64,000 nt of DNA. Origin: a virus. The position numbers were made by a program, and so were the translations under genes. Positions within the stretch are counted from its first letter, which is position 1. Each line of letters begins with the position of its first letter. The stretch is taken from the UHGV virus genome UHGV-1351279. One strand, 5' to 3'. The notes beneath the pieces were generated by a model. That model was not told where the DNA came from. It did no database searches and saw nothing but the letters and a program-made list of their open reading frames with translations. This document shows positions 1-64,000 of the stretch, one piece after another.

Positions 1-14
1 AAATACAAGAAAGA

Positions 15-32
15 GTGTGGGTTCTCTTGTAA
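15..32 (-). promoter_or_regulatory. copy 1 of a conserved ~18-nt motif GTGTGGGTTCTCTTGTAA. It faces a leftward gene that lies beyond the window start.
   Basis: Near-identical copies at 705-725 and 1257-1275, each 30-60 nt upstream of a leftward start codon. Confidence 0.3.
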
Positions 33-37
33 TTTGA

Positions 38-101
38 GGGTTTTAGAATAAAACCCGAAAGGGCTTGAAAAGCCCTATAAAAGAGCTTCCTGAAAGGAAG
101 C
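38..101. other. three consecutive short GC-stem hairpins with tGAAA-type loops (38-56 GGGTTTT/AAAACCC; 61-75 GGGCT/AGCCC; 85-101 GCTTCC/GGAAGC)
   Basis: Inverted repeats read directly from the sequence. They are GC-rich islands in AT-rich DNA. Confidence 0.35.
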
Positions 102-116
102 AATAAAAGGGTTAAT

Positions 117-138
117 TATACCATATATATTATGGTAT
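117..138. repeat. AT-rich perfect palindrome TACCATATATATTATGGTA, copy 1
   Basis: Self-complementary sequence. A second near-identical copy lies at 242-266. Confidence 0.45.
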
Positions 139-241
139 AGATAAAAGGGGAAATAAGGCTGCTGAGTTGACACTTATTTCAGGGAAGAGAAACCTTTCTA
201 TTTAGTAGACACTTATTAGCCCCCTTTATAGATAAAAGGTT

Positions 242-266
242 TATACCATATAATATATATGGTATA
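242..266. repeat. palindrome TATACCATATAATATATATGGTATA, copy 2
   Basis: Same arms as 117-138, about 125 bp away. This is a candidate pair of protein-binding sites. Confidence 0.45.
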
Positions 267-272
267 AAAATA

Positions 273-293
273 AAAGGGGATTTCTCCCCTTTT
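273..293. terminator. hairpin AAAGGGGA-tttc-TCCCCTTTT with A/T runs on both sides. It is the likely terminator of the leftward 451-672 unit.
   Basis: An 8-bp GC stem, with a U-run following on the minus strand (TTTTATTTTTAT). Confidence 0.5.
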
Positions 294-405
294 ATAGTAG
301 TGAAGTCCATAGGTAAGCTGCTGTTATAACAAATATAACAGCTATTAATCCTATTAGTTCACCATAATTATCCTCATCAATAAAGGAGTTTAAGAACTTT
401 TTCAT
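292..405 (-). CDS. possible 37-aa small membrane peptide (MKKFLNSFIDEDNYGELIGLIAVIFVITAAYLWTSLL). It is absent from the ORF track because it is under 60 aa.
   Basis: Hand translation of the reverse strand from ATG 405 to TAA 292. It has a single hydrophobic helix and lies between the 73-aa gene and the hairpin. Confidence 0.15.
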   Translation of the reverse strand: MKKFLNSFIDEDNYGELIGLIAVIFVITAAYLWTSLL

Positions 406-450
406 GATAATAATATTTAAGAGTTAAACAATAAAGGAGAAGAATGAGCA

Positions 451-672
451 TTAAAGCCCATTCTTCTTTTGATGCCAATCAAAGTATTTATTCATACTTT
501 GATTAGTTTCAAGACCCCATAACATAAGGTGACAGAGTATTATACCTGTAAAAGTATAAAACTCAAAAGTATCACCTTTAGGGTCAAGAACACCTACTAA
601 TGCAATGAAGACAGTAAGTGACAACAATAAAATTGTTGATTTAACATTGAAAAAGGATTTCCAAAAGTTCAT
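451..672 (-). CDS. small membrane protein (two hydrophobic helices), function unknown
   Basis: ORF track, ATG at 672. The conserved motif lies 33 nt upstream. Confidence 0.4.
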   Translation of the reverse strand: MNFWKSFFNVKSTILLLSLTVFIALVGVLDPKGDTFEFYTFTGIILCHLMLWGLETNQSMNKYFDWHQKKNGL

Positions 673-704
673 GATGTATAGTATTTAAGTTAATTCAAGA
701 AGAT

Positions 705-725
705 GTGTGGGTTCTTATAAACCCA
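705..725 (-). promoter_or_regulatory. copy 2 of the conserved motif (GTGTGGGTTCTTATAAACCCA), 33 nt upstream of the 73-aa gene start
   Basis: Aligned by eye with copies at 15-32 and 1257-1275. Confidence 0.3.
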
Positions 726-779
726 TCTTTCTGAAAGAAAGATGAAGAAAGGACTTGAGAATCAAGTCCTTTCTATGAG

Positions 780-1196
780 TTAGAATGGATATTCTAACTC
801 TTGTTGTGTAGGCACCATAGATTTTGCCCAATCTCCACTAATTAACTCCTTTAAGAATGTAGACCTCTCAAACAAGTTAACGAGTTCTTTATCTAAAGCA
901 CAACTTAGCTTAGGTCTTATACCATATTCATATAAGGTGTATACAGCTTCATTTGTGCTTACTGCAATACTATAAAAGTTCCAATCTCCTTTTATCTTAT
1001 CAAGATAATGGCCATGGTCTTTTAGGTATTGTAGAGCAACAAGAACATTTGATGTAGAGTCAAGAGAACCTGATGCCAAAGATTCAGAGACAAACACATC
1101 AAAGTTGTGTACAAAACTTTTGAAAGAGTTGCACAAAGAATCTGCCTTAGCAGGTATGGAAGATTCAAAAGAAGAAATGATAACTTCAAGTTCCAT
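780..1196 (-). CDS. hypothetical protein (138 aa)
   Basis: ORF track. ATG at 1194-1196. Confidence 0.45.
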   Translation of the reverse strand: MELEVIISSFESSIPAKADSLCNSFKSFVHNFDVFVSESLASGSLDSTSNVLVALQYLKDHGHYLDKIKGDWNFYSIAVSTNEAVYTLYEYGIRPKLSCALDKELVNLFERSTFLKELISGDWAKSMVPTQQELEYPF

Positions 1197-1212
1197 GATG
1201 TAAGTAATTTAG

Positions 1213-1240
1213 TACTCCCCCAAATATGGGAGGGGGAGTT
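1213..1240. other. GC-rich hairpin ACTCCCCC...GGGGGAGT in the 5' leader of the 138-aa leftward gene
   Basis: 8-bp C/G stem read from the sequence, 17-44 nt upstream of the minus-strand ATG. Confidence 0.35.
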
Positions 1241-1256
1241 TGTTATTCCAGAATTA

Positions 1257-1275
1257 GTGGGGGGTCTCTTGTAAA
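1257..1275 (-). promoter_or_regulatory. copy 3 of the conserved motif (GTGGGGGGTCTCTTGTAAA), 61 nt upstream of the 138-aa gene
   Basis: Aligned by eye with copies 1 and 2. Confidence 0.3.
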
Positions 1276-1379
1276 TAGGCTCACATCTTTATTCTCACTC
1301 ACAAAATCAAAAAATTTCCAGAAAAATTTTTTACTTTACTTTGTCATGTGATATTTTTTTTGTATCTTTGCCCCTGACC

Positions 1380-2160
1380 ACCACTACTGTTCTAAAAGTG
1401 GGTTCAGATGTAGCAGTAAACTGAAGAGTTCAAGATACATTTTAGTTGGTATATAATCCTAAAGAAGGTGTTTTATGGTTACTATTAGGAAAGTAGCTGA
1501 GTAGCAATAAGGCATTACATATTGGATAAGAGAGCCATAGGTCACAAAGTTTGATAGGTTATATAGGTTAGGGGAAAGTTCCTTAATTTGATAAGCTTCG
1601 GGTTAAGCAATATATAACTGATAAGTTCAATAAATTTCAGTACTACACCGCAGAACAGGTAGTCCCTTGAGAAAGGATATGGTACATAGTTGTTAAATTA
1701 GCACTGGATTAGTTATGCAACGGAAAGGCTCATAGAAGTCACCTGAGAGAGCTACAGGACTAAACAGGTTTAGCAAGCCAAAGCGGGGAGGGAATTTAGT
1801 AGTTTAGTGTACATAGATGAATTTGCATGCTAAGGAATTAGTATTGTTACACTAAGGGCAAATATCTAAGAGTATTATTTAATAATATGTTTGATTAGAT
1901 TGTAACCGCCTGAAAAGATAAAGAGCTTCAAACACACTTCACCATAAATCAAATGGTAAGTCACTAAGAGATTCTTTTGTTCCACTTTTTATTATGAGGA
2001 TTAACAAGGGTTAATACGAGATTTTAAGAAGGTTTGGGAGCGCGAAGGGCCTCTTAGGGAGGACTTTTTTGAGCTCTTCGGAGCGTAAAAAGAAAAGTTC
2101 ATGAAATGAAGTTTGATTTACGCGCGAAGGGCAAAAAGTTACTTTCGCAGATATTGTATA
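1380..2160. other. ORF-free, locally GC-enriched divergent intergenic region. It is a candidate structured ncRNA and/or replication origin.
   Basis: No ORF of 60 aa or more in any frame. GC-rich stems include UUCG-loop hairpins (GCTC-TTCG-GAGC at 2072-2084). GCGCGAAGGGC is directly repeated at 2040-2050 and 2122-2132. Confidence 0.25.
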
Positions 2161-2204
2161 GAATACTGATTGTTTTGTTGTATATATAAATGGTTAATTT
2201 TCAA

Positions 2205-2229
2205 GTGTTTAGATTAAATATCTAAACAC
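2205..2229. promoter_or_regulatory. perfect 10-bp inverted repeat GTGTTTAGAT-taaat-ATCTAAACAC. It is a candidate operator just upstream of the first rightward gene.
   Basis: Perfect palindrome read from the sequence. It sits ~25 nt upstream of a TAATTTTG -7-like motif. Confidence 0.4.
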
Positions 2230-2252
2230 TTTTTTTATTGATTAAAGTTTTG

Positions 2253-2260
2253 TAATTTTG
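2253..2260 (+). promoter_or_regulatory. TAATTTTG. It matches the Bacteroidota -7 consensus TAnnTTTG, 21 nt upstream of ATG 2282.
   Basis: The motif match is seen in the sequence. This 8-mer is expected by chance several times in AT-rich DNA, so support is weak. Confidence 0.25.
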
Positions 2261-2281
2261 TAGCGTTAAAGTTAAATAGTG

Positions 2282-2644
2282 ATGAAGGTAATAAGTAAGA
2301 GTATTGTTTTAAGTGGTTCTTTATATTATAGGAGACACTTAGAGTTAATAAACCCTATGTTACCAAGAAGGTTAACAGAGGGGGAGATTAATGTTTTATC
2401 AGAGTTTATGTTTTTGAAAGGTTTAGAGGATAAGTTTGATAAGACAGGTAGAAAGGCTGTGATGGATAAATTAGGTTTAAGCTTTAGTAGTTTGACTAAT
2501 TATTTATCTTCTTTAAGGAAGAAAGGTTTTATCATTAAGAATGCAATTGATAGTTATGATATTGTACCTATTTTATTGAGTGATAATGATAAGATGGTTT
2601 ATAACTTTAAGATAGAGAATTATGAAGAACAGGATAAGAACTAA
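2282..2644 (+). CDS. small early protein with a probable helix-turn-helix (KLGLSFSSLTNYLSSLRKKGFI). The ORF-track start at 2279 is GTG, and ATG 2282 is preferred.
   Basis: ORF track. HTH-like segment read by eye. It is the first gene of the rightward block. Confidence 0.4.
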   Translation: MKVISKSIVLSGSLYYRRHLELINPMLPRRLTEGEINVLSEFMFLKGLEDKFDKTGRKAVMDKLGLSFSSLTNYLSSLRKKGFIIKNAIDSYDIVPILLSDNDKMVYNFKIENYEEQDKN

Positions 2645-3011
2645 TGGGGTACATAGGGAAAGGTCTTATAGTTCTAAGACTTTTGATTATGTAAAGGATT
2701 GTTATTTTAAGGTTATAAGGGATAAGTATGAAGGTTTAGATTTCTGTCATTTTGAGATGATGGTAAATAGCCTTTTTGAGTATGTAAGGGAGTGTTTGGA
2801 TAGTTATGATTTCAAGAAGATTTATTTACAAGGTTTTTGTTATATGAAGCCACAAGCAAGGAGGATAGAGCTTATGACAAAAAAGTTAGAAGAGTTTGTG
2901 GAGAACAATAAAGATTCATTTACAGAGGAGTCAAGAAAAAGATATTTAATACACATAGAAAAATGCAAGAACTTTTTAAAGAACCATCAAGAAGAGCAAG
3001 ACCAACAGTAA
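2622..3011 (+). CDS. hypothetical protein (129 aa)
   Basis: ORF track. Overlaps the upstream gene by 23 nt. Confidence 0.4.
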   Translation: MKNRIRTNGVHRERSYSSKTFDYVKDCYFKVIRDKYEGLDFCHFEMMVNSLFEYVRECLDSYDFKKIYLQGFCYMKPQARRIELMTKKLEEFVENNKDSFTEESRKRYLIHIEKCKNFLKNHQEEQDQQ

Positions 3012-3376
3012 GGAATATATTGTCTTATATACAAGGTAATATAAGGTATAGGTTATATTATAGCAAGAAGCTTTATGGTGTTGATTTAAGTTGGCTATTA
3101 CCTAAGTGGCTGAAAGAGCAGATTGAGCTTAGGATAGATAGTATGGATAGGGAATGTTATAATAATGGGAGTTGTAAGATATGTGGTTGTAAGACTACAG
3201 AGTTACAATTTGCAGATAAAGCATGTGATAAGCCTTGTTACCCTTTTATGTTGAGTAAGAAGCAATGGTATATTTTTTGTGATACAGGATTAGTTTTTGA
3301 TGCTAAGACAGACATGTTTTGGCAGAAGAGGAATAGTAAATTCACTCCTTTTAAGGGGGTTGGTAAAAAGATATAA
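2963..3376 (+). CDS. Cys-rich hypothetical protein (CxxC-type cluster CKICGCK...C...C), possibly zinc-binding
   Basis: ORF track. Cys spacing read by eye. Confidence 0.4.
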   Translation: MQELFKEPSRRARPTVRNILSYIQGNIRYRLYYSKKLYGVDLSWLLPKWLKEQIELRIDSMDRECYNNGSCKICGCKTTELQFADKACDKPCYPFMLSKKQWYIFCDTGLVFDAKTDMFWQKRNSKFTPFKGVGKKI

Positions 3377-3378
3377 CA

Positions 3379-3678
3379 ATGAGTAAATTTAAAGAACAAG
3401 AGATAGATTTAGGAGTAATTAAAAGTGGCAGTAATGTACTTTTTAATTATGAGAGTATAGAGGATATAAAGGATAAGATTTCTTATGTAGAACCTGGTTG
3501 TGGAGGTTGTACTAAGATATTAGGTTATGATAATAAGCTTTTGAAAGTAAAGTTTGTATCAGGTAGTTTTCCTGTGCATATAAATAATGATAGGTACAGT
3601 GTCACAAAAGTTATAAGGGTTTATTATAAAGATGGTACAGAGGAAGAATTGAAATATAAAGCAATAATTTTTAAATAA
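3379..3678 (+). CDS. hypothetical protein (99 aa)
   Basis: ORF track. Its stop overlaps the next start (TAATG). Confidence 0.45.
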   Translation: MSKFKEQEIDLGVIKSGSNVLFNYESIEDIKDKISYVEPGCGGCTKILGYDNKLLKVKFVSGSFPVHINNDRYSVTKVIRVYYKDGTEEELKYKAIIFK

Positions 3679-4247
3679 TGAAAAAGTATACAGATGAGCA
3701 ATTGCTTAACAAGGTTAAGTCTTTGCAAGGTTTTAAAGGTATTCCTGATGGATATTGGATATTAGGATTACAGAGTAAAGAAGATAAGTTCAATGAGTTT
3801 GATGATAAGTTTTACCTTTTTAAGGGAGAAAAATTTATCATGGTAACTACAGGAACTACTAATGCTGGTCTTACAGGTTTAAAGAATTATGATACTTATA
3901 ATTCTGAGGGTTGTGCTGTTATTAAAACAGATGAGTGGTATTATAAGCTTTGGACACCTGGATTACATAAAGGTAAGATGAGGGCTTTAAAGCAAGCCAA
4001 TAATATTAAGTATTACAGGGATTGGAATAAGAATGAGAAGGTTGAGGAGATTGGAAAGTTAAGAGAAGGTATTATTGGTATTAACTTTCACACAGCAAGT
4101 TATCAACCTTATAATGTTATTACAAGGCTTATAGGAGGTTGGAGTACAGGTTGTCAGGTAGTTAATAATACAGCTGATTACTATAAGATATTGGATTTTA
4201 TAGGTAATCAAAAAGAAGTAAGTTATTGTTTAATCAAAGAGTTTTAA
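3678..4247 (+). CDS. hypothetical protein with a His...Cys pair (INFHTAS ... GGWSTGCQV). This resembles an L,D-transpeptidase/YkuD-type catalytic signature, so it may be a cell-wall-active enzyme.
   Basis: ORF track. Motif resemblance only. Confidence 0.45.
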   Translation: MKKYTDEQLLNKVKSLQGFKGIPDGYWILGLQSKEDKFNEFDDKFYLFKGEKFIMVTTGTTNAGLTGLKNYDTYNSEGCAVIKTDEWYYKLWTPGLHKGKMRALKQANNIKYYRDWNKNEKVEEIGKLREGIIGINFHTASYQPYNVITRLIGGWSTGCQVVNNTADYYKILDFIGNQKEVSYCLIKEF

Positions 4248-4248
4248 T

Positions 4249-4455
4249 ATGAAAGTTATAGAAGTATTTGTAGTAAAGACCTATGACAAGGTAAGTTCTA
4301 AGGTTGAGTTTTTGTTTATTGACAGGAAAGACTACTTTATTGATTCAGTTCTTTATGAGGAGCTAAACAGAGTTTCTTATGCTGATGCTTGTAAGAAGTT
4401 CAAGCAGAAGAACCCTTTACCTGTTGATAGTGAGTATAAATTTATTATAAGTTAG
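4249..4455 (+). CDS. hypothetical protein (68 aa)
   Basis: ORF track. Tightly packed. Confidence 0.35.
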   Translation: MKVIEVFVVKTYDKVSSKVEFLFIDRKDYFIDSVLYEELNRVSYADACKKFKQKNPLPVDSEYKFIIS

Positions 4456-4457
4456 TT

Positions 4458-4826
4458 ATGGCATATATTATGATTAATGGCAATAAAGTATATTGGGAAG
4501 ATTATTTAGAGTTAGCTAAAAAGTTAAAAGAAATAGATGATTTACCTAAGATTGTATCTGGTACTGTAAGTTGGAGTAAAGATAAAAAAGAACTAAAAAC
4601 TGTAGATGGCTCTTCTGCTTTAGATAATAAGAAGAGAGAATATCCAAAGCATGTCTTGATTGAGAGAAGTGTTGTAAAAAATGTGTATGAGTTTAACTTT
4701 ATTGACTTAGAGACTAAAGAGTTTTATTGGAGCTTTTATAGTGACAGCTTAAATTACAATGTAGCTAAGAAAGCCTTTGAAGGTGTGTTTAAATATAAAG
4801 GAGTAAAATATTATTTAGAGGAGTAA
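4458..4826 (+). CDS. hypothetical protein (122 aa)
   Basis: ORF track. Confidence 0.45.
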   Translation: MAYIMINGNKVYWEDYLELAKKLKEIDDLPKIVSGTVSWSKDKKELKTVDGSSALDNKKREYPKHVLIERSVVKNVYEFNFIDLETKEFYWSFYSDSLNYNVAKKAFEGVFKYKGVKYYLEE

Positions 4827-5380
4827 TGGCATATTTATTTGTATTAGAGAATAACATAGCCAGACCACATCCTGAAACTGTTTTGATTGAACCTTTTAAG
4901 ACTATATGGGAGAGAGATACAAACAGAGATAAATCTAATGCAATCAGGGATTTTACCTTTATTGAACTTATGAGCAGTAAAAGGAAGACTAATCCTTATG
5001 CTGGATATAGTGATAAGCAAAGATTTGAAAAATTAAAGGAGATGCTTAAGTATCCAGCAAATTGGCAGCCTGATGATGAGATTAAGTTTGCTTTGTATAA
5101 GATAGAAGAGTTTCAGACAGAAGGGAGTTTTAACTATGTTATGTATAAACAGTCTTTAGAGACATTGATAAAGACACGAGAATACCTTTTAAATATTGAC
5201 CTTAATGAGAGAACTAAGTCAGGGATACCTGTATATAAACCAGCTGATGTGTATTCTGCTATTGAGAAAGTAGAAAAGATTATGACTTCACTAAATAACT
5301 TAAAAGAAAAGGTAGACCAGGAATTGTTTGACCAAACAAGGACAAGAGGTAATAAAACTATTAATCCATTAGAAAATTAA
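4826..5380 (+). CDS. hypothetical protein (184 aa). It is a positional candidate for a small terminase subunit.
   Basis: ORF track. The position upstream of the large terminase is the only argument. Confidence 0.45.
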   Translation: MAYLFVLENNIARPHPETVLIEPFKTIWERDTNRDKSNAIRDFTFIELMSSKRKTNPYAGYSDKQRFEKLKEMLKYPANWQPDDEIKFALYKIEEFQTEGSFNYVMYKQSLETLIKTREYLLNIDLNERTKSGIPVYKPADVYSAIEKVEKIMTSLNNLKEKVDQELFDQTRTRGNKTINPLEN

Positions 5381-5381
5381 T

Positions 5382-5594
5382 ATGAAAAGAACAGCAAAAG
5401 AAATAGATAACTTTAAAGAATTTAAACAAGAATATTTTGATTATAATGAGTTTCTAATAAAAGGTAATAAGGATAAGCTTAAATCTTTTTATGATGAGGG
5501 TGTAAAGTTACATTTTATTAGAGAGGTTGTAGATTTGAAATTTCCTATAACTATAGTTGGTAACAGAACAATTCATTTTGAATTAGATGAGTAA
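5382..5594 (+). CDS. hypothetical protein (70 aa)
   Basis: ORF track. Overlaps the next gene by 8 nt. Confidence 0.35.
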   Translation: MKRTAKEIDNFKEFKQEYFDYNEFLIKGNKDKLKSFYDEGVKLHFIREVVDLKFPITIVGNRTIHFELDE

Positions 5595-7779
5595 GATTAG
5601 AGATAATAATGGTAGATGGAAAGATACTTCTGTGTTTAGACAAGAAGCCATAAGGTTTCTTGAGAAAGGCTATTACACAGAAGCTCCTTATGGTACTCCT
5701 GAGTGGCTTGAATATTGGAAAGAGCAACTCAGGAGGTGCATAGAGGGTTATGAGGTATATGGAGAAAAAATTACAGGACATCACTATTGTTATCTCAACT
5801 TTGCTCAGATATTAAAAATGAAGTTTGATGATGAAGATGAAGAAGAGACATTAGCTACAAAAGAGGTTAGTTTTCCAGACTTTTGGGATGGTGATTATAA
5901 TTTCTTCTGGTCATTAGAAATAGCAAGGAATGGTATATGTTCCTCAATGACTCAAGTTCCGAGTAGGCCTAATGAAAGAAAAGAGTGGAATGAGCTTAAT
6001 AAGAAACTAAAGAAGTTAGAAACTGACAATGAAGAGTATGATAAGGTAAAAAAGAAAAGGGATAATATATCTCAAAAGATACTTGATAGATTAGGTTTAT
6101 TTGTAAAACCTCACTTAGATTACCTTAATGGAGGTTACCACTTTGTAGTAGGTAAAGCACGTCGTAGAGGTTATTCTTATAAGACATCTCTTATAATAGC
6201 TAATATATACAATACTATAAGGAATAAACTTTCTTTAATAGGTGCTTATGAAAAGAAGTTCATTGACCAAACAATGGATAAAACATTAGAGTATTTGAAC
6301 TTCTTTAATGAGTATACAGGCTTTTCTAAGAACAGATTAGTTGATAAGAAGAACTTTATAAAAGCTGGCTATATAGAAGAGGTTAATGGGGTTAATGTAG
6401 AAAAAGGTTATAAATCTGTAATTGATGCTACAAGAACTTTTAAAGATAATCCTGATGCCATGCGTGGTGTGGATGCCTTTTTTATATTACTTGAAGAGGT
6501 TGGTGCTTTTGATAATCTAAAAGACTCTTTTAATGCTATTGCACCTTCACTTACAGCAGGTAGTAAGATTACAGGACAGATATGTTTGATTGGTACTTCA
6601 GGAGACCTTTTAGGGGGTACTAAGGATTATGCTGATATGTTTTTTAATCCTATACCCTATGGATTTATGCCTTTTATAAATATATGGGATAAAGATGCTG
6701 AGGATACTACTTGTGGCTTTTTTCACCCTATTAGTTGGAATCTTGAAGGTTTCTATGATGAGCAAGGTAATTCTGATATAGAAGCTGCTACAATTTGGGA
6801 AAACCAAAGAAGAAAAAAACTTTTGGATAATTCTACAAATAGCTTAATTTTGCAGAAGCATATTCAAGAGTTTCCTTTATGTCCTGCTGATGCTTTTAGT
6901 ATGGCAAATATTAATGTATTTCCTACTGTAGAGCTAAGAAACAGGCTTAATAAAGTAATGTCAGGAAACTTGCATTTAAAGATGGGAACTCCTGTAGAAC
7001 TCTTTTTTGAAGAAGGTAAGGTAGTAGCTAAACCAGATTTAAAGAATAAATTACAACCTATATGGAATTACAGACCTAAAGATAATAATTTAGAGGGTTG
7101 TCCTATAATATATGAATATCCTATAAAATCAGCACCAAAGGGTCTCTATAAAATAGGGTTTGACCCATATAGACAAGATTTATCTAATGGTGTTTCTTTG
7201 GGGGCCATATATGTCTTTAAAGGAGTACATAAAGGTAGTATGACTAAGAATTGTATAGTAGCTCAATATGTAGGAAGACCTCAAGAAAGTGATGATGTAT
7301 CAAGGATAGCCATGATGTTTGCTATATTATATAATACAGAAGTTATGTTTGAGAATGAGGTAACTCATGTAAAGAACTACTTTAGGAGAATGAATAGGCT
7401 TGATTTATTAGCTTTACAGCCTGATAGGGTAATTTCTAATAATATAAAAAACTCAAAGGTAGCTCGTGTGTATGGTTGTCACATGAATGAAAAGATGAAA
7501 GATGCTGGAGAGAAGTATATAAAGGATTGGTTACTTGAAGTACAAGAATATGATGAGAATGGTAATCCAATAACTACAATAGATTCTATATATGATATAG
7601 GATTATTAGAGGAGTTAATAGCTTATAACAGAAAGGTAAATGTTGACAGAGTCATGGCATTAATGCAAGTAATGTTTCAAAGACAGGAAGAACAACTTGA
7701 CAAGGTTTATGATGAGGATAGAAAAGATAGGATAGCAGAGGTTTTTGAAGTATTAAAAGGTTTTTATAGAAAAAGATAA
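5587..7779 (+). CDS. terminase large subunit (ATPase plus RNase H-like nuclease)
   Basis: Deviant Walker A VVGKARRRGYSYKTS (K-x-R-R-x-G-x-S type, as in lambda gpA-like terminases). Nuclease-domain signature KIGFDPYRQD (GhDP...D). 730 aa, immediately upstream of the portal. Confidence 0.5.
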   Translation: MSKIRDNNGRWKDTSVFRQEAIRFLEKGYYTEAPYGTPEWLEYWKEQLRRCIEGYEVYGEKITGHHYCYLNFAQILKMKFDDEDEEETLATKEVSFPDFWDGDYNFFWSLEIARNGICSSMTQVPSRPNERKEWNELNKKLKKLETDNEEYDKVKKKRDNISQKILDRLGLFVKPHLDYLNGGYHFVVGKARRRGYSYKTSLIIANIYNTIRNKLSLIGAYEKKFIDQTMDKTLEYLNFFNEYTGFSKNRLVDKKNFIKAGYIEEVNGVNVEKGYKSVIDATRTFKDNPDAMRGVDAFFILLEEVGAFDNLKDSFNAIAPSLTAGSKITGQICLIGTSGDLLGGTKDYADMFFNPIPYGFMPFINIWDKDAEDTTCGFFHPISWNLEGFYDEQGNSDIEAATIWENQRRKKLLDNSTNSLILQKHIQEFPLCPADAFSMANINVFPTVELRNRLNKVMSGNLHLKMGTPVELFFEEGKVVAKPDLKNKLQPIWNYRPKDNNLEGCPIIYEYPIKSAPKGLYKIGFDPYRQDLSNGVSLGAIYVFKGVHKGSMTKNCIVAQYVGRPQESDDVSRIAMMFAILYNTEVMFENEVTHVKNYFRRMNRLDLLALQPDRVISNNIKNSKVARVYGCHMNEKMKDAGEKYIKDWLLEVQEYDENGNPITTIDSIYDIGLLEELIAYNRKVNVDRVMALMQVMFQRQEEQLDKVYDEDRKDRIAEVFEVLKGFYRKR

Positions 7780-7781
7780 CT

Positions 7782-10202
7782 ATGGATAAAAAGAGATTAT
7801 CAAGAGCGCAAAAGGAAGCTAATGATTTTGCATGGTTTAAAGAACAAATAGATTTATATGATAGGTCTTCTTTTTCTTCTTCAAGATTTGATGGTCAAGA
7901 TGGCATTGTTTCTGAGTGGAGAAAAATGAAGATTAACTATGATTTATTTAATAACAGAATTAATGCAAAAGACTTTGAGTATGTATGTCAGCCTTATGGT
8001 GAGAGTGTAGGAAAACTACCATTAGATTTTACTAACAAAGATATTTTATCTGGAAAGATAAAAGCTATGTTAGGTATGGAAATGAGAAGACCTTTTTCCT
8101 GGAAAGTAGTTGCTGTTAATGAAGAAGCTACTACAAGAAGGGAACAAGAGGAGTTTGAGCAAATTAAACAGTTTGTAATAAATAGTATTACAGCTCCTAT
8201 AAGGCAACAATTAGAGCTTGAACAGATGCAACAAGCTCAAGGTAGAGAACTTACTGAAGAGGAGAAACAACAAATGCAACAACAGATAGAAGAGGAGATG
8301 AAAACAAGAACTCCTCCTGAAGTTGGTTTGTATATGGAAAGAGAGCATCAAGACCCAGCAGAGATATTATCTCATCAGATATTAGAATATTTGATGGAAG
8401 AGCAAAATATCAGAGAGAAATTCAATAGAGCATGGAAGCATGGTCTTATAAGTGGTAAAGAGATATTTTGGGTTGGAGAAGTTAATGGTAAACCTATGGT
8501 AAAGGTAATAAACCCTTTAAGGTTTGACTATGATAGAAACTCAGATAACCATTATATAGAAGAAGGTGAGTGGGGTTGTTATGAGATGTATTTAACTCCT
8601 TCACAGATTATAAGCCACTTTGGAGATGAGCTTACTGAAAAACAGATTGATGATATTTATAGTAACTTTCAAGAAGGTGCTGTAGTTAATTCTGAATTTA
8701 CCTTTAGAGATGAGTATTTTGAAGCTTATGGAGTAAGGGTAATACATTGTGAGTGGAAAGCACCAAAGGCTGTAAAATTTGTATCTGGAGTGGATTTAGA
8801 GACAGGAGAGCCTTATGAGTTCTTAGTTGATGAGACCTACCAAATAAATAGGGAAGCTGGAGATTTAGAGGTTATAAAGAAATGGATACCTTCTAAATTT
8901 GAAGGCTATAAAATAGGTAAAGACATTTATGTAGGTATGAGAGAAGTACCAGGTCAAAATAAAGATTTGGATAATCTCTATAATTGTAGGCTTTCTTATA
9001 TAGGTGCTTGTTATGATAATATGAACTCTGAAAGTACTTCTTTAGTAGATAGAATGAAGTACTATCAATACATGTATAATATATTAATGTATAAGATAGA
9101 GCTTTTGATTTCTTCTGATGAAGGAAAAACCCTTTTATTGGATGGTAGTATCATACCTAAATCAGCAGGTATTAAGACAGAGGAATGGATTTATGACTTT
9201 AAGGTAAATAAATTAGGTATAGTAAATTCTAATGAGGAAGGTAGCAGATACAATGATATTACTCAATCTGTAAAAGAGATTGACTTATCTCTAATGTCTG
9301 ATATACAAAAGTACATAGAATTAGCAGAATATGTAGAAAGGAGATGTGGTGAATCTGTAGGTATTACAAAACAAATAGAAGGACAAATTGGAGGTAATGA
9401 AGCTGTAAGAAATACTCAACAAGCAATTATACAATCAGCTAATATATTAGAACCTTATTTTGAGGTTCATAGTATAGTTAAGAAGAATGTATTACAATCT
9501 CTTATTGAGGTAGCTAAAGTAGCTTATTTGACTTACCAACCATCACATTTAAACTATGTTCTTGATGATATGTCAAGAAAGATGGTCACTATGGATTATG
9601 ACCTTTTAGAGAATAGTACTTATGGTGTGTTTGTAAATAATAGTACTAAGGCTGATGAAGCTCTACAGATGGTACAACAACTCTCTCATGCAGCTATGCA
9701 AAATCAAACTATTGAGATGTCTGATTTGATTAAGGTAATGAGAAGTCAATCTATACCTGAAGCTGAAGAACTCCTTAAAAGAGCTGAAAAAGAAAGAAGA
9801 GAGTTTATGCAACAGCAACAACAGCAAGAACAACAAGCTCAACAAGAGTTACAGCAAGCTCAACAGCAATTTGAGAAAGACCTTAAATATATGGAACACC
9901 AATTTAAGATGGAAGAGATTGAGAAGAAAGGTGAGCTTGATATACAGAAGCAAGCTATACTTTCTATTGGGTTTAATGAAGATAAAGACCTTGATAAAGA
10001 TGGTGTACCAGATGTTCTTGAAGTTGCTAAGTTCGGTGTAGATGCTAATGTAAAAGCTGAAAACATAAAACTACAAAGAGAGAAGTTAGATTATCAAAAA
10101 GAGAAAGATAGAAAACAAGAAAAACTAATGGAAAGAAAACTTGATATTGAGGATAAAAAAGCACAATCTCAAGTACTAAAAGCTAAAGTTAGTGCTAATT
10201 AA
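7782..10202 (+). CDS. portal protein (806 aa) with a Q-rich coiled-coil C-terminal region
   Basis: Size and position directly after the terminase. Low-complexity QQQQQQEQQAQQELQQAQQQ at ~9810-9870. No motif-level proof. Confidence 0.4.
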   Translation: MDKKRLSRAQKEANDFAWFKEQIDLYDRSSFSSSRFDGQDGIVSEWRKMKINYDLFNNRINAKDFEYVCQPYGESVGKLPLDFTNKDILSGKIKAMLGMEMRRPFSWKVVAVNEEATTRREQEEFEQIKQFVINSITAPIRQQLELEQMQQAQGRELTEEEKQQMQQQIEEEMKTRTPPEVGLYMEREHQDPAEILSHQILEYLMEEQNIREKFNRAWKHGLISGKEIFWVGEVNGKPMVKVINPLRFDYDRNSDNHYIEEGEWGCYEMYLTPSQIISHFGDELTEKQIDDIYSNFQEGAVVNSEFTFRDEYFEAYGVRVIHCEWKAPKAVKFVSGVDLETGEPYEFLVDETYQINREAGDLEVIKKWIPSKFEGYKIGKDIYVGMREVPGQNKDLDNLYNCRLSYIGACYDNMNSESTSLVDRMKYYQYMYNILMYKIELLISSDEGKTLLLDGSIIPKSAGIKTEEWIYDFKVNKLGIVNSNEEGSRYNDITQSVKEIDLSLMSDIQKYIELAEYVERRCGESVGITKQIEGQIGGNEAVRNTQQAIIQSANILEPYFEVHSIVKKNVLQSLIEVAKVAYLTYQPSHLNYVLDDMSRKMVTMDYDLLENSTYGVFVNNSTKADEALQMVQQLSHAAMQNQTIEMSDLIKVMRSQSIPEAEELLKRAEKERREFMQQQQQQEQQAQQELQQAQQQFEKDLKYMEHQFKMEEIEKKGELDIQKQAILSIGFNEDKDLDKDGVPDVLEVAKFGVDANVKAENIKLQREKLDYQKEKDRKQEKLMERKLDIEDKKAQSQVLKAKVSAN

Positions 10203-10262
10203 GCTATTAGCTTTAACACCCTGAAAATTAAATTTTCAAAATGTAATATATAAATTAATTAT

Positions 10263-10270
10263 TAATTTTG
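10263..10270 (+). promoter_or_regulatory. TAATTTTG -7-like motif in the 76-bp gap before the scaffold/capsid genes, only 8 nt from the ATG
   Basis: Seen in the sequence. The very short leader makes this call weak. Confidence 0.2.
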
Positions 10271-10278
10271 CAGAGAAT

Positions 10279-11337
10279 ATGGAACAAGTTTTAGAACAAG
10301 ACAATGAGCTTTTAAGCTTTAAGTGGGATACAGTAGAAGAAGAACAACCTACTGTTGAAGAGCCAAAGGAAGAACCTAAAGAAGAGCCTAAAAAAGAAGT
10401 AGAAAAAGAACCAGAGTTTACTTTTGAAACTCCTAAGACAGAAGATGGTAAAGAGATTGTTGATAAAAAAGATAATGAACCTGTAGATAGTATCTACAAT
10501 GATTTGTTTAAAGATTTGAAAGAGAACAACATCTTTAATCATGTAGAATTGGAAGAAGGAGAAGAACTTACAGCAGAAAGATTTTTCCAATTACAAGAAG
10601 AAGAATATGAAGCTGAGGTTAGAGAAAGGATTGATAATTGGGCTAAGAACATTGATGAAGATGGTAGGAAATATCTTAAATTCCTTTCTGATGGAGGTAA
10701 AACAAAAGACTTCTTAGAAGTATTTGTAAATACAGAAGAACCTTTAGAAGGTGATATTAATGATGAAGAATATCAAGATGACCTTATCAGGGAAAAGAAA
10801 CTCTCAGAAGGTTTCTCAAGAGATGAAACAGAGGAATATCTTTCTAACTTACCTAAAACAGTCAAAAGAAAAGAAGCTACTCTTTATAAAGAGAATATTC
10901 AAGAGACTGTTGAGAAAAGGAAGAAACAACTCTTAGAAGAGCAAGAAAGAGCTAAGCAAAGACAAGCTGAGGAGTTACAACAATTTAATGAAAATATAAA
11001 AGGTATCTTAGAGAACCAAAAAGAAGTTGGAGGATTTAAAATCACTGAAAAGGATAAAACTAATATTTATAACTTCTTAACTCGTAGGGACCAGAAAGTA
11101 AATGATAAAGTAGTTGTAACAGGGTTCCAAAAAAAACTTGCAGAGGTCTTTAAAGATACTAATAAGTTAGTAGTGCTTGCTAAGCTACTTCACAATGACT
11201 TTGATTTATCTCAAATAGAGAAACAGATTATAACTAAAGAAACTAAGAAAATAAAATCTAATTTAGAGAATCGTAAAACAATTTCCTCATCTTCTGGAAG
11301 TTCTTATAAGGAAAAACAGTTCTATGATTTATTCTAA
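10279..11337 (+). CDS. scaffolding-like acidic protein (EEPKEEPKEEPKKE repeats, charged coiled-coil character)
   Basis: Composition and position between the portal and the capsid gene. Confidence 0.4.
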   Translation: MEQVLEQDNELLSFKWDTVEEEQPTVEEPKEEPKEEPKKEVEKEPEFTFETPKTEDGKEIVDKKDNEPVDSIYNDLFKDLKENNIFNHVELEEGEELTAERFFQLQEEEYEAEVRERIDNWAKNIDEDGRKYLKFLSDGGKTKDFLEVFVNTEEPLEGDINDEEYQDDLIREKKLSEGFSRDETEEYLSNLPKTVKRKEATLYKENIQETVEKRKKQLLEEQERAKQRQAEELQQFNENIKGILENQKEVGGFKITEKDKTNIYNFLTRRDQKVNDKVVVTGFQKKLAEVFKDTNKLVVLAKLLHNDFDLSQIEKQIITKETKKIKSNLENRKTISSSSGSSYKEKQFYDLF

Positions 11338-11354
11338 TTAAATCTTGAAATAAT

Positions 11355-12824
11355 ATGATAAATAACAACAAATTCATTACATCAATACTACCTTGGGATG
11401 GTGGTACTATGGTTGAGTTGAATAACTTGGGTAAAGCCTTGATGATTCAACCTGAGAAATTTGGAGATAAAATGTCTCAACTTTTCTCCTCTCAGAACTA
11501 CTACTCTGACAACCCAATTTCAAGTATTGCTTTGAAGAATGGTGCTAAGAAGATTGTAACTTCTAATGAGTGGGAATGGAAACTTTCTACTTCTAATACT
11601 GCACCTACTACTGTAGTAGAAGACTTGGAGAAAACTAATGATAAACCAGGTCTTGGAAGGACTACCTTTAAAATTAAACTACGTGATAATTGGTTCAAAT
11701 CTACTGATGTTATTACACCAGGTACTGCTGACCAAAAATATCAGTGTAGAATCATGGAAGAACCACAGAGACATGGTACTAATGGTTGGGTTTATACTGT
11801 TCGTATTGTATCTGATGACTTTAGTACATTCTTACCAAAGATGTTCCTAAAAGCAGGTACTAAATGGGCTAAGCTTTACTCAACTGCTGGTGAAGCTGAC
11901 ATCAAAGGTGGTTCTACTCAATTCTCTGCTCCTATTACTCTAAAGAACTCTTTGGGTAAATTGCGTAAAGAATACCATGTAACTGACTATGCTCTTGAAC
12001 AAGTTCTTGCTGTAAAGCTACCTACTCAAACAGGTAAACTTGCTGACTTCTGGATTAACTATGCTGAAGTTGAGTATTGGAAACAATGGTATCGTGAAAT
12101 TGAGCGTGCTTATTGGTATAATAGGAAAGCTAAGAGTATTCAAACTGATGCAGGTAGACCTGTAGATTCTTTTGCAGGTATCTTTGAACAGCTTGAATCA
12201 GCTAATAACCATTATTATACTGACCTTACAGCAGAGCTTATTGAGAACTTTATGATGGATATTTTCTATGCTCGTGTTAAACCTGGAAAAGGTCGCAGCA
12301 TGAAAGTATTTACAGGTGAGTATGGTATGCTTATTTTCTCTCGTGCTATGCAAGACCTTATGGAGAAAAGGGGTTGGAGAATTGCCAATAACAACTTTAA
12401 TCCTGTACAGAAGACTTCATCTGAATACAACACAAATGCTTATTCTTATGGATACCAATTTGTGAAGTATATCATGCACAATGGAGCTGAGCTTGAACTT
12501 GTACACTTGCCACTTCTTGATGATATTAATATCAACATGGAGATTGACCCAATTTCAGGATACCCTGTACAATCTCAGAGATTCATTTTCTTGGATTTCT
12601 CTGGAACAGGAACTGAAAGCAATATCCAAATTGTAGAGAAGAAAAATGGTTATAAGTTTGGTTATGTATCAGGTTTGGTTGGACCTTTTGGACCTGTGAA
12701 TGGAGGTCAAATGGCTCACTCTGGAGAATACTACTCAATGCATGTATCTAAAGAATTAGGTATTCACATTGAAGATACTTCTAAATGTGGACAATTAATT
12801 TTGAAGCGTAATTTTGGTTACTAA
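11355..12824 (+). CDS. major capsid protein candidate (489 aa)
   Basis: Position after the scaffold. Codon usage differs from its neighbours (frequent CGT/CGC Arg, CTT, GGT, ACT). A 13-bp-stem hairpin follows immediately. Confidence 0.5.
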   Translation: MINNNKFITSILPWDGGTMVELNNLGKALMIQPEKFGDKMSQLFSSQNYYSDNPISSIALKNGAKKIVTSNEWEWKLSTSNTAPTTVVEDLEKTNDKPGLGRTTFKIKLRDNWFKSTDVITPGTADQKYQCRIMEEPQRHGTNGWVYTVRIVSDDFSTFLPKMFLKAGTKWAKLYSTAGEADIKGGSTQFSAPITLKNSLGKLRKEYHVTDYALEQVLAVKLPTQTGKLADFWINYAEVEYWKQWYREIERAYWYNRKAKSIQTDAGRPVDSFAGIFEQLESANNHYYTDLTAELIENFMMDIFYARVKPGKGRSMKVFTGEYGMLIFSRAMQDLMEKRGWRIANNNFNPVQKTSSEYNTNAYSYGYQFVKYIMHNGAELELVHLPLLDDININMEIDPISGYPVQSQRFIFLDFSGTGTESNIQIVEKKNGYKFGYVSGLVGPFGPVNGGQMAHSGEYYSMHVSKELGIHIEDTSKCGQLILKRNFGY

Positions 12825-12855
12825 TCAGATTTTTTTCTCATATAATTATTAACTC

Positions 12856-12887
12856 AAACATGGGGTTATTGGTTTAACCCCATGTTT
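12856..12887 (+). terminator. strong hairpin AAACATGGGGTTA-ttggtt-TAACCCCATGTTT after the capsid gene
   Basis: 13-bp perfect stem read from the sequence. The trailing U-run is short. Confidence 0.4.
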
Positions 12888-12904
12888 CTAAAAAAGTAAA
12901 AACA

Positions 12905-13699
12905 ATGGCATTAGTTGAAGTTAGACCTATTGAAAAAGACACTTGGCACGGTAAAAGTGGTGCTGAGAATTTTACAAGACCACAAGTAATTTCTTGTGCT
13001 GTCAATGCTCATACAGGATTGTATGATACAGGATTATCTGAAGAAGATAGAAAAAGGCTTGAGAAAGCTACAGGATTTGATTTAAGTGATAATTATAATC
13101 CTAATGAGAAACACCCTTTTTGGTCAAAACCTATTAGTGAGGTAAAGCTTGAATGGGGTTCAAATATTTTTAATGTTGAAAGACCTTTAGATGAAATTAA
13201 GGTAAAGATGCTTAAAGCTTCTGATTTAGTAGCAAATTCAATGCAAGATTACAATGAAGGTAAATACCCTTTAGCTTTATTTGTAATTACAGATGAGCAA
13301 GAGCAAACAGTTGTAAAAGCTGCAAAAGCTGCTATTAAAAGAAATGCTATTATTGAAGCTTCTAAACTTTCTACAGAGAAAAAGATTGAAGCTGTATATA
13401 TTCTCTTAGGTCAAAATGTAAGAGGAAACTCTAATGACTATATAGACCTTAAAGTAGATGAAGCTATTGATAAAGCAGGGGCAGAAGCTTTCCTAAATCT
13501 TATTAGTAGAGAGGGTGCTAAGAACACAATTCAAGCATTTATTTTAGAAGCTACTGATAAAGGTATTCTAACAAGAACAGGAACTTCATATAGCTATATG
13601 GATATTCATCTTGGAGGAGATATTGAAGATGCTATTAGCTTCTTTGAGAATAAAAAGAATCAGCCTTTAAGGATTCAAATAATGGAAAAACTAAGGTAA
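12905..13699 (+). CDS. hypothetical virion protein (264 aa)
   Basis: ORF track. Lies within the morphogenesis block. Confidence 0.45.
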   Translation: MALVEVRPIEKDTWHGKSGAENFTRPQVISCAVNAHTGLYDTGLSEEDRKRLEKATGFDLSDNYNPNEKHPFWSKPISEVKLEWGSNIFNVERPLDEIKVKMLKASDLVANSMQDYNEGKYPLALFVITDEQEQTVVKAAKAAIKRNAIIEASKLSTEKKIEAVYILLGQNVRGNSNDYIDLKVDEAIDKAGAEAFLNLISREGAKNTIQAFILEATDKGILTRTGTSYSYMDIHLGGDIEDAISFFENKKNQPLRIQIMEKLR

Positions 13700-13700
13700 T

Positions 13701-14402
13701 ATGACTATACAGGAGATGCATTATGACTTCAAGATGAAGTTAAACAAGATAGATTCAGAGCAATATAGAAATCTAAGGATACCTGAAATAGATTGGAAAT
13801 TAAATGAGGCTTTGGAAATCTTTATAAAGAATAATGCAGAGCCTTATCAAGTTCCCTTTTATGGGTTTGAAAAGAATCAAAGAAGTATAGATAATATTAG
13901 ACCTTTGGTTGTAGAAAACCAACTTATAACACTTAATGGTAGTGTAGCCACTTTACCTGATAATTATATGTTTTATGTTTCTTCTTATGTTATAATGAAG
14001 AAAGGCAAATGTAAAGATAGAAGAGGTAGAGTCTTAATAAAACAACATGATGACATGTTTGAAGAAAGTCCTTTTGATAGAAGCTCTTATGAATGGAGTG
14101 AAATCAATGCTACCTTTGATAGTGCAGGATTAAGACTTTATATTCCTGAAGGAATTACTTTAGATGGGCTACACCTAACATATATAAGAAAACACGCCTA
14201 TATACATAATGCTCAAGACTTTTTGCCAGGAAGTAAGTATAAGTTACCTAATGGTGTAGAACTTACAGGAAGGCAAGATTGTGAACTTCCAGAACATACC
14301 CATAGAGAGATAGTGGATATAGCTGTTTATATAGCCAGCATGGATTTAGAACAGCAGACAGCTCAGTTCAAACAATCCAAGTTAGAATTAAACAAATTGT
14401 AA
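13701..14402 (+). CDS. hypothetical virion protein (233 aa)
   Basis: ORF track. Confidence 0.45.
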   Translation: MTIQEMHYDFKMKLNKIDSEQYRNLRIPEIDWKLNEALEIFIKNNAEPYQVPFYGFEKNQRSIDNIRPLVVENQLITLNGSVATLPDNYMFYVSSYVIMKKGKCKDRRGRVLIKQHDDMFEESPFDRSSYEWSEINATFDSAGLRLYIPEGITLDGLHLTYIRKHAYIHNAQDFLPGSKYKLPNGVELTGRQDCELPEHTHREIVDIAVYIASMDLEQQTAQFKQSKLELNKL

Positions 14403-14419
14403 ATTTAAAAGATTAGATT

Positions 14420-15532
14420 ATGTCAAGAACAAGTGATGTATTTAGACTTTTGGTTACAGCTAATAACAAAGATGTATTAGCTAAGAACAAAAAGCTTACT
14501 GACTTAGTACCTGGTCAATTAGGTGTGTTTGATGCTTCAACACATCTCTCTATTGACACCACTGTAACCCCTGTACCAGCAGAGTATTATTTTGCTGTTG
14601 GTGTAGATAATGATGGTGATGGTGTTGTTGATGATATTGTAAAATCAACAGGTAATGAAATTCAAAAGAAAGGAGTATTTTATTACAACTATACAAAATA
14701 TTCAGCAGGCAAGCCAGCAAAAGTGATTTTAAAGGATTATTTTGCTCAAGCTAATAAAGTATATGGTATTAGGGTTACTCTTCAAAATCAAGCCACTTTA
14801 CAGCTTCAGGGGTATGTTCCTTACTCTGAAACCTATGTTGTAAAGAATGTAATTTGTGATAACTGTGCAGACCCTTGTGTAAAAGGTGATAGTATTCAAG
14901 TTACTAAAAAGCTTCTTTTACAAATCAACAATGATAACAATGCTTTTGTAGTAGCTAAAGCAGTAGCAAGACAAGCTCTTACTACAGGTACTCATGGTAT
15001 TACTAAAGCTATTGGAGATGCACTTACTATTGAAGATTTGGACAAGATGGCTACTTACAATAAAACTCAAACTAACCCAGCTAACTTTGTACATGCTGAT
15101 ATTGAGTTTGAGACTAAGCCACTAAAGAAAATCTTTGATACTTGTATCAACATTGGTTACATGATTTCTCGTGAAACTACTATTGACATTTCACTTCCTG
15201 TAGGATTTGATTGTGATGGTAAAGTTGAAGTGAAGCAAGAAGCTGAGTATGAGCAAGGAGCTGGATATGACTTGAAACAACTTGAGTATATCCAAAAAGG
15301 TTGGACAGAAACTCCTTATAGGACTTCTGCTATTACAGGATTACCTTTCCCAACAGCTTATAGTATAGACCCTAAAGGTAAGTATGATACTTTTGTATAT
15401 ACTTATGATGAGACTACTTATACAAGCTTTAATAACTATACTTTCCAGGAAAGTTCAGTTATAGCTGTACCAACAGCAGACACAACTACAGTAGCTAAGG
15501 TTAAGGCTATTTTGGAATATTTAAAAGGTTAA
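14420..15532 (+). CDS. abundant structural protein candidate (370 aa), such as a major tail/tube or second capsid-shell protein
   Basis: High-expression-type codon usage like the capsid gene. A canonical stem plus T6 terminator follows. Confidence 0.45.
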   Translation: MSRTSDVFRLLVTANNKDVLAKNKKLTDLVPGQLGVFDASTHLSIDTTVTPVPAEYYFAVGVDNDGDGVVDDIVKSTGNEIQKKGVFYYNYTKYSAGKPAKVILKDYFAQANKVYGIRVTLQNQATLQLQGYVPYSETYVVKNVICDNCADPCVKGDSIQVTKKLLLQINNDNNAFVVAKAVARQALTTGTHGITKAIGDALTIEDLDKMATYNKTQTNPANFVHADIEFETKPLKKIFDTCINIGYMISRETTIDISLPVGFDCDGKVEVKQEAEYEQGAGYDLKQLEYIQKGWTETPYRTSAITGLPFPTAYSIDPKGKYDTFVYTYDETTYTSFNNYTFQESSVIAVPTADTTTVAKVKAILEYLKG

Positions 15533-15556
15533 TCCTTGTCATTGTTTAACTTGTCT

Positions 15557-15590
15557 AAAGGGTAAGGATGTATTATCCTTACCCTTTTTT
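15557..15590 (+). terminator. rho-independent terminator AAAGGGTAAGGAT-gtatt-ATCCTTACCCTTTTTT
   Basis: 13-bp stem followed by a T-run. Confidence 0.6.
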
Positions 15591-15604
15591 AAATACTATA
15601 TAAT

Positions 15605-16741
15605 ATGCTTTGGTATTCAGTAAAGAGAGAGAATTGGAATATAACAATAAAGAAAGAGCAACGGTACAAAAATACAGGTTTAATTAAGTATTGGCTTGTA
15701 AAAAGAGATAGTTGTGATAATACTTTCAAAGAAAAGGTTTTTGCTAAGACTTATTTATCAGGTACTAATGTAAATGAAGTAAATATTGATTTACAGAAAT
15801 TAATTAATGACCAAATAGCAAAAGAAAAAGAATCAAGTGCTGAGAAAGACCTTTATGGACAAGGTGTTTATGAGCTTCATTTTGTATTGGTAGAGTCTAA
15901 GAAAACAGGTGTTGAGGAAAAGAATGAAAGAGTGTTAGGAGGAGAAGCTACTAAGACTTTTACTTATTACCCACAGATATTAGAGAGCTTAGTAGATGAC
16001 TTAGAGAGTGTATTATGTGGTTGTCCTTGTAGTAATTGTGATGGCTGTGTAGATGATAAGAAGCTACTTAATGTAACCACAAAGGTTCTTTTGTATTATA
16101 CATTATCAGGAGAGTATTATCAGTCTAAATTCGGTCAAGCATTAAACTGTGTAAGTTGTAGCCTTTCTAAGGAAGCTATATGTATTTTATTGAATGAACA
16201 GATAAGAGGAGGTAGTGAGCTTAATAAAAGGTTTTTGAAGAAAATTTTAGCCATCTTCTACATTAGTTTTTATCTCATGGAAGTAGGTAGAAATTGTACT
16301 GTTGAAGAAAATGGTAAAGTAAAGGATTGGACTACTGACTTTCATTTTGATAAGGTAAAAAGGTGTTTAGAGGGTCTTGGCATTGATTTGGATTGTATAA
16401 GAAAACACACAGATAACTCAGAAGCAAGATATGCAGACTTTCCTTTTTATGTAGGTAGAAATGTTCAAACAATAGATTACAGATATTTTAATGACCATTA
16501 TTCAGATTTTGAAGATGAAGAGATAAATCAAATAATGATTTATGATATTAATCATGGGGACGGAGAATTAAGGTATAATGGTACAAGAATAAATAATTAT
16601 GCAATCATAGATTTCAGTGAAATTATAGCAGGTAAATTAACTTATCAAGCCAATGGTAATGGTAATACAGAAGCTAATTTCAAATGGAAGGTATCAGAAG
16701 GTTGTAGAGATAGGTTTAATGGTATGAGTTTAAGAGGGTAA
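15605..16741 (+). CDS. Cys-rich structural protein (378 aa; LCGCPCSNCDGCVDD cluster)
   Basis: ORF track. Cys cluster read by eye. Confidence 0.45.
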   Translation: MLWYSVKRENWNITIKKEQRYKNTGLIKYWLVKRDSCDNTFKEKVFAKTYLSGTNVNEVNIDLQKLINDQIAKEKESSAEKDLYGQGVYELHFVLVESKKTGVEEKNERVLGGEATKTFTYYPQILESLVDDLESVLCGCPCSNCDGCVDDKKLLNVTTKVLLYYTLSGEYYQSKFGQALNCVSCSLSKEAICILLNEQIRGGSELNKRFLKKILAIFYISFYLMEVGRNCTVEENGKVKDWTTDFHFDKVKRCLEGLGIDLDCIRKHTDNSEARYADFPFYVGRNVQTIDYRYFNDHYSDFEDEEINQIMIYDINHGDGELRYNGTRINNYAIIDFSEIIAGKLTYQANGNGNTEANFKWKVSEGCRDRFNGMSLRG

Positions 16742-16743
16742 TT

Positions 16744-18951
16744 ATGGCAAGAGAAGGTAAAGTAATAGTAAAGATATTAAAAGATGTATGTTCTCCAATA
16801 CCTTATATGGGGCATTCACATGAAAGAAGTCTTGTACACCTATTAAATCCTTGCAGTGATGTAAATAGAAAGGAAGCTCAATGTGGAACAGTAACTTTTG
16901 ATTATTATCAAGAAGGAGATAATCTTGTATTCAAAACAAAACACAATCCAAATATTATAGGTTACAGAACAGATGTATCTATAACTGTTGTTTATTGGGA
17001 TACAAGAGTAAATGCTTATGTACATTCACAAGGAGATGGTAATGGAGGTGAATTTAATAAGCCTAATTTTTTTAAACAAGAAGGTGAGTACTTTGTTGGT
17101 AAAGTAAACAAGGAATGGTTTAGAAAACAAAATGGTTTTCAATATGAACCAATAGCAATTCATTATAACTATGTTGATTTAGATAATCATGAAGAGGAAA
17201 TATTAGACTGCTATTCTGAGCAAAAAAAACCTTCAGAATTTGTTCCTGAGGATATATTTGTAAAATGCAGTCCTCTTTTAAATATTACAAGACAAGACCT
17301 TGCAGCTGGATTCAATTATCATTTAGTACTTAGTATTAATGACACATATACAAATTTTAGAGCTGGAGAAGAAATAAAATACTATATCAAGTACTCTATA
17401 GATGATGTAGAGCAACCTGAAGAACTTGTGTATACACACACTACAGGAGGATTAGTGCCTAATAAAGAAAAAGACATTTTTGTTCCAGGACATGTAAAAA
17501 AGGTATATTTTAAGTTTAGAATTGAATATCCAAAAGGATATGATATAGGTCAGACAGAATGCTATACTGAAAGAACAGAGATAACACCAGTTGGTAAGCC
17601 TAAACCAAACCCTAATCCTGATGAAACTATTAAGTGTAGTCCTGATATTATAGTATACTATATGCATCAACCAACAGGGCATGCTTTCAATCTTACATTA
17701 GATGCAAGAGCTACTGTTCCAAAAGGTAGTGTTACTAAATTTTATCTAACTACAATTATAGATGGAGTTACAAGTTCTGAAGAATTGGTACATACAAATA
17801 CAGAGGGGGGTTATTTAATACCTATTGTAAAAAATATATTTGTAAATGAAGGTACTAAGAATGTTAAGTTTGTATTTAGAATACAATATTCACCAGATGT
17901 AAAAACAACAGGAGCGGATGGAGATAATTCTTGTAGTGCTACATATAATCAAGAGTTGGAAACACCAAAACTACCTGATGTAAATTGTGGTAACACTTTT
18001 GTAGGAGTTAATAGTAATAACAATGTAGTTACCATGAACTCTTATGTTATAATCAACAAAGCAGGTGTTTATAGTTTTGAACAAAAGCTCTATTGGAGTG
18101 ATGATAAAAATACTTGGACAGAAGAGACCACACCTGTTGTAGATGCTGGTAATAAAAGTACGTATACTTGGACATTAACTCCTCCATTGCATAAGTACTA
18201 TAAAGGAGAAAACAAAGTCATCAACAGTGAAGGCACTGTAGTTGGAACTTGTACTTATGTTGGAGAAAACATGAATTATTCTAATTTTGATTGTAGTGGT
18301 GCTAATGTTTTAGGAAGCCCTTTTTTAAAAGATTGGACTTATTATTCAGGATTATCTAATTATACAAGTGAATTAAGTGCAAATTATGAAGTAATACCAC
18401 ATTTATATTGGAGCTCTGACCAAAGTAATTGGATAAAAGATGAAAATTCAGACAATGCTTTTAATGGAGGTGATTATACTAATTACAGTTATCGAATTAA
18501 TACTGCATGGTATGATAGTAGAAGGTATTATAAAGCAGAAGTACAAATAAAAGATAAAAGAACAGGATTATTTTTACCAAATACATGTCCTGCATATTTT
18601 GAAAATGAGCCACAAGTACAAGATGAGACTATTTGTAATAATGTAATGATTATGGAAGAACCTAATACAGGAGGAGATTCAAACTATAAGGCTTCTTTAT
18701 ATGTTAATTTCCAACATCAAGGGGTAAACCCAAACACCTTTACTTTAAAAGTGTTTTATAGATATTATGATGAAGTTGACTTTAAACCTTTAAAAGAAAT
18801 AAATTTTAATTTTTCTACTTACAATCCTTCAGTACCTTATGAAGCACATATAGCATCTCCAAGAGATAAATATTATTTAAAGGCTGAATTATGGTCTACT
18901 GAAGGACACATGATGTGTAGTGCAGATGAGACATTAATAAGAAAAGAATAA
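16744..18951 (+). CDS. multidomain structural protein (735 aa) with an internal tandem duplication of a ~120-aa beta-rich module. It is a possible tail or receptor-binding component.
   Basis: Repeat 1 is ...EELVYTHTTGGLVPNKEKDIFVPGHVKKVYFKFRIEYP (about nt 17320-17600). Repeat 2 is ...EELVHTNTEGGYLIPIVKNIFVNEGTKNVKFVFRIQYSP (about nt 17690-17960). A second repeated motif LYWS(D/S)D..W is also present. Confidence 0.5.
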   Translation: MAREGKVIVKILKDVCSPIPYMGHSHERSLVHLLNPCSDVNRKEAQCGTVTFDYYQEGDNLVFKTKHNPNIIGYRTDVSITVVYWDTRVNAYVHSQGDGNGGEFNKPNFFKQEGEYFVGKVNKEWFRKQNGFQYEPIAIHYNYVDLDNHEEEILDCYSEQKKPSEFVPEDIFVKCSPLLNITRQDLAAGFNYHLVLSINDTYTNFRAGEEIKYYIKYSIDDVEQPEELVYTHTTGGLVPNKEKDIFVPGHVKKVYFKFRIEYPKGYDIGQTECYTERTEITPVGKPKPNPNPDETIKCSPDIIVYYMHQPTGHAFNLTLDARATVPKGSVTKFYLTTIIDGVTSSEELVHTNTEGGYLIPIVKNIFVNEGTKNVKFVFRIQYSPDVKTTGADGDNSCSATYNQELETPKLPDVNCGNTFVGVNSNNNVVTMNSYVIINKAGVYSFEQKLYWSDDKNTWTEETTPVVDAGNKSTYTWTLTPPLHKYYKGENKVINSEGTVVGTCTYVGENMNYSNFDCSGANVLGSPFLKDWTYYSGLSNYTSELSANYEVIPHLYWSSDQSNWIKDENSDNAFNGGDYTNYSYRINTAWYDSRRYYKAEVQIKDKRTGLFLPNTCPAYFENEPQVQDETICNNVMIMEEPNTGGDSNYKASLYVNFQHQGVNPNTFTLKVFYRYYDEVDFKPLKEINFNFSTYNPSVPYEAHIASPRDKYYLKAELWSTEGHMMCSADETLIRKE

Positions 18952-18957
18952 ACAATT

Positions 18958-19356
18958 ATGAACTTAATATCACAGTATATAGAGAAGTTTTTTTACAATT
19001 ATGGTTTCTTCATAGTAGGAGGAGCTATAGGAGCTATTATTCATAGAATGAGGGTTAAAATGTCTCCACTTAGGTTTATAAAGTTTTTATTTGTTGCTAT
19101 TGTATTAGCTCTTGCAGCAGGTATAATTTGCAGAGATATTTTTCACTTACCTGAAACTACTATATATGTGATATGTGGAGTTTTTGGGGCTTTTAGTGAA
19201 GAAATACTTGATGAGTTAGAAGAGTTTATAACATCTATGTCGGAGATGGCTAAAAAGAAATTAGGAGCAGAAGGAGTAAATGCAGAACCTAAGAAGGAAG
19301 AGCCAAAAGAATTACCTCAAATTAGTGAAGAAGAAACAGAAGTAGAAGGTAACTAA
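18958..19356 (+). CDS. holin-like membrane protein (132 aa, two or three TM helices and a highly acidic C-terminal tail)
   Basis: Hydrophobic segments and a charged tail read by eye. Confidence 0.35.
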   Translation: MNLISQYIEKFFYNYGFFIVGGAIGAIIHRMRVKMSPLRFIKFLFVAIVLALAAGIICRDIFHLPETTIYVICGVFGAFSEEILDELEEFITSMSEMAKKKLGAEGVNAEPKKEEPKELPQISEEETEVEGN

Positions 19357-19363
19357 GTTTCCA

Positions 19364-19371
19364 TTATTTTT
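19364..19371 (+). promoter_or_regulatory. TATCTTTG -7-like motif, followed by a small hairpin CAGGGTC-taagt-GACCCTG (19383-19402) before ATG 19408
   Basis: Seen in the sequence. Confidence 0.2.
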
Positions 19372-19407
19372 ATTATCTTTGCAGGGTCTAAGTGACCCTG
19401 TAGAGAT

Positions 19408-20112
19408 ATGAAAACAGAAATAATAGATTATTTCAAAGAAATAAAATTTGATGAAGCAAGTCATAGTTACACAGTAAAAGGTAAAAATTTAAAGCCTGTA
19501 AGCTATGTATTAAAGGACTTTCAAGAACCTTTTGATGAGAAAAAAATGGCTTTCTTAGTAGCTAAGAAAAAAGGTATATCAATAAAAGAAGTACTTGATG
19601 ATTGGCACAAGAAAAGAGATGATTCTTGTATTTTAGGTACTAATGTACACTTATTTGGTGAAAGGTTTGCTTTAGACAAAACTTTAAAACCTTCTAATGG
19701 TTATGAAGAAGCTATAGCAAAATATCATTTAAGTCTTCCAGAGTATATAAGACCTTTATGTTTAGAGTTACAAATGTACTCTAATGATTGGGGAATAGCT
19801 GGTACAGCTGACTTATTATTCTATAATACTAAAACAGATGAGATTCACCTGAGAGACTATAAAAGTAATGGTGACCTTTTCAAGAACTATAAAGGTAAGA
19901 AACTATTAGCTCCTTTTGATGATTTAGAGGATAGTCCTTTCAACAAATATCAATTACAACTTAGCTTATATCAAATTTTATTTGAACAAATAGGTTACAA
20001 AATAAAAGATAGAGCCTTAATATGGATTAAGTCAGATGGTACTTATGAAATATTTCCAACAAAAGATTATAGGGATAGATTAATTGAACATTTAAACAAA
20101 AATTACTTATGA
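19408..20112 (+). CDS. PD-(D/E)XK nuclease of the RecB/lambda-exonuclease/YqaJ type (234 aa)
   Basis: Motif I is E in LCLELQM. Motif II is GTADLLF. Motif III is IHLRDYKS. The QxxxY motif is QLSLY. There is no Cas4-type Cys cluster. Confidence 0.55.
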   Translation: MKTEIIDYFKEIKFDEASHSYTVKGKNLKPVSYVLKDFQEPFDEKKMAFLVAKKKGISIKEVLDDWHKKRDDSCILGTNVHLFGERFALDKTLKPSNGYEEAIAKYHLSLPEYIRPLCLELQMYSNDWGIAGTADLLFYNTKTDEIHLRDYKSNGDLFKNYKGKKLLAPFDDLEDSPFNKYQLQLSLYQILFEQIGYKIKDRALIWIKSDGTYEIFPTKDYRDRLIEHLNKNYL

Positions 20113-21695
20113 TTATAGACAAAAATTTAAGAGATATGATTCTCTTTATATATCATCACCTTCACAATCTTAGTAGTGGAAGTGGAGGAGGAGGTAATGT
20201 AACTACCTCACAATTAAATACAGCTTTAGCTGATAAAGTAGATAAAGGAGGTTATACAGGTACTGCACAAGACTTGAAAAACGCTATTGATACAGTTGAT
20301 AGTAAAACAATTCATTGGAATGATATTCAGAATAAACCTGAGTTAGATTTTATTCCAACATCGTGGAATAAGAAAAATGGAGGTACAATAATAGATACTT
20401 CTGGTGAAGATTGGTTAGAAATAAATGCAGAGGATTTCAGTAATGAAGGTGTGAGTTTTGGTAAATCTTCTTTAAGAACAACTGCTCATTATGAAGCAGT
20501 AGATAGGGATGATAATAATAAATCTACAAGAGTGGCTCCAGGTTTTATTTTATTTAATAGAGATGCTGCAATAAGAAAAGAAATAGGAAATACTATTGCT
20601 TTTGATGATTTTAATTTAAGTAATGAATATGTATATGTAAGAATTGCTGGTGTTAAAATAGGTGATAATAGTACAGGAAACAGATTATTATTAGATAATG
20701 GTGGAACTAAGTCTTTAACTGATTTTGCTACTTCTAATAGTTTAAGTGAAGTTAATGATAAAATATCTAATTTAAAGATTGGAGGGAGAAATCTTGCTTT
20801 AAATAGTAAGGTGAATGTTACAAATAATAGTTACGGTATTTTATCTTTTTTACTATCTGAGGAACCTAAAGTTGGAGAACAACTTACAATCACTTTAAAA
20901 GGGGTTTTAGGTGCTGGAAAAGAAAGTTTCGAATTATATAATAAGAGTGGGTCTCAAGAATTATGTATTTTACAAAATAAAGGAAATGGCATATATCAAT
21001 CTACTTTTAATTGGTTGTCAGACCCAGTTAACCCTAAATTATTAGTTATTTATGTTATTAATTCAAGTGTAGTGGTAAATAGTACTGTAGAATGGATTAA
21101 ACTTGAAAGAGGTAACACTGCTACAGATTGGACTCCTGCACCTGAAGATTATGACTTTATAAAACCTGGATTTTTAACATCTGAATTAAATACTTTCAAA
21201 AATAGAAAAACAGGCGGATATTATGTGAATGATGGTGTGAACGGCAGTGGTATTTTATTATCTTTTGAAGCAGGAGGTTCTACTTCATCATTAGAATTTT
21301 ATAAACCAAATTGGTATCCTGAAACAAGAATACAAGTACGAAACACTGTTGATGGAAATAGATTTAATGGTGATAATGGAGGTTTTAGAGAGTTAGCATG
21401 GCTTAGTGATATTGCAAGAGCTGGCGGAGATATTAGTGGAAACTGGACAGCTAATAAATTTTGGCAAAATGGATTTATATTTGTTAGAAATGCTTGTAAT
21501 ATAGAGTTGAACCAATTAGATAATATGGGTTCTATATTTTTCAGAAAAGTATTTGTTGGAGGAAATATAACTTTTACATGTGCTGGTAAAACAATTATTT
21601 ATACAAATGGTTCAGCTTTTAATGGAGGAGATGGCTCCACTGCTACAGTAAGTATATTTGAGAATAAATGTTACATAGATATTAAAAACGTATAA
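20109..21695 (+). CDS. tail fibre protein (528 aa)
   Basis: Gly-rich N-terminal segment SSGSGGGGNVT and the tail-fibre motif HWNDIQNKP (about nt 20313-20339) that is common in phage fibre proteins. Confidence 0.55.
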   Translation: MIIDKNLRDMILFIYHHLHNLSSGSGGGGNVTTSQLNTALADKVDKGGYTGTAQDLKNAIDTVDSKTIHWNDIQNKPELDFIPTSWNKKNGGTIIDTSGEDWLEINAEDFSNEGVSFGKSSLRTTAHYEAVDRDDNNKSTRVAPGFILFNRDAAIRKEIGNTIAFDDFNLSNEYVYVRIAGVKIGDNSTGNRLLLDNGGTKSLTDFATSNSLSEVNDKISNLKIGGRNLALNSKVNVTNNSYGILSFLLSEEPKVGEQLTITLKGVLGAGKESFELYNKSGSQELCILQNKGNGIYQSTFNWLSDPVNPKLLVIYVINSSVVVNSTVEWIKLERGNTATDWTPAPEDYDFIKPGFLTSELNTFKNRKTGGYYVNDGVNGSGILLSFEAGGSTSSLEFYKPNWYPETRIQVRNTVDGNRFNGDNGGFRELAWLSDIARAGGDISGNWTANKFWQNGFIFVRNACNIELNQLDNMGSIFFRKVFVGGNITFTCAGKTIIYTNGSAFNGGDGSTATVSIFENKCYIDIKNV

Positions 21696-21697
21696 TT

Positions 21698-21958
21698 ATG
21701 GTATTAGATAAATTAAAAAGACAAGACAAAATACTACACAGTAAATTAGGTAATCTGATTTATATTTTTACTTTTATATTCTTATTACCTTTTGTAAATA
21801 TAGTAACATCACTAATCACTTCATTAGTTATCCTACTATTCATAGGTTTAATGAAAGAACTATATGATAAATACTATAAGAGAACTTTTATAGATTGGTA
21901 TGATATAGTAGCAAGTATAACACCTTATCCAATAATATATTATATTAATAAGAAATGA
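21698..21958 (+). CDS. small membrane protein (86 aa, two TM helices). It could be a second holin-like or fibre-assembly protein.
   Basis: ORF track. Hydrophobic helices read by eye. Confidence 0.35.
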   Translation: MVLDKLKRQDKILHSKLGNLIYIFTFIFLLPFVNIVTSLITSLVILLFIGLMKELYDKYYKRTFIDWYDIVASITPYPIIYYINKK

Positions 21959-22656
21959 CAGTAGCTGAAATAATACAAAGAATACAATCATTATACTCTA
22001 AGGGAGTACACTCTGATGATACAAGGCTTTCTAACAGGCATATTTACAATAAAATAGTGTCTGTTAGAAGTAGGCTCATCTCTCAAGAGATAAAGAAAAA
22101 ACAAGGTGTTTCTGCATGGAACTACCAGACTATCTCTTGTATTGAGATGATACAAGTACCTTCTCATCAATGTAAGTGTGTACCTCCATTAGGTTGTGAT
22201 GTACTAAGGAGCAGGCATAAATTACCTGCTCCTTTAAGTGGTTTAAATGGACATGTGATAAGTTCTGTAACCTCTATTGATAGAATGGTGAAATTAGATG
22301 AGCTAAAGGTAAATGCAGTAACTTATCAAAAAGGAAATAAATATACCAAAACTAAGACAACTTTCTTTGTACAAGATGACTACATTTGGATATTTACTCC
22401 TTCTAAGATTAAGTATATTACAATGACTGCTTTATTCGAAGACCCTGTAAAAGTAAAAGAATTTGAGCAGTACTGTGATAATAAGGATTGTCAAGATTGT
22501 GGTTGTAGAGATTTCTTACAAGAAGAATTTAGTATAGATATGGATTTGATAGATATACTTATAGAAATGTCTTTAAAAGAATTGCAAGTATTTGGACAAT
22601 CTATTGAGGATAAAACAAATAATACAAGTGATTCACCTCAACAACAAAGTAAATAA
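21955..22656 (+). CDS. Cys-rich hypothetical protein (233 aa; CKCVPPLGCD, CDNKDCQDCGCRD)
   Basis: ORF track. Confidence 0.45.
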   Translation: MTVAEIIQRIQSLYSKGVHSDDTRLSNRHIYNKIVSVRSRLISQEIKKKQGVSAWNYQTISCIEMIQVPSHQCKCVPPLGCDVLRSRHKLPAPLSGLNGHVISSVTSIDRMVKLDELKVNAVTYQKGNKYTKTKTTFFVQDDYIWIFTPSKIKYITMTALFEDPVKVKEFEQYCDNKDCQDCGCRDFLQEEFSIDMDLIDILIEMSLKELQVFGQSIEDKTNNTSDSPQQQSK

Positions 22657-23168
22657 TGGGAAGAAAAAGAATTAGAGAAATTAAGACATATACTATAATT
22701 ACAAGTTATTCTCATTACTCTAAGAAAATAAAAGAAACCCCTTTTGCTAAACAAGTATTCAATAAAAGGGTTTATACTGATGTAATGAAGGATTTCTTAG
22801 TTTATTTAGGAAATACACTTATAGAAACAGGTAAAGTGGTATTACCTAAAAAAATGGGTAATATAGAAATAGAAGGATTTCCTCAAAAAATAACTTATGA
22901 TGAGGAAGGACACTTAAAAGGGTTAGCTATAGATTGGAAAGCCACAAAAGAGCTTTGGAATGAAGATGAAAAAGCTAAGGAAAATAAACAATGTGTGTAT
23001 CATCTCAATGAAAACACTAATGGTATAAAGTATAAAATAAAATGGTTTAAGACTAAGATTTTTGCTTTAAACAAAGCTAATTATAACTTTGTTATGAATA
23101 GGTCTATAAAAAGGAGAGTAGCTGCTGCTATAAAAAGTGGTAAAGAGTATAAAATAACATATAGATAA
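22656..23168 (+). CDS. hypothetical protein (170 aa)
   Basis: ORF track. TAATG overlap. Confidence 0.45.
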   Translation: MGRKRIREIKTYTIITSYSHYSKKIKETPFAKQVFNKRVYTDVMKDFLVYLGNTLIETGKVVLPKKMGNIEIEGFPQKITYDEEGHLKGLAIDWKATKELWNEDEKAKENKQCVYHLNENTNGIKYKIKWFKTKIFALNKANYNFVMNRSIKRRVAAAIKSGKEYKITYR

Positions 23169-23170
23169 TT

Positions 23171-24079
23171 ATGGCAAGAAATTATAAGTACATAAGTTTA
23201 GATAGAATACTCTCTAAAGTATATAGAGATATTGGTATGGAAGAAGTTTCTGAGACAGATGTTATAGAATGGTCTGGAGAAGCTTTAGAATTTATGAGTG
23301 TAGTAAGTATCTATGAAGAAGCTATTGCTCAAGTAGAGATTAATAATCATCAAGGAGATTTACCTTATTGTCTTCAAGTTATAAGACAAGTAGCTCGTGA
23401 TAATTATTATGAGAAAAAAGATGCTTGTAAAGAAGAGAAAAAAGAAGATAAAAAAATAGAACCACAACCTAATGTTGGTTGTACAGAGTGTGGAGAAAGA
23501 ATTATTAAAGAAGTACAGCCTGACAGCTATTTTAATGCAAACCACTTTATGTTTCTAACCACTGATTATTATAAAGAGCATTATACACCTGTCAGGCTTT
23601 CTAACCACACTTTTTTTAACTCTCTTGTATGTGTAGAAGATGTAGACATCTATAAGTCTTGTATTGATGAATACACTATAGTAGAGGATAAAATTAGAAC
23701 TTCTTTTGAAGAAGGGCTGGTCCTAATATCTTATTACAGACAAAAAATAGACCCTGATACAGGTTATCCTATGATACCTGATACTATATCTCTTATTAGT
23801 GCTATTACTTACTATATTACATGGAAATACTTTCAGAGACTATGGTATATGGGTAGAGAAGGTATGAGTGATAAAATGCAACAAGCTGAAGAGAGATGGC
23901 TTAAATATTGTAAGCAAGCTACTTCAGAGTTTAAGATATTATCAGGTATAGATGAGCATCAGAACTTTATGGAAAGTAGGTTTAATAATCTTATACCTAA
24001 TAGGAGACAATATTATGGTTATTTTGGTAACCTAAGTAGATTACAAAGACTAAATTTTAGAAACAATGGATTTAATTAA
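23171..24079 (+). CDS. hypothetical protein (302 aa)
   Basis: ORF track. Confidence 0.45.
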   Translation: MARNYKYISLDRILSKVYRDIGMEEVSETDVIEWSGEALEFMSVVSIYEEAIAQVEINNHQGDLPYCLQVIRQVARDNYYEKKDACKEEKKEDKKIEPQPNVGCTECGERIIKEVQPDSYFNANHFMFLTTDYYKEHYTPVRLSNHTFFNSLVCVEDVDIYKSCIDEYTIVEDKIRTSFEEGLVLISYYRQKIDPDTGYPMIPDTISLISAITYYITWKYFQRLWYMGREGMSDKMQQAEERWLKYCKQATSEFKILSGIDEHQNFMESRFNNLIPNRRQYYGYFGNLSRLQRLNFRNNGFN

Positions 24080-27000
24080 TAATAGTATAGAACAACCATC
24101 AAAAGGTTTATATACAGATGTAGCACCTGTAAACCAGCCACCTGGTACTTACAGGTTTGCTCTTAATGCTGTGAATGAAAGTGATGAAGGAGATTTTGGT
24201 ACTTTAACTAATGAGGTTAGTAACTATAACACAAGTAATCTACCTGAAGGGTTTACTTGTATAGGTTCTGTAAATATCACAGACAATACTATAGTTTTAT
24301 TTCTTGTAAATAAAGAAACTAAAGTTAGTGAAATAGGTCTATTCAATAAAGATAGAGAGGTATATGAGACTTGGTGTAATGATAGTGGTACTACAGAAGC
24401 TAAAAATAAACTTAACTTTCAAATAAATAAACCTATACAAGCTACCTTTAGAATAAGAAGGGGTTGTGAGAGAGTTATTTATTTTGTAGATGGTTATAAT
24501 GTTCCAAGGTCTGTAAATTTAGATGAGCAATCTTTTTATTATGATAATGGTGTCTTACTTGCAAGTAAAATGGATATTAATAGAAAGATTTACTCTGTAC
24601 CTAAGATAAAAAATATAAAGATAAAAGATACTGATGGTAGTCTAAAATCAGGTAGTGTAAAAATCTGTGTAAAATATGTAGATAAAAATAAAAATGAAAC
24701 AGAGGTTGTTTCAGAAACAGAACCAATAATAATATATGAAGATAGCTTAAAAAACACTTTTGAAGAGATAGATGGGAACTTAAATCTTCCTGATAGTAAA
24801 GCTTATAGTTCCAATGGTAGTACAAAAAGTATATCTTTTAAGATAGAGGGATTAGATAAAAACTTTGAGTATTACAAATTGGTATTTATTCATTTTGAGA
24901 ACAATACAGGGTTTGCTTCTGCTGTATATGAAACACAAAATATATCTACTGAGATTGATACTTATACCTATGGAGGTAATGGTGTGTTTAAAAGTACCTT
25001 AGAAGAACTTGAACTAAAAAATAAAAACCAATACATAGGCTCTGCAAAGACCATCACACAAAAGGATAATAGGCTTATTTTAGGAAATATAAAAGGTATG
25101 ACTGAGAATTGGTCAGTACTTCAAAAATATGCTTCTAAAATAGGTGTAGATTGTGTTACAAAAAAAGTAGAGCTAAACACTCTTAGTGATACTAATAATC
25201 CAAAAAATCCACTAATAAATATTCATGGTATGGAATTTATGCCAGGAGAAGTATATTCTCTTGGTATAGTTTGGATTTATGAAGGTAATATAGAAAGTCC
25301 TGCTTTCCATATTCCTGGTACAACAAGAGAAAATACTATATGTCAAGAACTTACAGAGGAAGAAAAGAAGATATATACTATTCTTCCTATGAGTGATGAC
25401 AATGAATCAGAGAATTTAAGATATACTCAAGCTTCAAAATGTGATAATGATTTTGATTATTGGGGTGTAGATTTCTTTGGAAGAAAACTAAAAGATAAAA
25501 AGGTAAGATTTCATAGATTACCTAAGAGAATAGATTGTTTATATACAAAAGCTCAAGAGAATAGTTCTACTTCTTTTCCTTTATTGGATACTCTTACATT
25601 TAATATTTATAGTGCTGGTAAAGATAGTAAATATTGTGAAGCAAATCCAAGTGATGTACATTGTACTACTGATAAAAGAGCTAAAGAGTATTACTATAAA
25701 GTTACCTTAAATGATGGAACAGTAAAAGAATTAACTCATAGTGACGACGATGGAGTTAAGAATTTTTCTATTGAAAGAACATTAAGAACTGAATCTGATA
25801 AATTATCAGTTATATTAGATGGTATACCAAGTTCAGATGCAGAAAAATATACAAACAGCATATTTGTAACAAAGGTTGAAAAGAAGTATTTAAGAGCTTC
25901 TTATACTATAAATAATGGTATATACTCTGTAACATACAATATTGATAATTTAGAGACAGAAGATGTTATAATAGAGGTTGATGAAAAATACTATGAAAAT
26001 GAAGAATATGAAGAAGAGGAAGAATATGAAGAAGATGATGGTAGTGGAAATAAAGTAAAAAAGAGAAGAAAAGTAAAGAAAACAAGACAAGTAGAGAAGA
26101 CAAGAAAAGTAAATAAGAATTTTGGTAAAAGGATAAAGCATAATACTTATCCTAATACAACTATAATTACTACATCTATATCTCATACTCAAACAAGAGT
26201 TGATTTTTCAGAGTATTATGTCTATGATTTATATACTCTTAATGCTGGTTACAGAAATATAACCTCTGTATATAGAGGTGATTTTTGGTACTATGATGAT
26301 AACATAAGTTTTGGCATAACAACCACAATGGAGAAAAGCTCTGTAGAGACAAAAAGACTTGTAACTTCTACTATATATGGATTAAAGTTCTCTAATATAG
26401 AAATGCCTGATTTAGGTAATCTTAAATGTATAGGGTATAAAATAGTAAAGCAAGAGAGAAAAGAAGAAGATAAAACTGTTATAGATAAAGGCTATTTACT
26501 GCCTTTATTGAAAGCTGAAGGTTATCATTGCTTATCTATAATAAATGGAAATTTCAAGACTGAACAAGCTCAAAAACCAGATGGATTTTCTGAAAAATTT
26601 GTTGCTTTATTTACTCCGAGATACAAGTTCCAAAATGATACTTTAGAAAGATTTTCTTCTATAATAAATGAGGGAGGTGTTATACCTGAAGCTAATGCTG
26701 AATCAGGATTTTATATTCAGAATGTAAATGATTATAGGACAAAAGATGAAAAAAAAGAGAGTAATTATACATCACAAACAGATGGTTCTGACTTAAAAGT
26801 AGTAATTAGAAGTACTGAATTAAAATGTAGTAATAGTGTATCCAATTCTGAAATAAGAAAAGAAGATTTAGATTTTTACAATTTACAATCATGTGAATAT
26901 AATGTTACTGAGAATGGAGAAACTCTAATGAATCTTGATATGCTAAACTCTCAACTAATACTTTATAATAAAAAAGGTAACTTTGATACTTCAATGTTTG

Positions 27001-29366
27001 GTGATTTATTTGGTGATAAGAAATATCCTTATGTAGTATTAGTTAAAAATCATAAAAACTATTATCAGGACTTTTTATTAAGAGCTTACCATGATATAAC
27101 AGATTATGAAAATAATTCAAATATAACTTTTAAAGGGGATACTTTTATATCTGCTATAAGACAGACACATTTATTACATGGTAATATAGCACCAAAAGTA
27201 GCTGTTATATTAAGAGATACTTGGGATTATGTAAAAGCTGCTGTAGTTGCTATAGTAGGTGTTGCTATAGCTGTATTTTCAGTAGGTACATTAGCTATTG
27301 TAGGAGGTGCTTTAATTGCTGCTGGAGGTGTATTCTTAGGTGTAAAATCCGAAATAAAGTATCAGCATTTAAAAAATGCACTTAATGAGTTTTGGATGAA
27401 AGGTCTAAAGAGAGTTTTATATGATGTATTATTTTATACTAATAATTGTAATGATGATATAAGAAGTGGGAATGAAATAGGACCTATGGATGATATTATA
27501 AGGCATTATGGTCAGATATTTGGTGATTTAATTTGTGAATCTGAGGTAAACATGTCATTAAGAGTACAAAATGATAATGATAAAAATAACTTCCTAAGAC
27601 CTTTTTCACCTTTTATGTATGATAGAAGGGAAGTCATAACACCAACAACAAGTAAAGATAGTGATGATAATAATCACCCTGGAGAGTTTAGACACCCATG
27701 GACTATAACTGTATATACAGAAATGGTTAATAGAGGAGGAGGTTGGAGAATAAATGCTGATGGAGGAGGTGTAGAAATAAAACAAAAGGAAGAGTGGTAT
27801 TTTATAAATAAACTTACAGAAGTAGATAAAAACAGAATAAAGCCAAAGCCTGATAATAACCCTAATGCTATGTCAGGTTATAAATACAAAGATGCTTTAA
27901 GTACTAATGAATTTGTATTAAATAAGGATTATCATACAAATTACTATGTATTGAAGTACTATGCTTTACCACAGGAATATTCCTTCTGTAGTAAATGTAA
28001 TGAAGAATTTACTAACAGATTTGCTTGGAGTGATGTAAGTATGGAGGAGAGCCTTGAGGATAATTATAAAATATTCAAGCCTAATAACTATAAAGATATA
28101 TCAAGTGAGTATGGTATAATAGTAAATATATTTGTATTAGCTAATCAGCTTTATATACATGTAGAAAATGGTCTTTGGATTCAACCTACTAACTATCAAG
28201 AAAGGGTTACTAATGGAGTAGTATCTTATATAGGTACAGGAGAGTTTGGTTCTTTACCTGCACAGCTTAGATTAGATTCTAAGACAGGTACATCAGCAGG
28301 ACTTACTCAAAGAGACTCTTTTGTGCTTACTAAGTATGGATATTTCTTTGTTTGTGAGAGAGAGGGTAAAATATATACTCTTGAACCTAATGGTCAATTA
28401 AAAGCTATCTCTGATATTGGTATGTCTAAATGGTTTACAGAGTATGTAAAATCTGATATAATAAGAAGGTTTTATCTTGATGACCATGTAGAAATAACAG
28501 ATGAATATGAACTAAATAACTGCCCTTATTTACCAGCTGGTGTAGGATATAACATGATATTTGATGAGGTGAACAGTAGGATATTAGTTACTAAAAGGCA
28601 ATTCTATGAAAGAGAAGGTAAGATAGAATCTCATGATTGGACTGTAAGTTTTTCTTTAAAATTCAATGCTTGGGTGTCTTTCCATAGTTATTTCCCTGAT
28701 AAGTATTTCTTTATCTTAGATACCTTATATAGTATAAAGAATGGAAAAATATACAGACATCAAAGTATAGAAGAGGGTTATAATAAATTCTATGATAGAG
28801 TACAACCTTTTATAGTTGAGTTTGTATCTAATAATTCACATACAACTACAAAGGTATATAACCATATAAGATATATCTCTAATGCTTATAGGTATGATAC
28901 TACAACTAAGTCTTTTGTTGAGAGAAGATACCTTACATTCAATAAAGCATTAATAAGTAATTCAAGACAATGCTCTGGACTTATGAATCTAAAAGTAAAA
29001 GATATTACTGACCCTACCTTAGATTATATGCAGGAACAAGTAATAAATACAAATAATGGTACTATACTTTTAGATAGGAATGAAAGAGATTGGTTATTGA
29101 ATGACCTAAGAGACTATGTAGTGAATTATGCTAAACCTTTATTTATAAAGAGATATTATAAATCAGGATTAGAAGAACCAACCTTTGATGTACAGGATTT
29201 AAATGAAAGTGTTATAGATATAAATAAAGATTGGTATAACCTTGAAAGTTTCAGAGATAAATTTTTGGTAATAAGATTAATTTTTGATACTTTTGCAGAT
29301 GAAAATAAATATACCAAATTGGTATTAAATATTTCAAATGAGCAAAGTAATATAAGTCAGTATTAA
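24066..29366 (+). CDS. giant virion protein (1766 aa). It has a central pair of TM helices (AAVVAIVGVAIAVFSVGTLAIVGGALIAAGGVFLGV) and an acidic-then-basic charge cluster (EEYEEEEEYEEDD...KKRRKVKKTRQVEKTRKVNK).
   Basis: Uninterrupted 5.3-kb ORF. Features read by eye. Confidence 0.55.
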   Translation: MDLINNSIEQPSKGLYTDVAPVNQPPGTYRFALNAVNESDEGDFGTLTNEVSNYNTSNLPEGFTCIGSVNITDNTIVLFLVNKETKVSEIGLFNKDREVYETWCNDSGTTEAKNKLNFQINKPIQATFRIRRGCERVIYFVDGYNVPRSVNLDEQSFYYDNGVLLASKMDINRKIYSVPKIKNIKIKDTDGSLKSGSVKICVKYVDKNKNETEVVSETEPIIIYEDSLKNTFEEIDGNLNLPDSKAYSSNGSTKSISFKIEGLDKNFEYYKLVFIHFENNTGFASAVYETQNISTEIDTYTYGGNGVFKSTLEELELKNKNQYIGSAKTITQKDNRLILGNIKGMTENWSVLQKYASKIGVDCVTKKVELNTLSDTNNPKNPLINIHGMEFMPGEVYSLGIVWIYEGNIESPAFHIPGTTRENTICQELTEEEKKIYTILPMSDDNESENLRYTQASKCDNDFDYWGVDFFGRKLKDKKVRFHRLPKRIDCLYTKAQENSSTSFPLLDTLTFNIYSAGKDSKYCEANPSDVHCTTDKRAKEYYYKVTLNDGTVKELTHSDDDGVKNFSIERTLRTESDKLSVILDGIPSSDAEKYTNSIFVTKVEKKYLRASYTINNGIYSVTYNIDNLETEDVIIEVDEKYYENEEYEEEEEYEEDDGSGNKVKKRRKVKKTRQVEKTRKVNKNFGKRIKHNTYPNTTIITTSISHTQTRVDFSEYYVYDLYTLNAGYRNITSVYRGDFWYYDDNISFGITTTMEKSSVETKRLVTSTIYGLKFSNIEMPDLGNLKCIGYKIVKQERKEEDKTVIDKGYLLPLLKAEGYHCLSIINGNFKTEQAQKPDGFSEKFVALFTPRYKFQNDTLERFSSIINEGGVIPEANAESGFYIQNVNDYRTKDEKKESNYTSQTDGSDLKVVIRSTELKCSNSVSNSEIRKEDLDFYNLQSCEYNVTENGETLMNLDMLNSQLILYNKKGNFDTSMFGDLFGDKKYPYVVLVKNHKNYYQDFLLRAYHDITDYENNSNITFKGDTFISAIRQTHLLHGNIAPKVAVILRDTWDYVKAAVVAIVGVAIAVFSVGTLAIVGGALIAAGGVFLGVKSEIKYQHLKNALNEFWMKGLKRVLYDVLFYTNNCNDDIRSGNEIGPMDDIIRHYGQIFGDLICESEVNMSLRVQNDNDKNNFLRPFSPFMYDRREVITPTTSKDSDDNNHPGEFRHPWTITVYTEMVNRGGGWRINADGGGVEIKQKEEWYFINKLTEVDKNRIKPKPDNNPNAMSGYKYKDALSTNEFVLNKDYHTNYYVLKYYALPQEYSFCSKCNEEFTNRFAWSDVSMEESLEDNYKIFKPNNYKDISSEYGIIVNIFVLANQLYIHVENGLWIQPTNYQERVTNGVVSYIGTGEFGSLPAQLRLDSKTGTSAGLTQRDSFVLTKYGYFFVCEREGKIYTLEPNGQLKAISDIGMSKWFTEYVKSDIIRRFYLDDHVEITDEYELNNCPYLPAGVGYNMIFDEVNSRILVTKRQFYEREGKIESHDWTVSFSLKFNAWVSFHSYFPDKYFFILDTLYSIKNGKIYRHQSIEEGYNKFYDRVQPFIVEFVSNNSHTTTKVYNHIRYISNAYRYDTTTKSFVERRYLTFNKALISNSRQCSGLMNLKVKDITDPTLDYMQEQVINTNNGTILLDRNERDWLLNDLRDYVVNYAKPLFIKRYYKSGLEEPTFDVQDLNESVIDINKDWYNLESFRDKFLVIRLIFDTFADENKYTKLVLNISNEQSNISQY

Positions 29367-29368
29367 TT

Positions 29369-32254
29369 ATGAAAAGAAAACAAAAAAGGGCTTATGGAGG
29401 TAAAGCTTTAAGAATGATTACTCCTGCTGAAGCCATAGCAAATAATAATATAAATATAGCTAAAGCACAATATGAAGCAGAGAAAGCTGCTGCTCCTTAT
29501 GGTGCTATTAGTGATACTCTTATTGGAATAGGTTCTCAACTTGTTGGAATGAATATGCAGCAGCAACAAAATAAACAAGCTCAAGAGATAACAGGAAATA
29601 ATGTAAATCTAAATTATGAGCAACCTGAACCTAACTTTAATACAGATATACCTGCTACAGCTTTTTCTCCTAATGCATCTAAATATCAATTACCTGAATT
29701 AAGTGTAAATGATTTTGGTATGGGTAATATTGGTATGACTAATAGGAAAAATAAAGCTTTTGAATATGTGCCTAATAATCTTTCTTTTGCTACAGGAGGT
29801 GAAATAGGTAGTATATTAGGGTTTGGTTTAGATACATTAGGTCAATCATCTAATAATAAGTTTCTAAAAGGAGCAAGTAAATTTAGTAGCTTGCTACCTA
29901 TGGTAGGAGGTATTTTTGATGCATTTAGTGAATCATCAGGAGAACTTAACCCTTATGATACTCAAATGAGAAATAAGGCTAATAATGATGCTTCCTTTGC
30001 TTATAGATTTGGTACAGGAGGAAATGTCCCTATTGAAGCAGAAGGTCAAGAAGTTGTTGAAGAACCTAATGGTGAAATGTATGAATTGCAAGGTCCTTCT
30101 CATGAGCAAGGAGGTATAGATATGAATGTACCTGAAGGAAGTCAAATATACTCTAAAAGGTTACAAGGAGTTGATGGTAAAACTATGGCAGAGAGAAAAG
30201 CCTTTAGAGAGAAAAGATTAGCTAAATTAGAAGCCCTTGTAAAGAGAAATCCTAATGATAAAATATTAAGGAGGACTTTTGAAAAGACACAGAAAGACTT
30301 TGCAAAGCAAGAACAAGAAGACATGGCATATATGAATTATATGCACCAATCTCAGCAAATGCAACAAGGTCAAGAAGAAATGTTAGACCCTATGCAAGGT
30401 GCTTTAGAGCAAGAAGATATGTTTGCTATGGGAGGTCCAGCTAAGAAAGTAAGACCTATAAAGTATAAAAGTAAATTATATAATCCAAGAGGAGAATACA
30501 GAGTAACTGATGATATAGAGAACCCTGGATTTGCTATAAATCCTCCAAAAATGCCAAAACTTGTAAATGGTATGCCAGAGAGTTTTAGTCCTGAGCAACC
30601 TATAAATACTGATTATGAAGCTTATTATGATGAAAATGGAGACGTTAGATATAGATACTTAAAAAATACAGTACCTTCTATAGCAACACCAGGTATAGTA
30701 GAAAGTAAAGAACAAAAAACATCTTCTACTAATACTAATAAATCTAGTCAAAGTAATAATAATGATGAGGAATCTTTTTGGAATAAAGCCTATGATTCTT
30801 TACCTACTTTAGGGGATGCTATAAATCTTTATGGTAAATATAAAACTGCCTATGACCCTGCTGACATGACATTAGCTAATAGGGCAGGAGATACACCAAA
30901 TATTAATCCTTATGAGAATTATGGTGTTAGAGGTCTAAACAAGATGGAAGATGTAAAAAACAACCTAAAGAATAATTTAGACCAAGCTGTACTCAATAAC
31001 CAAAAGAATACTAATCTCTATAAGGCTAATGCTGCAAGTAATGCTCGTAGTATAAATACTATGAGAGCTATGAATTTAGCTTCTGAAGCTCAACAATTAG
31101 CTGCTGATAATGCTGCTTATATGCAATATGCTCAACAAGTAGCTGGAATAGATTCTCAAATAGCTCAAATGATGAATCAGCAAGACCAAATGCAAATGAT
31201 GGGTAATAGCCAAAGAGACCTTGCAGATAGACAAGATAGAGATAACTTTAATAAACAGTTACAGCAAGATATTGCAACTCGTAATAGAGGTATTCAAGAG
31301 ATTGGTAAGACACTTAATGATTGGAAAGAAAGAGACTTTAATTTTAATGTAGTAAATCAGACCTCTAAAGACTTTAAGTTGAATAAGAATGGTACTATTA
31401 GTGCTAAAGGTAATGAAAGTACATGGACACCTGAGAAGAGATATTGGAATGGTAAGCAACAATCTGAATATGATAATTACTTGAAGAACTATAAGACTAA
31501 GGGTTACTTTATTGAAGGTGATACTATGTATGATAAAGATGGTAAAGAAGTAGACCCTAATAATCATTATGCAGTAGTTCCTGGAGGTAAAGAATTTGAC
31601 TTATCAGGTAAGAAGAGAGAAGAGAAAGAACTTGAAAAGAAAAAGATAGAAGTTTATAATAGAATTTCAGGTACGGACTTTAATGATTACTTTGATAGTG
31701 TAGATGATATGCTAAAGAGTAAGAGAGCTTATGATGATAATGAATGGTCTGAAGAAGGTAAGAAGTATGCTAAGTATCAACAAGATTTCTTGAATAATGA
31801 AGAGAGATACAGAAACTTCAGAAACTTTACAGGTAAGAATGGTGAGACATTCAAGAGTGCTAAGAGCATGAGAGACTATGAGTACTTAAATGGTAAAGCT
31901 ACAGAAGTAGAAGAAAAGAAGAAAGATATTAGTAAACTAATATCAGGTGCTGGAGGTAAAGAAACAAGAATAGGTGACTTATATGAATTTAAAGTTACAT
32001 TACCTCCTACTAAAAAAGGTGGTAAACCAGTACAAGATACTGTAGAAGTGAATAAACAACTTGTTGAAAAATATCAAGAAGATTTTGATGCTTTAAACCC
32101 TGATAGTGATAAGAGTATCTTTGATGTAAGTGATAATAAAGTTATAGAGTTCTGGAATAAATTTATAACAGGAATTTATAAGGATAAAGATAAAGAAGCT
32201 CTCAACAAAGTTAAAATATTTTTTGGAACAACTGGAACAAGTAGAAGAAAGTAA
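29369..32254 (+). CDS. large Q/N-rich virion protein (961 aa) with GG-containing motifs (FATGGEI, FGTGGNV, MGGPAKK)
   Basis: ORF track. Low-complexity composition. Confidence 0.5.
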   Translation: MKRKQKRAYGGKALRMITPAEAIANNNINIAKAQYEAEKAAAPYGAISDTLIGIGSQLVGMNMQQQQNKQAQEITGNNVNLNYEQPEPNFNTDIPATAFSPNASKYQLPELSVNDFGMGNIGMTNRKNKAFEYVPNNLSFATGGEIGSILGFGLDTLGQSSNNKFLKGASKFSSLLPMVGGIFDAFSESSGELNPYDTQMRNKANNDASFAYRFGTGGNVPIEAEGQEVVEEPNGEMYELQGPSHEQGGIDMNVPEGSQIYSKRLQGVDGKTMAERKAFREKRLAKLEALVKRNPNDKILRRTFEKTQKDFAKQEQEDMAYMNYMHQSQQMQQGQEEMLDPMQGALEQEDMFAMGGPAKKVRPIKYKSKLYNPRGEYRVTDDIENPGFAINPPKMPKLVNGMPESFSPEQPINTDYEAYYDENGDVRYRYLKNTVPSIATPGIVESKEQKTSSTNTNKSSQSNNNDEESFWNKAYDSLPTLGDAINLYGKYKTAYDPADMTLANRAGDTPNINPYENYGVRGLNKMEDVKNNLKNNLDQAVLNNQKNTNLYKANAASNARSINTMRAMNLASEAQQLAADNAAYMQYAQQVAGIDSQIAQMMNQQDQMQMMGNSQRDLADRQDRDNFNKQLQQDIATRNRGIQEIGKTLNDWKERDFNFNVVNQTSKDFKLNKNGTISAKGNESTWTPEKRYWNGKQQSEYDNYLKNYKTKGYFIEGDTMYDKDGKEVDPNNHYAVVPGGKEFDLSGKKREEKELEKKKIEVYNRISGTDFNDYFDSVDDMLKSKRAYDDNEWSEEGKKYAKYQQDFLNNEERYRNFRNFTGKNGETFKSAKSMRDYEYLNGKATEVEEKKKDISKLISGAGGKETRIGDLYEFKVTLPPTKKGGKPVQDTVEVNKQLVEKYQEDFDALNPDSDKSIFDVSDNKVIEFWNKFITGIYKDKDKEALNKVKIFFGTTGTSRRK

Positions 32255-32256
32255 TT

Positions 32257-34668
32257 ATGGGAAGATTTTATCAAACAGCTCAAAGCCAATTTGTAGATGG
32301 GGTTTTTAAACCTGACCTACAATTGGCTATGAAAGCTCTTTTAAATGAGCAACAACAATATGACAATCAGAAAGCTGTTCTTGAAGAGTTTATGAATTTA
32401 AAATTTAACCATTTAAACTCTGAAGAAGAAAATGAAAATGCTCGTATAGCTAAGGAATATTATATGCAGAATGCAGATGATATTGCTAAAGCTATGATGG
32501 CTGATAAACAAAATTACCATAAATATATGGACAGAATAAAAGGTCTCAGAAGAGACCTTATTTCTGATTTTGAAGATGGTCCTATAGGTAAGATGGTAAA
32601 TAACTATAATCAAGAACAAGCTTGGAAGAAAGAGAATGCAGGAATACTTAAAGAAAACCCAGCTTTATATAATGCTTTATTCTCAGAAGCAAGAAAAAAT
32701 TGGGGGGGTAATTCTGTAACAGGAGGTGTATGGCAGCAAGAAAATGGTCTTAAAGCTTTTGACCAACAAGCTATAGAGAATAATATTCAGAAAATGGAAG
32801 CTGATATTAAAAAGAACTCTAGACAAACTTCTAATGGTACTTGGATTTATGATGATGGGTATGAAGTAAAAGAACTTACAGAACAAGATATTAGAAACTA
32901 TGCTGTAAATAAAGTTCTCTCTGACCCCTCTGCTATGGCTTATTTTAAACAATCAGACAGGTTAGGTCTTAGTAATTATCTCAATCCTGATGGTTCATTA
33001 AATGAGAATGGAACACTTTCTAATTGGTTAGATGCAATTAGGTCTTATGCTTATAGAAAAGAAGATACTTGGCATAAGATGAAAGCTGACCCTTATGGAT
33101 TAAAGAGTTATGGCTATGAGCTTCAATGGCAGAACAAGAAAAAAGAGATGGATTATAAGAATCAGCTTGAAACACCTATTATAGCTGTTAAAAAATCCTC
33201 TGATGCTTTACATGGTACACCAGAACAGTATCAAGATAAGGTTAAAGGTACAATGACTAAAATAGCAGAGTATAATAAAATACTTGCTCAATATGGTGGT
33301 GATGAAAAGAAAATACCAAAAGAACTTTTAAGAAACTTAAAGCCAACAGAAGAAGATAGAGAAATAGAAAGAGTTTGGAATAAACAAGTTAATAAAAACA
33401 TCTATGATGCAGTTGAGTCTGGAGCTATTTCTAAAAACTTCTTTGAGAAATACGGAGTAAATGTTGATAGAATTAAAGACCTCATGAACAAGGATAATAT
33501 TTCAGATAAAGAAATAAAAGAGCTTGAAAATAGCTTGAGTCACATGAGAAAAGTTTTCGAGACAAGCTATAAAGATGAACTAAAAGAAAACAAGTATAAA
33601 AATCAACAAAGTGTATTTTTTGTAGATGGTAAATATAGAAAAGTATTCCAAGACCAAGTCTTAGAAAAAGATTATACAGGTATAGGTGGTGGATTTGTAT
33701 ATAAACCAGTAAAATATTATATAGATGAATCTGGTAAAAGAATTGATATAGATGATTCAAAATTGTATAGACCTGAAGATTTATCTAATAAAATTTATTC
33801 ATCTGCAAAGGAACAGATGGCTCAAAACTATAAAAACCAAAATAGAGCTATTACAACTTTTACAGTACCTATAGATTGGAAAGATAAAAAACTATCTGAA
33901 CTTAAAAATGTTTTAGGTAGTAATACTAATGCTCTACAAGATTTTGTAGAAGGTAAAGTAAGACAACAAAATGGTAGAGATATTCTAAGTAGTGGAAAAC
34001 AAGGTGAAATAGAAAGGTTTTGGTTTTGGGACACTAATTTTAATTCTTTTGTTGAAGCTGCTAAAGCTGTAATGAAAAATGGAGATGCTAAAGATATATT
34101 TGACCCTAACTTCTTTTCTTGGGAATATGTACCTGGTACAAATGGACAAGAATATCAAGTTACTATAGCAAGTAATGAAAGTGTAAAAGGCAATGTAGAT
34201 AATGGTAGAACTTCTTTTAGAATCAGAGCTAAAGGTATATCTTCAAATATAGACCAAGAATACTCAAAACAATACTATAGAACTGATTTACCTGAAGAGG
34301 ATAAGCAAGCTTTACTGAAACAAAACCCTTTTAGACAAAACTTCTTAGCTAAAAGTATTGAAAATTTTGGAGAAACATCTGATATAGGATATGGTAAATC
34401 TACTGTGGATTATTCAAATGTATTGCCAGGTTTTAAAGCTGATATAATTAAACAAAGAAGTAAAGATGAAGGTGGTGTATATCATGATTATTATGTGATA
34501 AAACCTAATTTTTCTAATGAAAACCTAAACAATCAAGCAAGACAAGTTTTTGGTGATGGCTATGCTGTAACTAATCAACAAGAAGCAGAAGAAATATTTG
34601 GTCTTTTTTATGATGGTATAGTAAATAGAGACCAATCAAGTTTAAATGTTTTAATGAATAAAAAATAA
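32257..34668 (+). CDS. large hypothetical virion protein (803 aa)
   Basis: ORF track. Confidence 0.5.
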   Translation: MGRFYQTAQSQFVDGVFKPDLQLAMKALLNEQQQYDNQKAVLEEFMNLKFNHLNSEEENENARIAKEYYMQNADDIAKAMMADKQNYHKYMDRIKGLRRDLISDFEDGPIGKMVNNYNQEQAWKKENAGILKENPALYNALFSEARKNWGGNSVTGGVWQQENGLKAFDQQAIENNIQKMEADIKKNSRQTSNGTWIYDDGYEVKELTEQDIRNYAVNKVLSDPSAMAYFKQSDRLGLSNYLNPDGSLNENGTLSNWLDAIRSYAYRKEDTWHKMKADPYGLKSYGYELQWQNKKKEMDYKNQLETPIIAVKKSSDALHGTPEQYQDKVKGTMTKIAEYNKILAQYGGDEKKIPKELLRNLKPTEEDREIERVWNKQVNKNIYDAVESGAISKNFFEKYGVNVDRIKDLMNKDNISDKEIKELENSLSHMRKVFETSYKDELKENKYKNQQSVFFVDGKYRKVFQDQVLEKDYTGIGGGFVYKPVKYYIDESGKRIDIDDSKLYRPEDLSNKIYSSAKEQMAQNYKNQNRAITTFTVPIDWKDKKLSELKNVLGSNTNALQDFVEGKVRQQNGRDILSSGKQGEIERFWFWDTNFNSFVEAAKAVMKNGDAKDIFDPNFFSWEYVPGTNGQEYQVTIASNESVKGNVDNGRTSFRIRAKGISSNIDQEYSKQYYRTDLPEEDKQALLKQNPFRQNFLAKSIENFGETSDIGYGKSTVDYSNVLPGFKADIIKQRSKDEGGVYHDYYVIKPNFSNENLNNQARQVFGDGYAVTNQQEAEEIFGLFYDGIVNRDQSSLNVLMNKK

Positions 34669-34669
34669 T

Positions 34670-37600
34670 ATGGAAAAACCAAGTAACAATGATAAAAAAG
34701 TAGCTTTAAATTCTTTATTTAATGCTATTGATAGAACTGTACAAGAAGATAGTAGAAAAAGAGTTGGTGGTCATAAAACAGTTAGAGACCTTGAAAAAAC
34801 TTTAGGTATAAAAGCTAACTCTATATCTACTTATAATGACCAAATGTCAGAAGTAAAAAGACTTGTTGGTGCTGATGCTTTTGTAGATACAGGAATAGAC
34901 TATACACAAAATCTTGCAGCTAACCAATCAGACTCTGAAGCTTTTACAAGAGGTGCTGCAATGCTTGGTAAAGGATTTGTTTCTGGAGCTTTACAAAGCT
35001 TTGCTTCATGGGATTTTGGTTCTATAAGAGATATGGCTACAGGAGATACCTCAAAGGAATTTGGAAATGCTCTTACTGAATCTTCATTAGCTAAATGGGC
35101 TAAAGACATGACAGGTTTAGAAATATACCAAAATGGAGATGATTTTGGTTCTTCTAAATATTGGGCAAGATTTATAGGACAACAAGGATTTACTCTTGGT
35201 ATTATGGCTGAAATGGCTTTAGAACAAGGTTTATTAGCCTATGTTACAGGAGGTGCTGGTAATGTTGCTGGAGCTGCTTCTAAGTCAAGATTGATATATA
35301 ATTTACTTACAGGAGTTAATGGTCTTTATGGAGGTGTTAGGGAAGCTTGGATGAATGGTTTAGAAACACAAGAGAATACATATAATAAGTATATACAATT
35401 AGGATTTGACCAAGAAACAGCTAAAAAAAGAGCTTCTGAAGCTGCTGCCATAGGTTTTAGAATGGAAGTAGGTCCTATAATGCTTCTTAATGGTATACAA
35501 TCAATGGCTACTTTTGGTAGATTTGCTTCTAAAGGTTTAAATAAGGCTTTAGAAGAAAGTATGGATTTTGGTGTGTCTAGTGCTGTAGGTAAGTTAGGAA
35601 GTATATTTGAAAAATCAAGTAATAAATTTGTAAGAAATGCGGGAATGCTTTTTACAGATTCAGTTTCAGAAGGTGTAGAAGAAGGTTATCAAACTTGGGC
35701 TGGTAATTATGCTCAAGATGAATTACAAAAAAGGCATCTTGGTTTTGGTACAGATGAACCTTTTTGGAATGAAGAAATGAGAGACTCTATTCTAATGGGT
35801 GCTTTATCTGGAGGTATGATGGCTGGGTTTGGTAAAGCTGTACAAAAATTTGGTGATTGGTATAGTGGAAGAAGTAAAGCTATTAATGAAGCTACAGAAG
35901 CTTTCATGAAAGATGTTACAAGTAATTCTGTAACAGCTATAAAAGAACTTAATGATGCTTCTTTAGCTTATCAAAAAGCCTTTGAAACTTATAATAAAGA
36001 TAAAACTAAAGATAACAGAAAAGCTATGAATGAAGCTAAGAAAAACCTTATCATAGCTCAAGAAAAACAAGGTACAGCTCAAGTGTTAGAAGCTATGGAG
36101 TTGGACCATTTAAAAGGTAATGAGAATAATGAAGTATTTAATGCTCATATAGAACAGATAGATAATGCTATAAAAGCTCTACAATCCAATGACACTGATA
36201 AATTAAAAGGTCTTGGATTTATAGATGAAAATGGTCAATCTGTAACAGGTCTTACTAATGCTGAAATGATAAAAATGCTACAATCTGATAAGGATAAAGC
36301 ATTAAAAACTAAGAAAAGATTTGAAGACCATTACCAACATACTACTACAGACTTAGGTACTATTAAAAAATTAGTAACTATTGAAACTAAGATAGATACC
36401 TTTGAAGAAATGAAAAAAGAAGTTGAAGGTAAGATTGGTAACTACAGAAATGGTAATCAAGTTTACTCTCAACTCTCTGAAGATGGTAAAGAACTTTATG
36501 GCCTTTATTTGAGAAAGAATGCTCTTGAAGGTCTTAAAGAAAGGGGAGGTATATCTAAAAATCAAGAAGTAGAACTTGATACTATTAATCATAAATTACA
36601 ATCTATAGCAGATGCCAATGGTAAGAAAAATGTAAATGATTTATACTCTGTTCAAGATGCAAATATTTTGAGGAGAGACATGATAGGTATACAAGCTCAA
36701 CAAGAGAATTATATAGAACATTATGCTTATGAGACTGAAATAGATAAGTTATATGAAAGTCTTGAGCATAATAGCAAGCAAGATGTCATAAAACAAAATA
36801 TAAAAGAAAGAAGAAAAGCTCAAAGAGAAGCTGCTAAAGCTGTAAGAGATTTTAATAAACTTGAGAGAGAGCAAGAAAAAGAAAGAAAAAGATTAGAGAA
36901 AGAAAAAGCTAAAGCTAAGAATAAAGAAGAGAAAGAGAAAGCTCAGAAAGAAATAGATGAGTTAGCTAAGGAACAAAAAGAAACTCAAGAGAAAAAAGAT
37001 AAAGCTCAAAAAATAGAGTCTATAGAGAATGAGACAGGTAATAAAGCTTCTGATACGGAGAAAGAAGAACTTATAAATAATGGAAACTTTATATATGCAG
37101 AGGAAGATACTGCATATAAATTTGATTTTGAAGAAGGGATTGTACCAGAAGAACCTACTAAAGAACCTACTGAAACTACAGACAATGCAGTAGAAGAAGC
37201 TATGAGTTTAAAAGAACTTATAGCTAAAGGGTTAATAAAATTAGGAGTACCTACACCAGCTGATGTATCCCCTTTTGATGATGATGGTGTAGATATTGAT
37301 GCTAATAATGAAGACTTTGCTTTTACTCCTATAGATGATTCTGAACCTGTAATATATACAGAACCTTTTGAAATTATAGATTTTGATGCTAATGCTAATC
37401 TTGAAGGGGATTTTGAAAGTAGGAGAGAAACTGCTATAAAATTTGTTCAAGAGATATTAAAAGAATTAGGATTAGATGAACCAGATTTTGAAGACTATAT
37501 AAAATACTTTATAGATAGAAAAGGTAAAAAAATTACTGATGATGTGTTTCCTGGTCTTGTAAAAATGTGGGAATTAGCAGGCTATAGTCTTGATAATGTA

Positions 37601-40600
37601 AATTCAGTATATGATAAATTCTTCAATACTGCTACTGCTGCATCAGATTTTGCTTTAGAACTTATGAATAATGGAACTCTTGTCAACAAATTTAATGAGG
37701 GTTCAGAAGCTACTGCTATAGCAAGTCAAGCTCCTGTAATAGCTACTAAAGGTAATAAAGTAATTAGAGATGATAGAGGAACATTAGGAGCTGGATTAGA
37801 AGTTATAGAGGATACAGCTACAGAAAATCCTAATCCTAAAGCAGCTCACTTAGGAGTGAAGTATGAAACAGTAACTCTACCTAATGGTGTTAAAGCTAAA
37901 AGATATTCTGAAGTAGAGCTTAATAATGACCCTTTTATAGATAATCATCTTGTACTTGATAAAGACTTTTTAAGTCCAGGAAGAGTACTTGATGTTAGAG
38001 TAGCTGAAGATGCTTTAGTTACTGTATGGGATAAAGACTCAAATGGTAATAAGATAAAGAAAACTGTAAAATTTAAAGACTTAGGATTACAACCAGGTAC
38101 TCCAGAATATAATGCTAAAGTTCCTATAGTAGCTTACTATGGGGATAAACCTGTATTCTTTTTACATGACCATGAGTGGTATAATAGAACTAATATCTCT
38201 AATAGACATGGTATGCAGGACCAAATTATTAAAGATGGTTCAAGAATGATTAATGAGGTAAGAAGACAAATATTAGAAGGAGGTAAAACTCAAATCAAGA
38301 TTACTGACAACCTTTTTGGTAATATGCTAAATTTAAGTAATGCTGCAAGAGAAAAAGACCAGCAACCTATAACTTTAAATGAAGCATCTAAAGGTTCTCA
38401 AATAGTAATTGCTGAAAAAACTAATACTATAAAAGCTGGAGGTGAGTTAGTACCAACAACAGACTTAGTCAATGACTTTGAGAAAAACCCTTTAATTCCA
38501 GGTGCTGCCTATGAGATAAGAGAAATAGGTGATGGTAAAAAAATATTACTTTCTGTAGCTTCTAACAGAACAGGAGAACTTGACAGTATGCCTGATATAG
38601 GATATAATACAGTTAAGTTCGGGATTATTGCTGCCTTTTATTTACTAAATAAAAATGACAGTAGATTTGAAAGTACAACAGCAGGTATTACTAAAAAGAA
38701 TAATGTTGTACACCCTACTATTGAAATAAAAAATGCTGATGGTACAGTTGAAAAAAGGATAGTAACTGTAAAACAAAAGCTTGAAAGTATGGGTATGACT
38801 GAAGATAAGGCTAAAAAAATAGCTGATGCTATACATATTGCTTATGGTATAGATATCTTAGAAGATGCTCATCTTTTATTTGAACTTTTCACTACTACAG
38901 CAACAGGAAAAACAAGTAAACAACAGTTTTTCCAAAATGCTACTAATCCTAATAATAAACAAAAAGTAATATTACTACCTAAGAAAAGTTCAGAAGGTAA
39001 AATATCAGTTAATTATCATGTAAAAGGGTATAGTACTGCACCTGTAACTCTTAGTGGTAAAAACCTAAATGCTATTGAAATGAAACTTAATGTAAAGCCT
39101 GATGACCAGGAAGGTTTTATAAGTTTCTTTAATTTCATGAATGCTTTGTTTAGACCCTCTAAAGAAGACGCAGAAAAAGGTATTACTAAAGGTGCTTTTT
39201 CTTATAATAACTTTATGCCTAATGATAAACAATTAGGCTCAGAAAAAACTTTAGTAAATATAACCAACAATGGAGAAATTACATCATACCAATCTACTAA
39301 TGGAAACAGCACTTACTCAGATTTTGCTAAAGACACTTTAAAAACAAATATTAAATCTTTTGAAATAGAAGGAGCTGATGGTAATAAAAAAAGTATATTA
39401 GATATACAACCTATGATTTATTATGAAGTAGTAGATGGTGAAGTCACTGCACCTCAAGCTACTTCAGCACCTAATGTAACTCCTATTACTCCTACTATAA
39501 CTCCTCCAAAACAAGAAGTTAATGTAGGTCAAGTAGTAACTGCTGCTAAAGAAGAGGGTGAGCAATCTGATTTTACTAAGAGAAAAGCTGAAGCATTAAA
39601 ATCAGTTGAGGAAATGAAAAAACTTATAGGTACTGAAGTAGGAGGTAAAATTTTTACTGAAGAAATGTATAAAAATGCTTTAGATTTTGCACTTTCTGAG
39701 TTTAATGAAGACCATGATGCTTCTGTATCTATAACAATGAATCAGTATCATCTGATTCAATCCACTAAGAATAATAGAATTGATGGTATCTCTATATTAG
39801 AAGAAAATGAATTACTAAATACTTTGTTTTATAGTACTCTTGAAAGAGTTAATTTAAATAAACATGAGGTAACTCTTAGCAGTATTCAAAGGTCTTTATA
39901 CAATAGCTTAAAAATAATTGAAGAAAGTAAAGAGCAGTTTGAAATTATGGCTAAAATAAACCCTGTATTAGCTTCAAGAATGAGTGCAAGGGTTGAAAAA
40001 CTAAAAGCTATACTTAATCAAAAAGAGAAACTTATAGGTAAAGATGGTTCTCTAATGATTATGCTTAATAGGTTTTTTGGTGAAGAGATTGAATTTAATG
40101 AAGAAGCTCTTGAAGATAGTGATGAAAGTATTATATCTATACAAGATGGAGATGGTACTGAAAAGAACTATTCTGAATCCTCTTTAGAAAAAAATGTAAA
40201 GATAACTTTTAGTAGTAGTCTTAAAATCCTTTTAGCTCGTGTAAAAGCTAAGAACAATCAAGGAACTAATAAACTTAACTCACTACAATTACCTATGTTT
40301 GAAGACATAGACAATGTAGTTATGACTTTACAGGAAGTATTAGTTAAGGGTAATTCTGACTTTGATTTTGTATTACAAGAATTAAAAAATAGAGGTAAAT
40401 CTACAAGACCTAATGCTCAAGTATATGCTGAGCTACATAGGTTATTTGCTGATGCTCCAAAGCACATACAAAATGAAATTTTGTATAAAATGACAAGTGA
40501 TGTTCTTAGTATGTATATGATTCTTATGCAAGAAGGAGCCTATAATAATTACACTAAACTTGCTTTACAGAATGCTAATAGTTCAGCTTCTGATATTAGA

Positions 40601-43600
40601 CTTGTTAGAGAATGGAAAAACAACTTTTTAAACTCTGAGCTATTCTTTGAGAAAGATGGTGAAAAGTATTATAACATGGAAAGGGTTGATCTTTTGAATA
40701 AAGAGATTAATAGCCTAAGAAATGACTATAAAGAACTATTAGTTGATAACCCTGAACATGTACAGAAACTTAATAGTGTATTAAGGAAACTTGGAATAAA
40801 CCTTTCTGAGAATACACTAAAAGAACTTCTATCTACAGAAGGTAATAATTTATTGAGTAATGTTGGTTCTTTAAGCCACATACAAAGAGTGTTATATGAA
40901 GTAAACAGTTTTTATCAAACACCAAGAAAAGACCCTAATACAGGTAAAGAAATACATATTAACCCTAAATATACAGATGAAGGTTTATCACTTTATGATG
41001 TTGAAGCTACTAATATAAGAAATAATTATGCTAACTTAGAGATTGATTTAAATGGTTCTATAATAGAAAAATCTTATAGGGTAGCAGGAAAGACTATTCA
41101 AGGTACTATACAAAAAATGATGGCTTATGATGCAGTATTTGAACTTAAAGATAGTAGTAACCCTAAAGCAGAACAATTATTACAAGTACCATATTCTTCA
41201 AGAAACTATATGCTTAGAATGATGGTTCCTGAAGATAGTAAAAAAGAAGATAGTGTTAGAAAAGCTGAAGAAATTAGAAATAGATTTGATATAGGATTTG
41301 TATCTCTTGAAGCTATTAAAGAAAGACATAAGAAAACATTTGGAAGTAGGAAAATTACAGATATTCCAGATACTGATAATGTATTAGCTCAACTTGGTTT
41401 CTTTCAAAATACAGTAAAGAAATTAACTCATAAGATACCTGGTTACAAGAGTTTATCTTTTAGATTAGCTAAAGTAATGAACCCAACTCTTTCTGATAAA
41501 AACCAAATGTTACTCTATGACATGGCTGTTGTAGATGTAACTAACTCTGTATTGTCTAATACTTTTGCTGATAAAGGTAATAAATATAATATAGGAGAGG
41601 ATTTATTAAACTTTCTTACAGACCAAATATTTGAATCAGAACTTGATAGAATCATTAGTTCCTTTAAGGAAAAGACTAATATAAAGAAGTATGATAAAGC
41701 AGCTCAATTCTTTTTAGCTTTCCCTGGTTTCAATACATTAGAACTCACTATGGAAGATGGTACTAAAATGTCCCTTATAGAGTTCTTACATATAAATAAA
41801 GGATTAGCAAAAGGTGAAGAAAATATAGCCATAAAAAGACCAGCTATAAGAGAAGCAGCAAAACAGTACTTAGCAGACCTTGTAAAAGAGAAGGTTAAGG
41901 ATAAAGTAAATTTTGACAATAACACAGGAGAATGGTTTGATAATAACTTTATTAGTTTTGATGAGAAAGGAGTAAATTTTGAGAATAATTTCCTTGATGA
42001 TTCATACCTTGCATCTAAGGTAAAAGGTTCTCCTGAAAAAAGTGTTGAGGTAGCAGCTTATGATTTTGTCATAAACAACATGTTAGCTCAAAATAATGTC
42101 TATCAAATGATAGCTGGAGATACAGCTTTATATTCTGAAAACCCTTCAAAATTTGCAGATAAAAAAGAGCCTAAAAACATAAGTAAGATAGACTTTGTAG
42201 GACTTGCTAAAAAAACTGCTGAAAATATAGATAAGCGTATGGCAATGTTAATAGCTCCAGGAAATAAATTAGCTAATAGTTTGCATGAGAAATATCTTCA
42301 AATTATGGTTAATGACCCTGTAACTATTACAAGTACTTCAAGACAACTCATAAAACAATACTATGGTGAGGTTACAAAAGAAAATGAACAGGTTATAGCA
42401 GCTATTGAGGAGTTTGAAGAAAAAGCTGAAAAAGCAAGAGGAGTGTATCTTGATGAATTAAGAAATGAATATAATAACAAGTATGTAAAAATCAATGATA
42501 AATTTGTATCAGTTGATAGTGATGGTGAAATACACTATTCAGACTCAATAGAAGCAGCAGAATCTTTAGGAAAAGTACTTAAAGGTGTTGATGGCTATCA
42601 AACCTTTTTAAAGGAAAATAATAAGGAAATAGGAGACTATTTTGATATAGAGGGTACAGATGCACAGGAGCTTACTACATGGCAGGAACACTTAGATATA
42701 TTACTAAGACAAGGAAGACTTACTGAAGAAGAAAGAAATGATATAAAAGCAGTATATGATAAACTTTCTAAAGGTGAGACCTTAGATTCTAAGGAACTTA
42801 AAGTGGTAATGCAACCTATAAAACCTGTATATGCAGGAAGTACTATAGTTAGAAATGATAAGAATGAACCTATAGTAAACAGAGTTACCTATATTAAGTC
42901 ATCTTCTTTTCCATTATTACCACAGCTTACAGCAGGTCTAAAGATAGATGCTGTGAGAAAACACATGGAAAAATTACAAGAACACCATAAAGGTAATAGG
43001 AAAGTAAGGCTATCCTTCCAAACAGCAAATAAAGTAGGTTCTATTGATTCTACTCTATCTATACATGACCTTTATAATAAAACATTTGATGAGCTATTCA
43101 ATAAAAGTACTTTACTTAATGATAATACTTTAGAGCTTGAAAGGAAACATTTTAAGATACAGCAGGATACTCCTTACAAGACAGATAAAAATATGGCTAA
43201 AGGTAAAGATGATTCTATTATTATGGGTTCTCAGATGTGGAAGATAATCTTAGGAAATGGTATCAATAAAATAGAAGAAGCTATATTTCCTAATACTTTT
43301 GATGCTGCTATCATTAATGAATATAACTCTCAAGTATCTGAGAAAGATAGGGTAGTTATAAACAGTACTAAGAGTAATCTTACAGGTAAAGACCTTGATA
43401 AAATAAAGAGTTATGTAGAGAATAAGTACATAAGGAATGAGAAAGATAAACTTTATAGACAATTAGGTTTAGACCCTGAGACTAATAGACCAAAAGATGA
43501 AGCAAAGTTCATGAAAACTTTGCAAGAACTTCTTATATCTGAAGCTAAGAGTAGAAATTATACTGATGGTCTTTTAGATGGCTTAGAAGTATTTGAAGAC

Positions 43601-46600
43601 TTAGAAAAGATAGATTTTAATATTCCTTTATGGTTATCATCAGGAAGTAATAAATTTGAAGCTTTACTTCAAGCTATCATATCTAACAGATTGATTGTGT
43701 TGAAGTTACCTGGAAACTCTCACTATACTTCCTCTTCTGAAGGTTTTAGCTTTAGAAAAGAAGATATAGTATCTTTAGAATCTATCAATGAAAATAAGAA
43801 GTCTGGAATAGTATGGTTAGACCCTAATCATACAGGAGAGTTAAGAGCTACTACTAATGAGAATGGAACTCTAAAAGAAGCTGAAGTGCTAATTCAAAGT
43901 AAGTTTAGAATTACTAAGGAAGATGGTACTACAGAGCTTATAGATTTAACTAAAACTCCTTATAGTGAAGAAGATAAAGCAACAGGTAAAAAGGTATTAA
44001 ATAAAGAAATGATAGACCAGGCATTACTCTCTATGTTTTCTTTCCGTATACCTACTTCATCACATCAGTCAGGAGCTATACTTAAAGTAGTAGGTTTCTT
44101 ACCTGAAGCAAGTGGAGACTTAATTGTAGTACCTAAAGAACATACTAAACAAATTGGGGAAGACTATGATATTGATAAGAGAAATATTTATAAGTCTAAT
44201 TATGTAGTAAGAGAAAATGGTAAGATAGAGAAACTTACTTCAGCTAATATTGAAGAAATAGTAAAAAAGAAGACTAAGAACTTACAGACACAAATTGATG
44301 CTTTGTATGATGCTGTTGGTAAAGAGTTTGCTAATAATAATAAAGTAAATGAAGATTTATCTTATTTAAGTATAGATGAACTTAGAGATATGGTTTATGA
44401 CGTCTTTGGTATAGATTTAGATGAAGAAGGTATTATAGATGATAAAGAGGTAAGAAAAGTTGCTAAAGAAAACATACTTAAAAAGAATGCTGAAAAGATT
44501 AAGACATTACATGATAGCAAACATAAATTACAGTGGAATAAATACTTTGTAGAAAAAACAACAAGAGAGAGCTTAGAAAAGAAACTCCTTGAAAATGCTA
44601 TGATTGATGTTTATAAGTCTGTATATCTAACTACTAATGATAAAGTACAAAAGAAGATAAATAAAGTTTTGTCTTTTGAAGTAGCTGGAGAAACTGCTAA
44701 ACTTATAGATAAGAAACTAAACTCAATGGAAAGTACTAAGTACTTTACTATATATGATGATTCTTATCAAAGGAAACTTATGAGATTAGGTTCTACAGGT
44801 AAATTAGGTATCTCTGTACATAGTAACACTGTAACTTTCTTATCTCAAATACAGAGGTTAGATAAACCTATTATAGTTAAGAGAACTGTTTATGATGAAA
44901 AAGGTAAACCCAGACTTGTAAACAGTGAAATGGAACTTGATGGTTTACCTTCTGATGGTACTTTAGGAGGATTTAATAATGAGTTCAAAACCCTTGATGG
45001 TATGAGACTTATTTCAGATGTAGTTGGAGAGAACCAAAACTCTGCTACAGATAATGTGAAAGCTCAAATCATGGGTAAGAGAAATGAAAATGCTTATACT
45101 ATTAATGTACTTACAATGCTTAATCTTAGAGGTTATGACATGACTAAGAATCCTGTAACATTAGATAATGGTAAAAAGCAACATTTACAGCTTACTTCTT
45201 TATTCTTATCTCAACCTATTCTTAGAAGATATGTGGAGTTACAAGAGAAGTATAAGTCTCTTACTTCTGGATATGTAAAAGATAAAGAAAATGAAATTAT
45301 AAGACAACTTATAAGAGAGTTTGATATTATAATTCCTGATAGTACTTTAAATAAGTTCAATAATGAAGGTGTTATTTTTAATGAAGAAGAACTCAGAATA
45401 CATGAAAAACAGATAACAGGTCAAGGTTTATACAATGGTCTTATAGATAATAAGAACACTCAAAATACAACTATGCAACTTGCTGTATTACAAACATTCT
45501 TAAATCTTAAAAGAGAATCTGAAGAAATAGGTGAATATCAGAAACTGATAAGTATGAACTCTACTAAACTTGGTATATCTTATTTCAACACCTTAGATAG
45601 AATAGAGATTTTAAGAAAATTGAATAATGAACAAAAGTTTGAAAATATCCAAAGCCTTGTAGGTGATTTTGAAGTAGTAGATTTTGACCTTCCTAATGAA
45701 GTAATTAAAGAGAGAATAAGAGAACTTAAAGATGATGGTTATGTATTGTTTAATTACATTACTCCTATTGCTATAAAGCCAACAACACCAGAAGGAACTA
45801 TGCTTATACACAGTTTGAAAACTTCTGAAAGTGTTTTTGATAAGTTGTATCCATATAAAAGTGCTACTGTAAAAGATATAATTGAAAAAATAACTGAGAT
45901 TGCTGGTAAGACAGACCTTAGAGGAGAGGCTTTAAATGATTTGAGATATACTATAATGCAGGAGTTTAAAGAGTTTATATACTCTTCTAAGAACAGTGGA
46001 TTATTTGAAGATGCTACAGTAAGAGAAGAAAGGGAAAGATTATTCTTTGACAGAGCAGGTAATGAATCTTTGGCTTCTTTTATAAACAGACTTCAAAAAA
46101 TGGACAATAACTTCCTGAAGAATAATGAGTTTATAAGAAGTTTACAAGCTGATGTAAGTCTTACAGGAGGTGTATCTACTATAAAGAACCTTTTTGAAGA
46201 GATGGATAAGTTCTCTCAAAGTAATAGATATAATGATTACTTGAAGATGCTTCAAGACAATGACACTATCATAGGAGAATGGAATGGTTATAAAGTAACT
46301 CCTTTCCAATTAGCTCAAGAATTAGCTACTTATGCTTACTTTGCTGACCAAGAAGGGGGTGCTACAGGGTTTAGAAATAACATCAATGCTAATTATCTTA
46401 ATGTTATAGGATTTTCTAAATATCTCAGAGATGTAAATAATGAAATATTTGGTACTATAGTTACTGATGCATTTTCTGATAAATTTGTGGAACAATTCTT
46501 TCAACATAATCCTGACCAAGCTATAACCCTTAGTCAAGATAAGTTAAAGAAACTTATAGGTGCTAAGGACAAGTTTGAAAGCATACTTATAAATAAAGGT

Positions 46601-48196
46601 TCAGAAGAAGCTTATAATCTTTGGAGGAGTAAGCCTAATAAAAGCACTTATAATGATTTTATAAATAAACTTAAAAGGTTTGAATCCCCTATTGATACAG
46701 ATAATAATGAAAAGACAGCACTTAGTGATAAGTATATTTCTATAAGGTATAATAGAGCAAATGGTAAGGCTTATAAACTATTTAAATTAGTAGATACTGA
46801 AATTACAGGAAGTGGTAGAGTACTTGTATATGAAGAGATAGCTGTTTTAGGTGATAATGGTTATAATGAGTATGATATGGAAGCTATTTATAATGATGGT
46901 TCTTTAAATCCTGTTGGAGATATAGAACCTGCTGAACCTATTATAAGTGCTAAACCTTTAGATTTATCTGAAATACAGGAAACTACTGTAGGAGAATTGT
47001 TAGGAGCTGTATTCCAGAAAGAAAGTAAGCTTAAAGACTTAATGAATGATTTATTACCTTTTATAGATAAAGATGTAAAAGTAATATTCTCTGATAACTA
47101 TAATGGTAAGAATGTATCTATAGCTACTTACATGTCTCAAGAAAATGTAATAGTAATCAATCCTATGATGAAGAATGATAATTTTGTCAAGAGACAACAA
47201 CAATTAGCTAAGTCTGAAAATTATATACAAGAGGTAGTTCTTGAAGAGATAATACACAGCATTACTGTTAGTGAATTAAGTAAATGGGGAGTAAGACAAA
47301 CTACTGAAGGAGGAAATCCTAAAGAGTTTAATTATGTAGTAAGAGATGATGCTCCTTTATATATCAAAAAGCTCAATGATTTATATGAATTAGCTAAATC
47401 TAAGATACCTTATGACCCAACAAATCATGCTACTTATCCTATGATGAATATTGCAGAGTTTGTAGCTGGTGTATTTTCTAATGGTAACTTCAGAGAACTC
47501 CTTGATAGTACTAAAGATGGGGGAGAAACATTACTTGATAAGTTTAGAAAACTCTTTAAGAATTTGATTACTTACTTAACAGGTAAGAAATACTCTGATG
47601 AGGTGATGACTACTGTTATGGAATTACTCAAAGCTAAAGGTAGAAGTACAGAGTTTGTAACTACAGATAGAAGTACCAAGGAGTTTAAGAAAGCTGAAGC
47701 AGCTGATAAAGTGAAGACTATTCTAAGACAACTTAAAGCTGAAGATGTTAATTTCAAAGATGAGTTATCACCATACTCTCCTAAGCAACTTAGTCAATAT
47801 GCTTACAGAAAAGCTTTCTCTGATAATATAATTAATGATTTGAAAGCTGGTAAGACAATATTTGTAAATGAGAAAAACAGTAGAAATAATGTTGAGAAAA
47901 AGTATATTCAAGATATTATAGACCTTATTTTAACTGTACCTGGAATGAATGAGGATAACAAAGGAGAAGCTATGGAATACAAAAAAGTAAGAAATGATTT
48001 GTATATGTTGAAAATAAAAGATACTTTTGCAGAGAAACTTGCTAAATTGGATTCTGTATCTCCAGAGAATTTTGATTACACAGGATTTAATTTACAGCAA
48101 GCTATAAATCATATTATGAAAGAGAACCCTTCATTTACAACAAAGGATTTAAAGAATAAATTAAAAGAAATTGGTCTTATAAAAGAAGATTGCTAA
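34670..48196 (+). CDS. 4508-aa megaprotein containing a virion-RNA-polymerase-like domain (two-barrel RNAP beta-prime-type catalytic loop)
   Basis: Uninterrupted 13.5-kb ORF. Residues ~3125-3169 (nt 44042-44176) read FRIPTSSHQSGAILKVVGFLPEASGDLIVVPKEHTKQIGEDYDIDKR. This parallels the R-x-P-T-L-H-R...NADFDGD loop of multisubunit RNAP beta-prime and the D-[FY]-D-x-D loop of crAss-like virion RNAPs. There is a K/E-rich coiled-coil segment at about nt 36780-37030. Confidence 0.6.
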   Translation: MEKPSNNDKKVALNSLFNAIDRTVQEDSRKRVGGHKTVRDLEKTLGIKANSISTYNDQMSEVKRLVGADAFVDTGIDYTQNLAANQSDSEAFTRGAAMLGKGFVSGALQSFASWDFGSIRDMATGDTSKEFGNALTESSLAKWAKDMTGLEIYQNGDDFGSSKYWARFIGQQGFTLGIMAEMALEQGLLAYVTGGAGNVAGAASKSRLIYNLLTGVNGLYGGVREAWMNGLETQENTYNKYIQLGFDQETAKKRASEAAAIGFRMEVGPIMLLNGIQSMATFGRFASKGLNKALEESMDFGVSSAVGKLGSIFEKSSNKFVRNAGMLFTDSVSEGVEEGYQTWAGNYAQDELQKRHLGFGTDEPFWNEEMRDSILMGALSGGMMAGFGKAVQKFGDWYSGRSKAINEATEAFMKDVTSNSVTAIKELNDASLAYQKAFETYNKDKTKDNRKAMNEAKKNLIIAQEKQGTAQVLEAMELDHLKGNENNEVFNAHIEQIDNAIKALQSNDTDKLKGLGFIDENGQSVTGLTNAEMIKMLQSDKDKALKTKKRFEDHYQHTTTDLGTIKKLVTIETKIDTFEEMKKEVEGKIGNYRNGNQVYSQLSEDGKELYGLYLRKNALEGLKERGGISKNQEVELDTINHKLQSIADANGKKNVNDLYSVQDANILRRDMIGIQAQQENYIEHYAYETEIDKLYESLEHNSKQDVIKQNIKERRKAQREAAKAVRDFNKLEREQEKERKRLEKEKAKAKNKEEKEKAQKEIDELAKEQKETQEKKDKAQKIESIENETGNKASDTEKEELINNGNFIYAEEDTAYKFDFEEGIVPEEPTKEPTETTDNAVEEAMSLKELIAKGLIKLGVPTPADVSPFDDDGVDIDANNEDFAFTPIDDSEPVIYTEPFEIIDFDANANLEGDFESRRETAIKFVQEILKELGLDEPDFEDYIKYFIDRKGKKITDDVFPGLVKMWELAGYSLDNVNSVYDKFFNTATAASDFALELMNNGTLVNKFNEGSEATAIASQAPVIATKGNKVIRDDRGTLGAGLEVIEDTATENPNPKAAHLGVKYETVTLPNGVKAKRYSEVELNNDPFIDNHLVLDKDFLSPGRVLDVRVAEDALVTVWDKDSNGNKIKKTVKFKDLGLQPGTPEYNAKVPIVAYYGDKPVFFLHDHEWYNRTNISNRHGMQDQIIKDGSRMINEVRRQILEGGKTQIKITDNLFGNMLNLSNAAREKDQQPITLNEASKGSQIVIAEKTNTIKAGGELVPTTDLVNDFEKNPLIPGAAYEIREIGDGKKILLSVASNRTGELDSMPDIGYNTVKFGIIAAFYLLNKNDSRFESTTAGITKKNNVVHPTIEIKNADGTVEKRIVTVKQKLESMGMTEDKAKKIADAIHIAYGIDILEDAHLLFELFTTTATGKTSKQQFFQNATNPNNKQKVILLPKKSSEGKISVNYHVKGYSTAPVTLSGKNLNAIEMKLNVKPDDQEGFISFFNFMNALFRPSKEDAEKGITKGAFSYNNFMPNDKQLGSEKTLVNITNNGEITSYQSTNGNSTYSDFAKDTLKTNIKSFEIEGADGNKKSILDIQPMIYYEVVDGEVTAPQATSAPNVTPITPTITPPKQEVNVGQVVTAAKEEGEQSDFTKRKAEALKSVEEMKKLIGTEVGGKIFTEEMYKNALDFALSEFNEDHDASVSITMNQYHLIQSTKNNRIDGISILEENELLNTLFYSTLERVNLNKHEVTLSSIQRSLYNSLKIIEESKEQFEIMAKINPVLASRMSARVEKLKAILNQKEKLIGKDGSLMIMLNRFFGEEIEFNEEALEDSDESIISIQDGDGTEKNYSESSLEKNVKITFSSSLKILLARVKAKNNQGTNKLNSLQLPMFEDIDNVVMTLQEVLVKGNSDFDFVLQELKNRGKSTRPNAQVYAELHRLFADAPKHIQNEILYKMTSDVLSMYMILMQEGAYNNYTKLALQNANSSASDIRLVREWKNNFLNSELFFEKDGEKYYNMERVDLLNKEINSLRNDYKELLVDNPEHVQKLNSVLRKLGINLSENTLKELLSTEGNNLLSNVGSLSHIQRVLYEVNSFYQTPRKDPNTGKEIHINPKYTDEGLSLYDVEATNIRNNYANLEIDLNGSIIEKSYRVAGKTIQGTIQKMMAYDAVFELKDSSNPKAEQLLQVPYSSRNYMLRMMVPEDSKKEDSVRKAEEIRNRFDIGFVSLEAIKERHKKTFGSRKITDIPDTDNVLAQLGFFQNTVKKLTHKIPGYKSLSFRLAKVMNPTLSDKNQMLLYDMAVVDVTNSVLSNTFADKGNKYNIGEDLLNFLTDQIFESELDRIISSFKEKTNIKKYDKAAQFFLAFPGFNTLELTMEDGTKMSLIEFLHINKGLAKGEENIAIKRPAIREAAKQYLADLVKEKVKDKVNFDNNTGEWFDNNFISFDEKGVNFENNFLDDSYLASKVKGSPEKSVEVAAYDFVINNMLAQNNVYQMIAGDTALYSENPSKFADKKEPKNISKIDFVGLAKKTAENIDKRMAMLIAPGNKLANSLHEKYLQIMVNDPVTITSTSRQLIKQYYGEVTKENEQVIAAIEEFEEKAEKARGVYLDELRNEYNNKYVKINDKFVSVDSDGEIHYSDSIEAAESLGKVLKGVDGYQTFLKENNKEIGDYFDIEGTDAQELTTWQEHLDILLRQGRLTEEERNDIKAVYDKLSKGETLDSKELKVVMQPIKPVYAGSTIVRNDKNEPIVNRVTYIKSSSFPLLPQLTAGLKIDAVRKHMEKLQEHHKGNRKVRLSFQTANKVGSIDSTLSIHDLYNKTFDELFNKSTLLNDNTLELERKHFKIQQDTPYKTDKNMAKGKDDSIIMGSQMWKIILGNGINKIEEAIFPNTFDAAIINEYNSQVSEKDRVVINSTKSNLTGKDLDKIKSYVENKYIRNEKDKLYRQLGLDPETNRPKDEAKFMKTLQELLISEAKSRNYTDGLLDGLEVFEDLEKIDFNIPLWLSSGSNKFEALLQAIISNRLIVLKLPGNSHYTSSSEGFSFRKEDIVSLESINENKKSGIVWLDPNHTGELRATTNENGTLKEAEVLIQSKFRITKEDGTTELIDLTKTPYSEEDKATGKKVLNKEMIDQALLSMFSFRIPTSSHQSGAILKVVGFLPEASGDLIVVPKEHTKQIGEDYDIDKRNIYKSNYVVRENGKIEKLTSANIEEIVKKKTKNLQTQIDALYDAVGKEFANNNKVNEDLSYLSIDELRDMVYDVFGIDLDEEGIIDDKEVRKVAKENILKKNAEKIKTLHDSKHKLQWNKYFVEKTTRESLEKKLLENAMIDVYKSVYLTTNDKVQKKINKVLSFEVAGETAKLIDKKLNSMESTKYFTIYDDSYQRKLMRLGSTGKLGISVHSNTVTFLSQIQRLDKPIIVKRTVYDEKGKPRLVNSEMELDGLPSDGTLGGFNNEFKTLDGMRLISDVVGENQNSATDNVKAQIMGKRNENAYTINVLTMLNLRGYDMTKNPVTLDNGKKQHLQLTSLFLSQPILRRYVELQEKYKSLTSGYVKDKENEIIRQLIREFDIIIPDSTLNKFNNEGVIFNEEELRIHEKQITGQGLYNGLIDNKNTQNTTMQLAVLQTFLNLKRESEEIGEYQKLISMNSTKLGISYFNTLDRIEILRKLNNEQKFENIQSLVGDFEVVDFDLPNEVIKERIRELKDDGYVLFNYITPIAIKPTTPEGTMLIHSLKTSESVFDKLYPYKSATVKDIIEKITEIAGKTDLRGEALNDLRYTIMQEFKEFIYSSKNSGLFEDATVREERERLFFDRAGNESLASFINRLQKMDNNFLKNNEFIRSLQADVSLTGGVSTIKNLFEEMDKFSQSNRYNDYLKMLQDNDTIIGEWNGYKVTPFQLAQELATYAYFADQEGGATGFRNNINANYLNVIGFSKYLRDVNNEIFGTIVTDAFSDKFVEQFFQHNPDQAITLSQDKLKKLIGAKDKFESILINKGSEEAYNLWRSKPNKSTYNDFINKLKRFESPIDTDNNEKTALSDKYISIRYNRANGKAYKLFKLVDTEITGSGRVLVYEEIAVLGDNGYNEYDMEAIYNDGSLNPVGDIEPAEPIISAKPLDLSEIQETTVGELLGAVFQKESKLKDLMNDLLPFIDKDVKVIFSDNYNGKNVSIATYMSQENVIVINPMMKNDNFVKRQQQLAKSENYIQEVVLEEIIHSITVSELSKWGVRQTTEGGNPKEFNYVVRDDAPLYIKKLNDLYELAKSKIPYDPTNHATYPMMNIAEFVAGVFSNGNFRELLDSTKDGGETLLDKFRKLFKNLITYLTGKKYSDEVMTTVMELLKAKGRSTEFVTTDRSTKEFKKAEAADKVKTILRQLKAEDVNFKDELSPYSPKQLSQYAYRKAFSDNIINDLKAGKTIFVNEKNSRNNVEKKYIQDIIDLILTVPGMNEDNKGEAMEYKKVRNDLYMLKIKDTFAEKLAKLDSVSPENFDYTGFNLQQAINHIMKENPSFTTKDLKNKLKEIGLIKEDC

Positions 48197-51100
48197 TGAG
48201 TACTTGTAAAGTAGAATTTAAAGGTTTTAATATTGATTCAAGTAGTTTAGATAACTACTTGAATCAATTTACCATTGATGGTAAACAAAAGATAGATGGG
48301 GCTAAAAACACCATAAGCTATTTATTAAGTAATGCAAAAGACAATAAGTTAGGAGTACTTAAACTTGCTCTTAACTCTAATAAAGCATACATTAAAGATT
48401 TAGCTAATATGATGCTTAATACTAATAGAAAATTCTATGCTGAGGTAGAGATAAACAACAACCTTAAAGGGTTTTCTAAGTATAATGCTAATGACAATAA
48501 AATCTATATCAATGTAGATGCTATATCACAGAGGTTTTCTGAAAGTGCAGAGGAATATTTGTATGAAAGAATAGTTCATGACTTTATACAAGGATTTGCA
48601 AATAGAGAGCTAAAAAAAGCATATGAAGATGCTAATAGAGACTCTCCTTATATGAAGAATATAATCAACTTGTTTAAAGAATATTCAAAGAGTGTAGACC
48701 TTAAGGAATATAATGTATTCAAGGATAGTGTAAATAAAGAACCTTTGTTGGACCCAAGAAGTGAAAGAAGTCTTATAAGAGAGGGTTATGCTGAAGAGAC
48801 TTACAGAGCTATTACTAATCCTGCTGAGTTCTTATCTTATGGTTTGTCTAATAGTGAGTTTAGAAATACACTGAGAAAGCAAAACTTATGGCAAAAGTTT
48901 GTTTCTTTGTTAAAAGACCTTTTAGGTATATCTCAAGATAATAATGACTTAGAGTACCTTTATAAAAACTTAGATAGTTATTTAAAACAAGATGACCCTT
49001 ATACATTACATAGTGGAGGTGCAATTGGAGCTGATACTGTTTGGGGCCAGATAGGTAAACAATTTGGTATATCAGAAGAAAATCAAAGACATTATAAAAC
49101 TGCTGATATGCCTAATGGTAATACTCAAATAACTGAGCAAGATTATAGAGAAGGTAGAAAAGAAGCAGCTAAAGCAGCTAATAGAATGTTTGGTTATGAC
49201 AAAACTGAAGTAAACATGGGTTTGCTTATAAGAAATTGGTCTCAAGTAAAATATTCTGAAGCTGTATATGCTGTTGGAAGATTAGTTCCAGCTGGAGAGA
49301 ATGCTTTTCCTGATAATAAAAAAGAAGATACAAGAATTGCAAAAAACCCTACTGTAACAGGAGGTACAGGTTATGCTGTAAATATGGCTATTCTTAATAA
49401 TAAACCTGTGTATGTATATAATCAGTATGACAATCCAACTTACCCAAAAGGTTGGTATAAATATGATTCTAATATAAATGATTATGTACCTACAGAGACA
49501 CCTACACTTACAAGACACTTTGCTGGTATAGGTACAAGAAATATCAATGAAGATGGTGAAAAAGCTATTCAAGATACTTATGAAAAAACTTTCAATAAAA
49601 AACAACAAACAGGTTCTCAGAGTAGTACAGATAGTAATATAAAAGTAGAACAACAAAATAGATATTCTGTACAAGATGTGAGAAATAATCCTGACAAAAT
49701 ATTTGTATTTGGTGATAACTCCATAAGACAAGGTACAGGAGGTCAAGCTCAAATAAGAAATGAGCCTAATGCAGTTGGTATAATGACTAAAAAGTTTCCA
49801 AGAAATACACCTGATGCCTTTTTATATGATAGTGAATATGCAGAAAATATTAAGAGAATAAATGAAGATATAGAGAACTTAAAGCAAAAAGTAAAAGGTA
49901 AAACTGTAGTTTTTCCTACAGATGGTATTGGTACTAATTTAGCTGATATAGCTCATACAGCACCAAGAACTATGGAGTATCTTATAAATAGATTAAGAGA
50001 AGAGTTTGGACTAAAAGATTCAGACCCTTTTATAAAATCTATGCTTAATAAACTAAATGAAGCAAGAAATGGTTTTGGACAAAAAATGCTTATAGATGGA
50101 GAAATTTATTCATATAATGTAGATAAATTAAAAGCTTATAAACACACATTTGTTGGTTCAGGTATAAATGCTAAACAAAATGCTACTGAAGTTACTGACC
50201 CTAATTTAATAAAAAAAATATCTGATAAGTATTTTGAAACAGATAATAATAATAATAATGAAAGTAATACATCCGATAAAGTAGATGATATATTAAATGA
50301 GTTTGAGTTTTTAAAAACAAATGACCCAGAGCAAAGTAAAGAAGTTGAGATATTAGAACCTTTTGGAGTGTTTCCAAAAAATACAGGTTTCCTAATTGTA
50401 CATACTCCAAGCGCAAAAGGTAATACTGTTGTTAGAATAAAAACAAAAGATGGTAAATACTATCAGTATGAAATAGTTAAAGTTGGTGCTGGTGAATCAG
50501 TTTCTGTTTTTAAGTTTGACAAAGAGGGTGATAGATATGTAAAAAAATCTTTAGAATTAAATGAAAAAAACTCTTTCATTAAAAGCTTTGTAATAAAATT
50601 TGTTGGAATAAGTAATGAGCAAGCAAACAGAGAGGATATAAAAAGTATCTTTACAAAAGCTTTAGCATTTTTGACTAATAAATCTAAGAATAAAGAAGGG
50701 TATAGAGAGCTACTCAATAATGAGTTTGTAAAGAGTGACTTGCTACACATACATAATGTAAATTTACAAGACACAATAGCACAAATTAATTCATTAAAAG
50801 CTGATGATAAAGTTGAAGTTGATAGGATTAATTATCTTTTAGATTATCTTACAAATGATTTAAATAACAACGATAAAATATGGTATTTTGGTAGGTATGC
50901 TGAAAATGATTTATTTGGTCTTTTAGTTAATGAAGAAAAACTTACAAAACTTTCATCAGAAGATGCACTCTTAAAGTATGAAGAACTTAAACAGCTATTA
51001 TCAAGAAAATTTAAAGAGCTTGTATATGATTACAATGGTGATGTAAAAAAATGGCTATTTTCTTTATTAGATGAAAAAGAATTAGATGGTGATTTACTGA

Positions 51101-53592
51101 ACAAGTTAAGAGAGTTGAGAGGTGATGAAGAAACAATAACTCCTACACAACCTACACCTCCTCCAGCACCAAAAGAACGTTATGGAGAAGAATTTCAAGT
51201 AGACCAATTTGTATTTTCTTATAATCCTGAGACAGGTAAGTACTATCAGCATTTTAAATCTAAAAAAGGAGAAGTAAAAGAACTTACTAATGAAAAGCAA
51301 CAAAACAAAACTTTTTTAAAGTACATAGAAAAACACCCTGAGCATGCTGAAATAGTAACTTATGAAAATACAGGTAATAAATATGTTTATGATAAGAAAA
51401 GAGATAAAGTAATATCTTTATCTACAGCAGACACCATAGTTCAACCTGATATTGTTGATAAAGTAAAAAACCATGAAAAATACGCAAGGGAAGAAAAGAT
51501 AGAAGGTTTAAAGAAATACATAAAACAATATTTAAAAGATTTCAAGGATATGTCTTTTGCAAGACTTTATCAATTATTGATTAATCAAGGTACTATAACT
51601 CATGAAGATGCACATGATTTTTCTGAAGCTTTTAATCAAGCTCAACAAGAAATAAATGAAGAAAAAAATACAAGAGTCTATAAATTAAAAAGCCAACTCC
51701 CCAGTGATGTATTAGAGTATTTAAAAAATACAATAAGTGAGTACTATGATAAAAATGATAGCAAAGATGTAAACACTATCTACAGAGATTTTATGAAATC
51801 CCGTGAAGGTAAGAATGGAGGTTTTATATTTGATGTACATGGTTTGGGTAGTTTTAATATACATAATGATATATTTACAGAGCTTTTTAAAGAAATAAAA
51901 AAAGAAAAAGAGCTTGAAAAAGAAGCTAAAAAACCCCCTCAATATGAACACTCATTTTCTTACAAAGGTATAACAATACCTACTAAATTTCAATTATCAG
52001 AAGAGCAAGAACAGGCTCTTATAACTCTTATAGAAAATATTACAAGTGGAGATACAGAACCTATAACTTTAAGTGGCTATGCTGGTACTGGCAAAACTTC
52101 TGTGATAGGATATTTGGAAGATTATTTAAAAAGGAAAAGAGGTTATAAATTTCTTTATGGCGCACCTACACATGCTGCTACACTATATTTAGGTTATAAC
52201 ACTAAGAAAATGCCTTTTACAATTGCTTCTTCTGTTGTAAAAAGAATAGATGATTTTGGTAATGTAACTTACACAACATCTTCAAAAGTTGACCAAGCAT
52301 TATCAGACTACGACCAGAATATCTTTGTAGTAGATGAAGTTTCTCTAATGGATTCAACCACTATGGATAATTTCCTTTCTGTAATGGATAGAAAAGGTGT
52401 AAAAGTTATATTCATGGGGGATAAAATGCAATTACCTGAAGTAGCATCTAAAGGAAAAATAAACCCTGAAACAAAAAATTCTATAAAAGATGTTTCTAAG
52501 GCTTTTACTGATTTTAAATTAATACAATTATCTCAAGTACAAAGAACAAAAGATAACTCAATTTTGAGGGTTCTAACAGAGATTAGGAATAATCCTGATG
52601 GTGTATTACCTGTTGTAGATAATACAGAGACTCTACAGTTTTTTAATAAAGATGATAACACTAAAGGTTTTTACAAAGGGTTTAGAACAGCTTATGAAGC
52701 AGACCCTGAAGAAGCTATTTATATTACTTATACCAATGAAGATGTAAAGAACTTCAATAAATCTTTTAGAAAAGCTTTTTATGGTGAAGATGTAGATGGC
52801 TTAGTTGAAGGTGAATCTGTAATAGGATACTCTGGTTACAACAATAAAAAGATTAAGTCAAATGACTTAGCAAACAGTATAAAATACACTGTAGATGATA
52901 TTAGTTATGATGGTTCTGAAGTAAAAATAACATTAAAATCTAATGCTATACAAAAATTAGCTGATTTGCATTCACCAAATAGAGAGAATGATAAAACTGT
53001 ACAAACTACTTATTTACAGATGTCCAGAACAGACTCTTTAGATATGAAAAATCTTACAGATAAAGATTTTTTAAAGAATAATAGTAAACTATCTGAAATA
53101 TTTAGAGATGTCTATGATTTGAAGAAGATGGCTTTAGGAACAAACAGATGGAAAGATTTTAGTGAGACACTTGCTAAGATTACAGGGGGACTTGCTAAAT
53201 TAGAGATTGGAGATGATTATTTCTACAATCCATATACAAATATGATGGAAAAAGAAAGCTCTGTAAATTGGTCTAATCCTCAAATGGCTAATCTAAAAAA
53301 GAATTATAAAGAGCTTTTTATGAGTAAGAGTATTGACTATGGTTATGGTATAACTATACATAAAGCACAAGGAGCTACTTATAAGAATGTATTCTTTAAT
53401 TCTACATCAACGGAATTTGCTAAAACAGAAATCCATGAAAATGGAATGCAAATAAGTACAGAAGGTAACTCTCTTAACTATGTAGCTATGTCAAGAGCAA
53501 GTGAGAAACTTTTTGTTCTTCACTCTAATAATATAAAAAGATTAAACAATGATGACTCTATAGAGTTGTCAAAAAATTGCAGTGTATTCTAA
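48196..53592 (+). CDS. ~1799-aa protein with N-terminal DprA/LOG-like (SLOG) Rossmann motifs and a C-terminal Dda/RecD-like SF1B helicase domain
   Basis: HSGGAIGADT (about nt 49009-49038) and TGGTGYAV (about nt 49353-49380). A second Rossmann-like FVFGDNSIRQGTGGQAQ segment (about nt 49700-49745). Helicase Walker A LSGYAGTGKTS, Walker B VVDEVSLMD and motif V/VI ITIHKAQGATY (about nt 51930-53592). The ORF-track start 48190 is TTG. ATG 48196 overlaps the upstream stop as TAATG. Confidence 0.55.
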   Translation: MSTCKVEFKGFNIDSSSLDNYLNQFTIDGKQKIDGAKNTISYLLSNAKDNKLGVLKLALNSNKAYIKDLANMMLNTNRKFYAEVEINNNLKGFSKYNANDNKIYINVDAISQRFSESAEEYLYERIVHDFIQGFANRELKKAYEDANRDSPYMKNIINLFKEYSKSVDLKEYNVFKDSVNKEPLLDPRSERSLIREGYAEETYRAITNPAEFLSYGLSNSEFRNTLRKQNLWQKFVSLLKDLLGISQDNNDLEYLYKNLDSYLKQDDPYTLHSGGAIGADTVWGQIGKQFGISEENQRHYKTADMPNGNTQITEQDYREGRKEAAKAANRMFGYDKTEVNMGLLIRNWSQVKYSEAVYAVGRLVPAGENAFPDNKKEDTRIAKNPTVTGGTGYAVNMAILNNKPVYVYNQYDNPTYPKGWYKYDSNINDYVPTETPTLTRHFAGIGTRNINEDGEKAIQDTYEKTFNKKQQTGSQSSTDSNIKVEQQNRYSVQDVRNNPDKIFVFGDNSIRQGTGGQAQIRNEPNAVGIMTKKFPRNTPDAFLYDSEYAENIKRINEDIENLKQKVKGKTVVFPTDGIGTNLADIAHTAPRTMEYLINRLREEFGLKDSDPFIKSMLNKLNEARNGFGQKMLIDGEIYSYNVDKLKAYKHTFVGSGINAKQNATEVTDPNLIKKISDKYFETDNNNNNESNTSDKVDDILNEFEFLKTNDPEQSKEVEILEPFGVFPKNTGFLIVHTPSAKGNTVVRIKTKDGKYYQYEIVKVGAGESVSVFKFDKEGDRYVKKSLELNEKNSFIKSFVIKFVGISNEQANREDIKSIFTKALAFLTNKSKNKEGYRELLNNEFVKSDLLHIHNVNLQDTIAQINSLKADDKVEVDRINYLLDYLTNDLNNNDKIWYFGRYAENDLFGLLVNEEKLTKLSSEDALLKYEELKQLLSRKFKELVYDYNGDVKKWLFSLLDEKELDGDLLNKLRELRGDEETITPTQPTPPPAPKERYGEEFQVDQFVFSYNPETGKYYQHFKSKKGEVKELTNEKQQNKTFLKYIEKHPEHAEIVTYENTGNKYVYDKKRDKVISLSTADTIVQPDIVDKVKNHEKYAREEKIEGLKKYIKQYLKDFKDMSFARLYQLLINQGTITHEDAHDFSEAFNQAQQEINEEKNTRVYKLKSQLPSDVLEYLKNTISEYYDKNDSKDVNTIYRDFMKSREGKNGGFIFDVHGLGSFNIHNDIFTELFKEIKKEKELEKEAKKPPQYEHSFSYKGITIPTKFQLSEEQEQALITLIENITSGDTEPITLSGYAGTGKTSVIGYLEDYLKRKRGYKFLYGAPTHAATLYLGYNTKKMPFTIASSVVKRIDDFGNVTYTTSSKVDQALSDYDQNIFVVDEVSLMDSTTMDNFLSVMDRKGVKVIFMGDKMQLPEVASKGKINPETKNSIKDVSKAFTDFKLIQLSQVQRTKDNSILRVLTEIRNNPDGVLPVVDNTETLQFFNKDDNTKGFYKGFRTAYEADPEEAIYITYTNEDVKNFNKSFRKAFYGEDVDGLVEGESVIGYSGYNNKKIKSNDLANSIKYTVDDISYDGSEVKITLKSNAIQKLADLHSPNRENDKTVQTTYLQMSRTDSLDMKNLTDKDFLKNNSKLSEIFRDVYDLKKMALGTNRWKDFSETLAKITGGLAKLEIGDDYFYNPYTNMMEKESSVNWSNPQMANLKKNYKELFMSKSIDYGYGITIHKAQGATYKNVFFNSTSTEFAKTEIHENGMQISTEGNSLNYVAMSRASEKLFVLHSNNIKRLNNDDSIELSKNCSVF

Positions 53593-53603
53593 AATAAAAT
53601 AAT

Positions 53604-56600
53604 ATGTCTTGTAAAAATACAGTCTTAAACAGTAATAGTAGAAATGTAGTGATGAAAGGTCTTTATGAAAAAGACCTTATCACTGCCTATAAGAATGTTG
53701 GTAATACAACAATAATACAAGTATCTAACATTAAGGATTTCAATAAAAGGAATCAACTTTTAATAGATAAAATACAGGAATTACAACCTCAATTTTTATC
53801 TTCTTTTGGAAGTATGTATAACACCACTCCAACAGAATTATTCTTTGATAAAGTAAATGGTAGTCAAGAACAATTTGCTATAAAGAATTATATGTTTGAA
53901 AGGCTATCTAACTTTAAAATGGTAGATTTTAATAAGCTACAAGAAACTTTAGATAGCTTAGGTAAAATAGCTGTACAAGTATCAAATGGTAATATAGAAA
54001 TTAGAAACCATAAAATACACGGTTTTACTAAAGAAGAAGTAGATGCTATAGTAAAAAAGTATAATACACTTTCTTCTGAAAAACAACAATACATAAAAGA
54101 TGAAATTAGAAATAGTAGAAATATTGTAGATAAAGTAGCTTCAAAACTTTATGATGCTTATGAAGATAGACTTAACCTAATTACTGATATTGATTCAAAT
54201 TCAATGAGAATAGGTAATAAAAACTCTAATAATATTATTAAAGTAAAATCTAAGGAAGTTGAATCTAATAGAGAGCTTCAAGAAATAAAAGATGAAGTAG
54301 CTAATAATAAAGCTAAGGAACTTACAAGAAAAAACACTGAGGATAGCAATAAAAGGAGTAATGATTATAATACTGATGGTGATATATTGCCTTCAAATGA
54401 TAATTGGGACTCAAACTCTGACCCTAATATTACACCTCCTGTAACAGATAATTATACAGAATATACAAATTACTTAGATGCACTACTAAAAAGTGTACAG
54501 AAAAAGAAAGGTGAGTTAATAAAAGAACTCAAAAATCCAAAAAACAAGAATAAAACTAAGACTATTGATGACCTAAATAAGCTAATAACTGAAGAGGGTA
54601 AATTACAAGAGTACTATAATAATGCTATATCTGGTGAAAATGAGAAAAATGTAGAGACATTATTTAATGAATTAGATGATTTGTCTCATAAACTTGATGT
54701 AATAGATAGTGGTAGCATAAAGAATCTTGGAGATAGGGTTGATTTCCTTTTTGGATTTATTACAGGTACAAAATATGGAAGCAATGAAAATGTTGATTAT
54801 GCAATAAGTGAGAATCCTGAACTTAGGTCTAAGGTACTTTCTCTAATGCATAAATATAATAGTAAGCTCAATGAAATATCTAATAAAATCATTGAAGAAG
54901 ATGTTACTTATCAACATAATGTACTTAATAATATTGCATTTAAAAGAGCTGATGGTAAAATAGACAAAGATAAGGTAAATGATTTATTTAAAGTAAAAGA
55001 TGATATAAACTTTTTTGAGAAAGCCCTTTTAGGGGTATCTCAAGCAAGTACTAAAGAATCTATTACTCCTCAAATATTAAAGTCATACCTTGAAAAAAAT
55101 ATGTCTCATAGGACATCTGAAGCTATTGCTTATAAGGATAGATTATTAGCTGCTATTGAGAAATTAGAAGCAAAAGGTATTACTGATTTTAGCTTTATAT
55201 TTGAGAAATTTTTATCAGGAGCAAGAACAGGTAATATCATTAGTAAATATACTTCTGAGTATAGGAGAAAGCTTTATAAATACTTTAATATGGAAGTTGA
55301 GGGTAATGACTATGCTTCTTATTATAGTAAGAAAATACAATGGCTAAAGGCTAATGCTGATGTTATAGACTTTAGAAAAATAAAGGCTTTTAAAGACCTT
55401 TATGGTAAGAACTATCCTAATGAATTTATCTTCTCTGACCAGGAAATGGAAGAATATGAAAATAATCTTAGAAAACAACTTGGTAAAGTGTATGATAAAG
55501 AGATAGACAAAGTAAATAGTTGGATAGAAAATTATGAGCTTACTAAGCAAAATTATGAATCTAAATATGAAGCAGAGAGAAATAACCCTTTTGTATTTCT
55601 AAGGTCTTATTTTGGAGATTCTCCAACTACAGCAGCTGCATTTAATGGTACAGGAGGTATATCAAGTATATTTCCTAACCTTAATGATATTGTATTTGTA
55701 CCAAGAAAAACCTTTACTGAGGGCTATGACTTTAATGGAGAAGAAATAACCTCTGATACAGGCTATTATAATAAAGACTTTGATAGAATTGAACAGTCTG
55801 ATGAAATGTTTGAGTATTGGTCTGTATTAGAAGATATATATTCTCAATACATAAATCCTACCTATGACATATCAGGAATGAGCTTTGCTAAGATACAAAA
55901 GGAGTTTCTCGAAAAAGTAAGTGATGCAAAAGGTGCTTCTAAAGCAGGTACTCTAATATCTAAAGGTATACAAGCTTATAGAGAGTATTTCTATGAAGTA
56001 GGTGTAGGTAATAAGAAAGATAAAGGTATTGTAGAGAACTATTCTGATAAGACAAAACAAGAAATAAAGGCTCTATCATCAGCTCTAAAAGCTAAATCTG
56101 TTGATGAGCTTAAATCTATGGCAAAAGATTTAGGTCTTACTATACCTAATAACATAACACCAGAGCAATTAGTTCATGAGATTGCAAGTGAAATGACTTT
56201 AAGGAATTATTCTTCTGATATTAATAAGATAACAGGGGCTTTAATTGATATGGTAGCTTTACAAAAAGCCAGAGAAGATACTTTACCTATAGCTAATATC
56301 TTACTTGAGAAACATAAGAAAACTGTAGGAGAAAGTGAAAGGGAGAGAAAAAATAGTATTGAGAAATTAGAACACTATATCAATAAAGTAATTAAGAATG
56401 AGCATGAGCATGCAAGAGGTACAGAACAACTAATAGGTAAAGAGATTAAAACACCTGGTTGGATAGAGATGTTACTTGATAAATTAGGTGTTATAGGTTG
56501 GCTTAAAAATAAAGTAGAAAAGAATAGGTTCTTTTACCTTTATAGTGATTCAGAAAGACAATTATTAAAAGAACTCCAGAGTGCAAGAGAAAGAGGTCAT

Positions 56601-58616
56601 AACTCTAATATTAGTGATAGTTTCTATCAAGATGGTATGAGATATGAACTTATAGTGGATGAGCATGGGGGTACATATTTTGCAAGCTATAAAGATAAGC
56701 ACACAGGAGAAGATAAAATAATTGATATAACTCCTGAGCAATATGAAGAAGCTTATCAAAAGAATATAGAAAGTAAGATACAAAGTTTGGGTCTTGACTT
56801 AAATAGTGCTGGTATTATTCAAGGAATACTAAAAACTATCATTTTTAAAGGATTAGGACTTAACCCTATTGGAGGTATCAGAAACAGGATGGAAGGTAAA
56901 AATACCAACCTTATAATGGATATGACAGGGTATTACTGGACTAAAGGTAATATTAGACATGCTCATAATTTCTTAGCCTTTGCTAATATGTTGCATATTT
57001 TACCTGATAGGATTTCTCCTGAACACATGGGTAAATACAAACAACTAAAAATCTTTAGGTCTTTAGTAGAGAAGATGAGGATTGTTCAAGATAGAAAAAA
57101 CCCTTTAGAGAGAAATATTGAGCAGTCTAAGTTCTCTATGGAGAAATATACTAATGTTTTTTCTTGGGCTGTAGATAACCCTGAGTTTAAGAACCAGGGT
57201 TCTGTGGTTCTTGCTATACTAATGGATACTAAGATAGAGAACAATAAAGGGGAATTAGTACCTATATTTGATGGTTCTAAATTTACTGTATTTGAAGAAA
57301 CTAAAGATGGTTCCTTAAGATTAAAAGAAGAGTTTAGGTCCGAAGAGAATATAAGGAATTGGGAAAATATGGAGGTAGGATTTAATGAAGAGGATAATAA
57401 CCAATTCTTTCTAACAAGAAATAAAATGAAGACAGCCATATCAAGAACACAAGGTAACTATGATGATATGGATACTATTTGGGCTTCAAGAACTATATGG
57501 GGTCAAGTTCTAATGATGTTTAAAAAATGGATGCCAGAACACTTTATGCAGAGATTTGCATCAGGACAGAATTTTGACTTATTTACAGGAAAGAAACAAA
57601 TGATGGGTAGATACAGAGCTATGTGGAATAATAATCCTGCATTGGCTGTAACAGGACTTTCCTCTATATTAGTAGGATTAGGTTTAGGAGCTGGAGCTTT
57701 AACTGTAGGAGGTATTACAGGAGTTGTAGCTTTTAAGTTTATACATAATATGATGGGAGGAAATAAAGGTATCTTAGAAGAAGCTAATAATATAGGAGGA
57801 TTAGTAGCTTTTACTAAGTCAATACTTATTAGTACTCTTAATTACCCTTTAGAGCTTATCAATCTAAAGACAGGTATTCCAACAAAATATGATGGATATT
57901 CTAAATTAAATCTTACTGAAGAGGAAATAGGTACTTTAAGGTCTTTAGCTAAAGAAATAGCTGTAAAACTAACCTGGTTAAGTATAATGTTACTTGCTAA
58001 ATCTCTTACTTGGGATGATGATGATGATGATGACTCAGATAAAAGGAAGTTACATAATTTCTTAGATAATGAGCTTAATACAACTATTAATACATTACAA
58101 TCCTGGTCAGACCCAGGTGCTTTATATGATGATGCATCAAGAAGCTCTTTTCTTTTATATTGTGATAATGTAACAAAACTATTAAAGAGTATTATGTTAC
58201 TCAATGGAGGGGATGCTTCAAAATATGCTTTAAAGGTATCTCCTGTACCATCTTTCTTTACACACATGGTATCTAAAGATGGTGATTTACTAATGCCTTG
58301 GCAAAATGATTATGAATATGATAAAGGTAAAACTTATTGGGATGGATTTATAAAAGAAATAAAAGGTAGAGGACATGAAAAATGGTCTAAGAAAGAATAC
58401 AATAAAATAAGAAAAGAGAAAAAAGCTGAAATGTTAGAACAAGGTATGAGTGAAAAAGAGATTAAAGAAGCTCTTGGTACTAAACCAAAAGGAATGTCCT
58501 ATGTAGATGCTTTAGATTATATGGAAAATGGAGGATTACCTCCACAAGAACCTAAGAAAAAAGGTAGACCTAAAGGTAGTAAAAACAAGAAAAAAGAGGA
58601 TTCAGCTCAAAAGTAA
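53604..58616 (+). CDS. giant virion protein (1670 aa) with a C-proximal cluster of 3 TM helices, a poly-Asp run and an AT-hook-like basic tail (KKKGRPKGSKNKKK)
   Basis: ORF track. TM segment ALAVTGLSSILVGLGLGAGALTVGGITGVVAF. DDDDDDDSD is encoded by (GAT)7 at 58014-58034. GRPKGS at about nt 58555-58600. Confidence 0.55.
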   Translation: MSCKNTVLNSNSRNVVMKGLYEKDLITAYKNVGNTTIIQVSNIKDFNKRNQLLIDKIQELQPQFLSSFGSMYNTTPTELFFDKVNGSQEQFAIKNYMFERLSNFKMVDFNKLQETLDSLGKIAVQVSNGNIEIRNHKIHGFTKEEVDAIVKKYNTLSSEKQQYIKDEIRNSRNIVDKVASKLYDAYEDRLNLITDIDSNSMRIGNKNSNNIIKVKSKEVESNRELQEIKDEVANNKAKELTRKNTEDSNKRSNDYNTDGDILPSNDNWDSNSDPNITPPVTDNYTEYTNYLDALLKSVQKKKGELIKELKNPKNKNKTKTIDDLNKLITEEGKLQEYYNNAISGENEKNVETLFNELDDLSHKLDVIDSGSIKNLGDRVDFLFGFITGTKYGSNENVDYAISENPELRSKVLSLMHKYNSKLNEISNKIIEEDVTYQHNVLNNIAFKRADGKIDKDKVNDLFKVKDDINFFEKALLGVSQASTKESITPQILKSYLEKNMSHRTSEAIAYKDRLLAAIEKLEAKGITDFSFIFEKFLSGARTGNIISKYTSEYRRKLYKYFNMEVEGNDYASYYSKKIQWLKANADVIDFRKIKAFKDLYGKNYPNEFIFSDQEMEEYENNLRKQLGKVYDKEIDKVNSWIENYELTKQNYESKYEAERNNPFVFLRSYFGDSPTTAAAFNGTGGISSIFPNLNDIVFVPRKTFTEGYDFNGEEITSDTGYYNKDFDRIEQSDEMFEYWSVLEDIYSQYINPTYDISGMSFAKIQKEFLEKVSDAKGASKAGTLISKGIQAYREYFYEVGVGNKKDKGIVENYSDKTKQEIKALSSALKAKSVDELKSMAKDLGLTIPNNITPEQLVHEIASEMTLRNYSSDINKITGALIDMVALQKAREDTLPIANILLEKHKKTVGESERERKNSIEKLEHYINKVIKNEHEHARGTEQLIGKEIKTPGWIEMLLDKLGVIGWLKNKVEKNRFFYLYSDSERQLLKELQSARERGHNSNISDSFYQDGMRYELIVDEHGGTYFASYKDKHTGEDKIIDITPEQYEEAYQKNIESKIQSLGLDLNSAGIIQGILKTIIFKGLGLNPIGGIRNRMEGKNTNLIMDMTGYYWTKGNIRHAHNFLAFANMLHILPDRISPEHMGKYKQLKIFRSLVEKMRIVQDRKNPLERNIEQSKFSMEKYTNVFSWAVDNPEFKNQGSVVLAILMDTKIENNKGELVPIFDGSKFTVFEETKDGSLRLKEEFRSEENIRNWENMEVGFNEEDNNQFFLTRNKMKTAISRTQGNYDDMDTIWASRTIWGQVLMMFKKWMPEHFMQRFASGQNFDLFTGKKQMMGRYRAMWNNNPALAVTGLSSILVGLGLGAGALTVGGITGVVAFKFIHNMMGGNKGILEEANNIGGLVAFTKSILISTLNYPLELINLKTGIPTKYDGYSKLNLTEEEIGTLRSLAKEIAVKLTWLSIMLLAKSLTWDDDDDDDSDKRKLHNFLDNELNTTINTLQSWSDPGALYDDASRSSFLLYCDNVTKLLKSIMLLNGGDASKYALKVSPVPSFFTHMVSKDGDLLMPWQNDYEYDKGKTYWDGFIKEIKGRGHEKWSKKEYNKIRKEKKAEMLEQGMSEKEIKEALGTKPKGMSYVDALDYMENGGLPPQEPKKKGRPKGSKNKKKEDSAQK
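58014..58034 (+). repeat. (GAT)7 trinucleotide microsatellite encoding poly-Asp
   Basis: gatgatgatgatgatgatgac read directly from the sequence. Confidence 0.7.
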
Positions 58617-58624
58617 AAAAAATA

Positions 58625-58652
58625 AAGAAGATGGATAAAAAACCATCTTCTT
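58625..58652. terminator. bidirectional rho-independent terminator AGAAGATGG-ataaaaaa-CCATCTTCT between the convergent blocks
   Basis: 9-bp stem with T-runs on both strands. Confidence 0.6.
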
Positions 58653-58725
58653 TATTTGTGTATTAATTTTAATTTTCTTACTTTTGCACAAGGAATTTTT
58701 CTTATTTTTCGTTTTGCCACTTGTA

Positions 58726-58751
58726 AGAGTGTTAGAGGTATCTAACACTCT
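58726..58751 (+). terminator. second hairpin AGAGTGTTAGA-ggta-TCTAACACTCT plus T-run. It overlaps the stop codon of the leftward dNMP kinase gene.
   Basis: 11-bp stem followed by TTTTTCTTT on the + strand. Confidence 0.4.
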
Positions 58752-59316
58752 TTTTCTTTATATCTTTTACAATTCCTAATACTCTAAGAAACAAATCTCT
58801 TATAGTGCCACTGTTATCTATAACATAGTCAAAAGCATCATCTGAGAGATATAAAAGGTCAGTTTCTGAGTAATGAGTAGTATCTAATTTTACTCTATCA
58901 CTTTTTACTCTAATGAATATAGGTTTAAGCTCCTTTAATAGATTGTACTCATGTCTAAATCTCATGTCAGTAATGACATTAAACTCAAAACTTGACTCTT
59001 CTATTTGTTTTAGTATGATTTTAGCAAACACTTCTTTTCCAAAGTTCTTACAAAACATATCACCTATCATTGTATAATAGTTTCTTGGAGTCATTGCCTT
59101 AGATATATTAGTAAGTCCAATATCATGTACAGACCTATCCTTATAATCATCAAGTGTTTCAACAGGAACACCTAATACAATAGAAGTTATCTCCTTTATA
59201 GGTTTTGCAAAAGCAAAGGTTTTACAAGTAGTATAATGAAACATATCTTGCATGAAGTTTGCTACAGTGTCTTTCCCTACACCTTTATTTCCTGATATTA
59301 CTATTAATGTACTCAT
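58732..59316 (-). CDS. deoxynucleoside monophosphate kinase (T4 gp1-like P-loop kinase)
   Basis: N-terminus MSTLIVISGNKGVGKDTVANF is closely similar to the T4 Dnk N-terminus (IFLSGVKRSGKDTTADF). Confidence 0.55.
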   Translation of the reverse strand: MSTLIVISGNKGVGKDTVANFMQDMFHYTTCKTFAFAKPIKEITSIVLGVPVETLDDYKDRSVHDIGLTNISKAMTPRNYYTMIGDMFCKNFGKEVFAKIILKQIEESSFEFNVITDMRFRHEYNLLKELKPIFIRVKSDRVKLDTTHYSETDLLYLSDDAFDYVIDNSGTIRDLFLRVLGIVKDIKKKSVRYL

Positions 59317-59771
59317 TCTTTACCACTTTTATAAATGTTTTTATCTGTATTATACACAGTTTTTTCACCTCTCATTTCATTATTTATAGTACATAGATGT
59401 ACAAATATAATATCTTCAAAGTCTGTAACATATTGCTCAAAAGCTGTTACAAGGTCAGGTTTGTCAAGGTAAACTTTTTTAAATTCTTCTTTCAGTTCAT
59501 TAGCTAAGTTCTTAGCTTTGTTAAGTCTGTTTTTCATTAGAAACTTAACTAAATCACTGTCTTTGAGATATTCTACAAGTTTATCTATAGCTCCTATATA
59601 AGCCATTACAAGTACAAAATAATGAAAATGCTTTTCTTTTTTAAGCACAGGAGTAGCTCTTTCATAGCTTCTCTGTCTTACAGCAAGTTCCATGAGTTTA
59701 TTTACTTCACTTTTTGTAAGTTGAAGACCTCTTGCTTTTAACTCTAATTCAAATTCTTTTCTTGCATCCAT
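59313..59771 (-). CDS. hypothetical protein (152 aa)
   Basis: ORF track. 4-nt overlap with the kinase gene. Confidence 0.45.
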   Translation of the reverse strand: MDARKEFELELKARGLQLTKSEVNKLMELAVRQRSYERATPVLKKEKHFHYFVLVMAYIGAIDKLVEYLKDSDLVKFLMKNRLNKAKNLANELKEEFKKVYLDKPDLVTAFEQYVTDFEDIIFVHLCTINNEMRGEKTVYNTDKNIYKSGKE

Positions 59772-59772
59772 A

Positions 59773-60543
59773 TTAATCTTCTTGTTCCATTAAAGGTAAT
59801 ATACCATTATCTTTTAGTTTATTGTACAGAAATAACCTACCCTTTTGAGTCCATTTTGTATTAAGTACATAGGTTGTAGAAGAATCATCAGAAAGTACTG
59901 TTTCACTTTTAGTATAACCACTCCTTGCATAAGGAGCATAAGGAAGCCAAGTATTGCCTTGTTTATACTGAATACCTATTTCATTGAGCTTTTTATTAAG
60001 CTCTTGAGCAGTCATTCCATAATCTTTAGCAATCTCTCTTACAGTGAGACAATTCTTTGTTCTAAGTATCTCATCACAGTAATCTGCTTTAGGCTGTAGC
60101 TCTTCAATGAGAAGTGTTTGTTGCCTTGTTTTCTCTTCAAGAAGATAGTTCTTTTCAACTTCAGCTGCATAAGCTCTAAGAGCTTCAGGGAGTGTTTTAG
60201 GTACTAAGTTATAATAGCCTTCTTTTCTAATGGTTGGCAATACTTCCTCAACAACCCAATCTTGAAACTTCAAAGCACTATCTAATTGTGACCTCATTAT
60301 AAGTCTATAAAGGTTGGCTTCATTGATAAAATTTAGTTCATTACTACCAATTCCATCAGAATTTGTGACTCTCTGTTTCACCGTACCGTCTGATTTACAA
60401 TGAGTTGTAACAGCTTCACCTGGTCTTTTATAGCCTAAAGCTCTGGCTACATCTACACCAGCAAAATAAGGATTATTATTGTCATCAACAATAACTCTTA
60501 CCTGACCAAAGTCAGGATTTTGGAAAATTTCAATTTTGTTCAT
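59773..60543 (-). CDS. Bro-N domain protein (phage antirepressor-like). The start is ATG 60543 (MNKIEIFQNPDFGQVRV...), not the ORF-track start at 60597.
   Basis: Bro-N signature FQNPDFGQVRVIVDDNNNPYFAGVDVARALGY. The longer ORF-track version would run through a terminator hairpin at 60575-60603. Confidence 0.55.
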   Translation of the reverse strand: MNKIEIFQNPDFGQVRVIVDDNNNPYFAGVDVARALGYKRPGEAVTTHCKSDGTVKQRVTNSDGIGSNELNFINEANLYRLIMRSQLDSALKFQDWVVEEVLPTIRKEGYYNLVPKTLPEALRAYAAEVEKNYLLEEKTRQQTLLIEELQPKADYCDEILRTKNCLTVREIAKDYGMTAQELNKKLNEIGIQYKQGNTWLPYAPYARSGYTKSETVLSDDSSTTYVLNTKWTQKGRLFLYNKLKDNGILPLMEQED

Positions 60544-60574
60544 ATAAATATTAATTAAGTTTATAAATAAAAAA

Positions 60575-60603
60575 CCTTGTGTGGTTAGGAAGTCCACACA
60601 AGG
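60575..60603 (-). terminator. minus-strand terminator CCTTGTGTGG-acttcctaa-CCACACAAGG followed by TTTTTTATTT
   Basis: 10-bp stem followed by a U-run on the minus strand. Confidence 0.5.
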
Positions 60604-60705
60604 TAATTCAAATTAAATAAATTATGATGATAAATAGGGCGCGTAAACACAAAGTTTTTTGAGTTACAAAAGTACAATAAAATATTGTAAGTATATAATT
60701 TTTAA

Positions 60706-60900
60706 CTAACTTTGATTTACCTCTTTCATCAGAAGACATTTATAGTTCTTGAAATAAGGGTCTGAGTTAAAGAAATTGTTATATTTTTCAATAATTTCTT
60801 GAGGATTTTGTTCTTCTGTAAATACAAGTTCTCCTCTATAAATACTCATAATTTGACCTTTATCATTGAGTTCCTCTTCTATAATTATAATCTTTATCAT
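60706..60900 (-). CDS. hypothetical protein (64 aa)
   Basis: ORF track. Confidence 0.35.
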   Translation of the reverse strand: MIKIIIIEEELNDKGQIMSIYRGELVFTEEQNPQEIIEKYNNFFNSDPYFKNYKCLLMKEVNQS

Positions 60901-61442
60901 ATAAAATCTTCATTATCTTTGTAAGTACTTGTTTCAAGTGTTCTACCATTAGTATCTTTTGGTAACCTTTCTATGTAATCCAAAATTTTAGAAACATTGT
61001 TTTTTGAAATGAAATATTGACTCTCCATAATAAACTTAGGGTCTGTTTCATTAAGGTAAATTTTAGTTGCTTCTAAGATGTCTCTGGAACCTATAGAAGG
61101 ATTATTTAAGAGCAGCTTCTTTATCTTAGGAAGTACAGTGTTCAAACTGTTCCTTCTTAAAGAGTTTCTCTTAGCAAACATTTCTATGTATTCTTTAACC
61201 CATTCAAAACCTTCTACGGATTCACCAAAGAGGTCAATTTTCCATGTTATTTTGTTTTTGGTATAATCAATAGTGTAAAATCCTAAAGAGGAGATTTTGT
61301 TCTCTAAAGCCTCTGGAAAGTATGATGGTTTCAAGTTTAGGTATTTACAAAGTAAAAATACTTTACCATCATCTACAGGCACATTGTTTTTAGTTAGAAT
61401 CTCAGAAACCTCTGGATTAAAATCAAGCTTTATTTTTGTCAT
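60897..61442 (-). CDS. hypothetical protein (181 aa)
   Basis: ORF track. Overlaps both neighbours by 4 nt. Confidence 0.45.
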   Translation of the reverse strand: MTKIKLDFNPEVSEILTKNNVPVDDGKVFLLCKYLNLKPSYFPEALENKISSLGFYTIDYTKNKITWKIDLFGESVEGFEWVKEYIEMFAKRNSLRRNSLNTVLPKIKKLLLNNPSIGSRDILEATKIYLNETDPKFIMESQYFISKNNVSKILDYIERLPKDTNGRTLETSTYKDNEDFI

Positions 61443-61669
61443 CTTTTTCTAAAAAACTGTGTTACTATTAGACAAGTTAGAAATACCAAAAATATGATAT
61501 TTACAATAGGTGCTACACTAAGTAAAGCAAATATGTAAATACTTGTTTTATAAGAACAAGTATCACAAAAAAGGTTACTTAATGTGTATGGAGTATACAT
61601 ACTTATTATATAATAAAATAAGTAGCATAAACCAATAGGTAATAAATAAAAAAATAAAAAGTCTATCAT
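61439..61669 (-). CDS. small membrane protein (76 aa, two TM helices)
   Basis: ORF track. Hydrophobic segments. Confidence 0.4.
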   Translation of the reverse strand: MIDFLFFYLLPIGLCYLFYYIISMYTPYTLSNLFCDTCSYKTSIYIFALLSVAPIVNIIFLVFLTCLIVTQFFRKR

Positions 61670-61674
61670 AATAA

Positions 61675-63246
61675 TTAATTTAAGTGTTTTACTTTACTTC
61701 CATATAGTACAAAGAGTTTCTTAGAAGCTCTACTCATACCTACGTAATTTAAAGAGTTACCCTCTGTACCTACTTGTATATTTCTTTCCATTAAAGGGTT
61801 TGTATTAACTTCTGTAGAAAGAGAGTTGAAGAATATATTACTATAAGTGGCACCTTGAGATTTATGAATAGTAATACCATACCCATAATCTATACCTTTC
61901 TCAATAATAAGTTCTGGAAATTCTTTTCTAACCCTTTCATGTGTAGGATTGTGAGAAGAATATAATTCCATTCTATCATTGGCTGGTACATAAATATAAG
62001 TGTTACCTAAGTCTATACTTTTAAAAGCACTTGTTAGGTCATCTATACGAGAATAATAGTTCTTCCAATTATTAGTTGCTATAGCATTTACTTTAGCATT
62101 GTATATCTTCTTGAAAAGATTGCTAATAATTCTATTATTATTTTCATACATCTCCTTTGTAATCTCTTTAAATACAATACTATCTTTTTCAGATAAAGGG
62201 TAATAAGTAGTACTCATGTTAGAAAGTTCTTCATTAATCATACTTAGTACCTTTGAATACCCTGCTATAAATACAAAAGAGTCTTTAAATCTAACATCAG
62301 TTACTTGAAACTTTACAGAGTTAGCAAGGTTACCATTTACAATATTCTTATTATTATAACCTCCATAACCTATAATACTTTCTCCAACATGTAATCCATA
62401 AATATCTTCATAGAGTACTTCTTTTACCTTTTTATTGAATGCTTGTATGGATTGATTAGTGTAACTTACAAACACAGTATTTTCAGGTTCTTCTTTATAT
62501 AATTCTATGAATTTTTCAAAGAACTCTGCTTTTTGTCCTGCATTATAATAAGTAACAGTTTCTGTATTATCTATGATAGGGAGTACACCTGTTGGATTAC
62601 TCCTTATCTCTGTAAGTATTTTAAGTATACTTGCATCTTCTGTCCTCTTTACCTCTGTTAATTGTACAAGTTTGAACTTAGTAAATACATCAGATACATA
62701 CTTATTTTTATCCTTTGTAATCTCAGGTATCTGAGCTTTATCTCCCATGAAAACAATATTTACTTTCTTAGCAGTCATAAGCCTTACTAAATCTTCAACA
62801 TCTTTTCTTGATAACATAGAACTCTCATCTACAATAAGAACATTATTTTTATAAGGGTCTAAAGCACTTGTAAATTTAGAACTAAGCTTTTTTTCAAAAG
62901 TTCTTGTTTTTCCATTGTACATATTAACCATAATACTTTGTATAGTATAAGGAAGAAAACCTAAATTTAGCCCTAAATATACAGTTGCTGCATGTGTTGG
63001 AGCAGCATATATAAAGTTAAATCCAGAGAACATGTCTCTATTAAACTTCTTTTTCATGTATTTTTGTAAATACCTTATTACTGAAGTCTTACCAGTACCT
63101 GCATACCCTGATAAAGTGATAGGGGTAGTCTCATTTATTACATGGTCTATAATTTCTTTAAGGGCATTGTCTTGCTCCTGAGTTAATTTGAATTTTGTAG
63201 GTATAGAAATACCTTTATATTCAAAAAAGTTACCTTCTCTTGTCAT
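61675..63246 (-). CDS. Dda/RecD-like SF1B DNA helicase (523 aa)
   Basis: Walker A LSGYAGTGKTS, Walker B LIVDESSMLS and motif V/VI GITIHKSQGATY. It is a paralogue of the C-terminal domain of the 48196-53592 gene. Confidence 0.6.
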   Translation of the reverse strand: MTREGNFFEYKGISIPTKFKLTQEQDNALKEIIDHVINETTPITLSGYAGTGKTSVIRYLQKYMKKKFNRDMFSGFNFIYAAPTHAATVYLGLNLGFLPYTIQSIMVNMYNGKTRTFEKKLSSKFTSALDPYKNNVLIVDESSMLSRKDVEDLVRLMTAKKVNIVFMGDKAQIPEITKDKNKYVSDVFTKFKLVQLTEVKRTEDASILKILTEIRSNPTGVLPIIDNTETVTYYNAGQKAEFFEKFIELYKEEPENTVFVSYTNQSIQAFNKKVKEVLYEDIYGLHVGESIIGYGGYNNKNIVNGNLANSVKFQVTDVRFKDSFVFIAGYSKVLSMINEELSNMSTTYYPLSEKDSIVFKEITKEMYENNNRIISNLFKKIYNAKVNAIATNNWKNYYSRIDDLTSAFKSIDLGNTYIYVPANDRMELYSSHNPTHERVRKEFPELIIEKGIDYGYGITIHKSQGATYSNIFFNSLSTEVNTNPLMERNIQVGTEGNSLNYVGMSRASKKLFVLYGSKVKHLN

Positions 63247-63430
63247 CTAAATACTTTTTAATCTTTACAATATATTTATCTCTTGTTTCTGTGTCAAGAG
63301 ATTCAAATCTTAATAATAAATCACCTCCTGTCCAATGAGTAACATATCTTATTGCTTTCTTTATATCTACTTCATCAGCTTCAACAGTGATTTTATCTAT
63401 ACCATTTCCCCAATCTTGACTAATTTTCAT
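63230..63430 (-). CDS. hypothetical protein (66 aa)
   Basis: ORF track. 17-nt overlap with the helicase start. Confidence 0.35.
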   Translation of the reverse strand: MKISQDWGNGIDKITVEADEVDIKKAIRYVTHWTGGDLLLRFESLDTETRDKYIVKIKKYLDDKRR

Positions 63431-63449
63431 GTTAAAATTTTTTAGTAAA

Positions 63450-63473
63450 ATGGGGTGCTTTTACACACCCCAT
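63450..63473 (-). terminator. minus-strand hairpin ATGGGGTG-tgtaaaag-CACCCCAT followed by a U-rich tract, after the SPFH-like gene
   Basis: 8-bp stem read from the sequence. Confidence 0.4.
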
Positions 63474-63507
63474 CTTGAATAAATAATAAAATTATATGAC
63501 ACCAAAA

Positions 63508-64000
63508 TTAATTTCCTAAAATAACAGGAGTTTTACCATCTGTAATTATTACTTTATTACTTGTTGTTCTAAGCATTTCAATATATTGTTGCATTAGAAT
63601 TTCCTTTGTAAGGCCTAAAGATTGAACTTTATTGGTTTCAGCATCAATCTTGGCTTTCTCAAGTAACATTTTAGAAGTTTCTAATTCATTCTTAACTCTA
63701 TTGGCTTCTTGAATTGCTTTATTTCTGTTTTCAATAGCTACAAGCATTGAGGAAGGAGGTCTTAGTCCTGAAGTAAGAGTAGTTAATTTAAAATATTTAT
63801 TCTCAAACTCTTCTTTAAGTCTTTTATTTACAGATTCTTCAAAAGAAGCCATATTATTCATAAGACTATCAGTTGTATATCTTCTGGCTTCCTCTCTATA
63901 AGCATCTGTAACCCTTTTATTGAGAATATTTTTCTCAACTAAGTCAAAGAATGAATCAGGATTAGAAATGTCATAATTCTTGTAAGAGAATACAATCTCA
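63508..64000 (-). CDS. SPFH/band-7 (prohibitin/HflC-like) protein, truncated at the window edge (N-terminus beyond 64000)
   Basis: The reading frame stays open upstream of the ORF-track Met 63861 to the window end (...VEKNILNKRVTDAYREEARRYTTDSLMNNMASFEE...). The segment AIENRNKAIQEANRVKNELETSKMLLEKAKIDAE...KVIITDGKTPVILG resembles the prohibitin C-terminal region. Confidence 0.45.
   Translation of the reverse strand, partial: EIVFSYKNYDISNPDSFFDLVEKNILNKRVTDAYREEARRYTTDSLMNNMASFEESVNKRLKEEFENKYFKLTTLTSGLRPPSSMLVAIENRNKAIQEANRVKNELETSKMLLEKAKIDAETNKVQSLGLTKEILMQQYIEMLRTTSNKVIITDGKTPVILGN

Follow-up and report, generated by a model that had tools for sequence, protein, structure and literature searches.

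A conserved C-rich element at the first leftward transcription units of a crAss-like phage: probable early promoters and a tentative link to the virion RNA polymerase

The window, by which we mean the whole stretch of 64,000 nt analysed from the virus genome UHGV-1351279, opens with small leftward genes and terminator-like hairpins, among which lie three same-strand copies of a ~30-nt element (2-35, 692-725 and 1244-1277), with zero others in the 64 kb. The cluster of copies adjoins the junction of the two genome arms and a ~1-kb non-coding region. The features discussed below are these:

2-35, minus strand: motif copy B, core GTGTGGGTT at 15-23, reading leftward TTACAAGAG-AACCCACAC-TCTTTCTTG
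85-101, minus strand: terminator-like hairpin, GCTTCCTTTCAGGAAGC followed by a T-rich tail
270-295, minus strand: intrinsic-terminator-like hairpin and T-run, closing the copy-C unit
292-405, minus strand: ORF of 37 aa that includes a hydrophobic stretch and forms the distal part of the copy-C unit
438-467, minus strand: terminator-like hairpin overlapping the 3′ end of the 73-aa gene
451-672, minus strand: 73-aa gene with a hydrophobic stretch, family unrecognised
692-725, minus strand: motif copy C, core at 705-713, reading leftward TTTATAAG-AACCCACAC-ATCTTCTTG, 32 nt from core to the ATG at 672
746-774, minus strand: terminator-like hairpin of 13 bp with a T-rich tail, closing the copy-D unit, ~20 nt upstream of copy C
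780-1196, minus strand: 138-aa gene, the first leftward gene, family unrecognised
1213-1241, minus strand: second C-rich box with an 8-bp hairpin, reading leftward AAACTCCCCCTCCC, between copy D and the ATG
1244-1277, minus strand: motif copy D, core GTGGGGGGT at 1257-1265, reading leftward TTACAAGAG-ACCCCCCAC-TAATTCTGG, 60 nt to the ATG at 1196
1340-1370, plus strand: canonical Bacteroidetes-type promoter, TTTG (1340-1343) separated by 19 nt from TATCTTTG (1363-1370), pointing away from copy D
34670-48196, plus strand: candidate trans-acting enzyme, a 4508-aa predicted virion protein with homology to phi14:2 gp66/gp65

A sequence-only reading of this DNA had described the repeat as three copies of an 18-mer. 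The repetition stands; the 18-mer as its unit does not. At up to 3 mismatches GTGKGGGTYCTCTTGTAA has only two matches in the 64 kb, where shuffles expect 0.10: one at 15-32 (0 mismatch) and one at 1257-1274 (1 mismatch). The 705-725 copy has the first 11 nt, GTGTGGGTTCT, in common with the 18-mer and continues with TATAAACCC in place of CTTGTAA, which puts it outside the 3-mismatch limit. The best unit is a 30-34-nt element at 3-32, 693-722 and 1245-1274 (identity 100, 70 and 80%), whose conserved core in the leftward sense is A[A/C]CCCnCAC, succeeded by a T-rich stretch ending in G. As the 9-nt string GTGnGGG[G/T]T, this core is found at 15-23, 705-713 and 1257-1265, three times on the plus strand and never on the minus strand, against 0.54 occurrences expected under a first-order Markov model. 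The count alone gives P~0.02 and the clustering of all three copies within 1.25 kb of the 64 kb gives P~1e-3. Clustering, strand bias and conservation in relatives together rule out a chance origin, as the earlier reading had held, and on comparison of sequences the repeat is far beyond chance given that conservation. Copy D is the copy nearest the divergent junction and represents the most widely conserved variant (ACCCCCCAC-TAATTTTTG). The box at 1213-1241 beside it is the counterpart of the second box (TACCCCCACC) in the tandem junction-proximal element of other lineages, which consists of two direct C-rich boxes 26-29 nt apart.

The minus strand is rich in terminator-like sites, with 8 in 2.4 kb where 1.3 are expected, and each motif copy comes after a minus-strand hairpin with a T-run. 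The 270-295 hairpin had been singled out before as a hairpin plus T-run at 273-293, and it is indeed terminator-like on the minus strand; the 37-aa ORF sits between it and the 451-672 gene. The hairpin at 85-101 belongs to a hairpin-rich, indel-variable spacer (36-272) directly upstream of copy B. In many lineages a minus-strand ATG follows most copies at a distance of 24-80 nt, the exceptions being the upstream member of a tandem pair and copies facing long unannotated stretches. The distance of 30-60 nt first proposed is correct for the copies at 705 and 1257, and terminators and ATGs are placed as a promoter-gene-terminator layout predicts. No canonical sigma-A promoter was found between motif and ATG. 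The statement that each leftward gene is preceded by the element was too broad, since only the first 3-4 units of the leftward arm have it. Pfam and PHROGs searches gave no family for the served genes, and a comparison of the 167-aa gene that follows copy B in relatives with a set of 5.8 billion proteins returned only six close relatives, none of them named.

To follow the element beyond the window we drew relatives from IMG/VR contigs and a TerL protein search, with one close relative, L203, coming from a metagenome scan. Where TerL is 96-97% identical, the relatives carry 3-4 copies in positions that agree with those of the window, and no further copies were seen across ~90% of a relative's genome assembled from fetched stretches. 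In these relatives copy B is paired in tandem with a copy A, which lies 59 nt further left and thus downstream, and the ATG of a 164-167-aa gene comes 79 nt beyond copy A. We predict a copy A in UHGV-1351279 too, just outside the window, because it is present in L203 and other relatives. The core of copy C varies among close relatives, reading GTGAGGGTT in L203, AGTGAAGGTT in L011 and AATGTGGGTT in L007 and L012. The 88,994 nt of Flavobacterium phage Fpv1 (51% TerL identity) contain exactly 5 cores where 0.37 are expected (P=4e-5), and these share one strand and a stretch of 3.3 kb at the divergent junction. A count over 80 TerL-anchored loci gives 47 cores on the strand of TerL and 3 on the opposite one. 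A weight-matrix scan gave 95 leftward matches against 1 in the opposite orientation, with matches in 31 of 42 related loci and all but 2 of the matches 3-8.7 kb upstream of TerL; the matrix was built from some of the loci scanned, which makes the count partly circular but spares the strand bias and the matches in untrained loci. The leftward orientation claimed earlier is supported.

In this crAss-like clade the element keeps its position, strand and core sequence down to a TerL identity of ~50%, and the loci over which it is conserved have TerLs 54-97% identical to that of the window; the Flavobacterium psychrophilum phages Fpv/FPSV are cultured members of the clade. Each genome has 3-5 copies, confined to the first leftward units, whose temporal class we read from position alone; the distances between copies are 59, 552 and 690 nt in the lineage of the window and 117-2,390 nt in Fpv1. 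The motif search that the earlier reading had suggested finds copies at these units only, in the window and across ~90% of relatives' genomes. The sister lineage L098 has a different repeat, with TTTG...TAGTTTTG features, at the same places. The motif is absent from the early regions of phi14:2 and crAss001, phages of related hosts. In 596 Gb of bacterial genomes the composite 18-mer WACCCYCACTWATTTTTG gave 93 single matches scattered over all phyla, about chance level; no clusters of copies occurred, and only 4 of the 93 stretches held a second, loose core match. A near-identity search of positions 1-8000 against 50,697 phage records gave no match. The earlier suggestion that the motif is phage-specific is supported: it is conserved in the clade and not over-represented in bacterial genomes.

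The sequence-only reading saw no resemblance to the TAnnTTTG promoter, which is true of the core only. At +10 to +17 after the core, at a fixed distance, the clade consensus is T-TATTTTTG, a TAnnTTTG-like box. Ten of 69 distinct sites match this -7 box perfectly and 28 match at least 5 of 6 positions, the control frequencies being 0.1% and 2.6%. That box is degenerate next to an intact core both in the window, whose copies agree with it at 3-5 of 6 positions, and in Fpv1, whose five copies all agree at 3-4. Copy C of relative L010 has TATCTTTG, the same box as the canonical rightward promoter at 1363-1370. The element resembles Bacteroidetes sigma-A promoters in the box of the clade consensus and in an ATG shortly after it; it differs in having no -33 element, a C-rich box in the spacer and a -7 box that is degenerate in the window and in Fpv1. 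A TTG at the place expected for -33 is not conserved (information content <0.3 bit). Canonical TTTG/TAnnTTTG promoters at 1340-1370, 2253, 10263 and 19374 are AT-rich in place of the C-rich box, and the first of these serves as an in-genome contrast, since its -7 box is preceded by AT-rich sequence that lacks a C-rich core.

The genome also encodes a virion-type RNA polymerase of its own, as had been supposed. Residues 2657-3530 of the ORF at 34670-48196 align to the phi14:2 RNAP gp66, with DYDID at 3165 matching DFDID, and its C-terminus aligns to gp65 (blastp E=2e-23 at a database size of 5e7). Since a PDB sequence search with this giant ORF returned no match, the homology rests on the blastp alignment to gp66; from it we predict that the enzyme is packaged in the virion. 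It is the only phage RNAP detectable. To our knowledge there is no experimental precedent for a sequence-specific double-stranded promoter of a crAss-type RNAP, and our literature searches found no paper on promoters for these enzymes and no relevant paper for the motif strings. The phi14:2 virion RNAP makes rifampicin-resistant early transcripts, for which the only study to have looked found no common upstream motif, and purified gp66 transcribed single-stranded or denatured DNA, left double-stranded M13 untranscribed and transcribed native phi14:2 DNA weakly (bioRxiv 10.1101/2020.03.07.982082).

What we observe directly is the repeat, its strand, position and conservation, the terminators and the nearby ATGs. 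From these we infer that the copies are probably leftward promoters for some RNAP, promoter activity being well supported because a hairpin precedes each copy and a leftward ATG, belonging to a small and fast-changing gene, follows most of them at 24-80 nt. They would be the promoters of the first three or four leftward, and presumably earliest, transcription units. The composite element, read on the minus strand, would comprise the clade-specific C-rich box (A[A/C]CCCnCAC, template GTGnGGG[G/T]T) abutting ~8 nt of T-rich sequence with a conserved G as the last base. From this G, or from a few bases past it, transcription would run leftward through a short leader and one small gene without known relatives, to stop at an intrinsic-type hairpin terminator. 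On this reading the 138-aa gene would depend on copy D, the 73-aa and 37-aa genes on copy C, and the 164-167-aa gene just outside the window on the tandem pair of B and A. As to the polymerase, we tentatively favour the virion enzyme: the C-rich box may be the specificity element of the two-barrel RNAP encoded at 34670-48196, which would be delivered with the virion and would fire these units during DNA entry, ahead of any phage protein synthesis. The whole statement, earliest-unit promoters with the C-rich box as specificity element, we put forward with the same caution, as credible but short of probable. That core integrity appears to matter more than the -7-like box, that canonical promoters of the same genome form a separate class without the C-rich box, and that a virion RNAP motif is known from phage P23-45 (PMC10770324) all argue for it. 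The preference of gp66 for single-stranded or denatured DNA in vitro (bioRxiv 10.1101/2020.03.07.982082), the perfect fit of the clade consensus to a sigma-A -7 box, the TTTG...TAGTTTTG repeats of L098 and terminators of a kind that suits bacterial RNAP argue against it. Because the clade consensus resembles TAnnTTTG, the assignment to the virion RNAP stays provisional, with live competitors in host sigma-A RNAP and in a box that binds a regulator at the early promoters.

Transcription by host sigma-A RNAP has to be taken seriously because the clade consensus has its TAnnTTTG-like box at a fixed distance, and we consider it possible though on the unlikely side. The T-rich box ending in G would be the -7 element (TAnnTTTG) of early promoters, the C-rich box a phage-specific 'extended -7' or spacer element replacing the missing -33 TTTG, and the host holoenzyme would transcribe the units right after DNA entry, much as at the T7 A1-A3 promoters. 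The enrichment of the -7-like box fits this explanation, as do the TATCTTTG of L010 copy C and the phi14:2 virion RNAP transcripts that share no motif. The units end in intrinsic terminators, and a hairpin with a U-run is what bacterial RNAP requires to terminate. However, it leaves unexplained why no -33 TTG is conserved and why the -7 box has decayed in the window and the five Fpv1 copies around an invariant core. The L098 repeats at equivalent sites also point to the host enzyme, yet their TTTG-to-TA spacer is 22 nt, beyond the usual 19-21 nt between a -33 TTTG and a -7 box (19 as measured in the canonical promoter of the window). Moreover, the composite is not enriched in bacterial genomes, canonical promoters of the same genome do without the C-rich box, and the motif tracks phage lineage rather than host, phi14:2, the phage of another member of the Flavobacteriaceae, being without it.

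The C-rich core could instead be an operator, the binding site of a phage DNA-binding protein that shuts off or activates early promoters, with the neighbouring T-rich box as the promoter proper; this we judge unlikely. The candidate binder is a winged-helix protein encoded at 2279-2644, the first rightward gene (phrog_16323, with weak HTH_45 and MCM_C matches), which is found in 49 clade loci including Fpv1 and was not detected in phi14:2. This clade-wide occurrence would suit an operator, but it does not discriminate because the gene is also present in motif-less lineages (L046/L067, L096/L098/L104). An asymmetric conserved box that directly abuts the -7-like box, and the pairing of boxes 26-29 nt apart at the junction-proximal element, are likewise compatible with a regulator, although the element has no conserved dyad symmetry, as a dimeric helix-turn-helix operator needs, and its strict single orientation and fixed distance to the T-rich box and G are more typical of polymerase recognition. 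An operator would fit either polymerase and leaves room for promoter function. It is far less probable that the element acts at the RNA level, as part of a virion-RNAP terminator or as a processing site within one long leftward transcript. Its model is the conserved 26-nt non-hairpin terminator motif of the P23-45 pre-early genes (PMC10770324), and each copy does lie just downstream of a hairpin. However, every copy stands after, not before, a complete hairpin and T-run, upstream of copy D there is no leftward gene that would need a terminator, and most copies are within 24-80 nt of the next ATG with no intervening promoter. Nor are the motif regions consistently structured as single strands: in DNA folds copy D gave 0 kcal/mol (z +1.3) and the Fpv1 copies 0 to -2 kcal/mol (z -0.7 to +1.5, one copy reaching +1.5 and three others folded giving -0.7 to +0.7), and only copy C has a modest hairpin. 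Least probable of all is a role at the divergent junction in replication (as origin iterons), in packaging or in DNA entry. The position of the cluster beside the arm junction and the ~1-kb non-coding region is what speaks for such a role, but the spacing is irregular and long (59-2,400 nt), and every copy has an intergenic gap to itself, at a constant place relative to a terminator and in most cases also to an ATG, on which grounds iterons were rejected. A far better candidate for iterons lies elsewhere: in L006 (~14,850-14,940) three tandem palindromes precede a winged-helix gene that neighbours PolA.

Several further candidates were tried and rejected. An N4-type hairpin promoter was discarded for want of a consistent fold across copies, and a host-type promoter class was rejected on the single, chance-level matches of the bacterial genome scan. 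A promoter for a T7-like RNAP was considered because AACCCTCACT resembles the T3 promoter; it was rejected, no T7-like RNAP gene being detectable. Among 24 ORFs, large and mid-size, taken from the window and its relatives and including the giant ORFs, none matched Pfam RNA_pol or RPOL_N; the leftward arm of relatives has no ORF of at least 600 aa except PolA, and ten of its mid-size ORFs showed no RNAP or sigma match. Compared by eye, the element lacks the GG/GC dinucleotides at -24/-12 of the sigma-54 consensus and the CGT ~16 nt after AAC of the ECF-sigma consensus. A sigma-70-style hexamer scan found sites no more frequent than in shuffled sequence, Rfam gave no match in the window at gathering level (matches at E<=1 in 1-2400 being sub-threshold noise), and a tRNA search found none.

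Among the closest known systems is that of Thermus phage P23-45, whose gp96 is a virion-delivered two-barrel RNAP related to the crAss enzyme (PMC10770324). There too a strongly conserved motif lies upstream of the starts of only the first genes by one genome end, the units are short with dedicated terminators, and the motif is common to relatives having the virion RNAP. The P23-45 motif is, in contrast, AT-rich and unrelated in sequence to the C-rich element; its role was shown by ChIP-seq and ONT-cappable-seq, whereas the element here is known from sequence; and the P23-45 terminators carry the conserved 26-nt motif in place of an ordinary hairpin and T-run. Phage phi14:2 has a homologous virion RNAP, the same two-arm layout and, in the first part of its early arm, small genes and long non-coding stretches as here, but its early region has neither the present motif nor a common one of its own (bioRxiv 10.1101/2020.03.07.982082). 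The transcription programme of Crassvirales is said to be broadly N4-like (PMC10136315). Coliphage N4 offers a parallel in that its virion packages a giant RNAP, whose few promoters sit together where the early region begins. Each of those promoters forms a DNA hairpin (stem of 5-7 bp, loop of 3 nt) and is read by a T7-like enzyme, whereas here there is no consistent hairpin and the enzyme is a two-barrel RNAP. With the T7/T3/SP6 class the element shares a long, asymmetric, highly conserved form without a -35/-10 pair. Its Fpv1 form AAAACCCTCACTTATT has AACCCTCACT in common with the T3 promoter, AATTAACCCTCACTAAAGGGAGA; the resemblance is probably coincidental, and CAC and the conserved G are 8 nt apart here but 4 in T3.

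The crAss-like virion RNAP is known structurally, and a promoter for it has so far been undefined. A compact, strongly conserved and strictly oriented element is now defined at the first early units of a whole clade, and since that clade includes the cultured Fpv/FPSV phages, the question of how these phages start their gene expression is directly testable. It is possible, though we say so with more reserve than of the assignment itself, that the C-rich box and T-rich tail are the first sequence-specific promoter for a crAss-type two-barrel virion RNAP. If true, there would be a 'pre-early' gene class at the leading genome end in the Fpv1-like clade of crAss-like phages, and the element would be the template that the in vitro tests lacked in which phi14:2 gp66 failed on double-stranded DNA. 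If the host enzyme reads the elements instead, they would represent a new upstream element in Bacteroidetes promoters, and these phages would not rely on the virion RNAP for their very first genes.

Lastly, the conserved promoter and terminator boundaries mark exchange sites of fast-evolving early genes. By blastn the region is a mosaic in which the boundaries are 85-96% identical and the gene bodies are unalignable or 42-46% identical at the protein level. Segments 152-668 and 783-1158 of the window are replaced between conserved boundaries in L010 and L203. At the place of the 73-aa gene L010 has an unrelated 107-aa gene within the same regulatory boundaries, and the 138-aa gene, 42-46% identical in genomes with 97% identical TerL, is entirely replaced in L203. 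Small early genes that are swapped between conserved boundaries of promoter and hairpin, in genomes otherwise nearly identical, are also a feature of the PeSL (promoter-early stem-loop) cassettes of T4-type phages, whose promoters are sigma-70 early promoters. Such boundaries around variable early ORFs are found here as well, and the mosaic pattern alone suggests that recombination may take place at them.

An 18-nt element had been described upstream of leftward genes in three copies (15-32, 705-725 and 1257-1275). The pattern matches the plus strand at 15-32 without mismatch and at 1257-1274 with one, whereas 705-725 shares only GTGTGGGTTCT and then diverges; no third match was found in the window at ≤3 mismatches, with 0.10 expected from shuffles. 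The actual repeat unit is ~30 nt long (3-32, 693-722 and 1245-1274; identities of 100, 70 and 80% by repeat finder). Its core, GTGnGGG[G/T]T, occurs three times on the plus strand of the window and never on the minus strand (0.54 expected), all three within 1.25 kb. The sequence-only reading held that such repetition is not chance. The statistics of the window by themselves are modest, and it is the comparison with relatives that makes the repeat convincing.

The window has a GC content of 30.6% over its 64 kb and carries leftward genes at both ends. Its rightward block holds the terminase large subunit gene (TerL, 5587-7779), followed by genes for portal, capsid, tail and muzzle proteins, up to an ORF of 4508 aa (34670-48196). 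The closest annotated genomes are those of the Flavobacterium psychrophilum phages Fpv1, Fpv2 and FPSV, with ~51% TerL identity. The repeat, hereafter the motif, lies in the leftward arm.

Features around the divergent junction of the window
1-1300, minus strand, start of the leftward arm, adjoining the junction
2-35, copy B, leftward sense TTACAAGAG-AACCCACAC-TCTTTCTTG
692-725, copy C, leftward sense TTTATAAG-AACCCACAC-ATCTTCTTG
1244-1277, copy D, leftward sense TTACAAGAG-ACCCCCCAC-TAATTCTGG
1300-2280, ORF-free stretch between the two arms
1340-1370, plus strand, canonical Bacteroidetes promoter (TTTG 1340-1343, 19-nt spacer, TATCTTTG 1363-1370)
2203-2231, plus strand, hairpin and T-run terminator
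2279 onward, plus strand, start of the rightward arm with a winged-helix protein gene (2279-2644)

Among IMG/VR contigs, those whose TerL is 96-97% identical have 3-4 copies each, at the positions and on the strand seen in the window; several have names starting with 7000000, an IMG sample-number series that we take to be Human Microbiome Project data. In these close relatives the copies run D, C, B and A from the junction outward, with 59 nt between B and A and then a gene of 164-167 aa. The window begins within the flank of copy B and therefore copy A lies just outside it; the related locus L203 shares this flank and has the A-B pair. No further copy was found in the remaining ~90% of the close relatives' genomes. 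In Fpv1 (88,994 nt) the core occurs exactly five times, always leftward and inside a 3.3-kb region around the junction, at record positions ~8, 267, 384, 86135 and 88525 (0.37 expected, P=4e-5). A TerL profile search yielded 80 loci with 49-97% TerL identity, in which 47 cores lie on the TerL strand versus 3 on the opposite strand, nearly always 3-9 kb upstream of TerL. A scan with a weight matrix for the extended element gave 95 leftward-sense hits versus 1; of the 42 loci with sufficient upstream flank, 31 had hits. This count is partly circular, though some scanned loci played no part in building the matrix. Variants of the motif are AACCCACAC, ACCCCCCAC, TACCCTCAC and AAAACCCTCAC, and in some sister lineages a diverged form, such as the L098-type repeat, takes its place. 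A weaker variant, AACCTAC, is possibly present in L067 with four copies in the equivalent region; the 7-mer can be found on both strands outside it as well. The motif is absent from the early regions of crAss001 and of phi14:2, another crAss-like phage. The sister lineage L098 (also L096 and L104; 50% TerL identity) is without the C-rich motif. At the equivalent genome position, L098 4013-7437 has a ~45-nt element, TTTTGTTCTTCnTnTTTAACTnnnnCTTAGTTTTGACA, repeated leftward 5-6 times at a distance of 27-35 nt from the following ATGs, with the pattern TTTTGTTCTTC..TTTAACT....CTTAGTTTTGACA.

The clade consensus in leftward sense is ..tcaA-[A/T]ACCC[T/C/A]CAC-T[T/A]ATTTTTG. Each copy is preceded by a terminator-like minus-strand hairpin (774-746, 467-438, 295-270 and 101-85 in the window, where 8 such sites were found versus 1.3 expected), and the terminator-then-motif arrangement is common to the relatives and Fpv1. 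The gap between terminator and motif is too small for another promoter, and no TAnnTTTG was found between motif and ATG. Most copies lie 24-80 nt from a minus-strand ATG (C 32, D 60, many other lineages 24-44), the exceptions being copies facing long unannotated stretches and, in tandem pairs, the upstream copy. The junction-proximal copy consists in most lineages of two tandem C-rich boxes at a distance of 26-29 nt; the second of these has drifted to CTCCCCCTCCC in the window, where it forms a leader hairpin.

The orientation and position of the copies, the order of terminator, motif and ATG, the restriction to the first units of the early arm and the deep conservation all point to leftward early promoters, which is probably what these copies are. 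As to the enzyme, we tentatively suggest that they may be read by the virion RNA polymerase. Residues 2657-3530 of the 4508-aa ORF align to gp66, the virion RNAP of phi14:2, with the segment RIP..S..L.VVG.LPEA.GD.IV...G.DYDIDK facing the catalytic DFDID of gp66, and its C-terminus aligns to phi14:2 gp65. In Fpv1 the equivalent RNAP portion belongs to gp33. The virion enzyme is the sole phage RNAP found, which favours it. So do the facts that the element follows the phage lineage and not the host lineage, is not recurrent in bacterial genomes, lacks a -33 box and, in the window and Fpv1, preserves its C-rich core better than its T-rich box. Moreover, canonical host-type promoters at 1340-1370, 2253, 10263 and 19374 show AT-rich sequence in place of the core, and this contrast within one genome argues for two promoter classes. 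Also counted in favour, gp66 of phi14:2 makes rifampicin-resistant early RNAs (bioRxiv 10.1101/2020.03.07.982082), the related virion RNAP of P23-45 has a conserved motif at pre-early genes beside one genome end (PMC10770324), and the genome of crAss001, which has terminal repeats, carries a small set of early genes at one of its ends.

That host sigma-A RNAP reads these promoters with the help of a phage-specific upstream box is somewhat less probable, but a serious alternative. It would account for the TAnnTTTG box that follows the core at a fixed distance in the consensus: this -7-like box is perfect in 10 of 69 sites and matches at ≥5 of 6 positions in 28 of 69, versus 2.6% of controls. 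Repeats of the TTTG/TAGTTTTG type stand at equivalent sites in the L098 lineage, but with a spacer of 22 nt. Two further points count against the virion RNAP: the early transcripts of phi14:2 are without a common motif, and gp66 was active in vitro on single-stranded DNA only (bioRxiv 10.1101/2020.03.07.982082). It is improbable that the motif is an operator for a phage regulator such as the winged-helix protein found across the clade (2279-2644; gp05 in Fpv1), and the other readings even jointly carry little weight. Among rejected candidates, an N4-type hairpin promoter has no consistent fold, a T7-like RNAP promoter has no matching enzyme among 24 large and mid-size ORFs of the window and relatives, and known RNA families do not explain the motif. 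The Fpv1 motif form and the T3 promoter have AACCCTCACT in common. Iterons were rejected because the copies are irregularly and widely spaced, and a better candidate lies elsewhere: upstream of a 193-aa winged-helix-like gene beside the family-A DNA polymerase, L006 has three tandem palindromic repeats AACTTATGGTnAnCATAAGT (~14,850-14,940) that may be a replication origin or a site where an initiator binds.

Phages with conserved early promoters are already known; what is new is the fusion of a C-rich box to a -7-like box within a crAss-like phage clade. Our literature search found no promoter description for a crAss-type virion RNAP and, with the motif strings, no relevant paper; the word 'promoters' is absent from a 2023 Crassvirales review. 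The open question of what the crAss virion RNAP recognises thus becomes a defined experiment with the cultured Fpv/FPSV phages of F. psychrophilum.

Small genes without a recognised family are served by these copies: their products have 138, 73 and 37 aa within the window and 164-167 aa just outside. These genes are swapped between conserved promoter/terminator boundaries among genomes with 97% TerL identity, an exchange pattern typical of early host-takeover or anti-defence genes. When window 1-1400 is compared with L010, L011, L012 and L203, unrelated or 42-46%-identical genes stand in place of the early gene bodies at 152-668 and 783-1158, and the flanking motif/terminator segments are 85-96% identical. 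From the alignments, this looks like cassette-like shuffling at regulatory boundaries, and the exchanged units resemble the promoter-early stem-loop cassettes known from T4-type phages.

The segment that separates copy B from the copy-C terminator (36-272) is dense in short hairpins, several with GAAA-type loops, and contains two copies of TTATACCATATA-type palindromes; it shows indel variation among close relatives, L203 being without ~90 nt. In L010, in sequence just beyond the window's left end, copies B and A are separated by an 11-bp hairpin CTTGTATTTCC...GGAAATACAAG (4818-4850) within a 126-nt segment (4765-4890) of folding z=-4.6 versus shuffles, which could be a leader structure or attenuator for copy-B transcripts. 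The ~1 kb at 1300-2280 has no ORF >36 aa and is 85-94% conserved in close relatives, above the neighbouring early genes. It is a candidate for a rightward non-coding RNA of ~850 nt, without an Rfam match, and brings to mind the long non-coding RNAs that are abundant where the phi14:2 early arm begins.

The 352-aa gene whose ATG is at 10279 is preceded, at a distance of only 8 nt, by a perfect -7 box, TAATTTTG (10263-10281), which would leave this late mRNA nearly leaderless. Within the rightward giant-ORF block, directly past the virion RNAP ORF, an 1800-aa ORF (48190-53592) has DUF7831 and a PIF1/AAA_30 helicase domain; a separate leftward 523-aa helicase of the same type (61675-63246) has a 44%-identical second copy in the relative contig 161775. 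A leftward gene at the far end of the window (59773-60597) encodes a Bro-N + KilAC (antirepressor-type) protein. Lastly, in L011 and L012 the TerL match at 10001-13276 (corresponding to window 5587-7779) spans 3276 nt instead of 2190 nt, which suggests a ~1.1-kb insertion in the terminase gene, for example an intron, intein or homing-endonuclease gene.

What the first reader, a model, noticed from the sequence alone, without database searches (positions are those of the whole stretch)
1197..2278. 1.08-kb non-coding divergent region with locally GC-rich structured segments, UUCG-loop hairpins and a direct repeat. It is a candidate origin and/or structured ncRNA.
This is by far the largest gap in an otherwise gene-saturated genome. 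It lies between the divergent leftward and rightward blocks. The 1380-2160 part is visibly GC-richer than its surroundings and has many short GC stems. These include textbook UUCG tetraloop hairpins (GCUC-UUCG-GAGC at 2072-2084 and AGCUUCGGGU near 1605). GCGCGAAGGGC occurs twice, 82 bp apart (2040-2050 and 2122-2132). A perfect 10-bp inverted repeat lies at 2205-2229. This composition is unlike the coding DNA and suggests a functional RNA or an iteron-type origin rather than spacer.
Basis: seen in the sequence. Interest (0 to 1): 0.55.

Follow-up and report, generated by a model that had tools for sequence, protein, structure and literature searches.

The report
New large structured phage RNA gene
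The 1.08-kb "empty" stretch of this crAss-like phage genome is a self-contained gene, with its own promoter and terminator, for an about 860-nucleotide folded non-coding RNA that matches no catalogued RNA family and whose function is unknown.

Summary
The gap at 1197-2278 is real and has no ORF. It is not an iteron origin. Most of it (about 1371-2238, + strand) is a separate transcription unit. It starts at a perfect Bacteroidota-type promoter (TTTG-N19-TAtcTTTG, 1340-1370) and ends at an intrinsic terminator (2203-2236). The operon promoter follows immediately.

Within close relatives the RNA is as conserved as the terminase gene (93-95%; core 95-100%). Against a 70%-identical lineage it shows invariant blocks, hairpins replaced wholesale, and compensatory changes. 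Of 229 predicted pairs, 42 change on both sides, against 18±3 in shuffles and 3-9 in slid controls. These include helices whose strands lie about 270-380 nt apart.

Two further lineages carry 0.9-1.1-kb RNAs in the same slot with the same 5' hairpins, but homology models support the link only weakly. Rfam 15, ARAGORN, GenBank phages and the searchable literature give no match.

My best reading is a new family of large, multi-domain, probably trans-acting phage RNA of the GOLLD/ROOL kind. The biochemical role is unresolved.

The 11-nt repeat copies are arms of two helices. The inverted repeat is the terminator.

The parts
1214..1239 (-). Inverted repeat ACTCCCCC-N10-GGGGGAGT in the 5' leader of the leftward 138-aa gene. 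It lies outside the RNA gene.
   Evidence: Read from the sequence. Conserved in lineage A. A C/G-run counterpart is present in L008.
1257..1274 (-). Motif GTGGGGGGTCTCTTGTAA (as written on the + strand). It is repeated at 15-32, with a shorter form at 703-718, each time just upstream of a leftward gene. Candidate promoter or operator of the leftward block.
   Evidence: 2 exact pattern matches, 0.08 expected. The third copy was found by eye. Function is inferred.
1340..1370 (+). Promoter of the RNA gene: -33 TTTG (1340-1343), 19-nt spacer, -7 TATCTTTG (1363-1370).
   Evidence: regex. Conserved in all lineage A and C loci. The same motif precedes the RNAs of lineages B and D. The Bacteroidota consensus is from my own knowledge (Bayley et al. 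2000).
1371..2238 (+). The about 860-nt non-coding RNA. The start is inferred a few nt after the -7 box, about 1373-1380. The 3' end is inferred in the U-tract at 2232-2238.
   Evidence: No ORF. Conservation. Covariation. The + strand consensus fold is much more stable than the - strand fold.
1376..1543 (+). Domain I. It is closed by GACC (1376-1379) / GGTC (1540-1543) and contains P1 (1381-1385 / 1397-1401, 11-nt loop ACUGUUCUAAA), P2 (1406-1412 / 1436-1442 plus 1419-1422 / 1427-1430) and a variable hairpin (1467-1516).
   Evidence: P1 and P2 stems differ between lineages but stay paired.
1534..1680 (+). Ultra-conserved core: 95-100% identical within lineage A and 94% identical to lineage C. 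It holds hairpins 1557-1619 (with branch 1595-1608) and 1665-1676 (CCUU/AAGG).
1549..1933 (+). Central domain, built from nested long-range helices: 1549-1554/1928-1933, 1624-1628/1923-1927, 1635-1640/1910-1915 (two compensatory pairs) and 1783-1786/1906-1909. Replaceable peripheral hairpins lie at about 1680-1775 and 1795-1855.
   Evidence: In L001, 1680-1770 is replaced by a different, longer insert.
1975..2129 (+). 3' domain, closed by 1975-1982 / 2122-2129 (repeat copy 2 supplies the 3' arm). It contains hairpins 1984-2032, 2037-2077 (repeat copy 1, 2040-2050, is in the 5' arm and pairs with the T-run at 2066-2071) and 2089-2119.
   Evidence: This domain is the least conserved between lineages.
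2203..2236 (+). Intrinsic terminator: 12-bp stem (2203-2214 / 2220-2231), 5-nt loop, then a T-run of seven (2230-2236, the first two in the stem).
   Evidence: Compensatory G:C to A:U change within lineage A, and further changes in lineage C (helix 36).
2253..2260 (+). -7 box TAATTTTG of the promoter of the rightward operon. Its first gene (2279/2282-2644) encodes a 120-aa protein with sub-threshold winged-helix matches.
   Evidence: In lineages B and D the terminator's T-run plus a G supplies the -33 TTTG of this promoter.

Best explanation
Positions about 1371-2238 (+ strand) are an independent gene for a large, multi-domain structured non-coding RNA of a crAss-like phage that infects a Bacteroidota host.

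**Shown**
- A consensus host-type promoter lies directly upstream, and a covarying intrinsic terminator lies at the 3' end.
- There is no coding capacity.
- Nucleotide conservation is at or above that of the terminase gene.
- The covariation-supported fold has three domains with nested long-range helices. Invariant junction and core segments alternate with freely replaceable peripheral hairpins.

**Inferred**
- Host RNA polymerase transcribes the gene as soon as the genome enters the cell.
- The RNA is released at its terminator and folds into a compact particle.
- It acts in trans as an RNA or RNA-protein machine or scaffold, in the manner of the large 'ornate' phage-associated RNAs GOLLD and ROOL. 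It is not a DNA element and not an mRNA leader.
- Its biochemical activity is unknown.

My confidence that it is a structured RNA gene is about 0.9. My confidence that it acts in trans as a folded particle is about 0.55-0.6.
For: **A separate transcription unit**
- The promoter TTTG-N19-TAnnTTTG lies at 1340-1370.
- The terminator lies at 2203-2236 and shows compensatory changes.
- A second promoter follows for the downstream operon.
- The same promoter-RNA-terminator-promoter layout occurs in four lineages.

**Non-coding**
-.

**Conservation**
- RNA identity to lineage A relatives is 93-95%, and 95-100% in the core.
- TerL is 93% identical, neighbouring genes 80-92%, and the left gene 70-72%.
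- Against lineage C, the core is 94% identical and TerL 85%, while peripheral hairpins cannot be aligned.

**Covariation, lineages A + C**
- 229 pairs; 42 change on both sides, against 18.4±3.0 in shuffles (0 of 500 reach it) and 3-9 in slid controls.
- 95.8% of cells are paired, against 35-46% in slid controls.
- The long-range helix 1635-1640/1910-1915 has two compensatory pairs.

**Covariation, lineage B**
- 27 of 150 pairs change on both sides, against 11.4±2.5 in shuffles (0 of 500).

**Strand**
- The consensus fold is -127.8 kcal/mol on the + strand and -86.7 on the - strand. My count from the table gives about 30 pairs whose commonest form is G:U, which would be C·A on the other strand.

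**Not a known family**
- Rfam 15 gives no hit at the gathering threshold, and only unrelated chance hits at E<=10, in three lineages.
- ARAGORN finds nothing.
- GenBank phage records hold no match.
Against: - There is no expression data for this phage. The transcript, its ends and its abundance are inferred from sequence signals only.
- A close relative by neighbouring proteins (L161, 82% aa identity) and three others (L165-L167) lack a recognisable copy, so the RNA is not essential to the clade or is replaced there.
- No partner protein gene within 6-9 kb tracks the presence of the RNA.
- Homology between lineages A/C, D and B rests on synteny, architecture and short motifs. Covariance-model tests were only marginal, with E of 0.05-0.5.
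- The covariation rests on few independent lineages (about 3 per alignment), and each structure was predicted from the same alignment on which it was counted.
- Trans action cannot be told apart from a cis role with these tools.
Confidence: 0.6

Rival explanations
1. Cis-acting regulatory transcript of the rightward (packaging and structural) operon. The long structured RNA would control the operon through terminator read-through, antitermination, or transcriptional interference with the promoter that abuts its terminator.
For: - The RNA gene always sits immediately upstream of the operon promoter.
- In lineages B and D the terminator's U-tract plus a G is the -33 TTTG of that promoter.
- It has the same orientation as the operon.
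- The first downstream gene in A, C, L008 and L019 is a small protein with sub-threshold winged-helix matches.
Against: - A strong terminator that covaries, and a separate consensus -7 box, make the two units formally independent.
- About 860 nt of multi-domain structure with invariant junctions is far more than known cis antitermination or leader elements need.
- The first downstream gene differs between lineages.
Confidence: 0.15
2. Replication-origin transcript. The RNA would form an R-loop or be processed into a primer, or its transcription would activate an origin at the divergent junction, as with ColE1 RNA II, the T4 oriF/oriG R-loops, or the T7 primary origin.
For: - It sits at the junction of the divergent gene blocks, where GC skew changes sign.
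- The leftward block of relative L161 carries RepL-domain genes about 3 kb away.
- An invariant G-rich segment GCGGGGAGGGAA lies at 1783-1794.
- An AT-rich stretch lies at 2150-2280.
Against: - The RNA ends at a conserved intrinsic terminator, so it is released rather than left hybridised to DNA.
- There are no iterons, tandem repeats or DnaA-type boxes.
- The skew switch is fully explained by gene orientation, since the same flip occurs at 58.7 kb.
- Invariant cores with replaceable peripheral hairpins are typical of RNAs that work as folded particles.
Confidence: 0.12
3. A divergent member of an already known RNA class: tmRNA, group I or II intron, RNase P, GOLLD, ROOL, OLE, or an RT-associated template RNA.
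For: - The crAss-like phage phi14:2 has an ARAGORN-predicted tmRNA inside one of its abundant 'lncRNA' regions.
- Large phage RNAs such as GOLLD and ROOL exist (abstract listed).
Against: - Rfam 15 (4227 models) gives nothing above chance in lineages A, B or D, and no family recurs between them.
- ARAGORN is negative.
- There are no flanking exons.
- No tRNA genes occur in the window.
- No reverse-transcriptase match appeared among the 10 proteins nearest the RNA.
- The whole 64-kb window was not scanned for a reverse transcriptase.
Confidence: 0.04
4. A DNA-level element only (iteron origin, packaging site, protein-binding array) or neutral spacer or decayed genes, with no functional RNA.
For: - It is the largest non-coding gap in the window.
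- Two 11-nt direct repeats are present.
- The record of the cultured relative Fpv1 starts near the equivalent junction.
Against: - Compensatory changes occur in helices up to about 380 nt apart, and there are many G:U pairs that exist on one strand only.
- A promoter and a terminator bracket the region.
- Conservation exceeds that of coding DNA.
- There are no repeat arrays.
Confidence: 0.03

Closest known systems
GOLLD and ROOL RNAs (large 'ornate' structured RNAs, often carried by phages and prophages)
   Same: - Size class of about 0.6-0.9 kb.
- Carried by a phage.
- Many helices with long-range pairings.
- Mosaic of invariant and variable parts.
- No known biochemical function.
   Different: - No match to their Rfam models, even at E<=10.
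- No neighbouring tRNA genes.
- A fixed genomic slot at the divergent junction of crAss-like phages, with its own Bacteroidota promoter and terminator.
- Homo-oligomeric cage formation, reported for GOLLD and ROOL (PMC12286853 abstract), is untested here.
Abundant long non-coding RNAs of the crAss-like phage phi14:2 (Drobysheva et al., bioRxiv 10.1101/2020.03.07.982082)
   Same: - A crAss-like phage of a Bacteroidota host.
- About 1-1.7 kb of non-coding DNA near the start of a gene block.
- In phi14:2 the regions are transcribed more strongly than most genes, from the earliest time point and throughout infection. Their function is stated as unknown.
   Different: - No similarity by nhmmer or by the covariance models.
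- The phi14:2 regions lie inside the rightward early block, not at the junction before the terminase operon.
- They have no TTTG/TAnnTTTG promoter.
- One of them contains an ARAGORN-predicted tmRNA.
ColE1 RNA II and T4 origin R-loop transcripts
   Same: A long structured transcript made by host RNA polymerase in a non-coding region, which could lie at a replication origin.
   Different: - This RNA ends at an intrinsic terminator.
- No antisense partner and no origin features were found.
phi29 pRNA (packaging RNA)
   Same: A phage-encoded, stand-alone structured RNA gene with its own promoter, placed near the packaging genes.
   Different: - About five times longer, with no sequence or structure match in Rfam.
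- crAss-like phages use a conventional large terminase.
- Nothing links this RNA to the portal.

Membership tests
GOLLD / ROOL / OLE / HEARO / raiA and all other Rfam 15 families | Score at or above the family's gathering threshold against its covariance model | tested here: not met
   - No hits in the whole window or in 10 related loci.
- E<=10 scans of the RNA in lineages A, D and B give only unrelated chance hits, with no family in common.
GOLLD / ROOL | Frequent adjacency to tRNA genes in phage or prophage DNA | tested here: not met
   ARAGORN finds no tRNA in the 64-kb window or in 7 related loci.
GOLLD / ROOL / OLE | Homo-oligomeric RNA-only assembly | not testable with these tools
   Needs cryo-EM or native gels of the in vitro transcript.
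tmRNA | tRNA-like domain (acceptor stem plus T-arm) together with a tag-peptide reading frame | tested here: not met
   - ARAGORN is negative on the window and on lineages B, C and D, while it does call a tmRNA in phi14:2.
- No Rfam tmRNA hit.
Group I / group II self-splicing intron | Conserved catalytic core, and insertion within a host gene with flanking exons | tested here: not met
   - No Rfam intron hit.
- The unit is flanked by a promoter and a terminator, not by exons.
Iteron-type replication origin | Three or more direct repeats of about 17-22 bp, usually next to an AT-rich unwinding element | tested here: not met
   - TRF finds no arrays.
- The repeat finder reports only two-copy families of 10-20 nt.
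- The two 11-mers are helix arms.
ColE1-type primer RNA origin | The transcript stays hybridised at the origin and is cut to prime DNA synthesis, and an antisense RNA controls it | not testable with these tools
   The conserved intrinsic terminator argues against it only indirectly.
Independent bacterial-type RNA gene (generic) | Own promoter, own terminator, no ORF | tested here: met
   All three features are conserved in 4 lineages.
Structured RNA (generic) | Significant covariation that supports a conserved secondary structure | tested here: met
   - 42 pairs change on both sides, against 18.4±3.0 in shuffles (0 of 500) and 3-9 in slid controls.
- 27 pairs, against 11.4±2.5 (0 of 500).
- Caveat: few lineages, and each structure was derived from the alignment it was counted on.
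phi14:2 lncRNAs | Sequence or structure homology and the same genomic position | tested here: not met
   - nhmmer and covariance models R1 and R2 find nothing in phi14:2 2905-4601.
- The genomic position differs.

The most novel reading that the evidence does not exclude
This would be a previously unrecognised class of large RNA with an activity of its own. It could be a ribozyme, a self-assembling RNA particle, or an RNA cofactor or decoy. crAss-like phages would deploy it from the first minutes of infection, for example to capture a host factor or defence sensor, or to work with the phage's unusual virion RNA polymerase. A cultured relative or an in vitro transcript would make this directly testable.
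Probability: 0.2. Interest if true: 0.85.

Novelty: new variant of a known kind. Interest (0 to 1): 0.68.

Why it matters
- Only about a dozen bacterial or phage RNA classes longer than about 500 nt with complex conserved structure are known (my own knowledge). Each one studied so far has turned out to be a ribozyme, a ribonucleoprotein core or an RNA-only assembly.
- crAss-like phages are among the most abundant viruses associated with humans, yet their non-coding content is essentially unstudied.
- This is a well-delimited RNA gene of about 0.9 kb with mapped helices, promoter and terminator. It gives a concrete object for transcript mapping, chemical probing, cryo-EM and pull-downs.
- It suggests that the long 'intergenic' regions seen in this phage group hold RNA genes rather than spacer.

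Tried and rejected
- **Stop-codon recoding to rescue an ORF.** Rejected: every frame holds all three stop types.
- **Known RNA families.** Rfam gathering and E<=10 scans on three lineages, and ARAGORN, gave nothing.
- **DNA similarity to GenBank phages, using the A, B and D RNAs.** No match.
- **Iterons, tandem repeats and DnaA boxes.** None in the region.
- **GC skew as an origin signal.** It is confounded by gene orientation.
- **Antisense targets of the RNA within the window.** The 12-14-mer matches are at chance level.
- **A partner gene that co-occurs with the RNA.** None within 6-9 kb.
- **Homology to the phi14:2 lncRNAs and to the large gaps in other relatives (L019, L029, L035, L060, L062, L067, L073, L161, L165-L167, Fpv1).**
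  - No hits by nhmmer (all of them), by a P1-hairpin descriptor scan (all except Fpv1, which was checked by eye), or by covariance models run on most of them.
  - These gaps were not characterised further.
- **Proving homology of lineages A/C, B and D.**
  - k-mer colinearity statistics were not discriminating in this AT-rich sequence.
  - Three covariance models gave only marginal hits, though at the right positions.
- **Metagenome scan with a 23-nt core motif.** It returned only duplicates of lineage A.
- **The T-run at 2066-2071 after hairpin 2050-2062, flagged as terminator-like.** Rejected as a terminator: the T-run is the 3' arm of a longer covarying helix.
Full report
**Setting**

The window is a crAss-like phage.
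- It encodes a large terminase (5587-7779), a portal (7782-10202) and giant ORFs of up to 4508 aa.
- Its relatives' capsid genes hit Pfam Crass_capsid.
- The nearest cultured relatives by TerL are Flavobacterium psychrophilum phages, at 51% aa identity.
- The finding lies where a leftward block of small genes (ending at ATG 1196) meets the rightward block that leads into the terminase operon.

**Check of the observation**

Confirmed:
- 1197-2278 has no ORF of 60 aa or more.
- Each of the six frames holds 2-18 copies of each of TAA, TAG and TGA, so recoding cannot explain the gap.
- It is the largest gap in the window.
- The 11-mer GCGCGAAGGGC is present twice, and the inverted repeat is present at 2203-2231 with 12-bp arms.

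Weaker than stated:
- The GC rise is modest, 0.35-0.40 against about 0.30.
- Single-sequence folding is only mildly better than shuffles.

Not upheld:
- The two 'UUCG tetraloops' do not survive comparison with relatives.

**Anatomy**

Reading left to right:
- **(i) 1197-1339** belongs to the leftward gene's upstream region. It holds a C5/G5 inverted repeat (1214-1239). It also holds the motif GTGGGGGGTCTCTTGTAA (1257-1274), which recurs upstream of the other leftward genes.
- **(ii) 1340-1370** is an exact match to the Bacteroidota primary-sigma promoter consensus, TTTG-N19-TAnnTTTG. The consensus is from my own knowledge (Bayley et al. 2000); the match is.
- **(iii) About 1371-2238** is the RNA.
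- **(iv) 2203-2236** is a stem-loop plus U-tract terminator.
- **(v) 2253-2260** is the -7 box of the next promoter, followed by the first rightward gene at 2279/2282.

**Comparative evidence within lineage A**

- Seven IMG/VR contigs, plus four metagenome contigs that duplicate their RNA sequences, carry the same locus.
- The RNA is 93-95% identical to these relatives, and the core at 1535-1680 is 95-100% identical.
- For comparison, TerL is 93% identical, the neighbouring genes 80-92%, and the leftward gene 70-72%.
- Differences cluster in a few segments (1467-1520 and 1680-1775). In L001, 1680-1770 is replaced by a different, longer insert.
- Stems show compensatory changes, including in the terminator.

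**Lineage C**

- I found lineage C through a 71%-identical homologue of the downstream 120-aa protein.
- It aligns to RNA positions 4-749 at about 70% identity.
- Long invariant blocks alternate with hairpins that cannot be aligned.

**Covariation**

For lineages A + C, RNAalifold predicts 229 pairs. The pair counts are:

| Measure | Observed | Shuffles | Slid controls |
|---|---|---|---|
| Pairs changed on both sides | 42 | 18.4±3.0 (0 of 500 reach it) | 3-9 |
| Cells paired | 95.8% | 91.3±0.3% | 35-46% |

- The fold has three domains (coordinates).
  - Domain I is 1376-1543.
  - The central domain is built from nested long-range helices: 1549/1933, 1624/1927, 1635/1915 (two compensatory pairs) and 1783/1909.
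  - The 3' domain is 1975-2129.
- The + strand consensus fold is far more stable than the - strand fold, -127.8 against -86.7 kcal/mol.
- My count from the table gives about 30 pairs whose commonest form is G:U. This fixes the strand, in agreement with the promoter and the terminator.
- Caveats: there are only about three independent lineages, and the structure was predicted on the same alignment it was counted on.

- Copy 1 (2040-2050) is in the 5' arm of helix 2037-2053/2058-2077 and pairs with the T-run.
- Copy 2 (2122-2129) is the 3' arm of the helix that closes the 3' domain, pairing with 1975-1982.
- In L002-L006 both copies read GCGCGAGAGGC. The A/G swaps lie opposite U, so A:U and G:U simply exchange.
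- Those loci appear to form one sub-clade (my inference from the alignment), so the 'concerted' change needs only one branch. It remains a curiosity.
- The terminator-like site at 2050-2075 is therefore part of a helix, not a terminator.

**Wider family**

- *Lineage B* comprises L008/L163, L020/L021/L168 and L024/L025/L162. TerL is about 66% identical to the window.
- *Lineage D* is L164, whose neighbouring 184-aa protein is 69% identical.
- Both have non-coding stretches at the same junction. The intergenic gaps are 1.3-1.9 kb and the RNAs about 0.9-1.1 kb. Both show the same promoter-RNA-terminator-promoter layout.
- Their RNAs are not detectable with nhmmer profiles of A/C.
- They begin in the same way as A/C:
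  - a leader that pairs about 160-180 nt downstream (seen by eye in lineage B; recovered automatically in L008, L163 and L164);
  - a 5-6-bp hairpin P1 with an 11-nt loop AC-N7-A-R, found with seven different stem sequences, all paired;
  - a bipartite hairpin P2.
- Lineage D also shares short motifs with both sides. With C it shares CCCUUAGGCAAGG. With B it shares AUAGUUCCAAAAA and AGCAAGGCA. With A it shares UAACCGCC.
- Lineage B has its own covariation support: 27 of 150 pairs, against 11.4±2.5 in shuffles.

Objective cross-lineage tests are only marginal:

| Model | Built from | Result |
|---|---|---|
| R1 | B | Best hit in window 1-6000 falls exactly at 1371-1463, E 0.064 |
| R2 | A/C/D | Finds L024 at the right place, rank 2, E 0.53; misses L020 and L008 |
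| R3 | A/C core | Hits L164 colinearly, E 0.052 |

I treat the A-C link as proven, D as likely and B as probable. L161 and L165-L167 lack a recognisable copy.

**What it is not**

- Rfam 15 gives nothing.
- ARAGORN gives nothing.
- GenBank phage records hold no match.
- There are no iterons and no DnaA boxes.
- There are no antisense targets in the window above chance.
- No partner gene co-occurs with the RNA.
- The searchable literature holds no description of it. A large viral structured-RNA survey reports only elements of 29-151 nt.
- The nearest experimental parallel is phi14:2. There, two long intergenic regions are transcribed above most genes from the earliest time point, and their function is unknown.
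  - They are not detectably homologous to this RNA.
  - One of them contains an ARAGORN-predicted tmRNA.

**Mechanism**

Shown:
- It is a bracketed, non-coding, strongly conserved transcription unit whose structure is supported by covariation.

Inferred:
- Host RNA polymerase transcribes it from genome entry.
- It is released at the terminator.
- It folds into a multi-domain particle.
- It acts in trans.

Rivals:
- The cis-regulatory and origin-transcript readings remain possible, at about 0.15 and 0.12.
- The terminator, the separate operon promoter, the size, and the pattern of invariant cores with swappable hairpins argue against both.

**Verdict**

This is a real and well-delimited feature. 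It is a new family of large structured phage RNA, of the same kind as GOLLD and ROOL but not a member of either. Its function is unknown. Interest 0.68.

Noticed in passing
window 15-32, 703-718, 1257-1274: The motif GTG[T/G]GGG[T/G]TCTCTTGTAA (a shorter form at 703-718) sits just upstream of each leftward gene or operon and nowhere else in the 64 kb (2 exact pattern matches, 0.08 expected). Read on the minus strand it is a candidate promoter or operator of the leftward, presumably early, genes. Related G-rich motifs occur in L008 and three to four times in Flavobacterium phage Fpv1.
   Followed up: partly
window 1214-1239: Inverted repeat ACTCCCCC-N10-GGGGGAGT in the 5' leader of the leftward 138-aa gene. 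It is conserved in lineage A, and L008 has a C/G-run counterpart. Its role is unknown.
   Followed up: no
L091 (phi14:2, NC_021806) 4031-4500: ARAGORN predicts a tmRNA (tag GSSVQKLAMVA*) inside the g005-g006 intergenic region, which was published as an abundant lncRNA of unknown function. Its 5' part is about 80% identical to a feature annotated 'tmRNA' in Cellulophaga phages Calle_1-3. Rfam did not report it at the gathering threshold.
   Followed up: partly
L015 and L016, 7001-10276: In two close relatives the TerL match spans 3276 nt instead of 2190 nt. This implies an insertion of about 1.1 kb in the terminase gene, possibly an intron, an intein or a homing-endonuclease gene.
   Followed up: no
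L001 / L171, equivalent to window 1680-1770: One lineage A variant has this peripheral part of the RNA replaced by an unrelated insert about 90 nt longer, while both flanks stay 95-100% identical. This is a domain swap within the RNA.
   Followed up: partly
window 1371-1380: The window and L007/L011 lack 4 nt (GTCA) that all other lineage A and C RNAs carry in the 5' leader (CCCCTGTCAGACC versus CCCCTGACC). This changes which downstream segment gives the longest pairing with the leader in a simple helix search.
   Followed up: no
L164 3076-3104 and 3205-3232: The lineage D RNA has a direct repeat of about 28 nt (GTGCAGATGGATGT[G/A]CATAGCTT(T)CGCG) about 130 nt apart in its 3' domain. This echoes the window's 11-nt pair, so duplicated modules may be a feature of the 3' domain.
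   Followed up: no
L161 232-765 (also 1-229); junction 2706-4308: A relative whose neighbouring protein is 82% identical carries RepL-domain genes in the leftward block. It lacks a recognisable copy of the RNA, and has an extra 159-aa leftward gene and an uncharacterised 800-nt gap instead.
   Followed up: partly
L164, L167, L165, L019, L073 junction regions: Many relatives have non-coding stretches of 1-1.9 kb at or near the same junction. L167 has two stretches of about 1.35 kb. Apart from L164, which carries the lineage D RNA, these match none of the RNA lineages and may be other RNA genes.
   Followed up: partly
window 746-800: Back-to-back terminator-like hairpins on both strands lie between the leftward genes (746-774 on the minus strand, 777-800 on the plus strand).
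   Followed up: no
window 34670-48196 and 48190-53592: A 4508-aa ORF is followed by an overlapping 1800-aa ORF listed with a TTG start. The 4508-aa ORF is in the size range of the large virion-packaged RNA polymerase proteins reported for crAss-like phages. I did not examine either ORF.
   Followed up: no

Follow-up and report, generated by a model that had tools for sequence, protein, structure and literature searches.

The closest described counterparts of this locus are found in crAss-like phages. In crAss001 (Bayfield et al. 2023, PMC10172136), gp43 (R1) lies directly before gp44 (MUZ), and gp45 (C1), gp46 (C2) and the RNAP-associated gp47, gp49 and gp50 follow. The muzzle protein, homologue of the first gene treated below, serves as a hexameric gate of the tail tip and has already been shown to persist there after ejection. 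The proteins gp45, 46, 47, 49 and 50 were found in virions by mass spectrometry and are treated as ejected cargo; non-polymerase cargo is proposed as a transmembrane channel, in addition to three RNAP-associated proteins (PMC10172136). The RNAP of phi14:2 (gp66) is a separate 2180-aa protein whose neighbours are virion components, and in some phages RNAP and neighbouring proteins are fused into one polyprotein (Drobysheva et al., 10.1101/2020.03.07.982082). In phi14:2, gp076-081 are annotated as virion proteins from MS/MS, and all genes between the muzzle and the strand switch encode MS/MS-verified structural proteins. A similar logic operates in the ejectosome of N4 (Schitoviridae; vRNAP gp50 plus gp51 and gp52, PMC13434306) and in T7 (gp14/15/16), where a podovirus ejects channel-forming proteins together with a giant RNAP of 'beads-on-a-string' build, which initiates transcription. 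However, N4 has a T7-like single-subunit polymerase and crassviruses a two-DPBB QDE-1-like one, two unrelated folds, and the channel proteins of N4/T7 and crassviruses have no sequence homology.

Our window, the whole 64-kb stretch of DNA analysed, matches Crass_capsid (E 2.5e-127), encodes a portal and a major capsid protein 51% identical to that of Flavobacterium phage FpV4, and belongs to a crAss-like phage related to FpV4. Six consecutive plus-strand ORFs (G1 to G6; 1766, 961, 803, 4508, 1800 and 1670 aa) occupy 24066-58616, as reported in a preliminary description of this DNA, and cover 34,551 nt or 54% of the window; ORFs of such length are impossible by chance in DNA of 30% G+C, so all six are real. 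They are closely packed, although not by the 1-12 nt originally given: the distances from G1 to G6 are, in order, 2, 2, 1, -7 and 11 nt, and the negative value stems from a TTG start picked by the ORF finder for G5. The likely start is an ATG at 48196 that shares one base with the G4 TAA (TAATG) and yields 1798 aa, identical to database entry P0001. The genes run in the order Ring 2, Ring 1, muzzle (G1), G2 to G6, a terminator pair and the strand switch (Table 1), and GC skew flips sign at the terminator pair, a convergence point closing the operon.

Table 1. Features of the giant-gene block and its surroundings (positions in the window).
Feature	Position (nt)	Strand	Basis or remark
Tail ring protein 2	21955..22656	+	Pfam CrAss_Ring_2 E 1.2e-40, 139.8 bits, cutoff 27; upstream context
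Tail ring protein 1	23171..24079	+	Pfam CrAss_Ring_1 E 3e-49; directly before G1
G1, muzzle protein, 1766 aa	24066..29366	+	Pfam crAss_MUZ E 8.4e-49, 167 bits, cutoff 27; phrog_15100 E 7e-293
G1 Gly-rich hydrophobic hairpin, residues 1054-1097	27225..27356	+	Kyte-Doolittle 19-mer mean 2.64
G2, putative cargo, 961 aa	29369..32254	+	phrog_15413 E 1.6e-64; FpV4 gp30 E 1e-33; 0 Cys
G3, putative cargo, 803 aa	32257..34668	+	N-terminus weakly matches FpV4 gp31, E 4e-10; 0 Cys
G4, predicted virion RNAP polyprotein, 4508 aa	34670..48196	+	phrog_16227 'virion structural protein' E 2.6e-176; FpV4 gp32 over 1513-4235
G4 RNAP core, residues 2657-3530	42638..45259	+	phi14:2 RNAP residues 955-1666, E 2e-26
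G4 DYDID catalytic motif, residues 3165-3169	44162-44176	+	conserved in relatives
G4 zincin-like region, residues 4188-4323	47231..47638	+	HExxH degraded to EEIIH
G5, 1798 aa from ATG (1800 aa from TTG at 48190)	48196..53592	+	modular SLOG, DUF7831, SF1B helicase
G5 SLOG domain, residues 268-475	48991..49614	+	motif HSGGAIGAD
G5 DUF7831 module, residues 485-607	49642..50010	+	
G5 SF1B (Dda/RecD/Pif1-type) helicase, residues 1256-1800	51955..53592	+	Pfam AAA_30 E 1.3e-20, PIF1 E 9e-13
G6, predicted gp49-family cargo, 1670 aa	53604..58616	+	FpV4 gp33; crAss001 gp49 'RNA-polymerase subunit'; 2 Cys
G6 Gly-rich hydrophobic hairpin, residues about 1345-1380	57636..57743	+	Kyte-Doolittle 1.74
G6 AT-hook tail, residues 1651-1664	58554..58595	+	KKKGRPKGSKNKKK; canonical AT-hook
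Two terminator-like hairpins	58620-58657 and 58725-58752 (58620..58752)	.	15 and 12 paired bases, then T-runs
Standalone Dda-like helicase, 523 aa	61675..63246	-	phrog_325 E 1e-57; Pfam AAA_30; replication module

The Ring_2/Ring_1/crAss_MUZ order agrees with crAss001, FpV4, phi14:2 and the Suoliviridae. As in crAss001, with which the muzzle and ring Pfam families are shared, two mid-size proteins and then giant RNAP-related proteins follow the muzzle, the RNAP motif region resembling gp50 and G6 resembling gp49; the RNAP-associated genes of crAss001 are split, however, with gp49 and gp50 encoded on the other strand, whereas here there is one 4508-aa ORF. The closest cultured relative is FpV4, whose gp29-gp33 share a five-gene layout with our phage and show detectable homology to G1, G2, G3 (weakly), G4 and G6. 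We consider it about 75% probable that the block is a late operon for tail tip, cargo and virion RNA polymerase, of the kind already described for crAss001 and phi14:2.

The RNAP-like megaprotein of the preliminary description is borne out by G4. Its N-terminus is rich in Gly/Ala, and it further contains a K/E-rich segment, the RNAP core and a zincin-like region that is degenerate; its first ~1500 residues gave no matches in our searches. The core is 23% identical to the crystallised phi14:2 RNAP across 908 columns and also matches crAss001 gp50 (E 2e-10). Its DYDID motif, common to FpV4 and our phage, obeys the rule of I/V at position 4 (10.1101/2020.03.07.982082), and the alignment to phi14:2 includes this catalytic motif (DFDID/DYDID). 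G4 contains a crAss-type virion RNAP, fused here and separate in phi14:2. The zincin-like region aligns to residues 241-356 of phi14:2 gp076 (E 1e-10), where the motif is intact (HEIMH), and to FpV4 gp32, likewise intact with HEVIH, whereas EEIIH is identical across relatives L004-L007. For G2 and G3, position alone suggests putative counterparts of crAss001 C1 (gp45) and C2 (gp46), respectively; sequence similarity to gp45/gp46 and to phi14:2 gp079-081 was not detectable, and G3 had no match in protein-family searches.

G6 appears to belong to the gp49/FpV4 gp33 family. The match to FpV4 gp33 has E 2e-25 in a local comparison and 1e-12 in a search of the whole phage database, and a cr85_1 'RNA-polymerase subunit' is matched with a database-wide E of 3e-4; the link to crAss001 gp49 is weak (two collinear HSPs, local E ~1e-5). 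Segments equivalent to its hydrophobic hairpin occur in FpV4 gp33 (1249-1280), crAss001 gp49 (1212-1230), phi14:2 gp076 (1291-1309) and L008. The AT-hook-like basic tail noted earlier is indeed present, and its 9-mer GRPKGSKNK is an exact match to the HMGA AT-hook-2 peptide. This motif occurs once among the six block proteins and is kept in L004-L007 and in the L008 homologue (45% identical), but is absent from the G6 homologues of FpV4, crAss001 and phi14:2, which points to a clade-specific feature.

The proteins G2-G6 are almost cysteine-free and in this resemble verified ejected proteins: they hold 5 cysteines in 9740 residues (0.05%; 1 of 4508 in G4) against 105 in 9287 (1.13%) in the other window proteins (p 8e-27), whereas G1 has 21. 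Cysteine-poor cargo beside a cysteine-rich muzzle is also seen in crAss001, and the cargo pattern extends to phi14:2, the Pylas vRNAP (0/3819) and T7 gp14/15/16, gp15 and gp16 of T7 being cysteine-free as well. The proposal of an ejected cargo block stands in part: G2, G3, G4 and G6 each have, by homology or by position, a counterpart among the virion cargo found by mass spectrometry in crassviruses, whereas G1 is a muzzle. By this analogy G2-G4 and G6 are very probably packaged and ejected.

G5 is the sole unusual member of the block, an extra modular protein whose SLOG and helicase domains, recognised in the preliminary description, we confirm alongside DUF7831 and a conserved N-terminal domain of its own (265 aa). 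The helicase matches PDB Dda 3upu (E 4.5e-8) and retains all motifs. Along its whole length it shares 44% identity with the standalone helicase encoded at 61675-63246 (E 2e-155), the Dda-like replication helicase of this phage, of which it is a paralogue. Sequence comparison found no counterpart of G5 in FpV4, crAss001 or phi14:2, and it is missing from all three crassviruses with virion proteomes: in FpV4 the RNAP giant gp32 is directly followed by gp33, the phi14:2 block has neither helicase nor SLOG protein, and crAss001 has no SLOG-helicase protein within its 25-72 kb region. We regard G5 as a lineage-specific extra of the cargo block, and we lean slightly towards its being packaged and ejected with the rest.

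It is possible, although we think it rather unlikely, that G5 instead stays out of the virion as a late cytoplasmic accessory enzyme (anti-defence, recombination or replication) encoded in a permissive insertion hotspot. Its absence from the three described phages would fit, as would its mosaic content, with cassettes present or absent between phages ~90% identical elsewhere, and the inteins and homing endonucleases found at the same spot, between RNAP and gp49-like genes. A helicase copied from the likewise cysteine-free replication helicase would fit too, and in viruses SLOG, Macro and NADAR proteins usually stand alone (PMC9503650). However, G5 is coupled to G4 through the TAATG overlap, a hairpin search found no internal terminator, and its position in the block is the same in four lineages. 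G5 holds 2 cysteines in 1798 aa and the median of its wider family is 0.15%, but the standalone helicase, of which the G5 helicase is a copy, has none in 523, and a low cysteine content is therefore uninformative on the helicase part. Moreover, a counter-defence enzyme would be most useful when present ahead of any phage gene expression.

Against an unpackaged G5 there is also the fact that modules of its kind are fused onto the polymerase itself in other crassviruses. In the Suoliviridae, cr113_1 gp38 (4328 aa, with TAG read as a sense codon) joins RNAP to a C-terminal SLOG module 44% identical to that of G5 (E 8e-37), and cr50_1 gp059, an uninterrupted 4774-aa ORF, joins RNAP to a stretch resembling DUF7831 and to an SF1 helicase (AAA_30 E 5e-21). 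Module types and N-to-C order match G4 followed by G5, although the modules are C-terminal in one polypeptide there and form a separate, translationally coupled gene here; the Suoliviridae fusions might be cleaved before packaging. The SLOG module of G5 also recurs within the virion RNAP of the N4-like Pylas, a member of an ejected class. G5 resembles the polyvalent proteins (Iyer et al. 2017, PMC5512222), whose archetype is the virion-packaged methylase and SF2 helicase P1 DarB: it is large and multi-domain, lies among virion genes, contains a helicase and shuffled catalytic modules (family members also carry ART-PolyVal, NADAR, AlkB and RNase H domains), and is predicted to be delivered with DNA. 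Its helicase, however, is SF1B (Dda/RecD-type) rather than SNF2-type SF2, it has no methylase, MuF or zincin MPTase, and SLOG has 0 mentions in the 2017 catalogue (PMC5512222).

G1 had been read as an envelope-spanning ejection protein with a cluster of TM helices, as had G6. Both are hydrophobic in places, but each has one Gly-rich hairpin, accompanied in G6 by weaker segments at 1068-1086 and 1447-1465. FpV4 gp29 has an equivalent pair at 949-992 (2.75 and 2.33); hydropathy scans found none in crAss001 gp44, the TM-like hairpin of crAss001 being in gp45, and no TM-like segment in G2. G1 is homologous to FpV4 gp29 and crAss001 gp44, a clear relationship to a tail structural protein, which the preliminary description had itself listed as speaking against its proposal. 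G1 is the crassvirus muzzle protein, structural rather than cargo, and by this similarity would be the tail-tip gatekeeper. It is therefore very improbable that all six proteins are injected as a pre-assembled machine, new to crAss-like phages, that unites pore, polymerase, helicase and DNA-binding functions, despite the TM-like hairpins of G1 and G6, the RNAP of G4, the helicase of G5 and the AT-hook ending G6: G1 passes crAss_MUZ far above the cutoff (167 bits against 27), follows Ring 1 and is cysteine-rich like other tail parts, and its crAss001 homologue is the tail-tip gate (PMC10172136). The view that the block goes beyond a polymerase-only cargo is likewise outdated by the crAss001 cargo proposed as a channel (PMC10172136), and we found no support for a 'pre-assembled machine' or a 'replication starter'. 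Least credible of all is that G2-G6 are non-ejected tail, baseplate or tape-measure-like proteins, for although PHROG and RefSeq use the label 'virion structural protein' for homologues of G1 and G4, and G4 recalls tape-measure proteins in its long, coiled-coil-like run rich in K/E and its Gly-rich hydrophobic segments, the catalytic RNAP core of G4 has as its homologue an enzyme with demonstrated transcription of early genes once delivered, the G5 helicase motifs are intact, ring and muzzle genes already account for the tail barrel and tip, and crassviruses, being podovirus-like, lack a long tail that would need measuring (PMC10172136).

For a tail-tip, cargo and polymerase operon, we infer the biochemical roles of all block proteins by analogy with crAss001, phi14:2, T7 and N4. 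G1 would form a hexameric gate that remains on the virion and opens upon adsorption, whereupon G2-G6 would leave capsid and tail before the DNA, partly unfolded, and a trans-envelope conduit may be built with the help of Gly-rich hydrophobic segments (the G6 hairpin and the G4 N-terminus). The G4 polymerase would then refold in the cytoplasm and transcribe the early genes of the opposite strand, while the C-terminal AT-hook may keep G6 on the AT-rich (30% G+C) genome. G5 would be a lineage-specific 'polyvalent' add-on working alongside the polymerase, in which the SLOG and DUF7831 modules would most likely bind or hydrolyse NAD/ADP-ribose-derived nucleotides of host immunity and the helicase would most likely unwind or translocate the entering DNA. 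In vitro, the RNAP of phi14:2 uses single-stranded DNA as a template but not double-stranded DNA (10.1101/2020.03.07.982082), which makes a helicase beside the RNAP relevant.

The six giant genes G1 to G6 constitute a divergent new member of the known crassvirus operon that runs from the muzzle gene through the cargo genes to the virion RNA polymerase (vRNAP). An ORF list of the window reproduced exactly the coordinates and lengths of the co-directional frames that the preliminary description had reported, and at 30% G+C the length of these open frames, together 34.6 kb, rules out a chance origin. The intergenic gaps are 2, 2, 1, -7 and 11 nt. The negative value arises only if the first TTG is read as the start of G5; an ATG is available at 48196, with a one-base overlap with the G4 stop in the junction TGC-TAA-TGA, and the 1798-aa product read from it is identical to database entry P0001. 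While the observation itself was thus confirmed, its interpretation as an ejected cargo or transcription-replication starter module is partly supported by the analyses below.

Features of the G1-G6 block and its surroundings (window nucleotides; residues of the protein named)
Feature	Window position	Strand	Residues or product	Remark
Crassvirus major capsid protein	11355-12824			E 2.5e-127 (Pfam)
PD-(D/E)XK exonuclease	19408-20112			phrog_298, E 1e-26
528-aa protein	20109-21695		module at 210-349	nine PHROGs matched by module, best E 9e-25
Tail Ring 2	21955-22656			upstream of G1, E 1e-40
Tail Ring 1 (CrAss_Ring_1)	23171-24079			upstream, overlaps G1 start, E 3e-49
G1	24066-29366	+	1766 aa	muzzle protein by homology
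G1 hydrophobic Gly-rich hairpin	27225-27356	+	1054-1097	
G2	29369-32254	+	961 aa	matches FpV4 gp30, E 1e-33
G3	32257-34668	+	803 aa	matches FpV4 gp31, E 4e-10
G4	34670-48196	+	4508 aa	RNAP-related
G4 RNAP-homologous region		+	2657-3530	DYDID at 3165-3169
G4 zincin-like region	47231-47638	+	4188-4323	HExxH reads EEIIH
G5	48190/48196-53592	+	1800 aa (TTG) or 1798 aa (ATG)	SLOG/DUF7831/helicase
G5 SF1B helicase domain		+	1256-1800	all motifs intact
G6	53604-58616	+	1670 aa	matches FpV4-type gp33, E 1e-12 database-wide
G6 Gly-rich hairpin		+	~1345-1380	
Terminator-like hairpins (two)	58620-58657 and 58725-58752			after G6; long, perfect, back to back
Ant/Bro-N-type anti-repressor-like gene	59773-60597	-		phrog_130, E 9e-81
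Standalone Dda-like helicase	61675-63246	-		

The setting of the block is that of a crassvirus. Besides the capsid protein, Pfam searches recovered a P22-like portal and PHROGs searches a large terminase and portal, and the capsid protein shares 51% identity with its counterparts in the nearest phages in culture, Flavobacterium psychrophilum phage FpV4 and relatives. A megablast search of 50,697 phage records with 24 kb of the block as query found no DNA-level match, and the phage is therefore novel at this level. The two Ring genes lie upstream of G1. Downstream of G6, the paired terminator-like hairpins occupy a 115-nt convergent gap before a minus-strand dNMP kinase gene, the sign of the GC skew flips, and the minus strand carries the dNMP kinase, Ant-like and Dda-like helicase genes. 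We therefore place the six genes at the distal end of a late virion operon. A sigma-70 promoter scan, run without Bacteroidota promoters, yielded 106 sites where 103.7 were expected. The only tandem repeats of the block are trivial ones.

The order of muzzle, two or three mid-size proteins, RNAP-related giants, a ~1400-1600-aa protein and a strand switch is also found in FpV4, phi14:2, crAss001 and the Suoliviridae. All genes of this order in phi14:2 are annotated as structural from MS/MS proteomics, and crAss001 gp45, gp46, gp47, gp49 and gp50 were detected by mass spectrometry as cargo (PMC10172136). The same crAss001 atlas already proposed that gp45 and gp46 form a transmembrane channel (PMC10172136), so the earlier suggestion that the block goes beyond the polymerase-only cargo of crAss-like phages fails. 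The block is textbook crassvirus biology, and its annotation adds a divergent member of the FpV4-like lineage, not a new principle. The features of this variant are a split-off SLOG/DUF7831/SF1B-helicase protein (G5), an AT-hook on G6, a TM-like hairpin on the muzzle and a degraded zincin motif.

On homology, G1 is a tail structural protein and not cargo, which by the refuting condition set in the preliminary description itself overturns its placement among the injected proteins. It matched the Pfam muzzle family crAss_MUZ (PF25731) at 167 bits (cutoff 27, E 8.4e-49) and phrog_15100 at E 7e-293, is homologous to FpV4 gp29 and crAss001 gp44, and lies directly downstream of Ring 1 as crAss001 gp44 follows gp43; the C-terminal muzzle domain PF25729 scored 20.7 bits, under the cutoff of 27 (E 5.9e-4). 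In crAss001 the muzzle is a hexamer of ~1 MDa that serves as the gate of the tail tip (PMC10172136). Searches of G1, G4 and G6 against PDB sequences with phmmer returned nothing useful. Of the clusters of TM helices previously described in G1 and G6, one hydrophobic Gly-rich hairpin in each protein stood in Kyte-Doolittle profiles, and the large clusters did not. The muzzle hairpin is very hydrophobic, consists of two helices, and is common to FpV4 gp29 (residues 949-992) and absent from crAss001 gp44. In crAss001 a TM helix is found on the cargo protein gp45, whereas in the window phage and FpV4 the hairpin is on the muzzle; a membrane-active element may have moved between proteins.

The RNAP-like megaprotein of the preliminary description is borne out. 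The RNAP-homologous region of G4 aligns to residues 955-1666 of the crystallised phi14:2 RNAP gp66 (E 2e-26), spanning the two-DPBB, bridge-helix and trigger-loop region of that enzyme, and also to crAss001 gp50 and the annotated RNAP catalytic subunits of crAssphage and crAss002. The homology was recovered database-wide by tblastn at E 1e-16; phmmer gave no direct PDB-chain match to this region at E 0.01. The catalytic motif DYDID is kept in five relatives and obeys the rule for crAss-like RNAPs, D-[FY]-D-[IV]-D, in which position 4 is I or V (10.1101/2020.03.07.982082). Further along, the zincin-like region aligns to its counterparts in FpV4 gp32 and in gp076, the virion protein next to the RNAP in phi14:2. 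Some phages have these proteins joined in a single polyprotein (10.1101/2020.03.07.982082), and G4 is one such case. An active protease was rejected here, as the motif is altered in G4 and four close relatives alike; with the first zinc ligand lost, the protease proposed to activate the RNAP or to digest PG probably has no activity in this clade. The first ~1500 residues of G4 are rich in Gly and Ala and include amphipathic stretches; a K/E-rich segment comes after them. Relaxed BLAST with residues 1-480 gave nothing significant, and a database search with residues 1-1500 came back empty, missing even close relatives, probably because compositional bias swamped the word index. Virion presence and rifampicin-resistant early transcription are established for the phi14:2 and crAss001 homologues of G4 only.

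G2 and G3 follow the muzzle gene and precede the RNAP-related giants, the same position as C1 and C2 of crAss001. Neither BLAST nor jackhmmer linked them to crAss001 gp45/gp46 or phi14:2 gp079-081, a local jackhmmer search against the reference cargo proteins left them and the G4 N-terminus unlinked to crAss001 gp45/46/47 and phi14:2 gp078-081, they had no Pfam match, and G2, G3 and G6 matched no NCBIfam family. Every segment of both stays under a Kyte-Doolittle 19-mer mean of 1.2, whereas crAss001 gp45 has an N-terminal TM helix at 130-154. Their assignment as cargo draws on position and composition. For G6, the last gene of the operon, we found a match to the cr85_1 "RNA-polymerase subunit" (E 3e-4) and a weak link to crAss001 gp49 through two collinear HSPs. 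Its hairpin lies ~300 residues from the C-terminus in a segment conserved across the gp49/gp33 family, with two weaker hydrophobic segments besides. The basic tail reported earlier, KKKGRPKGSKNKKK, is indeed present, and its G-R-P core with basic flanks is an AT-hook; the 9-mer GRPKGSKNK equals the HMGA AT-hook-2 peptide, which is in use as an A-T-specific DNA binder. The tail is confined to this clade, yet is kept in a homologue of 45% overall identity. With this canonical AT-hook, the last cargo protein offers a concrete handle on protein-genome tethering during ejection.

The composition of these proteins sets them apart. G2 to G6 contain 5 cysteines in 9740 residues (0.05%) against 105 in 9287 (1.13%) for the 22 other window proteins (Fisher p 8e-27), with 21 in the muzzle G1. 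Comparable values were found for crAss001 (cargo 0-0.24%, muzzle 0.73%), FpV4 (gp30-33 0-0.17%, muzzle 1.07%), phi14:2 gp076-081 (0-0.48%) and the vRNAP of Pylas (none in 3819 residues). In T7 the ejected proteins, taken as gp14, gp15 and gp16 (1, 0 and 0 cysteines) with gp6.7 and gp7.3, have 0.08% overall against 1.15% in the others (p 1e-8). Putative or verified ejected proteins are thus nearly cysteine-free, the muzzle and other tail parts are cysteine-rich, and other proteins have ~1.1%; cysteine avoidance splits cargo from tail and capsid in the window phage, crAss001, phi14:2, FpV4 and T7. In the crAss001 atlas the tail parts are disulfide-stabilised and the cargo must unfold to pass the tail (PMC10172136); cysteine content is mentioned neither there (PMC10172136) nor in the main ejection-protein papers. 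This avoidance could be developed into an inexpensive sequence-based predictor of ejected proteins for uncultured phages. That phage proteins which unfold through the tail can be told in general, from sequence only, by a near-absence of cysteine is a doubtful generalisation at present, and one that would follow as a corollary if G5 were a helicase partner of the polymerase. If true, it would make ejected proteomes predictable from genomes alone.

The roles that we infer for G1 to G6 in ejection, transcription and anti-immunity would fit together as follows. In the best-supported mechanism G1 would gate the tail tip, and G2 to G6 would be stored inside the particle and leave it in an unfolded state before the DNA does, with the Gly-rich hydrophobic segments helping to build a conduit. 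The G4 polymerase would then refold and transcribe the early genes, and the AT-hook of G6 would bind the AT-rich genome.

G5, described beforehand as a SLOG plus helicase protein, proved to be just that. No counterpart was found in FpV4, crAss001 or phi14:2, and its coverage by any one phage record is 29% at most. The SLOG module has a Rossmannoid SLOG fold with an N-terminal glycine-rich loop. The helicase matched AAA_30 (74.3 bits, cutoff 27), PIF1 (48.7 bits, cutoff 25.9) and the PDB entry of Dda, 3upu (E 4.5e-8), and its Walker A, Walker B, III, V and VI motifs read GYAGTGKTS, VVDEVS, GDKMQLPEV, HKAQGATY and YVAMSRA. Along its whole length it shares 44% identity with the standalone Dda-like helicase of the window (E 2e-155), against ~24% with other crassvirus Dda-like helicases, which makes it a paralogue that the virion operon has recruited. 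A zincin in G5 was dismissed, HEDAH at 1138 being isolated and without supporting homology.

The coupling of such modules to virion RNAPs recurs elsewhere. The order of giant, G5-like protein, ~1600-aa protein and strand switch is repeated in three distant lineages (L008, which carries the 45%-identical G6 homologue, L009 and L016); entry P0120 was set aside, its context being unrelated. In cr113_1 the RNAP giant (4328 aa) carries at its C-terminus a SLOG domain that shares 44% identity with that of G5 (E 8e-37), and in cr50_1 the uninterrupted RNAP giant of 4774 aa finishes with a DUF7831-like stretch and an SF1 helicase (27% identity of the C-terminal part to G5, E 6e-23; Pfam AAA_30, E 5e-21). 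In Klebsiella phage Pylas, which is N4-like, the virion RNAP (3819 aa), of a class known to be ejected (PMC13434306), has an internal SLOG module with 36% identity to that of G5 (E 2e-29). An uncultured phage of 634,780 bp (LR745206.1, L011 8001-11531) carries a SLOG plus DUF7831 pair with 44% identity to G5 272-606, so this two-module cassette travels jointly across very different phages.

Among phages ~90% identical in G4 and G6, the N-terminal 265 residues, a small domain at 996-1110 and the helicase form a constant frame in G5, and the SLOG, DUF7831, middle and linker cassettes and inteins vary, giving lengths of 1026-1800 aa. The wider family (161 matches) consists of modular proteins of 1000-3100 aa with NADAR, AlkB, ART-PolyVal, RNase H and T7-type RNAP as extra domains. 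With several unrelated effector domains (SLOG, DUF7831, helicase) on one polypeptide within a virion operon, G5 is in the style of the "polyvalent proteins" (PMC5512222); in the 2017 catalogue of these the helicases listed are SF2, DarB being the archetype, and neither SLOG nor SF1 is mentioned (PMC5512222). Viral SLOG, Macro and NADAR domains are predicted to counter NAD/ADPr-based immunity (PMC9503650), and by analogy the SLOG and macro-like cassettes of G5 would fit such a role.

We slightly favour ejection of G5 (probability about 0.55) from the coupling to G4, the fusions to virion RNAPs elsewhere and composition; G5 groups with the cargo in cysteine content (family median 0.15%), with the caveat that its cytoplasmic helicase paralogue also has 0 in 523 residues. 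The main rival, possible and less probable, makes G5 an accessory enzyme of the cytoplasm, expressed late and located in an insertion hotspot, and the junction between the RNAP giant and G5 is indeed a hotspot for selfish elements. Given ejection of G5, a more specific reading, which we consider rather unlikely as a whole, is that it is co-packaged with the RNAP as a helicase partner, with swappable SLOG and macro-like cassettes that disarm NAD/ADP-ribose host immunity. The phi14:2 RNAP transcribes ssDNA and not dsDNA in vitro, and the early transcripts of crAss-type virion RNAPs have no common detectable upstream motif (10.1101/2020.03.07.982082); with a polymerase limited to ssDNA, a co-delivered 5'-3' helicase is plausible as template supplier or DNA puller. 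G5 would open or reel in the entering dsDNA genome and so provide the RNAP with an ssDNA template, and its cassettes would act before any phage gene is expressed. Helicase and nucleotide-processing modules have repeatedly been attached to virion RNAPs, as a coupled gene here, as C-terminal fusions in the Suoliviridae and as an internal insertion in the N4-like phage, which suggests a testable answer to how ssDNA-preferring crAss-type RNAPs start on an incoming duplex genome. As a population-level cassette hotspot, the locus fits an arms race fought by proteins co-delivered with the DNA.

Several minor observations were made along the way. Inteins (Hint, LAGLIDADG) interrupt the G5 helicase in the close relative L005 (9971-14674) and in entries P0003, P0007, P0014, P0015 and P0021, and free-standing LAGLIDADG homing endonuclease genes lie between the RNAP giant and the G5-like gene in L009 (8843-9550) and L016 (9271-9972). 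The gene for the cr113_1 giant, gp38 (L012 4890-17876), has 73 in-frame TAG codons and a TAA stop, which fits TAG reassignment; called genes of L009 and L016 are untranslatable with the standard code, suggesting recoding there too. The window itself uses the standard code and has no tRNAs. Its PD-(D/E)XK exonuclease gene lies amid tail and structural genes, an odd place for a nuclease, and FpV4 gp24 is likewise placed within the structural block. The module in the 528-aa protein matches an internal module of many giant tail, minor-head and virion proteins, and may be a shared receptor-binding or enzymatic module. Finally, the anti-repressor-like gene stands at the start of the early/replication module, which is of note since this type of phage is usually regarded as virulent.
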